Source of the DNA: Vitrella brassicaformis CCMP3155 | Lineage: Eukaryota; Protista; Chromerida | Assembly (NCBI GenBank): GCA_001179505.1 | Contig: CDMY01000572.1 | Coordinates: forward strand, 1-48,901 | Reading direction: 5' to 3' | Length of the DNA: 48,901 nt | Part shown: positions 1 through 48,901 of the stretch, one piece after another | How the letters are laid out: each line of letters starts with the position of its first letter | Position numbering within the stretch: position 1 is the stretch's first letter | Translations under genes and position numbers: made by a program | Notes under the pieces: model-generated | Seen by the model: only the letters and a program-made list of their open reading frames with translations | What the model was told of the DNA's origin: nothing | Database searches by the model: none

Positions 1-369
1 CGAGTGCTGCGTTGCGCAGCGATGGCGGCACATCGCCATTATCAATGGTGCCTATCCGGGCTCGCCGTCTGCTCGTAGCAGAGTTGTGAAGCCGAGAGAA
101 AACATCGTGCTTCGCGGCTTCGCGCTTCTGCGGTTGGGTGTCTTCTCTTCTACGGCACAGCACGGAAGAAGAAGCAGCATGGGGCGTTGATTTCACACAA
201 CAGGGAGCTACTTGTTTCCTTACCAACAGGGGAATGAGGGCGTCGAAGAAACCAGAGCATGTTGTGGGGCGCTGTGGTCGGCCTTGGCATCGTCTTTGGA
301 CCTGGAGGGATTACGTGGAGCTTCGCCACAGGACCATCACGTCCATCCTTAGCGTGAGCTTCTGAGCTC

Positions 370-1003
370 TGTCGAGCAAGACGTCGATTCGATGCTGTCA
401 AGGGGGCTTGGCATGACGTGACACGGCGAGCAACTGCGGAAAAGATCCACGAAAATATAAAATGTAGGTAGCGATGATCGACCTGCACACACACCAGAGA
501 GACACATCACGACACATCAGTGATAATTACGAGGGAGTTTGAGACGACACACATGTCTGTCTGTCTGTCTGGTTGGTTGGTTGGTTGGTTGGTTGGTTGA
601 CGGATGGGATGGTGAAGGCGTCGTGTTGAGACTCACCACCGCCTTGAAGGACGTCTTCCTAGGTAGCTTGAAGGCCCAACCGTACAGGCTTGCAGGTCAC
701 CCGTCTGACGCCTTCCGTCCCCCCAGAGCACATAACGGCAGACCACAGTCCCACATCGCCAGTGGTGTAGTGGCGGACGGTCTTGGCCATCTCCCCAGGT
801 ATGGACTTCCTGCAGACAGGCAGATAGGCAGTGACCATACCCTCACCTCACCTCATGCTCGCCGCATAGTCGGTCCGTGTCCGTGTTATGTGTACTTTGC
901 CTGCCCCCGCAAACAAGTCTACTACGGTGCCCTTCGGATACAGCCTCCTGCAGCTGGCGGCTTGGTGCGTGGCGATGGCCTCTGGGCCAATGCTGTATCT
1001 GGT
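370..1003 (-). pseudogene. Scattered exon fragments of a TGS1-like methyltransferase paralog
   Basis: Exon ~880-1003 reads RYSIGPEAIATHQAASCRRLYPKGTVVDLFAGAG, matching the TGS1 N-terminal/SAM motif I pattern (F-S-V-T-P-E-x-I-A ... VVDAFCGxG). Exon ~640-700 reads WAFKLPRKTSFKAV followed by a GTGAG donor. 370-490 matches the terminal segment repeated at 45300-45420 and 47650-47760. The central PW-motif exon was not found. Confidence 0.6.
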
Positions 1004-2084
1004 TGACACACACACAACACAACTTGTTACACAAGCACTAGCGAATGAGCGAGCAGATGAACATGCTGTACGTTCCTCCTCCCTCACTCCTCCTCTGTCG
1101 TGCCTCCTTTGTTTGATGAGGGTGGTCTTATCGGTGGGACCGTGCCCCTCTCCCCTCGACGGCGCCGGGGGCAGCTGCACGACAGCAGCCCTCCAGGCCT
1201 CGAAGTGGGGCTGGGGCGAAATGGACGAAGAAATATGCACCGGCACCCATTCACCCAAGTCAGGCAGCGAGCAATTGAAGAAAAGGGCCACGAGAATATA
1301 AAATGTAGGTAGCGATGATCGTCCTGCATACACACGCCAGAGAGACACATCTATGATAATCACACAGTGAGACGGACTTGGCTTCTTTTCATTTTGTCTG
1401 CATTTTGTACCTTCTCTCCAGCCGTCATTCGCGGCATTGCACTCCCAAAGGGCTGCGAGGTCAGGGCAGGCAGCAGTGGACTGACTGGCTCTGGTGTGTA
1501 TGTGTGTGTATTCCGTCCCATTCGAAAAAGACCGACACGCGACAACGGCCATCCACCCGTTCACCCACCCGACGACAAAAGAGAACCACATGATAGGCAA
1601 AACCACTCACTCGCTGACTTCCCCACAGGCGACAAACAAAACGGCCCCAGACAAACCGGCACACTGGCTTCCCCCGACAGCCCAACCAGTGGCAAAAGGA
1701 TGAGGAAAGAAAGCGATCGATCAACGAGTGACGACAAAACGGAACCCGGACACCACACTCCTGCGGCCCCCATCCCTCCTCCCATCCGACCGATCTACCT
1801 CTCCCCTCTGTCTGTCTTGCTCTGGTGGGTGTTGAGAAGAACGGCGCGGTGGGTGTGTTTACTCTACAGAGGCAGTCGTGGGAGTGCTGCCAGTGATCCT
1901 CTCCCCTCTCTTTGTCTCTCTATTTCCCCGCTGTTTCCCTCGACAAGTCTGTCTGTCTGTCTGTCTGCCTCTCCGGTAAGTATCAGTCCACGAGCAATGT
2001 AGTATCGTCTGATATATCTGTGTGTGTGCGTGGGGAGACAGGAAGGTACGTACATCCAGCCAGAGAGCCAGCAGTAACTATCCC

Positions 2085-2896
2085 GCCACCCATACATCCA
2101 TCCATCCATCCATCCATCGAGCCAGCCAGAGAGCCAGCCATGGACCACGTCAAAACACATCCGCCATCAGTGGGTGCACTCACACAGCCAATGAATCGAT
2201 GAATGAATGCAGCAGGGAAAGAACAAGGGCAGGCAGGCTAGCAGGCAGGGCGTCAGCCACCACCTCACACACACCCGCTCGATTGACTACCTGTTGAATC
2301 TCAGCTGCAGTCGCTCAGTTCTGGTGGTGGCGCGGCTGTTGACGATGTGCATGACACGGTCATCCACAGTGGTGTGGGCGGGGGGACACCAGGTGGTCGT
2401 CCGGGAGGGCGGCAGCTTCTTTGCTATACTGCAGACACGACAACACACACACATGGATGGAGACACGTGTGTGGTGTGTGTGCCGTGGGTCGCGTTGCGC
2501 ACACACGTACCGCTCAGCGATGTTGCCGATGTAGGCGGTGATGTATTTCAGCTTGTAGTTAGTCCTGCCCCTCCTGGCGGCAGGCAGGCGGGTGACCATG
2601 GCCTCTATCACCGGGGGCGTGTACGTAATCAGTTCGTGGCCGTTCTCATACAGCTCCCTTGTCGCCTTCCAGGCGCCCAACTCGGCCTGCACACACACGT
2701 CGATGACGACAACACAACGCAAAAGCAGACGACACACATGTCCGTCTGTCTGATTGATGGATGAATGGATGGATGGATGTGACGTGTTAAGACTCACCGC
2801 CGCTTGGAGGGGGGTGTTGCGTAGGAGCTTGAACGCAAACGAGTCGGTGATGGCCTCGCAATCGGCCGACACGTCAAACACCGACTGAGCCACACA

Positions 2897-2928
<32 letters not shown>

Positions 2929-3360
2929 TATGAGTGCTTCCGTGTGTGTGGTGTGTGTCCATCTTCCTTCCTCTCACCCTCGTAGCCCATCTTGGTGATG
3001 TCGAAGGTCCGCTGCCCCTTGACGAATGCCGCCCCGCCCCATGGGAGGTCAGCAAACACCTGCAGTCACACACAAACGAAGCGACACACGAATGCACTCA
3101 TGCACCTTGTGTGTGTGCCTACGTGGGCATGCTGTCTGTGTAGGTACCAGGTCACATCGATGCTTTCGCCGTTTGGTGCGGTCGACGAAGGCATAGAAGC
3201 TCTCCTTGCAGACGCGGGCAGGGGTGACGCCTGACACCCACCCACACACACAGAGAGAAAGAGAAACAGACAGACAGAGAGAGGGAGCAGTGTGGCAGGC
3301 CGCTCATGGGTCCACTCAGCCATGCACAGGCGGAGGCACCAACCGTATAGTTTGAAGTTC
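2085..3360. repeat. Segmental direct repeat matching 43798-45065
   Basis: Exons, introns and 3' flank are near-identical over ~1.27 kb. Confidence 0.9.
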
Positions 3361-3664
3361 TCTTGTGCGTCGGCCGTGTGCGTGGGGTTTATCTCACAGC
3401 ACAGACCTTGAGGCTCTTCAGGCAGAACCGGATCGTGTTGCCGCCTGAATCGAACGCATCAAGCACATAGACAGGCAGACAGACAGACAACAGACGTGTC
3501 ACCAGGACGTGCAGTGCTCGCAACACCACCACAAGGGGCAGGCGAGTGAATGAATGGACGTACCCGCGCCCATGCAGAGGTCCAGCACAATGCCGCCGCT
3601 AACGACATTGTCGGCTATTGTGTCGGCGGTGATGGCGGCGATGTCCTCCTGAGACACGCCTTCC
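2287..3664 (-). pseudogene. TGS1-like RNA cap guanine-N2 methyltransferase, copy A (probably disrupted)
   Basis: Spliced exons give EGVSQEDIAAIT..VLDLCMGAG|GNTIRFC..VFADLPWGG..FDITKMG..DSFAFKLLRNT..NYKLKYITAYIG. A 1-nt deletion near 3397 relative to the intact copy at 29.9 kb gives a premature TAA. The phase-0 donor after GYEGEM seen in copy B is missing. 5' exons run into the gap at 3761. Confidence 0.75.
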
Positions 3665-3760
3665 CTGAGAGCATAGGGCACACACACATGGCACACACTC
3701 ATCCATCCCTCCATGTTTGTGGCGCCAACAACTTCAACTGCACCCCCCCCCCCCCCCCCC

Positions 3761-4060
3761 NNNNNNNNNNNNNNNNNNNNNNNNNNNNNNNNNNNNNNNN
3801 NNNNNNNNNNNNNNNNNNNNNNNNNNNNNNNNNNNNNNNNNNNNNNNNNNNNNNNNNNNNNNNNNNNNNNNNNNNNNNNNNNNNNNNNNNNNNNNNNNNN
3901 NNNNNNNNNNNNNNNNNNNNNNNNNNNNNNNNNNNNNNNNNNNNNNNNNNNNNNNNNNNNNNNNNNNNNNNNNNNNNNNNNNNNNNNNNNNNNNNNNNNN
4001 NNNNNNNNNNNNNNNNNNNNNNNNNNNNNNNNNNNNNNNNNNNNNNNNNNNNNNNNNNNN
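3761..4060. other. Assembly gap of 300 N; others at 11231-11530, 30070-30369, 43498-43797, 45680-45979 and 46756-47055
   Basis: All six gaps are exactly 300 N, which suggests placeholders of unknown true size. Confidence 0.95.
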
Positions 4061-4129
4061 CCCCCACACACACACACAGAGACAGAGAGAGAGACCATAC
4101 AAATCATTCGACACACATACGTGGGCCTC

Positions 4130-4445
4130 CCCGGCTGACCACGTCGGCGATGAGCACATTCTTTGCACTTGACGATGAAGGAGTCTGCCAGCGAGGCTGC
4201 GACCCTGAGGATACAGAAGGCCGACTGCAAGTCATATAAGCGGCAACACACACACACACACACACACACAGAGGGAAACGTACATATGGCACACGTTGTC
4301 CGTGCCTTCACGTACCATGCTCCCGTCGCCCATTTTGTCGAGGGAGTAGGTCTTGCTGTGATACTGTTGGCCCCACGGCATGTCGAAGTGGATGGCGGCG
4401 ATTTTGGTGCCCTCCCTGAAGTAGTCGTCGCAGGCGATCAAGAGC
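4130..4445 (-). pseudogene. Divergent TGS1-like fragment (two exons)
   Basis: AIHFDMPWGQQY..LDKMGDGSM is followed by an exon reading SAFCILRVAASLADSFIVK[frameshift]KNVLIADV. Motifs and intron positions correspond to those of the other copies. Confidence 0.55.
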
Positions 4446-5490
4446 CGCTCGAGCATTCCCACCCCTGCACACACAATGCAGCAATGAATATGTCATGACA
4501 TCCCGTCACCATTCCCGTGGAGGAGGAGAGCTTTGGCGCTTGTCCCTTCTTTCTTGAGAGAGAGTCTGCCGATGGGGGGGAACTTCCGCGCGGACGCGCC
4601 TTGTCGTCTACGGCGGCGCTACAAAAAGAATGTACTCAGCTTTCCTCTTTTCTTCCGCTCACCGGCTTTGCTTTTCTTTTCCTGAACTCACCTTCGTCGA
4701 CTGAGGATCGATTCGCATGGGGGAGACACCTGCACAGCACACACACACACACACCCCAATACAAACCATATCTGCTGTCGTTGAGGACTTCGTCGAGAAA
4801 AGGAGACGACCATTAGGAGAGAGAACACAAGCATGCCAACAGGGCACAGTGAGATGACCACAGCAATGAAACGGACTATACAGTCATACACCGTCATACA
4901 CCATACCGCAACAGCCAACAGAAAAAAAAGGTACTCACCTGTGGGAGGATGCTTTTTTGAAGACAAAAGAAGCGTGCGCGCACTCAGTTGACGCCAGACA
5001 GGCGTCAGGGAATCGCCACCGTTCAGCATAGGGCAGGGCGCCGCCGGCGGACGCCTCCCTTCGAGTCGCTCGTGCCAGCGCTCGTGGCAAGCGGCAGATA
5101 AATCCGCTCGAGTTGGGAGGGGTAGAGGGGGACGGGGCGGACCACACAAGCCAAAAAGCAGATGAAGAGAAAAAGAAGCGGGGCATCTGTGGCCGAAGGA
5201 AGGCTGCAAGGCGATGCGGAGGCAAAAATGTGAAAAGCGGGACGAAATTTTTGTCTCGCATCCAAATTCTCTCCGTCCCGTCTCCAATTCTCGCCGAGGG
5301 AAAATCATTGCCTATGTCAATCTGTTGGCGGAAAATGGAGCAAAACAGCCGCTAAAGGAAACTGAGCTCGCATCCGCAAACGTATTGTGCCGAAGATCCG
5401 GAGAGCAGGAAGAGGCAAGGCAACACACAACTTGAAAGAAAAAGGACGCAAAGATGCCATTGGCCATCTGATCTGTGTTGCTGATTCAGG

Positions 5491-6414
5491 ATGGCGGACT
5501 CGTACTCGGTGACGTGCTCGGCGTTCACAGTTACGGTTTTCTCTTCGTTGGGAGTGCTGATACTCGCCGTCGTTGTGCCGGTTTCATTGCCTGGGTGGCG
5601 AGCCGCTGACCGACATGCGTTTTTTGAGAGTGGTGGCTATGTGGAGGTGCGTCAGGGTTATGGGCTGCAGTTCTACACCCTCACGATGAAGCAGGTGGGC
5701 AGCGGGGCCACCATCCGATGCGAGTCGCACCTTGTCGAATGGGACCTCCCAGGCGATGCGAGCGCACGGCATTCGGGCCGCCAGGAACTCCAGGAGTGCT
5801 CGGGGAAGCACAACGAGAACTGCGAGTGCGTCTCGTCTTACAAGTTCCTGATCAGACAGAGCACGGCAAAGGGCGACGACAAGGCAGCTGCTGTTTGGCG
5901 AGATCTCAGGACGGCGGGTCTCTTTACGTACATCGCCATTGGCGGCGTCTTGTCCCTGCTGACGGTAGCGGGCTGTGGTTTCTGGGCTTCTGCGTCTGAG
6001 CGCCCGGTTTTCCACAAACCACCATTTCCCGACGACGCCATTGGGTCCGGTTTCCACACGGCGGCCTTCTGCTTTTCCATTGTGGCCTTCGCTGTGTGGC
6101 TAACTCTCACCGACTATGACCTGTGCTTCGACGAGGGGAACAGGAGCATGAATGGGGCTTCCTGTCCACTGGGTCTGCCCGCCTACTTCATGATCTGCGC
6201 TTCAGGCCTTTTTCTCGGTGTAGCGGTGGTTTGGCAGTGGTGGTCGGTTGCTGCCTGCCGAAGATTGGCGACTCCCCGTGTGACAGTGTCTGCACCGTCG
6301 GGTCGGCAGTCAGCGACGCTGCCGCTGCCTGTGCAAGTGGTCGGCAAGGCCAGCAATCCCCAGGACGACACGATTACCGTCACGACAAGCGCAACGATTG
6401 CTGGGAGTGTCTGA
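5491..6414 (+). CDS. Intronless 4-TM membrane protein, claudin/PMP22-like topology (paralog 1)
   Basis: 307-aa ORF with four hydrophobic segments, a W..GL motif and a Cys-rich large first loop. Clearly homologous to the ORF at 8.1-9.2 kb (shared STAxGDDKAAAVWR). Confidence 0.8.
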   Translation: MADSYSVTCSAFTVTVFSSLGVLILAVVVPVSLPGWRAADRHAFFESGGYVEVRQGYGLQFYTLTMKQVGSGATIRCESHLVEWDLPGDASARHSGRQELQECSGKHNENCECVSSYKFLIRQSTAKGDDKAAAVWRDLRTAGLFTYIAIGGVLSLLTVAGCGFWASASERPVFHKPPFPDDAIGSGFHTAAFCFSIVAFAVWLTLTDYDLCFDEGNRSMNGASCPLGLPAYFMICASGLFLGVAVVWQWWSVAACRRLATPRVTVSAPSGRQSATLPLPVQVVGKASNPQDDTITVTTSATIAGSV

Positions 6415-6959
6415 CTGACTGACACCCACACACTCACCGATCCAAGAGCCCACTCTCTCACTCACCTAGTAGTGAATGTCGACGACTTGTTCAGGAATGA
6501 TGCATTCTCTTCTGCTTTTCTTCCCCCATGTTGTCTCTGAGGTGAGAGTGGTCAACCGTGTATGTGTACCGTATTTTTCGGCGCAGGTCGTCTGCTGTAG
6601 TGTAGGTGCTTCTGTGTGTTCATCCACCATGCATGGTGATTGATTTTTTGGGTCATTGTTGGCTCTCGTCATTTAGGCATCATGGCTCAGTCCACCCTCC
6701 CTCCATCCCTCAGTGCCTGCCTGCCTGCCTGCCTGCATCTGTGTGTCTTCGTCTGATCAAGTCCTGTGCTCATATGAGTTCGTCTTTGTGTGCGCCCTGC
6801 CAGCACTGTACACTGAGTGTCCAGCCGTAAAACACTCAACGACAAAGCACGTAGGCCAGTGCATTCCGTGTCCGTGTGTATGGTGGGTGGGTGGGTGTTG
6901 GACAAGGACAGCTGGACATATACACCATGCCATACACCAAGAGAAAAATACCGTGAGTG

Positions 6960-7990
6960 AGCGATTGCAATGGAATATGTCAATGGACAGCAGCACTGAA
7001 AAAGACCCACTGGCTTAATTCGTACTACAAAACAGCCATCTCCCACCCATGCGCACGTAAACAACCCACATGCACACTCACCAGACTCTACAGAGACGCC
7101 AGCCAAAATTCGAAAGCCAGTCGTCGTGGTGATCAGAATGGTGCGATGTCAGGCGGTGGCATGGTGGCCCTCACTCGCTCAGTCGCACTGACGCATGCCA
7201 CCCTGACCTTACACCTCTTCCTCACGCCCTGTTGGTGCTCTTGCTGAAGCTGAGGCTGGTCTTGCCGGTGGGTGAGGAAAAAACTCACCGGCACAGCCAC
7301 CGATTCGTCCATCGGCTGCGGCTGCGGGCCGCACTCGAGGCGCAGCAGCGTCATTGGGCCGGGGCGATGGGCGACGGCAAGCGAAACAGTGATGCCTGTC
7401 TTGTCGCCTCTGGGAGAAAAGTCCCTGAGGTGTATGCCACAGACAGACAGACAGACAGACACACAGACAGACAGATGCGTAAGGAGATGCGCGAGAGAAG
7501 AAACGCTTACCTCGGCACACGCACTCGGTTGACCTCCAGGCGGCCCTTGTCAACTGAATGAATGGGAAGACACAAGCAGCCAGCTGTCGGCGGGCTATGC
7601 ATGACGTACAGCTGATGAATTGTGTGATGGGGGCGGTGGTGTTGCTGTCTGCCGTGGCGCTCATGGCGCTGCTGATACACGACACACCGTCCATCATCGG
7701 TCTGCGCCGATTCTTGCCTTCAAACACACAGACAGACACACGGACAGATGGCGAGTGAGTGTTCTCTCCCTCAGTACGATCTGTGGCTGCACGTACGCCT
7801 ACGTACCGTTTGTGTGTCTTGGCCTCCCCCGCGTGTCCTCTCTGCGCCCGCCATTCAACAGGTTGGTGATGGCCTGACGGCCCTCTTGTTCTGACCAGAC
7901 ATCGGGGGCCAACTCTGCTGCTGCAGCTGCCGACAGGTGGACGGCGAGGAAAGAACATGCAACCACAGCAGCGGCAATTGAGGGCATCGC
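6960..7990 (-). CDS. Hypothetical multi-exon protein, possibly secreted
   Basis: Signal-peptide-like start MPSIAAAVVACSFLAVHLSAAAAA. Two phase-compatible exons read DKGRLEVNRVRVPR|DFSPRGDKTGITVSLAVAHRP..VAVP|GTGAG. The full model is not resolved. Confidence 0.35.
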
Positions 7991-8316
7991 CGTGACCACG
8001 CAGATCGAGGTGCCTCCAGCTCCCAACCGCCATCCCAACCGCACAAGGCAACCGCAGCTGCGTCCGCTAGTCAAGACAATGCAATGAATCTTCCTCTACA
8101 GAGAGTCGATGATTTCGGCCACTGGAGGTCTCGTTGATGCATTGGTCGGTGCATCCTTTGCGGGGTGCGCAAACGGTCAATGCTGTGTCAATGCGAGCTT
8201 GGAGGAAAGACAGCAGCATACGCCGCCAAATGGCCAAAACTCGTTTCGAACACTGGCGACAAAACGATAAGACAGATCAAAGGCAAAGGCGAGGAGGAGG
8301 GCAGCAACCACTTCCA

Positions 8317-9243
8317 ATGAGCCCTTCACGCCCTACCATATTGCGCCCTACTGTCGACTGCACGCCGCTGTGCGCTTATCTCAGCAAACGGCCGACGGCG
8401 TGTGGTGCTGCCTTGTTTGTCCTGTTGGCGATTGTGGTGCCGCTCTCATTGCCTGGCTGGCGAGCATCCGACCAGCGAGTCTTCCTGGAAGATGGACACG
8501 CGGAGGTGTCGCAGCACCTCGGGCTGTTCGGCTATCGGCTATCGCTGGACATTGTCGGCGAAGGCAGTACTATCCTGTGCAGACCGCATGTTATCGAAGA
8601 GTCGCCTGTGTGGGAGGCGCCGCAGGAGCTCCAGCAGTGCTTCGGAAACAACACAACCTGTGGGTGCTGGGCGTCCTACAGCTTCCTCGTCGACCAGAGC
8701 ACGGCGGAGGGCGACGACAAGGCAGCTGCTGTGTGGCGAGGCTATAAGAGGGCGGGCACCTTTGTCTACATCTCCATGGGCCTCGTCCTACCGCTGCTGA
8801 TGATCGTGGGTGGCATCTGCTGGAGTCGACGTCTTGACGACCAGGGGTTGTCAACCTTCCCCTGGGACGCCATCGGCGCGAGCCTCTTCACGGCCGCTTT
8901 CTGCCTGCCCATTGTTACCTTCAGTGCGTGGCTGGGCCTCACCAACTATAGGATGTGCTTCGATGAAGCGAGCAGCAGCCTGGAGGGAGGCCACTGCCCC
9001 GCGGCTCTGCCCCCCTACTGGATGCTCGGCTGGTCGTGTCTTTTCCTGGGTGTGCTGGTGACCCGGCTGTGGTGGTGTGTGGCTGTTGAGTGGAGGAAGG
9101 CACATCCACGTGTGTCTGTCCAGGTGCCAACGGCCCCCTCTGTGGGCAGGCACGTGTGGATGGCTGGGCGTGTGATAGGCAAGGCGCGCAACGCCCAAGA
9201 CTCCGACAGCATGACCGTCACGACCGCTGCGTCGAGTGTGTGA
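8317..9243 (+). CDS. Intronless 4-TM membrane protein, claudin/PMP22-like topology (paralog 2)
   Basis: The ORF opens at 8134, but homology to paralog 1 begins near the Met at 8317. It has four TM segments and conserved Cys, PGWRA and STAEGDDKAAAVWR. Confidence 0.8.
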   Translation: MSPSRPTILRPTVDCTPLCAYLSKRPTACGAALFVLLAIVVPLSLPGWRASDQRVFLEDGHAEVSQHLGLFGYRLSLDIVGEGSTILCRPHVIEESPVWEAPQELQQCFGNNTTCGCWASYSFLVDQSTAEGDDKAAAVWRGYKRAGTFVYISMGLVLPLLMIVGGICWSRRLDDQGLSTFPWDAIGASLFTAAFCLPIVTFSAWLGLTNYRMCFDEASSSLEGGHCPAALPPYWMLGWSCLFLGVLVTRLWWCVAVEWRKAHPRVSVQVPTAPSVGRHVWMAGRVIGKARNAQDSDSMTVTTAASSV

Positions 9244-10799
9244 GTGACGGCCCAAGTGCGTGCGTGTGCTTCATGGACGAGTAGTCAGCCGGGACCCCTT
9301 AAGCTGACCAACCGAGTCAGTCGGTGGGCACTCTGTGTGCGTGTGCGTGCTGCCCCCTGCGTGCTGCCAGCTGGTGCGGATGTGGGTGTGTGTGTGAGAG
9401 GAGAAAAAAAATGCGCGCGCGTGTGAGCGTGCGTGTTGTCGGTACTTGTGTGTGGGTCTCCATTCCTTTGCCGTGTATGGCACGCCTTGTGTGTGGGTGT
9501 GGGTGTGGGTGCGTGTGGGTGCGTGCGTGGTAGTGTGGTACATAGTCGGGCCACTTTGTTGAAGTCCTGTTGTGTAGCGTCTTATCTTGTGGTGTTGTGT
9601 CTTAGTTGTTGTGTGACCTTGTCGCCCAGACGCCCAGACATGTACAGTGCCGTGATATCGATGTGATACCTTGGGCGTGTTTGAGACGTCAGTTGTGTTT
9701 CCATGATTGAATGCATCCATCGTGCGCACATGGGTTTGAATCATGTCGCTACCGCACCATTAACATTCAGAGTCGTTTCCATTACCATCTGTCCGTCTGC
9801 CCGCCAGTCGCCAACACGCTACGCTGCACTCCTCCATCCATCCATCAGCGAGTCTGGTTCATTGCTTGTCAACATGTCAATCCATTTGCGCATCGATTTC
9901 ACCAAACTGACTCACCAAACTGACACGAACGCCACCAAACTCATCGAGCGCCCCATAAAGGAAACTACACACAAAGAAAAGGGATGCACACGGCAGGTGG
10001 GGAACATTTGTGGCTACAGTGGCAGACAAACGGACAATCAGACAGGCGATGAGAGGAGAAAGGGGACATACACACGCGCATATGATGGATGGAGTGTCTC
10101 ATGCCGACTCAGATGCTGTCACTTGTGAGTGTGTGAGAGGGTCAGTGTCAGCATTGTCAGCTCGTGTGTTATTCCTCCAAAAGGGCGGAATGCCACACAG
10201 ACAGCGAACACACAGACAACAACCAGTTCCCACCCGTTGAAAGCCCCTCGCCATTCCCACATGCAACATGCATGAGAAAAAGTCGCCCTTCACCCCACAC
10301 AGACGGATGCAGCCTTGGTGGCTGTGGCTGTCCAAGAAAGTCAGGCAGTCACGCTCTTGAACAAAGAATCCGGTGCAGCACACGAATGCAGTCACGTAGT
10401 GGGCAGGCACTCGTTTACACACACCACACACACACACAGGGGCTACTACACTACTACCTGGGCAGGGCGACAGCTTCGCTGCCGCGCCTTGCACCAAAAA
10501 AGTCAGTCTCACGCACGCAGCCTTGGCGGCTGCCCAAGAGATTCAAACACTTGTCACTTAGTGCACACGTGCCGGGCACCACGCAAGCGGGTTCACGGCA
10601 CGTACCACACGCGCACCAGCCAGACAGAGAACATTGCACGCTTCTCTGTCACAAGCATTCAGCCTATGGTTTTGTCAGCTCACAGACACACTGCCTTGAT
10701 AAAAGAAGTTAATGCCCACACGGAGGCAACGCCATCGACGCACACACCAGCTCCTTCCCCCATACACCCACAGAGCCACAACACGCACACCGCTCAGTG

Positions 10800-13700
10800 T
10801 CATTTGTAGTGCGTGTCGCAGAACGCAGCGCCAATTCCACCTGCCTGCAGGTCTTTCCAGGAGTGAGCCGGCATAGCGTTCAGCCAGTGCCTCTTGAGGT
10901 TCTCCGTCCTGCCGTCGGGGTGATTGATGAAGACCCTGTAGTCCCGATACAAAGCCTGCTGCTGTCCATGTGGAGTGAACTCCTGCACTCGCACTCGGAT
11001 ATCGGCCCCCGCTCTGTGCGCCTCGATCATCTGCTGCTCGATCCCCCGCTGACGTCTCATTGTCAAATTGTTGTTGGCGGTTTGCAGGCTCATGTGCTGG
11101 CCGCCAAGCGTGCGAGGAATCCAGTGTCCCGCATGGCTGGTCGTCCCTGATTCAGAGAGAACGCGATGAGACGGACAGATGAATGTGCACCCTGTGTGTG
11201 TGCATGTCCATGTGTGGTCTCTGTGCGTGCNNNNNNNNNNNNNNNNNNNNNNNNNNNNNNNNNNNNNNNNNNNNNNNNNNNNNNNNNNNNNNNNNNNNNN
11301 NNNNNNNNNNNNNNNNNNNNNNNNNNNNNNNNNNNNNNNNNNNNNNNNNNNNNNNNNNNNNNNNNNNNNNNNNNNNNNNNNNNNNNNNNNNNNNNNNNNN
11401 NNNNNNNNNNNNNNNNNNNNNNNNNNNNNNNNNNNNNNNNNNNNNNNNNNNNNNNNNNNNNNNNNNNNNNNNNNNNNNNNNNNNNNNNNNNNNNNNNNNN
11501 NNNNNNNNNNNNNNNNNNNNNNNNNNNNNNCCTCCAGAGATGGCTTTTTGCTCTTTCAGGTTCCGTGCAGCCGGCGTGACATTCGGGTCGATGTGGATCG
11601 TCAGTGTCGTGGTTGTGCCCTTGCTTCCCTGTCTGGTGGTGATATTCTCCTTGCCCACCTCCATCGGTCCTGTCAAGACACAAGACACAAACAGACACAC
11701 ACACCACGTGAGCTGATCGACAGAGATTCAATCTTCACGCCTTTTTCCCACCTCGTGCCCACGGAGGAGTGCCTTGCATGCTGTTGCCTCCCCCATTTCC
11801 CCCGCCCCCTCCCCGTCCCCCGCCGCCCCCGCCTCCGTTGTCGCCCCCTGACCCGCCACTGACAACACGGAAGCCGTTCGTCATGTTGATGCCGCCATAC
11901 GTGATACGGCCAGATGTGGACCGCACTGCCGCCGGCACCAACTCGTTCTTTGTGTTGATGGACGGCTCGGGATTCTCACTGTACGGGAGGATGCCACACC
12001 CACTTGCCAGGCGATCGAGCTTGTTGGTCAGGTCCTCGATTTCCTTCGCTCGCAGATTGGCGGTCAACACTTTGGCGAAAATCTCTGTCTCCTCACGTCC
12101 GTCCAGCCAGGACCTCACCCGGGCCTTCGACTCGCTGCCTTGGTCAGAGAGCAGACCTTGCTTGGCGAAGCCGGCCACGATGTCCTCGACTTGCTCGTTT
12201 TCCTTGTCCTTGAGCTGCGCCCTCCTCGTATCCTTGGCGTCAGACAGGTTGCCGCACTGATGCCGGAGGATCCCTTGTTCTGCCAGCGCCTCGTCTAGCA
12301 TGGCGTCGACGTTCCTCTCCGTCGCAAACGGCCATGACAGCGACAGATCAGGGACAGACGGCCGCGTGCGAATGACGATCTTGACGCTCCCACGGAGGCT
12401 GTTGAGCATCTTCAAGATCGCCAGCTCTTGATGCGCACTTGCGATGAGTTCGTTGCTAAGCTCGATCAGCCGAGCTTGTTCGGGGGGGGTGATGATCTCC
12501 CGGGCGACGAGCGTCTGGAAGCAGCGCTCTGTGTATGCCTTGTCCTCGAAGGCAGCGGGCTCGGCGATCATCTGGTGGACGAGACGGCGATGGACGGACC
12601 GAGCGGCCTGGCTGTCCCTGAGGTGAAGAAGCGATCTCTTCTTCTCCTTCATCCCCGTCGCGACTGAATGCATGACCTACATGTGTTCGACAACACATGA
12701 GTGCGCACAGGTATGCCATATCTTTTGTTGCACTCATGCATACCCGCGAAAGTGCGACAAGCTTCGCGACCTCCTCCGTGGTCTTGAAGATGGGCACGCG
12801 ACCAGCGATGTGGGGCCACAGCATGGTGAAGCGGCAAGCAAACTCCTGGGACACACACACGCACTTGTGCGTCTTCTTCTGGCCATGTATGTATCGGCGT
12901 ACCTCTTCGGGTGAGTCGGGGTCTTGCTCGTCATCGTCGACCAAAATGCCGTTCTCTTTCATCTTCATCCGGCTGGACTTGACGCACATGGGCGGCTCGC
13001 CCACTACACGGATGTCCAGCGCTCCCTCTTTCTCGTCGATCGTCACCGGCACATCACCTGGCTCTAGCCAGAAGCGATGCACCACACCAACGACGCCGGG
13101 CCTCATTTGTCCGACTGCGTCAAGCAGGCAGTCACGGACGTCGCTGTCCAGGGCGGCAAGGAACGCCGGAAGGGCGTGTGTGTTGGTCGGCTTCAGCTCG
13201 AAAGGCGCCACGGACGACACGTCGACGCCAGTTGTGAGCATCTTGAGGATGTAGTCCACTTGGAGCAGTCTGTCGAGGATGGCCCGGCCGGCCTCACTGG
13301 TGTCGAGCGAGTTGGGCGCGTAGAGGAGCTGCTGAAAGGGGTGCTTCAGCATGGTGAGTGGGAGGCCGTCTGCATGGTTAGTTGGGAGATCGTCGGGTGG
13401 GTCGAGGGAAAAGATGACGCCACGACCAAAGTTACCCAGACCGAAGGACACCTCTGCTTGGGTGAGCATGGCATCCGCTGGCGAGCGACACCTGGAGACA
13501 CACGGAACACACACAGAATGCAGTGGCGTCACCTCACCCGCCTGCTGTGTCCTCTACCGGCCTACCGGCTATAGTTCATGCGCACCACACCATCCTCGTA
13601 CTTGAGGCCTAAGGCCTTGGCAACCCTGTTGCTGTGGGACAACTTCAGAGGTCCCTCGATCGACTTCATGAATCCCGCACCGTCGCGGCCGAGTAGCGTC

Positions 13701-15940
13701 CCGGTGAAGACGGTCTGCACGGCTTCGAGCGTGTCTCCCTTGTCGGTCAGCAGTGCCTCCATAAGCTCGAAGCGCACAGCACTGAAGGTGACCCCGTCGC
13801 CGCTGGTGGCGCGGACCCAGCCGTGTAGCAGCCCGGTGTACATGGTGTACAACACACGGACGCGGGCACACACCAAGACCGGCCCTGGCGACGAGTGGTA
13901 CCTTCTGCACAATGCACAAGGACAGGAAGAATTGATTCTGTTGTCTTCTTGTCGTCTTCCCGTCACCCCACCTGAGAAGTCGATCGGCAGTCTTGGAAGC
14001 CAAGACGGCGGACAGCAGAGTGTCGCATGCGAACGGCATGCTACGCGGAACAGGCGACGCGAGCAGCCACGAAGAGGACTCCAGCACCCCCTTCATGGCC
14101 ACTCGGGCCATTTCGTCGACCACCACCACCGGGGTGGCACCACCGAACACGAAGGCTCTTTGTGGGTCGGTAGTCAGCTGAATGAGGGGCGTCTGCTCGC
14201 AGATGTGGGTGGCTTCGTAGAGCAGGCCGATGGCTGTGAGGGCGAGGCGCTGAGACGTCCGGGGGGAGCAGACCTCCTTGAAGGCAATGGGGAGAATCGC
14301 CCACACGACCTCGGTCACAAGGGCGTTGAGTGCCAGGATCTCCTTGGCTCGCTGTTGGATGGGGGCCGCTAGCTGCACGCTGCTGCTGCTGCTGCTGCTG
14401 CTGGGGGCAGGGGTGTGTGCGACAGAGACGAGTCGCATCTGTCGTATGAGCCTTTCGGCCGCAAGCAGGCCGCACTGGATGGTCGCATCTAGTGTTGGGG
14501 CAGCTTCCATGAGGTCGATGTAGCGCAGCGCTGCCTCGATGTGCTGTCAAGGTCAGGCATGACACACACATACACACGCACACACACATACACACAGTGA
14601 GGTGACTTCCTCACGTATCGTCGCCGTTTATCCTTACCATGCTGCGGTCAAACTCATTCACGATCCCACGCTCGCACCTCCACAGCACCCGTGTGTCCAG
14701 ACCTTGGAAGGATGGCCGCTCGGGGACGCCAGTCGGCTCGCTCACGCGGAATCGGAGCACAGTACACGCCTCCCAATGCGCCTCGCCGCCCTGCAGTAGC
14801 AGGAGATCGTGCTTCATCGCGAGTGCGTGCTGCAGATGCACCACTGGGTCGGACAGGATCTTGGTGGCGACGCAGCAGACGTACTCGATGCCGTCTTCGA
14901 CTGTGCGGACGAGCTGCAGGGTGTCCTGGTCGCTCTCGAGGACCTGGAGGAGCTCGCCGATCCTGGTGTGGCCAACGCAGACGACAGCCGTGTAGGCCTC
15001 GAGGACACCGAGGTAGAACTTGACGAGCAGGTTGGAATCGATGAAATGGGCCTGAATGGCGTCGTTGATCTTTTGCAATGAGGACACCGGCGTGGCTGCA
15101 ACTCAGACACAAGCACGGCAGTTGAACAGATCTGACCAATGCACAAGCCCTCCCCGTTGCCCTGCCCCTGACTTACATGTTAGCAGGTCACAGAAATGGT
15201 CGCTCTTGCCGGTAGTCATGGCGCTGGAGAAGTCGGCGACCCTCTGCTGGACAGCATTGGGGTCCATTGCAGGTCCAACCGAGTCTTCCCATTCCAGGTT
15301 CGGAGGGAAGAACAATTCGCAGCTGTGTTGAGGGAGTCTCAGAGGAACCCCAGACGCCGCGAAGCATTCGAGGAGGTAGTCAACGCGGTTGTCCACGAGC
15401 TCCTGTAAGACGTCGGCGACCTCCTGGATGGTCTTGCGCCAATCGTAGGCGTGCAGACCGCTGAGGCGCGACCGCTGGATGACCTCGGAGATCTCGTGAA
15501 ACATGTTACGGAACGCATCGGATGCACGTGGGCCCTCAGGCAAGCACTCCGAAGCGGACACGCGGAAATCTGACAGGAGACAGCAACAGCAGTGACAGTG
15601 ACAGCAACAGCATAGTCCCACTTTACCCACGTACCTGTCCCATCGTCATCGTCGTCGTCGTCGCTTCTCTTGCCGTTCGGGTCGTCGCCGTCCAGCCTGG
15701 GCTTGAACAGCAAGTCCCTGAAACGATTGATCATCTTCATGATCTCCGCGTCCCCTCCTTTGTCGGGGTGATGGCGGAGCGACGCCTCTGCATACGCATC
15801 ACAACACAAAGAAACCACGAGTGCACTCGTTGCTCATGTGAGGGACAGAGATCAAGATCTGTCTCACCCCTCAGCCGCCTCTTGATCTCGGCCTCTGTAG
15901 CCGTGCGCGGGAGGTCCAGAAACTTGAAGAGATTCGCCAT
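10800..15940 (-). CDS. Large multidomain protein: J-domain, helical region, DUF1598-like region, Gly linker, C-terminal DNA/RNA non-specific (His-Me finger) nuclease
   Basis: About 11 exons with consistent splice phases (the donor at the 11231-11530 gap is inferred). J-domain: MANLFKFLDLPRTATEAEIKRRLR|EASLRHHPDKGG. Middle: LLQVDYILKMLTTG..HRFW..FTMLWPHIAGRVPIF. Gly-rich linker at ~11770-11850. C-terminus: RNLKEQKAISG|GTTSHAGHWIPRTLGG..ANNNL..GIEQQM..DIRVRV. Confidence 0.75.
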
Positions 15941-15992
15941 CTCGATGTGTGAAAGATGCGCTGTCACAAAATGTGCACAGAACAGACGAGCG

Positions 15993-16198
15993 ACAGCGAG
16001 CTTGCGAGAAGCCGTTGACAGGACGAGCCATTGTGAGCCGGAAAGGCCTTTTCGTCAGGCCTTCTCGGAAGGCCTTCTGAAGGGAGCGTCTCCCCGGACG
16101 ATCGACGGAAAGCTCGCTGCTGAAAAGGAGGAGAAAGAAGAAGGGGCAAGAAGCGCAGCAGGTGAGCCACTGCACGTCGGACAAGTAGATCTGGCTCA
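15993..16198. repeat. ~205-bp dispersed repeat, copy 1, directly upstream of the J-domain/nuclease gene
   Basis: Near-identical to 19089-19291. It contains AAGGCCTT and GAAGGCCTTC palindromes and has no terminal inverted repeats. Confidence 0.9.
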
Positions 16199-16961
16199 CA
16201 CATTTGTTACAAATGACCGTCGCGAAAACTATGATCAGGCTACGATTGCGGCACACAGACATGCTTGTCTGCCTGAAAATCTGTGTGTGCAGTGCACTGG
16301 CGGCTGGCGGCAGCAAATCAAGCAGCAATGGCGTCGGTGCCACACTGCGTCCGCGGCAGGAGGGCTCCTCATTATCACAGCAGCAGCCGGCCAATCGCAG
16401 CAGTGTCGGTCGTCGGAGCGGCATATTTCCATCGAATACCGTGGGAAGGTGAATCGTGTGCCTGATCTGACTGAGTGGCGGAGTGAGGCGTGGTTGTCGT
16501 GACAGCATTGGTCGGGCGCTGAACTGCTGTTTAGTTCAGACACAGAGTAACTGTTGATGAGTGTGTTCTCTGATGTCATGCATTGATGTCATTGGCTGTC
16601 TTGTCAATCCGCGCACAGAACAGAGACACACTGACAGACCAAGTCAGCCACCTCCCCACAGCCGTTCAACAAAGTCAGTGAGTCAGTCATTACGCACACA
16701 CGACAGACACTTGAGGGTAGGGTCAGGAAACACGCAGGTAACCAGCACGGGGACACTCCCGAACCCCACACGCGCCATGCAGCAAAAATTCAGCCTGGAA
16801 AGCTGTGTAAGAAAGTCAGTCAGAGATGCGATCAAAAAGTCACCATCACCACGATGAACTCCAACACACAGATGAACAGAGGGCACCAACATACAGATGA
16901 ACAGACAGTCAAGAAAAATGGGAGGCGACGCCCGTTCACACGAATGTGTTGCGCCTCATGG

Positions 16962-18196
16962 TCATCCGTCCAGGATGCCGATCAAACGCAGCTGCACATA
17001 CCCCCCATGTGGGTCGATGATATGCCTGACCTCCCCGTCCCGCATTGAGAGCAACGCCTCGTCGAACCAGTCACGCACAGCAGACAGACGAATGACCGCT
17101 CCATTGAGCTCGTCTGCTTCGTCGCCGCCATCAAACTGAGCGGATTCGTCCTCGACGATCGCGAAGTCGTACTTCACTCGCTGGTCGAGGGTCGGCACCC
17201 TTCCGGTCCCCTCACGTGTGATGCGGTAACGCACACCCATCGGGGAGACACTGAAGCCGTCGCTGTGAAGAAATACAGAGAGAGACAATGGCGCACACAC
17301 ACACAAAAATCTCTCTCTCTCCCCCTCTCTCTCTGACAGACGTTGATGTGCTCTTCACCTGGTTTGCTGCGGTCTATGTGCTCCGATGGCGGGGCTACTG
17401 CTATTGGTGGCCTGCGGTGATGCAGCGGTGCCGGCAGACGTCTGGTGTGTGTCGTGTCCTCCATTGCTGACCCATCGGACATAGAAAATGACACACACAT
17501 AGAAAATGGTACAAGTGTGTGCGCTTACTTGTCGTCGTACTCGATGCTAATCTCAAGCAAGTCGTCCCCATCATCCGCATCACTCTCCGCCTCGTCGTCC
17601 CCGTCGACACTGCAAAGGCGACACAGACGCACGACAACTGGCAGGCCCGGCTATCTAGTGCTGCTCTCTACTTACCCTCACCTGGTCTGCTGTGTTTCCT
17701 CATCTTCATTTCTGACACATGCCACAACCAAACAGATGAATGCACACCAACGCCACGCCCACACGTGCGTGTGTGACCTCACTCGGGCCAGCACTCGGGG
17801 ATAATGCAGATCAGCCGCAGCTGCACATATTGCTGATCGGAAGCGTCGGTGTGCACTATTATTCTCCTGACTTCGCCCTCCTTCATCGACAGCAATGCCT
17901 CGTACCACCACCCATCGCGCTCCCGAGGAGAGACACGATGAATTAGTCCGGGGATATCGTATGCCTTGTTGGTGGTGTCGAACCCATCATTCCACACGGT
18001 GATGTCGTACAGGACCTGCTGGCCGACCGTGGGCAGTCTCCCAGTGCCCTCAGACACCACCTCATGGCTCCTGACCGATGGCGTCGTGCCGGTTCGACAT
18101 TCGGAAGGGGCTGCCGCACTACAACCCCCACTGACGAGGTAGCGGACCGCGACTGTGTCTCCCTGACCAGTGGACAATCTTACGGACACACACACG

Positions 18197-18227
<31 letters not shown>

Positions 18228-18940
18228 CAGGAGCTAATGATGGTCTCTCCCCCCTCTCACTCACGCGTTTGCATGCACTTCGCCATTGATCTCCTGCGAC
18301 AGGCGCACGGCCATGAGATAGTCGGCCTCCTCCTGGCGCTGTCGATCGGTGAGTGGGGCCGGTTGGCCGCTGGCTGGGTGTGTCGTATTGTTGTTGGCCG
18401 TTGTGGTTGTGTCGCCATTGGCGGCCAGGGCCTCCCGCATCTGCTGCACAACGTCGCTCAGGCCGTAGTTGATCTGCACGTCAGCCTCCACAGTCGCGCG
18501 CCTGATTGAAGGAGACCCCGACACGTGCACACACATGAAAGGAGAAAGCCATGATGAGTGGGTTGGTGGCGTACCTGCATGCGGGGCATTCGATTGTGTG
18601 ATGACGGCTGTTGTCAAGAAGCCCTCGAACACACTGCAATAATAACGCATGTCGCACGGCGCTTGAATGAACGCAGTCATTTGTGCCTACCCCTGCGCAA
18701 AACGAGTGACCTGATGGATCACACACACACACACACACAACAGGTCTCCCTCTCTCTCCATGTGTGTGTGTGTGTGTGTGTTTGTGTTTGCGTTTCTTCC
18801 TTACCGCATCGGAGCACTGGAGGCTGTTTGTTGTTGACAGCATCATGATGGTACTCCTCCGAGCACACACTGCACTTGGGAAGAAGCATATCTGCAGCAG
18901 GGAGGCATAACTCATGTGCGTCCATCAATCGACGCAACAT
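16962..18940 (-). CDS. RING-HC zinc finger fused to two degenerate FKBP-type PPIase-like domains
   Basis: The RING is spliced as CSVC..C|GHSFCAG|C..CPAC. The FKBP-like repeats read EGTGRLPTVGQQV..WYEALLSMKEGEVRRII and EGTGRVPTLDQRV..WFDEALLSMRDGEVRHII. Exons join in frame, including a ~30-nt micro-exon at ~17683-17712. One acceptor (~18180) is the less certain of two options. Confidence 0.75.
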
Positions 18941-19088
18941 AGAAAGGTGAGATGTGATCTGCCCTCACGAGGAGCAAGTTCCCGGCGTTGACGTGGCTAT
19001 GAAGGCGCCTTCTGGATCGTCGCTTGTGGGAGATGAGAGATGCGCGTGCTCCGAGGCACGTGCCGCACGTCAAGAGATTGGACAAGCA

Positions 19089-19291
19089 ACAGCGAGCTCG
19101 CGAGAAGCCGTTGACAGGACGAGCCATTGTGAGCCGAAAAGGCCTTCTCGTCAGGCCTTCTCGGAAAGCCTTCTGAAGGGAGCGTCTCCCCGGACGATCG
19201 ACGGAAAGCTCGCTGCGGAAAAGGAGGAGAAAGAAGGGGCAAGAAGCGCAGCAGGTGAGCCACTGCACGTCGGACAAGTAGATCTGGCTCA
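19089..19291. repeat. ~205-bp dispersed repeat, copy 2, upstream of the RING-FKBP gene
   Basis: Near-identical to 15993-16198, in the same orientation relative to the downstream gene. Confidence 0.9.
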
Positions 19292-20061
19292 GATCACACC
19301 GATACAATCATGTTGACCATTTTCGTGTGTTATCTTTGTGTGTCCATCTGTGAATGTTCCATTAGCTTCTGTCAACGCGAGATATGGTCAGAAACTGTGA
19401 GGGAAGCGGCTTGACGGCGTCGGGCGGCTGCTCAGTCCAGATTTCCCGAACGCGCCTTGGTCAGTGAGGATTGCTCTCACACTGTGTGAGGTCACTGCAA
19501 GCGCTGGAGAGGGGCCGCTGTCACAAGGTTAGACCTCACCAATCTCACCTTGTGTGCTGTCTGGCCTGTCCCACCAATCTCAACTCTCTCTTCTCATTTG
19601 TCGGCCTCTTGTGTGGGTGCGTGTCTGTGTTGTGTACGGCGGCCATAGCTTTGTTGAAGCTCTGTCGTGTATCGGACCCCTTCCTTGATCGATCAACACC
19701 TGCAGGAAGAGACGATGAATGAATCAATCAATCAGTCAGTCGGGTCGGTCTGGACTGCACACCCTCCATGTGTCTGTCCATCATGCTTGCATGGGCCCAC
19801 ACGGAAAAACCACCGTGACCTCATGCCATGCACCAATCAATGACTGATAAAAGGCATCCAGCAGGTAAGAACATCCCTCTAAAATATGCAGAAGATCAAT
19901 CACATCCATCAAGTGACAAACTCCCCTCCCACGCACAGACACACAGGCAGGAAAAAATCACTCTTCGCTGTTCGGCGGCGTACCGGCGTCGCCCGGACCG
20001 ATGTCTTTCTTGTCTCCATTCGCCAGAAAACAGCGACCTCTCCCTCGGGCCGGCGCGCAAG

Positions 20062-23000
20062 CTATGCAGCAGGCGCAGCCACCTCCTCCCGCACAGGCTC
20101 CTTCTTCTTGGATGGGTCGGAGAGGATCGAATCCATGTGCCGCTGATCGATGGCAGAGACGAATCCACGACAGCCACGAACAAATAACACGTGTGTGTGT
20201 GGGTATGGTGTGATTGGGCTTACGCTGAGTCGCCTCTTGGCTGTCTCGTCGACCATCGGGTTGGACACCTCATTGGCAAAACCCTTGACCATCAAGTACC
20301 TGTGCACAGACAGAGGGTAAATTCTCGGGTGCGCGCGCGCGTGTGCGTGTGTGTGTGTGTGTGTCTGTCTGTGTGCAAGTGACCGTGCGACTTCGTCTGA
20401 GAGTCCCCTCGTGCGCAGATAGATGATCTGGTCCTGGGACAAATCAGACACCGTCGCACCTGCAGGCATCACATCACACAACACACGAAATCGACAGATG
20501 CGTGGATGTCTTGTTCTGACTGGCTGACCGTGTGCGGCTTTGATTTGTGGTGACATCATCTCCAGCACCGGGATGGACACAGCCTAGGGCCAGCCAGATA
20601 GACACACACACACACACACGCGCACACAGACGGACAAGCAGATGAGGAGCACGCCGACTCACATATTTCGGTCATACATTCACTCCCTGAGGGGCTGACC
20701 TTTGATCTTTCGTTCAGCAGGAGGGAGCGACACAGCTGCTTCGCGTCGGCACCGTTGCACATGTGCTCCAGGCGACCTCTCCCCTTCCACACAGCAGTCG
20801 CTGATCACACACACACAGACAGAGACAGAGACAGAGAGAGACAACAGAGAGGTAAAGACGATTTGTATGGCAACTGGTTCGTTCGTTCGTTGGGTGAGGG
20901 CATGTGTGTGCACGCTACCCGAGTCGGCAACGATGTTTCTGTGGAATGAGTCCGAGTAGGTGTCCTTGGCGTTGTGCCACACCGTCTGGTAGGTCTGCAG
21001 AAGCTGCTTCTGGCGAGCCAGCAGCAGACTCCTCAGGTCCGTACGAGACTCCTTCTCTGCAAAGCCACATACACACACACACACACTCACCCAGAGTGCG
21101 CCTCGTGTGCCGGTGGATAAACACGCAGTCATTGCTCACCGTTGGCCACAACTTGGACGTTGATGCGGGAGCTCTGGGCGCCCCATGACGCCGACCGATA
21201 TGTGTAGTTGGCCTGCACACACACACCACACAAAGCAGCGGGGAGAGGATGTGCCTGGCCGTCGGTTGCTGCTGCCGGTTAGTGTTTCTCACTGACTGAC
21301 CGCCTGTGCGTTGAGAACAGAGAGCTGTTCGAAGTGCCAGGCGTCCCTCCCGGCCTCCTGGATGTAGTCGTGGTTGAAGCGCGACTCGCGGCCCATGATG
21401 ACCCGCGTCACGCTGTTGATGAAACCCTTACGCGCGAGACCCACATGCGACTGGGACAAACTGCACAGACATGAAGACACACACACACACACAGAGGGAT
21501 GTACACATGTGTTGTCGTAAGTTGTGTGGTTATCGTACGTGACGTCGGCTTTGTCGCCGATGAGTACTTGCAGCCTGGGGCTGCTGATCGGCAGGGCGGA
21601 GTCGCCCACGGAGGTCGACACTACCAACACCTGAAGAAGAAAGGATAGGCAGCAATGAAGTGCAGAAATGGATCTGATCTTCCTTTGTCCCTCCTGACTT
21701 ACTTGTATTGGTTTGTCTATGGTGGTGCCCTCAGGCACGTGCACACACGCCACATCACGTAAGTGAGCCTGTGTGCCAGAGAACGACAACACACAGCCAC
21801 ACATGCGCCCGAATGCCATCGAGAGCCCCTCTCTCCCCCTCTCTGCCGCCCTGCCTGGGCATCTCACCATGTTGAGTGCGCAGAGTTTGGCCATGCCGAT
21901 GTCGAATTTGCCCATTTCGAATATCTGCTGCGGCAGGATGTCGGCGTTTTTCCACAGCTTGCCCTTGTACTTGACGTAGGCGCCCTTCTTGAACTGCTGC
22001 TGGGAGTACTCCGGGTACCAGTACAGCTCTGACAGGAACCGCTCACGGAGCGCACCCTGCCGAGCCGACACACACGCAGAGGGAGGGGGACAGCGCGTGA
22101 ATCAAGTATTTGTGTGTGGTGTGGGTGCGGTGTGCTGACGACGGCCATGTGTAGAGACAGACGTACCTCCATGTTGTGTATGCTGCCGACGAAGGTGCCA
22201 TTCGGCAGCCCGTCGAGGCGGCTCAGCCGCCTGTCCACCAAACCGTCCTTGATCACCTGCACACACACGTCCATCCATCCATGAGACGCCACCCGAGATG
22301 CAGACTTGACTCACCAGCAGGGCAGCCGTGTCGTTCATGACGTACTCTGAGATGTCCTCTGTCGACGATAGATCGCCATAAGCCACGTCAAAATCGGTCT
22401 TGTAAATGGCTGGAGAACACACACGCGAGCACACCAACCGCACCATGAGCACAGAGGGAGGCGGATCTGTTTGATGTGTTGTCTTTGTAGGTAGCTCACT
22501 TTCGAGGTCCTTCTGGAAGCGCCACGGCTCCCTCTTCCTCTCGGGCACATACAGCTCCTTCATCACAGCCGTGCCGTTCTCATGCAGCTTCTCAAAATCC
22601 TACACAGAGGACACGCACGAACGAGTGGGCCTCTGTTTCTCTCCGTCTCTCTCTCTGTCTCTCTCTGGGTCTGTGTAGAAGCACCTCGTTGGCCGGGAGT
22701 GGCTGCAGCTCGAGCATCTTGTCCCACCACATGAGCCTTTGGATGTCGGCCTTGTTCATGCTGATGTTGCGGTAGCCGAACCCGAAGCCCACCTCCTTCA
22801 TCAGCCCGCGATACTGAGGCGGCACGCTCTCGTCCACAGGCGCCTCGTCAACCTTCACCACACCCCTGCACACACCCATCCATCCAGGACAACAGCCATA
22901 CCCGCACCAACGAGTGTGTGCGCTAAATTGCTGACTGACCCGTCGAGTTGCTCGACGGCTTTCTCCAGGTCTTTGGAAGTGACCAAAGTGGGCTGGAATA

Positions 23001-23773
23001 TGTTGTGCCTGCCGCCCACCGGCTCGGCCGACCAGTCCTCCGGCAGCGAGTACTCGGGGTCCTCCAGCCGCTTGGGGTCGAACTGAGACCAGTCCTCAAA
23101 ACGGAGCTTGCCCTCCTCCTTCCACCTGCAAACAAATGAGTGCGTCTAGCGGTTTGGCCGCGTGTGTGTGTGTGTGTGCGTGTGTTGTGTTGGTCACGCA
23201 CCTGAGCCTCTCCCAGCTGTTGGGCGACTCGCTGTCGACGTATTCGGGGTCGTCTTCCTTTGCCCATCTGTCGGCGTAGTCCTCCCTCCTGTAGTTGGGG
23301 TCGACCATGTCGTTGATCAGCCCGGACACGCGCTCCTGCTCCAGCCGCTTCACCAGCTTGTACGACGACGACTCGGTGTCAACGCCGTCCTCCTCACCCT
23401 CCCCTCCCTCTTTGGCGGCTGGCGGCTGCTCCTTCTCTTTCGCCGCAGTGTCAGCCTGCACCGAACCAGACAGACACAAACACAGAGATTAACACGATCA
23501 CCATCGCCCTTCTCATGCATCCTCATTATTGCTGTCTGTGCTCACCTCAGCAGTGGACATCGAGAACAGGCGCTGATGGTGCTGATTTCTCCGCCTCCGT
23601 GCCCGCAGCAGCAGATCTCGCCCTCCAGTGTGCCCCAGCGACCTCCAGCCGCCAGCCGTGCCGATGAAAGCTGGCCTGAGTGACGCTGGTGCCGACGAGC
23701 TGAGGTCGCTGATGCTCACTGCATGGCCAATCAGAGCTTCAAGCACGACCATCAGGGCAGCTGCAAAAATCAT
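20062..23773 (-). CDS. sufD: Plastid-targeted Fe-S cluster assembly protein SufD (SufB/SufD family)
   Basis: Signal plus transit-like N-terminus (MIFAAALMVVLEALIGHAVS..PAFIG). Motifs: KREPWRF, RSLLLNERSK, SIPVLEMMSPQIKAAHG|ATV, DQIIYLRTRGL, GFANEV. Multi-exon. Confidence 0.85.
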
Positions 23774-23872
23774 CGTGTGGCTCACAGCGGTCCTCTTCTT
23801 ACACCAGCTGGCATATAACAACGGTAAGGGAAATGGATATTGACAAAAAGATCAAAGCTTTCCAGCGATTCA

Positions 23873-23898
23873 AGCTCGCAGAAGAGCTTAGCTCGCAG
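23873..23898. promoter_or_regulatory. Two AGCTCGCAG motifs in the divergent sufD / COPI-associated intergenic region
   Basis: Exact 9-mers at 23873 and 23890 in a ~270-bp head-to-head interval. Confidence 0.5.
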
Positions 23899-24041
23899 AC
23901 GGATCGCTGCATCGAAAGATTCGAGCATCACGGGAAGCACATCGGCCGACAAGCAGAGCGCTTGACGTCGTTCTCCCATCAGCACTCATCTCTTTCACCT
24001 GGTGAAGGTTTCGGTGAGATCTGTGGGTCAATTTCATCATC

Positions 24042-24709
24042 ATGTTGGTCCCGCTTCGGGTAGTGGGCGCCATAGGTAAGGCCACACACACATCGACGGG
24101 CACTTTATGCATCTTTCTTGCCCCCTGCTATCGATGCGTTGCATTCAGGAAGCGCCGCTATTTCGTTTGTCGGCATGGTGAGTGAATGAATCGCACACAC
24201 ACCACAACAGCAGGAGCAGCCACACGCTCACGCCGCCTCCCTCTGTGTGTGTGTGTGTGTCTGTCTGTCAGATGGTTCTGTTCACGTTTTCAAGGCACGC
24301 GCGTCTGTTCGATGGTCTGCACAACCTCGCTCTCAGCCTCTTTTTCATCGTCTCGGGCATCGTGGGCCTCTCAGCCGAGCTCTACCCCAACGCCTTCGTC
24401 CAGCAGCACTTGGGCTTCACGAGCAAGCTGACGGGCAGGGGCTGTTTCTACGTCTTCCTCGGCTTCCTGGTGTGTGGGGGGTACGGCGTGCGCTACAGCA
24501 AGTTCATGAAGACGGTCAGTGCGGTCATCGGCATGTACAACGTGTGTGTGGGGGCGATGGACATCTGTGTGGGGGTGGGAGGTGGGGGAAGTGTCAACAA
24601 TCCCGGGCTTGATGTGCCGCTGCGAGTGGACACTGAGACCGGACTGAGGCCGAGCGGGCCGAGTGCGGCGGGGAGGGTGGAGCCGACGGCCATCAACGCG
24701 ACGCTGTGA
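24042..24709 (+). CDS. COPI-associated (TVP15-like) small membrane protein
   Basis: Three in-phase exons read MLVPLRVVGAI|GSAAISFVGM|MVLFTF. The HLGFTSKLTGRGCFYVFLGFLV segment fits the family's GRGxFYxFxG motif. The start codon is uncertain. Confidence 0.65.
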
Positions 24710-25184
24710 TTGAGTCATTTGTGCGGATGGGGGGAGGGGGGGAGGGGGAGGGGGAGGGGAAGGGATGGTGTGTGTGGTGTGTTGCCTACGTACTCACTCT
24801 ATTTGTCGTCGTCCTGCTGACTGACTTACTGACTTACTGATCTGTGGCACTCACTGGCGTGGATGGTTGATGGATGCGGTCGGTATGTATTGAAGGCTAG
24901 TGCTGCTGGCGGGGTGCGGTGCTGCTGGCTGTTTATCCATCCGGCTGTCTGTCTGTCTGTTCTATCTACTCGTTGACTTGCTGCGGTACGTCTGTTCACA
25001 CTTGGGGAGCTGGCGATATATTGAGACTGGTCGACTTTTAGCCTTACTGAAGGTGAATTTCCTGACCGACGATGTGCCGAAATGGCCGCACACACAGCAC
25101 CCCGTGACTACTGAACAGCACCGTCAACCGACCGGATGTGTCAGGAACAACAAATACAGAGCACTCAGCACACACATGACACGC

Positions 25185-25740
25185 TCAGCCCACGCGCCAC
25201 AGAGCCAGCTTCCTATCATAGAAGCTGCACGACGCACAATGGTGGGCGCCTGGGGCAGCCGACGGCACGCTGGCAATCCCGTAGGCCATCGACCCGTGGC
25301 CAGTGTACTCGTGCAGCAGCTCATACTCACCTGCACACACACAACGACGGCCGCACGTGTGTTGTCGCCATTTTCTCTCGGCCTACCGGTGGCGGTGGGT
25401 TGTGTTTGCCATATCTGGCAGCCTCCGTGGCAGGCGGCCACCATCAACCGGTCGACGGAGGGCCCCTGGCCTGGAGAGCTCCTGCACAGCACACACAACG
25501 ATGGATGGATGGACAGCGCTGAGCCATTGGTTTTGCCTGCCACCGGTCACCTCGCTCACCGTCTTAGTGTGCTGTCCCATTTGAGACGCCACACTCCGCC
25601 ACTCGACTGCAGAACAGACGAACGAACCGACACATGCACTCGCCAATCTGTCCTGTTCTCTCTTGTCTGACCTTGAAGGAGCTGGTGGGGCTTCCAATGC
25701 TCCGAAGATCCCACACACGGACATACTCGTCGTAACTGAA

Positions 25741-25775
<35 letters not shown>

Positions 25776-27086
25776 CGAGATGGACAAATCGATGCATTTG
25801 GTCCAGGTGGGCATCGAGCTGATGACCATCCGGAGAGCAGCGTGTGCTCATCGGTGTCGTGGAATGCGATTGCCGTGACGCCCATCGGATGCTCCCGCCT
25901 GTTGTGCGCCACGGGGGCGTCGAAGCCGACACGAGCGTCCCATATCTTCATAGCACAGTCGTCTGCCCCAGTGGCGATGAGGCGGCACGCGCCATGCAGC
26001 TGGTCCGGTGCTGCAGGTGTGGGCTGCAGTGCGATGGTCCATGTTTCCAGGTCGTGGGCACACCTGCCCTGACGTTAACCACACACACACAAAGACAGAT
26101 AGATGGGACAGAGGGGATCATGGTTGGAGTGGGTGTGTGTACCATGTGACGACCTTCCTCGGCTGCGTGAGGTCCTCCGACTGCACCAGACACGCCGTCC
26201 CATCAGACACACAATACCCAAACACACTGCAGACATCCACACACACAGAGCAACGTGCAGCCAAGCGCTCATCTGTAGTGTGCCCTCTCTTGCTGACCAA
26301 CCAAGGCGAGTCGTCCAGCAGCGCCACAGCGGTGCATATGGGCCCATCGCCACCGGGCGCACCACATGTGCCCTCGGCCGTCAGCTCGGGGCGTGCCGTG
26401 GGTGAGGCTACGGTGAGGGGGCGGGGCGGTGGGAGAGGGCCGTCGGGAGGGATGGACGACAGAGTGACCGCCGAGCTGACACTCAGACCTCCCTCTTCGC
26501 CCCACTCCTGTCAACCGAGGGACCATCGAATGAGCAATGTGTTGGCTGTCTTGGTTTTCTGCTTCTGCCTCTCTGTCTGTCTGTCTGTCTGTCTGGTCGT
26601 GGCTACCAGTGTGACTCGAATGAGGTGGACTGCGGCATCGGCTCCTGCGGCGACGAGCGTGACTGAGCCCTCAGAGGATAACACACAGCGGACATCCAGC
26701 ACACCACAGGACAAGTCGACGAAGGGCAGCGCACACAGACGACATCCATCCGACCTGCACACACACACACACACTCAGCACTCAGTAGGGACTCGATTGT
26801 GGCTGTCCGCTCACCTGTGGTGGGCATTGACATACAGCAGGTGCATGCCGCCCATCCGGCGGCCGGGCGATGAGTCCTCAGGCTGCTTGACCAGCTCGTA
26901 GCCGCCGCACGCCAGCAGCGTCAGATCTCCGTCGTGGTCTCGGCGGCGACGATGGACACTGCAGCTGTCCAGACAGTCGGCGTTGTACAGCGTCTGAAAC
27001 TTCATCTCTGTGAAGTTCTCGCTCTCTTCCAAAGCGATCGATCGCCCGTTGGGAAAGGTTGCCGTCCCGTGTTGGTACGGACTCAT
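25185..27086 (-). CDS. DPH7: WD40 protein, diphthine methyl ester hydrolase DPH7/WDR85/RRT2
   Basis: Motifs: ADCLDSC..LLACGGYEL; KIWDAR..HPMGVTAI..LLSG|SYDEYVRVWDLR; GGVWRLKW; HGSMAYG..CSFYDRKLALW*. Confidence 0.85.
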
Positions 27087-28830
27087 TCATGCGTACACAG
27101 ACACACACGTGTGTGTTGTGGTGTGTGTGTGTATGCGGAGTCCCGGTGAGAATCCATCCATGAGTCAAAGTGAACTCGAGCTCTGACATGCCAACTGAGT
27201 GTCACTCATTGCAAACCACATGCATCAAGAACCGAGAGGAACGACTGGCCAAGAGACTGCTCAGCGAAGCAGTTAAGTAAGGGCAGTTATAGATACACAC
27301 ACTGATGTGTTTCAACAATATCGTCGGCTGGCTGGGTGCCGACACAAAATGACCATCCCGACCGACTGGCCGTAGAACAGCGATGGTGACACTACACAAA
27401 TGGACCGGTGGCCATGGATGGGTGCAGGCAGTGAGTCAGTCAAGTCAGTCAAGTCAGTCAGTCAGTCAGTCAAGAGGACCAGGATGCCTTCCGCGACTGG
27501 TTCGGACCCCGGCCGGCAGCACAGCAGGATCTCAGACAAACGGCTCCCTGATGACGACGCCAAGCAGGTGGGCGGCGCGAGTGTGAGCATCTATCCTGGC
27601 ACTGAGTGAGTGAGTGAGTGCATCTCATCTCATCAGGTGGGTAGACAGACGTAGTATGTGCGTGCGGTCTACCCACGAGTCTGTCTACCGTGCACAAGTC
27701 AAGTCAAGTAGTCAGGCAGGCAGGTTGGTGCATCCATCCGTGTGGGCGCATTTGTGGCCGACGCCCACCGACCAGGTCAGAATATGGTGACGACACGCTT
27801 GAAGTCACCGACCACCAAAAATGTCACCGTGCACACACACATCCATCCATCAGCCATGGAGCATGTCAACATCATCAAGTCAGTCACCGTCGGGGAAGAT
27901 CCGCAGAGAGAGAGTGGTCCACACACACACTCATTCGCTCACCCAGACAATACGCTGGCCGGCCAACGCACGAAACAGCGCCACGCCACAGACAGCGCAT
28001 GTTTGTCACTCATCCAGCCATCTCTATGAGCCAGACAGAGAGACCACTGACCGCCGTGTACATACATCCATCCATCCATGACGAGAATCCTGGCTGTGTT
28101 AGGCGTGAGTGTGGCGCACTTCAACACACACGCTTGGGTGCCGCGGCAGCTTAGCTGCCTCCTATCTAGCTATCAGAGCACCGCCCAGCCCGTCCATCCA
28201 TGCCCACAAACAAACGCCCAGCACCGCCCAGTGTATGGTTCTGCGAACGACGAGAGAAACAAACAGAATAGGCGGATGGCAACAGCGACAGCGCCCGCCA
28301 GCCGACACATTCCCGTGATCTTGCAGTGTGGCCAGACGAGGTGTCGGGGTATAAGGTCCCGTCCCCAGCAAGCCCCTGTGCGCAGCGACAGGCAGTGAGA
28401 AACAGAGACAATACAGGCACACGATCGACGAACGATAAACAACAAAAGCGACACGCGACTGAAAAACACAAGTGGTGTTGGTGTGGCTGGCTGGCTGGCA
28501 CATCCCCATGTTCACGCAGCGACCAGACCCACTCGGGGTGTCGGGATATAAGGTCCCTCCCGCCCCACGTGGTGCCGCCACACACGCGCCGGCAGCCAGC
28601 CCGTCAGTCCCATGAGTTCCCCAGCGACAGAAAAAAAGACCGGCAACACACACACGACATAATGCAACGACCAAGGCGGGTGACAGCAAGGCAGAGCAAT
28701 TAGTCAGAGCACTCTGGCAGGCAATGAATTAGCGAATCAACGCAGCAAAAGGGCAACGGGGACAGGCAGTAAGGTAAGAAGGAAGGCCACCAACTCACAC
28801 ACCCACATCGGCTCCATCGACTAAGGTGGT

Positions 28831-31800
28831 TCACTTGAACACCAGCTGCAGCCGCTCACTCCGATTAGTCATGGCCCCGCTGTTAACACGGTCGTCTATC
28901 GTTGTCTGGCCGAGGGGGCAGGTGGTGGCGCGGGAGGGCGGCAGCCTTCTGGCGATACTGCACACACCACAATACACACACACACACACACACATGGATG
29001 GATGAAGACACGTGAGGTGCGTGTGGCGTGAGTCGCGTTGCGCACATATGTACCGGTCGGCGATGTGGCCGACGTACACGGTGGTGTACTTGAGGCGGTG
29101 CTCGACTTGGCCGCCCCGCCGCACGCGCGTGACGTAGGCCTCTATCACCGGCGGGCGGTAGCTCACCAACGGGTGGCCGCCGCGGTAAACCTCCCTGGTG
29201 GCGTCCCAGGCCCCCAGCTCGGCCTGCATACACACATCGATGACAACGCACCACACAGAGACGACACATATGTCTGTCTGTCTGTCTGGTTGACGGATGG
29301 AATGATGAAGGCGTCGTGTTGCGACTCACCAGCGCCTTAAAGGGGGTGTTGCGGGGCAGCTTGAAGGCCCAAGAGCTGGTCACCGCCTCGGTATCCGCCA
29401 TTACATCAAATACCGACTGAGCCACATACACACACACACATGAGTGCATCCATGTGTGTGGTGTGTGTAGTGGTGTATGTCCATCTTCCTCTCACACCCA
29501 TCCGTACCATCTCGCCCTCGTAGCCCATGCGGGTGATATCGAACTCCTTCTGGCCCTTCACGAACCTGGCGCCGCCCCACGGCAAGTCGGCAAACACCTG
29601 CAGCCACACACGAAGGAAACAACACACGAATGCACTCAAGCACCACGTGTGTTTGTGTGGGGGGGCGTGCTATCTGCCTGCGTACGAAGTCACAGGTCTT
29701 CTCCTTTTTCTGCATGCGGGCGGTGACGGTATAGAAGGGCTCCTCAAAGACTACCGCCGGCTTCACCCCTGACACACACACGCACACACACACAGAGAGA
29801 GAGAGAGAGAGGAGCAGTGTGGCAGGCCGCTCATGGGTCCACTCAGCCATAGACTGGCGGATTCACCAACCGTAGATCTCGAAGTTGGCCTGTGCGTCGG
29901 CCGTGTGAGGCTTTTTTATCTCGCAGGCGCAGACATTCAGGCCGCTCAGACAGAACTGAATGGCGTTCCCGCCTGAGTTGAACGCATCAAGCACATAGAC
30001 AGACAGACAGACAGACAGACAAGGACATGTCAACAAACCAGAGAGAGAGAGGGGTGGGGGGGGGGGGGGNNNNNNNNNNNNNNNNNNNNNNNNNNNNNNN
30101 NNNNNNNNNNNNNNNNNNNNNNNNNNNNNNNNNNNNNNNNNNNNNNNNNNNNNNNNNNNNNNNNNNNNNNNNNNNNNNNNNNNNNNNNNNNNNNNNNNNN
30201 NNNNNNNNNNNNNNNNNNNNNNNNNNNNNNNNNNNNNNNNNNNNNNNNNNNNNNNNNNNNNNNNNNNNNNNNNNNNNNNNNNNNNNNNNNNNNNNNNNNN
30301 NNNNNNNNNNNNNNNNNNNNNNNNNNNNNNNNNNNNNNNNNNNNNNNNNNNNNNNNNNNNNNNNNNNNNCCATGCATAGGTCGAGGACCTTGCCGCCCCG
30401 GGACACACTGGCCGCCACTGTCTGGGCGGTGATCGCCGCGATGCTCTCCGGTGACGCGCCTTCCCTGAGAGCATAGAGCATACACACGCATACACAGCAC
30501 ACAGCACCCATCCATCCATCCATCAATCCATGTGTGTGGAAGTGGTGTGGTGTGGTGCATTCAGACGCACCGCATCTCCTTGGTCGACAGCTTGGCACTG
30601 TCGTTGGCGAAGATGCGGCGGGTCAGTACATCATCCCATGTGACGTCCACTACCTTGACGTCCAGTATCACGACGCCCCAGGTGCCATGCGTTTGGCGGA
30701 CGTAGCTCTTGTTGGCATACTTGCCGACCAGCTGCGCCAGCTCGTAGTATACCTACACACACACACACACACACGTCATCTATGTGTGTGTGTGTGCTCA
30801 GCTGAGCAGCCCGTGTGTGTCTCCTCCCTCACCATGGCCTTGGTGGGGGGCGGCGGGATCTCCTCGACAGCCTCGTCATCGCTCTCCTATCACATACACA
30901 CACACACACACAGACATGACGGTGTGTCGTCAGCCGTATGCCCGCATCCACCCATGAATTGCCGTTGCTATGTAACTCACGTCACTGGCGGTGGTTTCAG
31001 TGGGGGTGTGGTCTTCTTCGACCTTGATGTAGTCGGCCCAGTTGGGAGGGCCAGTCGGCCAGTTGCCCATGGCCGACGACGATGTTGCGCTGCTGTCCTC
31101 CCGGGTGCGGGCGTGGTGCTCCTCCATAGCTCTGACAGACACACACAGACAGAAAGAGGCGGCGCGTCCGTCAGCATCCACACACACGATGGGTTCATTG
31201 GTGTGCGGGCGGGCAGGTGTGTGTGTGTGTGCATTGATTACCTGAAGGTTTCGGCCTCCTTGAGTTGCTCCAGCACCAGCTGACGCTGCGCCTCGAAATG
31301 AGCCGCCACACGGACGGCAAAGTCGCTGTGTGCACACCCATACACACATACATCTCCCGTCTGTGTGTGTGTAGACGCCTTGGTGTTGGTGTATACCTTG
31401 ATGGGCCGGTCTCCCCGTTGTCCTCCTCCCTCCCACGGACAAGTGAGTTGGCCATCTGCACACACACAACACACCAGGCAGACAGGCAGCCACATCGAGA
31501 TACATGAGAGGGGGATGCATGTGTGTGTCTGTGTGGTGCGGTCGTCCTGACCGATGTGCTGTGGTTGTGGTTGTGGTGCTGCGTCGTGTCGGCGGCGTCG
31601 CTGCCGTCCTCCTCCTACAGACAACACACACACACACCCCGACACACACAGACATACCGTGTGTTGGGGGTGGGTGGGGTGAGTGGCGTACGCACCTTGG
31701 CCTTGGATGCGGCGGAGACGGGCACCTCGCCCGCGGTGGTCTCGATCACCGCCTCGCACGCAGCAGTCCTCTGCGCGGCGTCCTGCAACTCATTGGTCCC

Positions 31801-32990
31801 GACTATCACCTACAGACAGACGCACCCAACACACACACGTGTGTACCAGTCTGTGGATCTGTCTGTAGTACATCTGTGTTGGGGGTGAGTCAGTGGTGAG
31901 TGACCTGACCTTCTCATGTCCCATCGAGGTGTTCTCGTACTTCTCGACCTTCTGGCAGGTCAGCGTGGCGGAGCTGATGGCATGCAAGTGGGTGGGCATC
32001 ACACACACACACACACAGAGACAGAGAGAGAGAGAGAGAGATGGGGAAGGTGTATTGTGTTCGTTGCCTTTTGTGTGTGTGCGTGGTCACTCACCCCTCC
32101 TTCATGTCGTTGACCCACTCGCCCTCGTAGACGTTGCCATTGGGGAACATGTAGGTGCCTTTGCCGTGCATCCACTCGCCCTGGTACACCCCCTCGTCGG
32201 CGTACAGGTACTCGGCCTCGCCGTTGACCCACTCGCCCTCGTACTTCTCCTCCACCACGTTACCCTCGGCGCTACCGGACGTCACGGCGCCCTCGCTGCG
32301 GCGCTTGTCGTCGCGCCACTCGCCCTGGTACACCCCCTCGTCGGCGTACAGGTACTCGGCGTGGCCATGCAGCTCGCCGTTGACCCACTGGCCCTCGAAC
32401 ACCGCACCGTCCGCGAAGCTGAACGTGCCCTGGCTGCGGCGCTTGCCAAACACGAACTCGCCCTCAGATTTCTTGAAGCCTGCACGGCCCACACGGCACC
32501 ATGACGCGTGGACCGAGGGATGGATGGATGGATGGATGGATGGATGCATTTGTTTCAGTGCGGTCGTGTCGCTAGCTCACTGGTGTGTTTGATGACGGTG
32601 CCATCGGGCAGCATGAGATTGGCCTTCAAGAAGGCGACGGGTGGGGGTCTCGTGGGCAATATCTCCTCCATCAGCATGTCCATGACGGACATTCTGGGTT
32701 CCTCGTCATCGGGCTGCACGCAGCCAACACAGAGAAAGAGAGAGAAGATGAAATGCGGCCCGACAGTGGGGCAGATGGGCAGAGGGTGACACAAGTGGCA
32801 TAGAAATGTGGGCTTCTCCTGACCGTTGTGGTGTTGTGTGCGTCATTCAGCCTCGCTATCCATCTCGTCAGAATACCCCACACTCCCCTGTCAGAGAGCA
32901 CACGGCAGCCAGTCAACGATGGGGTGCACCACGTGGCTTTGCTCTCGCCTCACGTGATGAACTCCATCCTTATCAACTCCTCGCAGACCT
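28831..32990 (-). CDS. MORN-repeat plus TGS1-like methyltransferase fusion (copy B, apparently intact)
   Basis: The MORN exon (~32097-32479; FEGQW, YQGEW, YEGEW repeats) splices in phase through seven linker exons to R|EGASPESIAAIT..VLDLCM[gap]GGNAIQF..VFADLPWGG..FKLPRNT..LKYTTVYVG. No stop or frameshift in any visible exon. The true 5' end is unresolved. Confidence 0.7.
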
Positions 32991-33340
32991 GCACCACACA
33001 ACACACACACAGCAAAGGCACTCATTTCGCGTCACGTCCGATGCAGTGCAGCGACACACGTCATCATGGCGTGAATGCAGCGACCTTTCCTCCCCCTTTG
33101 GCCCCTCCCTGCCCACCGTCCTGGTCTTGTTGCAGCGCCCTAATTGGGGCTCGTTAACAGCGCCTGACAGTGGCTCCTCGCAACACGCCTGACAAGTGGC
33201 TTCCGCCTTGTGGCGACTTAGCAGCGCGGCCTCACCGCTGACTTTCGCAAATTTGTGTGCACTCGATGTCACCTCGATCCAGCTGTGACAGCAGAAAGGA
33301 TTTGTTCTTCTTCTCTCTGCTAGACGCCGACCGCTGAATT

Positions 33341-33376
33341 CTGCGAGCTTTGGAGCTCGCAGTCCAAAGCTCGCAG
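33341..33376. promoter_or_regulatory. Three AGCTCGCAG motifs (one inverted) between the divergent MORN-TGS1 and CCCH genes
   Basis: CTGCGAGCT at 33341; AGCTCGCAG at 33354 and 33368. Confidence 0.5.
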
Positions 33377-33610
33377 TTTGAAGTGCGCTCCCTGAGAAGC
33401 GCCGCGAAGGGCCTTTGTCGATCTGCCCGTCTACACGTGTCCCTGAGTGACGTGGATTGGTGGATCTGGTGCAGGGCGGACAATACTTCATGGCAGCAGA
33501 GTGCACTGGACAAGGTAACGCCGAAATCGATCAGCAGATCTGTAAGTGCTCAGCCAACTTGTGTGTATCTTCGATCCATCCCGGCAGGCACCTCCCTCCC
33601 TGCCTCTCTG

Positions 33611-34098
33611 ATGTCCGGCATGCAGTGCTACAAAACCAAAATCTGTCGCTTCTTCGTGTAAGCAGCACACACGGCACACACACACGGGCCAGGAAGGGAA
33701 CACACCCTGATTGTGATTGATATGATCCGGGATCTCCTGCTGCATGACGATGTGTGGCTGTGCGGCAGTATGCAGCGAGAGCCGATGTCAGCGGGGGTCT
33801 GACTGCACATTTGCCCACTCGATGGAGGAGCTCAGGGCCAAACCTGACCTCAGAAAGGTGCGTTGGTGCGTTGTGCACGAAAGATGGAAGTGCCAAGGGA
33901 TCCACGCGTGGGCACGTTGTGTGTGTGATCAGCGACACATACTGCGACTACGCCCACGGTAGGTCAGACGGCGATACGATAGACACTCGCACGTTCTTGC
34001 GTCGTGTGGGTCGGTCAGGGAATGTGGAGTTGCGTCCGCCCGTTCGGTTTACAAGACGAGCTTGTGCTTTTTGTGGCAGAAGGGACAGTCCTTTCTGA
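33611..34098 (+). CDS. Tandem CCCH zinc-finger protein (short)
   Basis: Spliced: MSGMQCYKTKICRFFV|ESRCQRGSDCTFAHSMEELRAKPDLRK..C..C..|DTYCDYAHG, which follows the KTxxC..CxFAH..ELR pattern. Confidence 0.6.
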
Positions 34099-35543
34099 TG
34101 GTCCCTTCTTGACAGGACTTCTTCGCCCGTGAGGATTGCAGGTCGCAGTCTGGTGGGCGTTTGGCTGCGCCCGCCCGGCCGCCCCAGAGGGCGGATGGTC
34201 ACGCAAACCAACTCACGGTACGTCGCCTCAGACAGACAGACAGCCTAAAAGACAGATACGTACGAAGGCAAGCGTAACTCTATGCTTGGATGTATGTGGC
34301 ACGTGCTGGTTCCTTGTTCGGGCTGGTCCACTGTGTTTGGACAGTGAGGACTGAGAGTGAGAGAGAGAGCTGGGTAAGTGGCGCTGGCACGTCCGCCTGT
34401 CGTTTTCGCATTGGTGGTCCCTCGGGGCTAGCTGTCTGTCACTCAAACAATGCTTCCTCTGTTTCCCTTCTTCCCCGACTGTTAGCGTGTGCCTGGTCGT
34501 CCTGTTGATTCGCGTGGTGGAGAACACCGTCTACGTGTCGCAGGTGTTCGTCGACTAACATGGGATCAAGGCGCGATACGCAAACAAGGTGCTGCTGATG
34601 CTCGTCTGCTGGCTGGCCCTCACAGTGTCCAAGGTCATCTAGTGGCTGACGCATCAGTCATCACACCATCGAGCGGTGCAGGTGGCACCAAGAGGGACAG
34701 CGACAATGCGGCCACCAGCAGTGCACTGGCGGGTGGTGGGCGACTCGCCTGTCTCGTTATGTGAACATTCATTGTGTGATGTTGTAGTGCACGCCTTGTT
34801 GTTGCCTTCGTCACCCGCCCTGCTTTTTGGGCTCGTGTGTAACGTGTCATTGCTCTCTTCGCATGGCATGCAGTGAGTGTGTGTCTGTGTATCCCCAAGC
34901 CGCACTGGGGGCGCGGCGTGTGAGGCTTGTGCAGATTGATGCAGAAGGGACACCAACAAGCCGAAAAGCGAGAGCATGATGGAGAGAGAACGATGACGCG
35001 ATGGCGTGTGGGTGTGCGGGGATGCCTTAAGTGGCCGATTGACACAGTGGATGGACGCACTTGTGGGTGGCGGTGAGCGATGGATGACTCTCCCAGCAGA
35101 CACACGATCCACAACGGGCACCAAGCAGCCTTCATTGACCATGGAATGTCATTCAGCACGTCACAATGCAGCCCCGCTACCCAGCCAGCCGGAAGGCTAA
35201 ATATTGTGTCGATCACTTCGGCAGCAGATGAGCCATCATCGTGTGAAGGAATGGGTGAGTGTATACACGATGGATGACATCTCTCCGCCCATCCCATCTG
35301 CCTGCCTGCCTGCCTGCCGGCCACACCCCTTTCTCTCTATCGCCCCACCACCGCCCTACCCGACCCATCGCATATATCGAGCCGCACATCTAGAGAGATA
35401 CACCGACCGGTGACACACATAATGATTAGTTAGGGTCGGGCAGGCAGGAAGCAGAAGCAATCGATCAAAGAGCAACAGCCACCCATACACACATCAAAAT
35501 CTCTCAGCCTGCCTGCCCACCCTCATCCACCTGTTTGCCTGTC

Positions 35544-38075
35544 TCATGTCATCCTCAGCCGTCTGAAGGACTCCCTCCCGTCTCTCCCCTTGTCGACCCA
35601 CCCCACCGCCCCCCACACCACCGCAGGCACATCCTTCCTGAAGCCGTTGTCAATCTCCCCCGCCAGCCCCCACTTGGCCGCCTCGTCCAGGATGGCCCGC
35701 TGTACCACCTCACGCAACTCCATCCGCTGGCCATCCACACCGCCCACCACGAAGCACTGCAGCTGCGGCACACGCACCACCTGGCCGCCCACACTGACCG
35801 TCCCGCCCACCACCTTCCTGTTGCTGCTGGCCTGGTACACTGCCGAACGGACGAAGTGCTCCGCTACCGCACACACACGGCGGGCCATGTCGGTGTGCCG
35901 CACACTGATGGCCTCCTCTGTGGTGGCCTTCTGGGCGGCATCCATGTCGAAGAGGTATGACGCGATGCGCCAGCCGAAGATGGGGGCCTCCTGCGGGCCG
36001 ACGGCCAGCCGGGGGGTCAGGAGGCCAGCGAGGGAGCGGTGGGGGGCGAGGGCGGCGTTGACGGCCGCCATGACGGCAGTGGGCAGCGCGTTGAGCACTG
36101 TCGCATACTCGGTCAGCACCAGCTGGCGCTGACGGCGGTACTCCTCTGTGGCTGTGGGGATGAGATTGATATCGCCTCCCGCCCGCAGCAGCGAACGGAT
36201 AATCAGCTTGAGGTTGGGAATCTCGGCCTCCTCAGCTTCCAGGCGGCGATCGAGGTTGAAGGCAGCCAGGGCGAGGGGCGTGTCGTCGAGACCGTCCTGT
36301 CTGTTGATCTGGTCAGCGGGCAGCTTGCGGCAGAGGTAGTCGGCCACCTTCGGGGAGCCCTCCATTGCCGCGCAGTGCAGTGGCGTCCGCCCAATGTCAT
36401 CCTCTGTCGTCATGTCGGCGCCTTTCGCTGTGATGAGGTCGAGGTAGCTGTCGATGAAGGGCTGGGGATAGTGGGCCTGCGCGTTGCCGGCTGCACTGTC
36501 CACCAGGTTGTAGCCATAGCGTTCTTCGGTGGCGAGGCTGGGGCGGTCTTGGATGAGTTGCCGATACATCGACATGAGCACCTGCGGATACTCGGGGGGA
36601 GGCGGACGCACGGGACGGGGCAGCTCCATCAGCATGTGTGCGCTTGGTTGGCGCAGGACGATGTCCTGACGAGCCATCAGTACGTCCAAGGCCGTCTTGC
36701 TGCCCCGTTGGATCGCCTCTCGGAGGAAACTGTCCGACATGACCGCGTTGAGGTCGGCGCCTGCTTCGATGAGTGCGGTCAGGATGCCCTCCTCCAGCCC
36801 ATCTGACGACCACTGCGGCAGGTACACATCATGGGCACCATCATCGCCCCCTGCTGCGACGGAACTGATGGAGCAGTCGGTCTTATCGGCAATGGCGAGG
36901 CCCAACAACGTCTGTCGATGGCCTGTGTCACTGCTGCCCTTCTTCCGCAGCCGAGGGATGGTGTTTGGGTCGGCTCCTTGCTGCCGAATGAGGTTGGTCA
37001 CTTGGTGTGGGGTGATGGTGCGGCCGATGACGCCAAGCGTCAGCTGCTTGGTGGCCTCGTTGGTGCCGAGGGGGAAGCGAGCCTCGATGTCAGTGGGGCC
37101 CGCACAGCCGTCTGGCACAGTCACGCCAGTGGCCGCCACCACAGGATGACCTGCAGTGCACAGAGCCCCCACACGAGGGAGGCACACAGTGAGTGTGTGT
37201 GTAGAGCATCGTCACGTCTGTCTGTCAGGCGTACCATGCTCCTCGTAGTCGTCGCCGGATGAGAAACCCCAATCGTCTGACTCCTCACTGTCGTCGCCAG
37301 CACCATCCGCCTCCTCGTAGTCGTCGCCGGATGAGAAACCCCAATCGTCTGAATCCTCACTGTCGTCGCCAGCACCATCCGCCTCCTGCATAGGATCCCG
37401 ACACCACACACAAAGGGGCAAGGAAGAACGTCACGGACATCATATCGACGGGGAGTGTGTTCATGAGTGCCTCACCGGTTCGCTATCGGCCCCTGCCTGT
37501 GGACTTTCCTCCTCATCGGCCATCTCGTCGGCCACCCCGCCCTCCTGCTGCTGCTCGTCTGAACACAGACACACGGCACGCACCGACAGAGCCCACATCA
37601 GTGCGCTGTGCTGCTGGTGGGTTGACTGGTCTATGTGACATGATGTCGACTGGTTGGTCACTCACCGCTGTCGATGCCGCTGCGATCGTCTTCCTCTGCT
37701 GGTCCGCCATCACAAGTAAACGCACAACCGCATAGACTCAGACACATAGCGGGATGGTGTGTGTGTGTGTGTGTGTGTGGGTGTCCTATAGATTTGTGTG
37801 TGGCGTACCTGCGTCGCCGTTGTGACGGTCCGCCGTGGCAGCAGAGGGCATGCCGATGCTGTCTGCGCCATTGCGATCTGAGTCCTCCGCCTGTCCACTG
37901 CCGCTATGCTCCTCCTCAGCTACATCGTCTGCACACCATCGAAGACACACACACACACATACACAATTGCGAGGATGGTGTGTGTTTGATGTATCCCATT
38001 CATCTGTGTGTGGCATACCTGCGTCGTCACCGTCACCGTCCGCCATGGCAGCGGAGGCCATCGGTGCGGCGTCGT
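35544..38075 (-). CDS. Ankyrin-repeat protein of the Vitrella-expanded type with an acidic N-terminal region
   Basis: The long 3' exon (ORF 35544-37187) has GADLNA, GRTPLHCAA and DTPLALAA followed by LVLTEYATVLN..PIFGWRIASYLFD. Short acidic 5' exons are present; the start position is approximate. Confidence 0.8.
37241..37385. repeat. Two-copy 72-nt coding tandem repeat
   Basis: It encodes EADGAGDDSE(D/E)SDDWGFSSGDDYE twice; the period is 72 nt (37241 vs 37313). Confidence 0.9.
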
Positions 38076-38439
38076 GGCCTCCAGACATCTCACTCAAACA
38101 GACACCGACAGCTGCACCGGCACACACAGAGAGGCAACAAGAGATGGGCAGACACCTACTGCATGCATATGTGTCATGTGTGTGCTCGCCCACCTAGCTA
38201 TGAGTCAAATGGCATAAAGGCGCTCAATCAGTCCGCCCGGTCACCAAGGCCGGCCTGCACAGCACGACACCGACACACCGAGGACGCAGAGCCACATCAT
38301 GACTCGTGGCGAGCCAATCGCGTCGCACTCACTGTCGGTGAGAGTTGCTAAGCCGCGCTCCCAAGGGGAAGTTCGAGAAGATGGGGGCTTAGGGTTTGGG
38401 GGTCAGCTCGCAGTCTCCCCTTCCGCTCAAGTTCGAGAG

Positions 38440-41063
38440 TTCGAGAAGATGAAGGAGAAGGAGAAGAAGAAGGAGGAGGAGAAGTTCAACCGCGACCCGA
38501 AGGGTAAGCACAAATGGTGCCCAGAGATGGAGGAGAAGCTCATGAAGGAGCTCGAGGAGAAGGACGCCGATACCACCGCCAAGAAGGATGCGTGCATGGC
38601 CGACCTAGTGACGACGGACGACTGGGCGAAGCTCTGTGCCGACGCGGGCAATCCAGGGCCCGTGTGCAAGACGGCCTGCAAGAGAGTAAGCGGCTGACCT
38701 GGGGGAGGGGGGAAGGGGGAGAGGGGAGACAGCCTGGGAGCATGAGAGGGGAGGGCCATGGGCGCCACGAGTGTGTGTCCGACGGCCCGGTCATGCATGT
38801 GTTGTGGGCCATCGACCTTCTGTCTGTCCACTGCCTCTGTGTCTCCGTCGGCTCTCTGTGTGTGTGTTTGTGCAGCGCCTGACCTTCATCAAGAAACACC
38901 TGGCCGACTACGAGTGGGCGCATGACATCCTCGGCAAGATCGACGCCAAAGGACTCCGCAGCCGCACTTTCAACGCCAAGAATGAGGTGACAGCGTCGGT
39001 CAAGACAGAGGAGGAAGACAAGGTCGATGGGGATGTCGACAACATGGAGCGGCTGGCGACCGACACGACCGTGGACACCTCGCCCCTCAACCGCTCTACG
39101 GACGGAACCGTGCCGCTCGACATCACACGCCAGAGCAAGAGCAGCTCGGGGGGTGAGACATTCACACACAGAGAGAGAATGGGAGGGCTGTGGCTGTCTG
39201 CCGTGTCTTTCGGGTTCTCTCACTGGGGGCCCATTCTTGTTTGTCTGTGGTGCAGCTTCTGTTGCTGAGGAGGTCAAGCCGGCGACGGACGGCAAGGACA
39301 CAATCAATGAGACACACAAAGGCCAGATCAGGTCTCCTCCCTCTCCATGTGTGTGATCGATCAGATGGGAATGTCGTGGAGATGTCTCTGCAGTCTCTGG
39401 CTCTCGAGGACGTTGTTGACACAGGGGCTGCCCAGGCGTTGAGCCGCTTCGGGCGGCAGCAGAGAAAGAAACAACTCGGCACTGACGGTCAGAAGGCAGG
39501 CAAAGAGACACGCTAAGGGCCACCGCCACTTGCTGTCTCTCTTTTGCAGAGGTGGATCCGTTCACCGCGCCCATCGTGGCGACCACCCCGGCTGTCAAGA
39601 TGGCCAAGAAACCACGCGCGGTGAGAAGACGCCAGCCGTCCAAGCCGCCCCGTTCATCCAAACGCAGTGTGCCGATGGCCTCCGAGCGGCCTTCGAAGCT
39701 TGAGCCCCTCGAGATGCAACCGAGACGATATGAGCGATCTGACAATGACTCTGACTCTGATGAAGACGCGTATTTCGGCCGTCAATCGCACAAACGGACA
39801 GATACCTTTGATGAAGCTGAATTGGTGATGATGCAACTGGCGCCCGACACACTGTTGCCCAAGACGGCCTCCGCAAAGCCCTCAAAGTTTGAAATGGCCA
39901 AGACTGACCAGAAGGAGCGTGGTGAGTCCGCCATTGGAGGCCAGCAGGCACACCGCAGCCCGCCCAGAGTCATCCAACTCGGTGCCAGTTTCGACCCTCC
40001 CAAAGACGGCAAGTCGTACGTATTCCCTGACGAGAACGAGTGGGGTCGCTTCGAGGAGCGCCGCTACGACAAGGACAACAACTGCCTCTACAAGGGTCGC
40101 CGCTTCAACAGATTCGATCCGGATGACTTCATCGAGCTGACCAAGATCTTCGACAGGCGATGCAGCAAGAAGACAGGCGGGGAGAGTGATGCCGCCGACC
40201 AGCCGGCCGGAGGACACAAAGGGCCGCCCAGCTGGGCCAAACTGCAGGCGACCCTCAACGAGAACGAGAAGAAGCGGAGACGCCCCTGGGAGGGAGACGA
40301 CAGCTTCCATCCGCGAGTGGGCGTGCATCCACACGCACATGGGCTGGGCTGCGGCCTTCGCATCAGTCGTCCGAATCAAGAGGTCACTGACAGACACACA
40401 GAAGGAGACATCTACCGAGCCGCCAAGAGACTCTCTCTCTGTATCACTGCTTTGTGTGCCTTCAGTTTTTATTTGGCTTGGAGGATAAGCAGAGAGGCTT
40501 CTGCAACCACGGATCCATTTCGCTGCAGGACGGTACACACGCAAGACATCACCCCAGCGGTCCCCATCTCTCATGGTGTCTCCCTGTCTGTCTGCTGATT
40601 GCTGGCCTTGTCGTCTTCAGGTGGTGGCGCCGACACGCTCGAGCCCCCCGCCAAGAAGAGCCGCACCGCGACCAGCGCCGCTTTCATGAGCAGCTACTCG
40701 GGTTCGTCCTTGGGCCGCAAGGAGTCCATCCTCTCGCAAGACGACGACCCCTTAATGGGCGATGGCGGCAGCAAGGGCAGCACTTGGGAACCCCACCCGT
40801 GGCTCAGCCAGGAACCCCTGGTGCGCAACTGGAATCTCGACCCCGACCATCCCGACAACCGCCCCCTGCCGCCCGAGATGCGGCTGGACTTGGAGGCCCG
40901 CGCCCGAGAGATCCGGGAGTCACAGATGCGATACGCTGACGCAATCGCCGCCGGCAGCTTAGACTGGGGCGACGAGAACAACAAGATGATGGTGACCTGC
41001 GGGGCGGAGGGCGCTGCTGCTGCTGGTGACAGCGCTAGCGGGCGAATGGAGATCGAACTGTGA
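38440..41063 (+). CDS. Hypothetical multi-exon protein with an N-terminal Myb/SANT-like segment
   Basis: KHKWCPEMEEKLMKELEE..DDWAKLC..CKTACKR|RLTFIKKHL shows the spaced Trp pattern. Further coding-like exons lie at 39552-40300 and 40620-41063. Start and internal junctions are uncertain. Confidence 0.45.
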
Positions 41064-41409
41064 GCAGAGTTCTGGAGGGGGAGAGTGGTTGAGGGGGGGC
41101 GGGGGTGAGTGAATGGGCTGGGAGGGGCGAGTGTGAGGGGTTGGGCCCTGCGTGGACATGGAGGGCGGGCAAGAGACACCAAGAGATGATGGTTGAACGA
41201 ACCAATTGCGCCACACAAAGACATCCATGGCCATGAAACGCACTCAGACAGACAGACAGACAGACAGACACGAACAGCGACAATTCAGTTAACACAAGAC
41301 GGGCCAGGCCGTCTGTGTCTTCATAATCTCACTCGCACACACGAGCACACAGACCGTCTGTCTGTCTGTCTGTCTGTGCGTCTGTCGGCCGTCTGTCTAC
41401 TCTCACTCA

Positions 41410-41810
41410 CACATGATCGATCTGTCCGCGGGGGCCGATGGTGACTTCCCTTTTGGTGCCTCTGGCCTCCTCTCTGCTGCTGCTGCTGCTACTGCTGTTG
41501 TTGCTGCTGGTGGTCGTCTGGGCCACACCACGCTCAGCAAGAAGTGAAACACACAGAGACACACAGGCAGTGAGTGTGGCTGCGAGTCTGACCCAGGCGG
41601 CTGTGTGTGTACTTTGTGCGGCTCGTCCTCTGGTGAGGTCGGGCCGACCAGTGGTGATCGATCACCACAGCCTGCGACTCAACACCAGCTGCACACACAC
41701 ACACACACACACACATATACAGACACACACAAACGTACTCTGGTGCGTTTCCTTCCTCGTCAGCTTGGGAGGTCACTGTCGAGACCACCCGCCTCATCTG
41801 CCGCGTCACT
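41410..41810 (-). CDS. Short hypothetical gene or fragment (Ser-rich)
   Basis: Three short candidate exons with GT/AG borders. No recognisable domain. Confidence 0.25.
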
Positions 41811-42189
41811 TCAGTGACTCATCCTGTCCGCTTGCACGCCCGACGTCGCAGCAGGCGCCGTGTAGGGGCAGGGTTGCGCCCGCGCCAAGCGATCTTTCTC
41901 CTTGAGGTGCGGCCCCTCCGCGCCGAGGCGCGACAAAACGTTTTCGTTTACCTCGAGCTCGCAGCTTGCGCGTTTTGGTCCTGCGAGGCGCGGAGCAGCC
42001 CCTCCGCACTCGCGTCACATAAGCCTCGACGACCGGTCAGGCGGCGAGCAATTGAAGAAATGGGCCACGTAATATAAAATGTAGGTAGCGATAATCGGCC
42101 TGCGTACACCACACCACAGCACACCATGACGCGTGGACCGAGGGATGGATGGATGGATGCATTTGTTTCAGTGAGGTCGTGTCGCTGGC

Positions 42190-42766
42190 TCACCGTTGTG
42201 GGGCCTGACATGACGAGACACGGCGAGCACCGCTATCCACCAGGCTCATCACGCGATCCTCCACGGTGGTGTGGGCGGGGCACCAGGTGATGGTGGGGGG
42301 GGCAGCTTCTTCGAAGTGCTGCTCACACGACAATTCACACACATGGATGGAGACACGTGTGTAGTGTGTGGCGGGGGCTCCGTTGTGCACATACGTACCG
42401 CTCAGCGATGTTGCCGATGTAGGCGGTGATGTATTTCAGCTTGTAGTTGAAGCCGCCGCCCCTCCTCGCTAGGAGGCGCGTCAGGTAGGCATCTATCACT
42501 GGGGGCCGGTAGCTGACCAGTTCGTGGCCGTTCTCATACAGCTCCCTTGTCGCCTTCCAGGCGCCCAACTCGGCCTGCACACACATCGATGACGACAACA
42601 CAACACAAAAGCAGACGACACACATGTCCGTCTGTCTGATGGATGGATGGATGTGACGTGTTAAGACTCACCACCGCTTGGAGGGGCGTGTTGCGTGGGA
42701 GCTTGAATGCAAACGAGTCGGTGATGGCCTCGCAATCGGCCAACACATCGAACACCGACTGAGCCA

Positions 42767-42800
<34 letters not shown>

Positions 42801-43311
42801 TATGAGTGCTTCCGTGTGTGTGGTGTGTGTCCATCTTCCTTCCTCTCACCCTCGTAGCCCATCTTGGTGATGTCAAAGGTCCGCTGCCCCTTGACGAATG
42901 CCGCCCCGCCCCATGGGAGGTCAGCAAACACCTGCAGTCACACACAAACGAAGCGACACACGAATGCACTCATGCACCTTGTGTGTGTGCCTACGTGGGC
43001 ATGCTGTCTGCCTACGTACCAGGTCGCATCGATGCTTTCGCTGTTTGGTGCGGTCGACGAAAGCATAGAAGGACTCCTTGCAGATGCGGGCAGGGGTGAC
43101 GCCTGACACCCACACACACACCCACACACAGACACACACACAGAGAGAGAGAGAGAGGGAGCAGTGTGGCAGGCCGCTCATGGGTCCACTCAGCCATACA
43201 CAGGCGGAGGCACCAACCGTATAGCTTGAAGTTCTCTTGTGCGTCGTCGACGTGGGTCGGAGTTGATTTCGCAGGCACAGACCTTGAGGCCCTTAGGGCA
43301 GAATTGGATCG
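42190..43311 (-). pseudogene. TGS1-like copy C (5'-truncated, frameshifted)
   Basis: It has the VFADLPWGG, AFKLPRNT and NYKLKYITAYIG exons. There is a +1 insertion near 43260 (..EIN[t]PTHVDD..), a 4-nt deletion in the last exon, and no motif-I exon directly upstream. Confidence 0.7.
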
Positions 43312-44004
43312 TGTTGCCTCCTGAATCGAACGCATCAAGCAGATAGACAGACAGACAACAGACATGTCAACATGACGTGCAGTGCTCGGATGTCTCAAGC
43401 TTCTCCTGCATTCATTCATGTGAGGGAACGGCGCGTTGCTCCGACCTTGAGGGCATCCTATCCAGCAAGGCGTCGATTCGATGCTGTCAAGGGGGCTNNN
43501 NNNNNNNNNNNNNNNNNNNNNNNNNNNNNNNNNNNNNNNNNNNNNNNNNNNNNNNNNNNNNNNNNNNNNNNNNNNNNNNNNNNNNNNNNNNNNNNNNNNN
43601 NNNNNNNNNNNNNNNNNNNNNNNNNNNNNNNNNNNNNNNNNNNNNNNNNNNNNNNNNNNNNNNNNNNNNNNNNNNNNNNNNNNNNNNNNNNNNNNNNNNN
43701 NNNNNNNNNNNNNNNNNNNNNNNNNNNNNNNNNNNNNNNNNNNNNNNNNNNNNNNNNNNNNNNNNNNNNNNNNNNNNNNNNNNNNNNNNNNNNNNNNACC
43801 CATACATCCATCCATCCATCCATCGAGCCAGCCGGAGAGCCAGCCAGAGAGCCAGCCATGGACCACGTCAAAACACATCCGCCATCAGCGGGTGCACTCA
43901 CACAGCCAATGAATCGATGAATGAATGCAGCAGGGAAAGAACAAGGGCAGGCAGGCTAGCAGGCAGGGCGTCAGCCACCACCTCACACACACCCGCTCGA
44001 TTGA

Positions 44005-44600
44005 CTACCTGTTGAATCTCAGCTGCAGTCGCTCAGTTCTGGTGGTGGCGCGGCTGTTGACGATGTGCATGACACGGTCATCCACAGTGGTGTGGGCGGG
44101 GGGACACCAGGTGGTCGTCCGGGAGGGCGGCAGCTTCTTTGCCATACTGCAGACACGACAACACACACACACGGATGGAGACACGTGTGTGGTGTGTGTG
44201 CCGTGGGTCGCGTTGCGCACACACGTACCGCTCAGCGATGTTGCCGATGTAGGCGGTGATGTATTTCAGCTTGTAGTTAGTCCTGCCCCTCCTGGCGGCA
44301 GGCAGGCGGGTGACCATGGCCTCTATCACCGGGGGCGTGTACGTAATCAGTTCGTGGCCGTTCTCATACAGCTCCCTTGTCGCCTTCCAGGCGCCCAACT
44401 CGGCCTGCACACACACGTCGATGACGACAACACAACGCAAAAGCAGACGACACACATGTCCGTCTGTCTGATGGATGGATGGATGTGACGTGTTAAGACT
44501 CACCGCCGCTTGGAGGGGGGTGTTGCGTAGGAGCTTGAACGCGAACGAGTCGGTGATGGCCTCGCAATCGGCCAACACGTCAAACACCGACTGAGCCACA

Positions 44601-44634
<34 letters not shown>

Positions 44635-45150
44635 CGAGTGCATCCGTGTGTGTGGTGTGTGTCCATCTTCCTTCCTCTCACCCTCGTAGCCCATCTTGGT
44701 GATGTCGAAGGTCCGCTGCCCCTGACGAATGCCGCCCCGCCCCATGGGAGGTCAGCAAACACCTGCAGTCACACACAAACGAAGCGACACACGAATGCAC
44801 TCATGCACCTTGTGTGTGTGCCTACGTGGGCATGCTGTCTGTGTAGGTACCAGGTCGCATCGATGCTTTCGCTGTTTGGTGCGGTCGACGAAGCTATAGA
44901 AGCTCTCCTTGCAGATGCGGGCAGGGGTGACGCCTGACACCCACCCACCCACCCACCCACACACAGGGAGAGAGAGAGAGAGAGAGGGAGCATTGTGGCA
45001 GGCCGCTCATGGGTCCACTCAGCCATGCACAGGCAGGCGGAGGCACCAACCGTATAGCTTGAAGTTCTCTTGTGCGTCGTCGACGTGGGTCGGAGTTGAT
45101 TTCGCAGGCACAGACCTTGAGGCCCTTAAGGCAGAATTGGATCGTGTTGC
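44005..45150 (-). pseudogene. TGS1-like copy D
   Basis: Near-identical to 2287-3360. It carries the same +1 insertion as copy C, the GGN-exon acceptor is changed from CAG to CAC, and there is a 1-nt deletion near 44722. Confidence 0.7.
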
Positions 45151-45979
45151 CGCGTGAATCGAACGCATCAAGCAGATAGACAGACAGACAACAAACATGT
45201 CAACATGACGTGCAGTGCTCACATGTCTCAAGCTTCTCCTGCATTCACTCATGTGAGGGAACGGCGCGTTGCTCCTATCTTGAGGGCATCCTATCCAGCA
45301 AGGCGTCGATTCGATGCTGTCAAGGGAGCTTGGCATGACGTGACACGGCGAGCAACTGCGGAAAAGATCCACGAAAACATAAAATGTAGGTAGCGACGAT
45401 CGACCTGCATAGACACACCAGAGAGACACATGAATGACAAAATGAACTCCCCTGCACACAGAAAGACATGCGCCATCGCAGAAACAAAGGGCCAGATGAG
45501 GCGACGCATTTCACACGCTCTCTGTCTTCCTGCAGGCTGCTCTTCGCTGCATGTGCGGTCGGCCATGCGTGTGCGCATACCGGGTGTGCAGCCCTGACAG
45601 GTAGTACTCCTCATCTAGATACGCGAGTGCTGCGTTGCGCAGCGATGGCGGCACGTCGCCATTATCAATGGTGCTCATGNNNNNNNNNNNNNNNNNNNNN
45701 NNNNNNNNNNNNNNNNNNNNNNNNNNNNNNNNNNNNNNNNNNNNNNNNNNNNNNNNNNNNNNNNNNNNNNNNNNNNNNNNNNNNNNNNNNNNNNNNNNNN
45801 NNNNNNNNNNNNNNNNNNNNNNNNNNNNNNNNNNNNNNNNNNNNNNNNNNNNNNNNNNNNNNNNNNNNNNNNNNNNNNNNNNNNNNNNNNNNNNNNNNNN
45901 NNNNNNNNNNNNNNNNNNNNNNNNNNNNNNNNNNNNNNNNNNNNNNNNNNNNNNNNNNNNNNNNNNNNNNNNNNNNNNN

Positions 45980-46445
45980 AGCCCATCTTGGTGATGTCGA
46001 AGGTCCGCTGCCCCTGACGAATGCCGCCCCGCCCCATGGGAGGTCAGCAAACACCTGCAGTCACACACAAACGAAGCGACACACGAATGCACTCATGCAC
46101 CTTGTGTGTGTGCCTACGTGGGCATGCTGTCTGTGTAGGTACCAGGTCGCATCGATGCTTTCGCTGTTTGGTGCGGTCGACGAAAGCATAGAAGGACTCC
46201 TTGCAGATGCGGGCAGGGGTGACGCCTGACACCCACACACACACCCACACACAGACACACACACAGAGAGAGAGAGAGAGGGAGCAGTGTGGCAGGCCGC
46301 TCATGGGTCCACTCAGCCATACACAGGCGGAGGCACCAACCGTATAGCTTGAAGTTCTCTTGTGCGTCGTCGACGTGGGTCGGAGTTGATTTCGCAGGCA
46401 CAGACCTTGAGGCCCTTAAGGCAGAATTGGATCGTGTTGCCGCGT
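45980..46445 (-). pseudogene. TGS1-like copy E (partial, gap-bounded)
   Basis: Same exons and lesions as copy D. It may be an assembly or haplotype duplicate. Confidence 0.55.
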
Positions 46446-47055
46446 GAATCGAACGCATCAAGCAGATAGACAGACAGACAACAAACATGTCAACATGACG
46501 TGCAGTGCTCGGATGTCTCAAGCTTCTCCTGCATTCATTCATGTGAGGGAACGGCGCGTTGCTCCGACCTTGAGGGCATCCTATCCAGCAAGGCGTCGAT
46601 TCGATGCTGTCAAGGGGGCTTGGCATGACGTGACACGGCGAGCAACTGCGGAAAAGATCCACGAAAATACAAAATGTAGGTAGCGATGATCGACCTGCAT
46701 AGACACGTCAGAGAGACACCTGAATGACAAAATGAACTCTCCTCTGCCCCCCGCCNNNNNNNNNNNNNNNNNNNNNNNNNNNNNNNNNNNNNNNNNNNNN
46801 NNNNNNNNNNNNNNNNNNNNNNNNNNNNNNNNNNNNNNNNNNNNNNNNNNNNNNNNNNNNNNNNNNNNNNNNNNNNNNNNNNNNNNNNNNNNNNNNNNNN
46901 NNNNNNNNNNNNNNNNNNNNNNNNNNNNNNNNNNNNNNNNNNNNNNNNNNNNNNNNNNNNNNNNNNNNNNNNNNNNNNNNNNNNNNNNNNNNNNNNNNNN
47001 NNNNNNNNNNNNNNNNNNNNNNNNNNNNNNNNNNNNNNNNNNNNNNNNNNNNNNN

Positions 47056-47505
47056 GTCAAAGGTCCGCTGCCCCTTGACGAATGCCGCCCCGCCCCATGG
47101 GAGGTCAGCAAACACCTGCAGTCACACACAAACGAAGCGACACACGAATGCACTCATGCACCTTGTGTGTGTGCCTACGTGGGCATGCTGTCTGCCTACG
47201 TACCAGGTCGCATCGATGCTTTCGCTGTTTGGTGCGGTCGACGAAAGCATAGAAGGACTCCTTGCAGATGCGGGCAGGGGTGACGCCTGACACCCACACA
47301 CACACCCACACACAGACACACACACAGAGAGAGAGAGAGAGGGAGCAGTGTGGCAGGCCGCTCATGGGTCCACTCAGCCATACACAGGCGGAGGCACCAA
47401 CCGTATAGCTTGAAGTTCTCTTGTGCGTCGTCGACGTGGGTCGGAGTTGATTTCGCAGGCACAGACCTTGAGGCCCTTAGGGCAGAATTGGATCGTGTTG
47501 CCTCC
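47056..47505 (-). pseudogene. TGS1-like copy F (partial, gap-bounded)
   Basis: Essentially identical to 42870-43320. It may be an assembly or haplotype duplicate. Confidence 0.55.
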
Positions 47506-48189
47506 TGAATCGAACGCATCAAGCAGATAGACAGACAGACAACAGACATGTCAACATGACGTGCAGTGCTCGGATGTCTCAAGCTTCTCCTGCATTCATT
47601 CATGTGAGGGAACGGCGCGTTGCTCCGACCTTGAGGGCATCCTATCCAGCAAGGCGTCGATTCGATGCTGTCAAGGGGGCTTGGCATGACGTGACACGGC
47701 GAGCAACTGCGGAAAAGATCCACGAAAATACAAAATGTAGGTAGCGATGATCGACCTGCATAGACACGTCAGAGAGACACCTGAATGACAAAATGAACTC
47801 TCCTCTGCCCCCCGCCAGCTTTCCTCCGCACTCGAAGAACGACTCTCCGTCGCAGTGCAGAGAGGCGCCTTCGGTGAGAGCTGGCACACAGAAAGACATC
47901 CCTGCGGCCATTCTGCATCCACACACACAATGCATTAAGTCGCTAAACAAACGAGTGCATGTGTCGTGTTGTGTGTTCATTCACGCACAAAATGAGAGCC
48001 ATTGAAAGGGAGTAGTGTGGGCACTTATGTGTTGGTTTGTTTGTGCGTACCATTTTGCCGTCGGCTCCCGTGTTGTCGAGGGGGTACCCTCTGTTGCGTA
48101 CGCCGGTGCACACACACATACGTACACAGCAACACAGGCCATGACACACAGGCCTTGTGACCATTAACGCCTGTGTGTTGTGCGTCCTA

Positions 48190-48880
48190 CCACGTCGGCG
48201 ATGGCCGTGTGGCGAGGGATCTTAATGGCGAACGACGGGCTCAGGTTAAGCATTAGCGCAAACATATCATACAGGCTCTGAATGAAGGGAACGGACCACA
48301 CACACACACACACACAAACACAGAGAGAGAGAGAGAGAGAGAGTGGGCGTGTCATCCGCTGCTCCTCTTTATTTTCACCATATCGCCGCTGTTGCCCTTT
48401 TTGGTAATGTTGTAGTTGCCGCGCGCCTTGTATTCCGGCCCCACGGCGGGTCGAAATAGACCTGAACGATTCCACACACGCATACACACACACACAGAGA
48501 CATGTCAGATGATGGGTGCAGGTATGATCTATCCATTATCCATCAATCAAGTGCTGACCACGTCGAACGCCGGCTTGCCGGGCTTTATCATCCCGCGGGC
48601 GATAATGTGGTCCTCCATCTTGTCGGTGCGGGCCAAGAAGCAGTCCTGGTATATGTGCACGTGGTCATAGCCTGCGCAAACACACACACACACACACAAC
48701 ACACACACATGGACACACATCCGTATGGCATGGACCGTGTTTGGTGCACACCATACCGTATACGTGGCGCAGGTATACGTGGCGCAGGTTGTGTATGGCA
48801 TTTTCGTAGTGCGTGGGGTTCTCCTCCGACCCCACCACCTCCAAACCATTGGCGGCGAAGCCAATGGCGTTGCCCGCTGC
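48190..48880 (-). pseudogene. Divergent TGS1-like copy G with a canonical DPPW motif
   Basis: Exons read GNAIGFAANGLEVVGSEENPTHYENAIHNLRHVY, GYDHVHIYQDCF.., VYFDPPWG[apparent -1 frameshift]PEYKARGNYNIT..GDM and ..SPSFAIKIPRHTAIADV. There is a 15-nt tandem duplication (LRHVY x2). The gene continues beyond the window. Confidence 0.65.
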
Positions 48881-48901
48881 ACACACCCCCCCCCCCCCCC
48901 C

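What the first reader, a model, noticed from the sequence alone, without database searches (positions are those of the whole stretch)
880..48880. Local expansion of TGS1-like cap methyltransferases (about 9 copies or fragments in 49 kb)
Seen: homologous exons with shared intron positions at ~0.4-1.0, 2.3-3.7, 4.1-4.4, 28.8-30.5, 42.2-43.3, 44.0-45.2, 46.0-46.4, 47.1-47.5 and 48.2-48.9 kb, all on the minus strand. Knowledge: the combination xPExIA / DxxxGxGGNxIQF / F-x-(S/D)-PPWGG / FDI / xLPRN / KLKxITAYxG is characteristic of TGS1 (PF09445), which is usually a single-copy gene making m2,2,7G caps. Inference: rapid birth-and-death evolution like this is more typical of conflict or defence genes, which suggests a new role such as marking or modifying foreign RNA caps or other nucleic-acid substrates.
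Basis: partly seen in the sequence, partly recalled or inferred. Interest (0 to 1): 0.75.

Follow-up and report, generated by a model that had tools for sequence, protein, structure and literature searches.

The report
Decaying cluster of TGS1-like methyltransferase genes
This stretch of the alga Vitrella brassicaformis holds one apparently intact gene joining MORN repeats to a divergent RNA-cap (TGS1-like) methyltransferase, surrounded by eight broken, truncated or gap-bounded relatives, so it is a lineage-specific gene family caught in birth and decay rather than a demonstrated new defence system.

Summary

Only copy B (28.8-32.7 kb, public model CEM23921.1) has every exon in frame. It scores for MORN (73.7 bits) and PF09445 (53.3 bits), and its nearest solved non-MORN structure is human TGS1.

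The other copies are damaged or incomplete:
- A has a frameshift with a stop in exon 2.
- C, D, E and F show no exon 1 or MORN part in the sequence read (gaps adjoin C, D and E), and they share another exon-2 frameshift.
- D and E have also lost the exon-2 splice acceptor.
- G is frameshifted in exon 4 and cut by the contig end.
- H and I are fragments of two other subfamilies.
- E and F lie between assembly gaps. F is 100% identical to C over 626 nt, so the copy number is uncertain.

The B/A/C/D type occurs only on this contig and a 2.8-kb contig. Vitrella has at least 17 further TGS-like loci elsewhere, including a canonical TGS1. Relatives closer than canonical TGS1 were found only in Vitrella.

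dN/dS between B and the other copies is about 0.25. Nothing links the family to defence. The scan had already noted MORN-TGS1-like fusions on other pieces of this genome.

The parts
28831..32713 (-). Copy B, public gene model CEM23921.1 (P0124, 703 aa): MORN repeats, a long linker and a TGS1-like methyltransferase. It is the only copy with all exons in frame. TGS-like exons: e0 ends at 30571, e1 30464-30370 (clipped by the gap), e2 29972-29871, e3 29768-29686, e4 29597-29508, e5 29416-29330, e6 29223-29054, e7 28957-28831 (TGA stop).
   Evidence: exon boundaries and frame; identity of P0124; MORN 73.7 bits, PF09445 53.3 bits; human TGS1 3EGI, E 2.6e-9; mapping of P0124 residues 37-605 to 32713-29330
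32091..32474 (-). MORN repeats of copy B, with an internal duplication (32172-32244 against 32316-32400)
   Evidence: PF02493, 77 bits; (83.5% direct repeat)
30070..30369 (.). Assembly gap inside B, at the junction of exon 1 and intron 1. Because of it, the public model skips the end of exon 1 (the strand carrying the motif-I Asp).
2290..3664 (-). Copy A (public model P0001): exons e1 to e7 are present, but exon 2 carries a -1 frameshift that gives a TAA stop, B's exon-4 donor is deleted, and LPRN is changed to LLRN. The public model bridges the damage with wrong-frame exons.
42240..43320 (-). Copy C (public model P0003): exons e2 to e7 only. It has a +1 frameshift in exon 2 and the exon-4 donor is deleted. 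Its exon 6 contains a patch more like B. Its upstream side ends at gap 43498.
44008..45153 (-). Copy D (public model P0002): exons e2 to e7. It has a +1 frameshift in exon 2, the exon-2 acceptor is changed from AG to AC, exon 4 has a -1 deletion, and LPRN is changed to LLRN.
45980..46443 (-). Copy E: exons e2 to e4 only, lying between two assembly gaps. It shares D's exon-4 deletion and AC acceptor but is otherwise 98.6-98.8% identical to C and F.
47056..47504 (-). Copy F: exons e2 to e4 only, starting at a gap. It is 100% identical to C over 626 nt and may be a gap-filling duplicate of C.
   Evidence: PMC4501334
48191..48880 (-). Copy G: a different subfamily (DPPWG type, with relatives at C248 and C262). 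Exons e2 to e5 are present. Exon 4 has a 1-nt deletion relative to the C248 copy. Exon 2 has a 15-nt tandem duplication. Exon 1 is lost at the contig end.
636..1000 (-). Fragment H: an exon-1-like piece of the C476 subfamily (875-1000) and an exon-5-like piece 86% identical to B (636-696). Exons 2 to 4 are missing.
4168..4456 (-). Fragment I: a fused e3/e4-like exon (DMPWG type, as in the C802 subfamily) and an e5-like exon that lacks PRN. Public model P0001 joins it to A across a gap.
29806..29872 (-). Conserved block in intron 2, 86-93% identical in all six copies and absent from the rest of the genome. Unexplained.
45291..45431 (-). Junction element between tandem units. It also occurs at 369-505, 1267-1359, 42036-42130, 46581-46719 and 47642-47780, and marks a repeat unit of e2 to e7 plus the junction.

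Best explanation
The window is a Vitrella brassicaformis contig. It carries a locally duplicated subfamily of divergent TGS1-family (RNA cap guanine-N2) methyltransferase genes in different stages of decay.

One copy, B, is a complete gene. It encodes an N-terminal MORN-repeat region derived from a MORN1-like gene, a long linker, and a C-terminal TGS-like domain. That domain keeps the AdoMet-binding Asp and the GxGGN loop, an acidic residue after strand 2, the cap-stacking Trp of motif IV (here D-L-P-W), and the P-R-N phosphate contact.

Inference: B is, or recently was, an AdoMet-dependent N2 methyltransferase acting on m7G-type caps. The MORN part probably tethers it to a membrane or scaffold. 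The changed methyl-pocket residues (human Pro764 to Leu, Phe804 to Lys) suggest it may add one methyl group rather than two.

The other places are pseudogenes or fragments made by DNA-level tandem and segmental duplication. The repeat unit is e2 to e7 plus a junction element. These copies were then broken by frameshifts, loss of splice sites and truncation. Fragments of two other Vitrella TGS-like subfamilies have also landed here. The housekeeping TGS1 is a separate gene on another contig.
For: Shown:
- Homology and collinearity with TGS1.
- B's exons e2 to e7 have AG/GT borders and one open frame ending in TGA.
- The lesions in A, C, D, E, F and G.
- Public models P0001-P0003 need wrong-frame or truncated solutions.
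- MORN repeats occur only upstream of B.
- The MORN plus TGS-like architecture is shared with CEM16023.1 on contig C476.
- The subfamily is confined to C572 and C619.
- A canonical TGS1 with SPPWGG lies at C562.
- There are at least 17 other TGS-like loci in the genome.
- dN/dS between B and the others is 0.22-0.27.
- The roles of the residues come from the human TGS1 structure paper PMC2709555, mapped through the alignment.
- B, CEM16023.1 and P0130 form a clade (support 0.956) on a very long stem, apart from the Vitrella canonical TGS1.
Against: - No expression or activity data were available. B's own intactness rests on a model that crosses an assembly gap at the end of exon 1.
- B has a very long terminal branch (1.42 substitutions per site). 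Several functional residues are changed (human Ser671 to Gly, Asp747 not conserved, Pro764 to Leu, Tyr771 to Phe, Phe804 to Lys), so it could itself be inactive.
- Frameshifts in a short-read assembly of near-identical tandem copies could be partly assembly errors.
- Pairwise dN/dS among A, C and D is about 0.3 rather than 1. That fits poorly with long-dead copies unless gene conversion from live paralogues is involved. The counts are small, and exon 2 is misaligned by the indels.
Confidence: 0.72

Rival explanations
1. This is a functional, fast-diversifying family of cap or nucleic-acid methyltransferases engaged in genetic conflict or defence. On this view the many copies are maintained because variety is useful.
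For: - The expansion is lineage-specific, with several subfamilies and clusters (three copies on C802, this contig).
- Relatives closer than canonical TGS1 were found only in Vitrella, in a search of 1.84 billion representative proteins.
- The clade has very long branches.
- Exon 6 has a variable patch with mosaic similarity between copies.
- D and E carry a frame-restoring deletion in exon 4.
Against: - dN/dS is 0.22-0.27.
- Most local copies lack motif I or carry stops.
- No defence or mobile-element genes were recognised nearby. Only ten large ORFs were scanned, and one is an ankyrin-repeat gene.
- The apparent excess conservation of introns is mostly a low-complexity baseline.
Confidence: 0.1
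2. The copy number is largely an assembly artefact. Short-read contigs of one or two loci were placed several times in the scaffold by scaffolding and gap filling.
For: - There are four 300-N gaps within 42-47 kb.
- E and F are pieces of about 0.8 kb bounded by gaps.
- C and F are 100% identical over 626 nt, and E and F are 98.8% identical.
- The assembly used velvet, SSPACE and Gapfiller (PMC4501334).
Against: - A, B, C and D each span the e2-e7 body and differ by 6-30% in sequence, with different indels.
- G, H and I belong to other subfamilies.
- At most one or two of the nine places (F, perhaps E) can be collapsed.
Confidence: 0.08
3. The 5'-truncated copies C and D (models P0003 and P0002) are expressed as proteins without motif I. 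They keep the cap-binding half (Trp of motif IV, PRN) and act as non-catalytic cap binders or regulators.
For: - Public gene models exist and pass the PF09445 threshold (26.5 and 27.3 bits).
- D's exons e4 to e7 are in one frame through a new donor site.
- dN/dS among A, C and D is about 0.3.
Against: - The models are computational predictions.
- C's exon 4 to exon 5 junction is out of frame, and its model skips exon 5, which carries PRN.
- D has 14 scrambled residues directly after WGG and has LLRN in place of LPRN.
- The low dN/dS can come from conversion tracts and small counts.
Confidence: 0.07

Closest known systems
TGS1 (trimethylguanosine synthase; human TGS1 structures 3GDH and 3EGI; Pfam PF09445)
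   Same: - Same fold family by profile, by sequence search of solved structures and by the protein atlas.
- Collinear motifs: (S/T)PExIA, D..GxGGN, an acidic residue after strand 2, NxExYG, the motif IV Trp followed by GG, PRN, and the C-terminal K-x-x-T/A-x-Y-x-G strand.
- A recognisable remnant of the N-terminal extension.
   Different: - Not the orthologue. Vitrella's canonical TGS1, with SPPWGG, is on contig C562.
- Here motif IV is DLPW, human Phe804 is replaced by Lys, Tyr771 by Phe, and Asp747 is not conserved.
- The domain is fused to MORN repeats and split by introns that the large domain exon of the canonical gene lacks.
- It is multi-copy and mostly decayed.
Giardia Tgs2, Trichomonas TvTgs and mimivirus Tgs (cap N2 methyltransferases that add only one methyl)
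   Same: These are divergent TGS-family enzymes. Giardia Tgs2 and the mimivirus enzyme have Asp instead of Ser at the start of motif IV (DPPW), as do copy G and the C476 subfamily (PMC2709555). Giardia Tgs2 and TvTgs add only one methyl group (PMC2588526). A one-methyl outcome is a plausible guess for B, because two of the three methyl-pocket residues are changed.
   Different: I held no sequences of these enzymes, so no direct comparison or tree was made. None of them is reported with MORN repeats or as a large paralogue family (TvTgs is reported as a single gene).
MORN1 of apicomplexans (structures 6T69, 6T4R, 6T6Q)
   Same: B's N-terminal repeats match MORN1 best among solved structures (E 6e-31).
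   Different: Only a few repeats are present, partly duplicated and degenerate, and they are joined to a methyltransferase. The full MORN1-like gene lies elsewhere (C22).
Plant TGS1-like paralogue (lupin efl candidate gene, PMC8440268)
   Same: It is an example of a lineage-specific extra TGS1-like gene alongside the housekeeping TGS1 (abstract listed).
   Different: It is a single extra gene in plants. There is no MORN fusion, no tandem array and no decay series. I did not compare the sequences.

Membership tests
TGS1 family / PF09445 (RNA cap guanine-N2 methyltransferase) | Profile match above Pfam's gathering score, as the best methyltransferase family | tested here: met
   P0124 (B) scores 53.3 bits against a cut-off of 22, and PF09445 is the only methyltransferase family hit. 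P0002 scores 26.5 and P0003 27.3. B's exon 2 alone scores 24.8. All ten atlas neighbours listed for the relative P0125 are PF09445 clusters.
TGS1 family / PF09445 | Nearest solved structure is TGS1 | tested here: met
   Human TGS1 (3EGI and 3GDH) is the only non-MORN family hit: E 2.6e-9 for P0124 and 5e-17 for P0125.
TGS1 family / PF09445 | AdoMet site: motif-I Asp (human D696), GxGGN (N704), and an acidic residue after strand 2 (D719) | tested here: met
   In B and A, V-L-D-L-C-M-G-A-G|G-N is read across the splice between exons 1 and 2, and D719 is replaced by Glu. In B the gap clips the last bases of exon 1. This feature is NOT met in C, D, E and F, where no exon 1 is present in the sequence read.
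TGS1 family / PF09445 | Motif IV (S/D)-P-P-W with the cap-stacking Trp (human W766), followed by GG | tested here: inconclusive
   The Trp and GG are present in all copies. Ser to Asp is tolerated in human TGS1 (97% activity, PMC2709555). The first Pro is Leu (DLPW) in A-F and B and Met in I. Only G has DPPW.
TGS1 family / PF09445 | Cap-phosphate and methyl-pocket residues (human K646, Y771, F804, P806, R807, N808) | tested here: inconclusive
   P-R-N is kept in B and C and changed to L-R-N in A and D. Y771 is replaced by Phe and F804 by Lys. No equivalent of K646 was identified (residue roles from PMC2709555).
TGS1 family / PF09445 | N-terminal extension required for activity in human TGS1 | tested here: inconclusive
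   P0125 has I-K-L-x-x-E-x-x-Y-S-I-S-P-E, which matches the end of the extension well. B has only a weak remnant, read by eye. Neither was tested by profile.
TGS1 family / PF09445 | Methyl transfer from AdoMet to N2 of m7G nucleotides | not testable with these tools
   This needs an enzyme assay.
TGS1 orthologue (single-copy housekeeping gene) | Groups with canonical TGS1 and is the genome's best TGS1 match | tested here: not met
   The best match in the genome is C562 (84.9 bits to PF09445; 241 bits to the canonical profile). B, P0125 and P0130 form a separate long-stem clade. With P0002 as query, no canonical TGS1 reached E 0.001 in the search of 1.84 billion representatives.
MORN repeat proteins (PF02493) | MORN repeat profile above the gathering score | tested here: met
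   73.7 bits for P0124 and 77 bits for ORF 32091-32549. This applies to copy B only.

The most novel reading that the evidence does not exclude
Vitrella has built a lineage-specific toolkit of MORN-anchored and other divergent cap guanine-N2 methyltransferases: several subfamilies and at least 20 loci. The intact members, including B, would place di- or trimethylguanosine-type caps on particular RNA classes at particular cell sites. The constant duplication and decay seen here would be the by-product of selection for new specificities.
Probability: 0.12. Interest if true: 0.7.

Novelty: new variant of a known kind. Interest (0 to 1): 0.42.

Why it matters
TGS1 is normally a single housekeeping gene. 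A free-living relative of the apicomplexan parasites that carries a canonical TGS1 plus some twenty divergent TGS-like loci, several fused to MORN repeats, raises a question: do chromerids use extra cap-methylation states, or tether cap-modifying enzymes to particular sites? I found no paper that mentions this.

For this window itself, the practical lesson is about annotation. Three of the four public 'trimethylguanosine synthase' models here (P0001, P0002, P0003) are built on broken copies. The fourth (B) lacks part of motif I because of an assembly gap.

Tried and rejected
- Exon-by-exon Pfam scans: only exon 2 scores on its own, and the other exons are too short.
- Introns conserved more than synonymous sites. 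B against A, C and D gave an intron distance of 0.15-0.17 against pS of 0.57-0.60. This looked like homogenised introns around selected exons. A control shows that non-matching introns of these genes already align at 0.54-0.73 because of GT/CT/CA-rich low complexity, against 0.71-0.83 for matching ones. I dropped the claim, except for the 67-nt block in intron 2.
- The intron-2 block as a known RNA or a genome-wide repeat: no Rfam match, no covariation, and no copies outside the family.
- Introner or transposon origin of the copies: not supported, because the junction element and the intron block are confined to this family.
- Word-based homologue searches found only Vitrella proteins.
- No joined (spliced) model of my own was used in any search. 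I used exons by reference and the public models. In one script B's exons e2 to e7 were concatenated only to check frame and stop codon.
- No structure prediction was run. B's public model lacks strand 1 because of the gap, and the sequence match to TGS1 was already clear.
- The tree has no outgroup and no Giardia, mimivirus or Chromera sequences. The attachment point of the clade (sister P0007, support 0.63) is not resolved.

Full report
**Source and assembly.** The window is the whole of contig C572 (48,901 bp) of a 72.7-Mb, 1064-contig genome. Public proteins encoded on it are labelled Vitrella brassicaformis CCMP3155. That genome was assembled from Illumina reads with velvet, scaffolded with SSPACE and gap-filled with Gapfiller (PMC4501334). 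This matters for the six 300-N gaps.

**Observation.** A self-comparison of the window and a six-way alignment show one repeat family on the minus strand.

| Copy | Span | Note |
|---|---|---|
| A | 2.1-3.7 kb | about 94% identical to D, 89% to C |
| B | 28.7-30.6 kb | only about 70% identical to A and D |
| C | 42.2-43.5 kb | about 92% identical to D |
| D | 43.8-45.7 kb | |
| E | 45,980-46,755 | short piece touching gaps |
| F | from 47,056 | short piece touching a gap |

I built a profile from 120 canonical TGS1 proteins and searched all six reading frames of the window. Apart from three plus-strand rows at noise level (i-Evalue above 1), it hit only the minus strand. In every copy the hits run in the same order of profile positions: about 265-307, then 331-354, then 357-392. 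The same profile also marked a divergent copy G (48.4-48.9 kb) and a piece H at 899-997. Fragment I (4.17-4.46 kb) is visible in the translation and is part of public model P0001.

**Gaps (tested first, as asked).**
- Gap 30070-30369 lies inside B. Exon 1 runs from 30464 to the gap edge and stops two codons short of where A's exon 1 ends. After the gap, 97 nt of intron precede the exon-2 acceptor. A's intron 1 is 119 nt, the flanks match A on both sides, and the exon phases agree. Continuity is therefore likely, but it is not proven.
- Gap 3761-4060 separates A's exon 1 from fragment I. Public model P0001 splices across it, but I belongs to another subfamily. The paralogous contig C619 has an e6-e7 fragment in the corresponding interval. 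That splice is therefore not credible.
- The three gaps at 43.5, 45.7 and 46.8 kb separate C|D|E|F and cut E and F inside exon 4.
- C 42872-43497 and F 47056-47681 are identical over 626 nt. F may be a gap-filling duplicate of C.
- Gap 11231-11530 touches no copy.

**What the copies are.** B's exons e2 to e7 have AG/GT borders, join in one frame and end in TGA. The HMMER scan of 1.84 billion representatives returned B's public model, CEM23921.1 (P0124, 703 aa).
- Pfam gives MORN at 73.7 bits and PF09445 at 53.3 bits, with no other methyltransferase family.
- Among solved structures, the N-terminus matches apicomplexan MORN1.
- The C-terminus matches only human TGS1 (E 2.6e-9).
- The model maps to 32713-28831.
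- Because of the gap, it skips the end of exon 1, which the genome plainly encodes (G-G-K-V-L-D-L-C-M).

The other copies are all defective relative to B.
- A: a 1-nt loss in exon 2 gives a TAA stop.
- A, C and D: a 16-nt deletion removes B's exon-4 donor. The remaining GTGAGA donor leaves exon 4 out of frame with exon 5 in A and C.
- A and D: LPRN is changed to LLRN.
- C, D, E and F: they share a 1-nt gain in the same part of exon 2. No exon 1 or MORN region is present upstream of them in the sequence read. Gaps adjoin C, D and E, but F's upstream side runs uninterrupted into G.
- D and E: the exon-2 acceptor is AC. They have a further 1-nt loss in exon 4, which scrambles 14 residues but restores the frame into exon 5.
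- G: it lacks one base in exon 4 compared with its intact relative on C248, and it is cut by the contig end.

The public models show the same problems. P0001 bridges A with wrong-frame exons. P0002 and P0003 start inside exon 2 and so lack motif I.

A junction element recurs between units (369-505, 42036-42130, 45291-45431, 46581-46719, 47642-47780). The array therefore arose by tandem duplication of a unit of e2 to e7 plus the junction, at the DNA level and with its introns.

**Family placement.** Vitrella has a canonical TGS1 with W-Y-E-V-T-P-E, G-I-G-G-N-T-I-Q and S-P-P-W-G-G on contig C562. It scores 84.9 bits to PF09445 and 241 bits to the canonical profile. A second, fairly canonical gene lies on C423. 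The remaining loci are divergent:

| Type | Loci |
|---|---|
| DLPWGG | C445 |
| DMPWG (same type as fragment I) | C802 (three copies), C545, C322, C255, C453, C77 |
| MORN-fused DPPWGG (same type as exon 1 of H; proteins P0125, P0130, P0131) | C476, C430, C379 |
| G type | C248, C262 |
| Fragments | C619 |

The B/A/C/D type itself occurs only on C572 and C619.

Two intron positions, inside motif I (G-x-G|G-N) and after Y-G, are shared among many of these paralogues, including C423. The canonical gene's domain lies largely in one exon.

With P0002 as the query, the scan of 1.84 billion representatives found only Vitrella proteins below E 1e-10, and no canonical TGS1 below 0.001. The word-based searches also found only Vitrella.

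In a 154-column tree, B, P0125 and P0130 form a clade (support 0.956) on a stem of 1.16 substitutions per site. B has a terminal branch of 1.42, against a median root-to-tip distance of 0.73 for canonical TGS1. The Vitrella canonical gene is not their sister.

The domain is therefore a TGS-family member but not a TGS1 orthologue.

**Residues.** Residue roles were taken from the human TGS1 structure paper (PMC2709555) and mapped through the alignment.

B keeps:
- D696 and N704
- an acidic residue at D719 (Glu)
- N731
- W766, G767 and G768
- P806, R807 and N808
- Ser at T673

B changes:
- S763 to Asp (tolerated in the human enzyme, 97% activity)
- P764 to Leu
- Y771 to Phe
- F804 to Lys
- S671 to Gly
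- D747, which has no clear counterpart

P764 and F804 are two of the three residues proposed to hold the first methyl group during the second methylation. A one-methyl product is therefore a reasonable guess, but it is inference only.

**Selection.** Codon counts were summed exon by exon. They give dN/dS of 0.22-0.27 for B against A, C or D, with dS saturated at about 1.1. That is the signature of past purifying selection, not of an arms race.

Among A, C and D the ratio is about 0.3, but it rests on few changes. These include a mosaic patch in C's exon 6 that looks like a conversion tract and columns disturbed by the indels. I do not read it as proof of function.

The low-complexity control removed the apparent intron-conservation signal described under things tried and rejected. 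What remains unexplained is a 67-nt block in intron 2. It is 86-93% identical in all copies, is unique to the family, and has no Rfam match and no covariation.

**Mechanism.** The best reading, with confidence about 0.7, has three parts.
- B is a MORN-tethered, AdoMet-dependent cap guanine-N2 methyltransferase paralogue. Its homology and residues are shown. Its activity, substrate and tethering are inferred.
- The rest of the cluster is a series of dead or dying duplicates.
- H and I are stray fragments of two sister subfamilies.

The rival readings are a selected defence-like diversification, a pure assembly artefact, and truncated cap-binding pseudoenzymes. Each is given with its own test in the rival section.

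**Literature and earlier notes.** I found no paper linking Vitrella or chromerids with a TGS expansion or a MORN-TGS fusion. The scan's own earlier notes had already flagged MORN-TGS1-like fusions on this window and on other pieces of the genome. I confirmed the fusion for B and for CEM16023.1.

**Limits.**
- No spliced model of my own was used in any search. The only concatenation was the frame check.
- The single HMMER scan used a truncated public model.
- No eukaryotic genome collection other than the protein libraries could be searched, so absence from Chromera or dinoflagellates is not established.

Noticed in passing
window 29806-29872 (-); also 3278-3345, 43152-43219, 44981-45052, 46275-46342, 47336-47403: A 67-nt block at the start of intron 2 is 86-93% identical between B and all other copies, with 40 nt invariant, although the neighbouring exons are only 65-79% identical. 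It occurs nowhere else in the genome. It has no Rfam match and no covariation.
   Followed up: partly
window 44676-44762 and 45980-46054 (-): D and E share a 1-nt deletion in exon 4. Together with the upstream GTGAGA donor (B's donor is deleted in A, C and D), it puts exon 4 back in frame with exon 5 at the cost of 14 scrambled residues. This is either coincidence or a trace of selection on the downstream frame.
   Followed up: partly
window 45559-45678 (-) and 1-51: The first exon of public model P0002 is a copied fragment of an unrelated Vitrella gene family (74% identical to CEM17578.1, with another copy at C491:43320). The region is a patchwork of duplicated gene pieces.
   Followed up: partly
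L019 (contig C619, 2795 bp): This small contig parallels window 3.5-5.3 kb (88% identity to 4520-5311). It carries an A-type e6-e7 fragment, an exon-1 fragment with a frameshift, and a G-type exon-1 fragment. It may show what is hidden in gap 3761-4060.
   Followed up: partly
window 48757-48786 (-): Exon 2 of copy G has an in-frame 15-nt tandem duplication (L-R-H-V-Y twice) that is absent from its relative on C248.
   Followed up: partly
window 32172-32244 and 32316-32400 (-): There is an internal direct repeat (83.5% identity) inside B's MORN region, and some repeats look truncated.
   Followed up: no
window 18185-18230, 25740-25783, 32000-32041, 29771-29817, 48296-48352: Near-identical (CT)n(GT)n tracts of about 40 nt recur in the window; in the TGS-like copies they lie in introns. 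Low complexity of this kind makes unrelated introns of the TGS-like genes align at 54-73% identity.
   Followed up: partly
window 35544-37187 (-): A large open frame with ankyrin repeats (PF00023, 37.7 bits) lies between B and the C-F array. Nine other large ORFs in the window had no Pfam match.
   Followed up: no
window 5777-6253 vs 8619-9085; 15985-16198 vs 19081-19291: Two further direct repeats unrelated to the TGS-like family (67.6% and 95.3% identity).
   Followed up: no
genome contig C802 (35.5, 52.3 and 78.7 kb): A second local cluster: three copies of the DMPWG-type TGS-like subfamily, 97-100% identical in the first exon, lie on one contig.
   Followed up: partly
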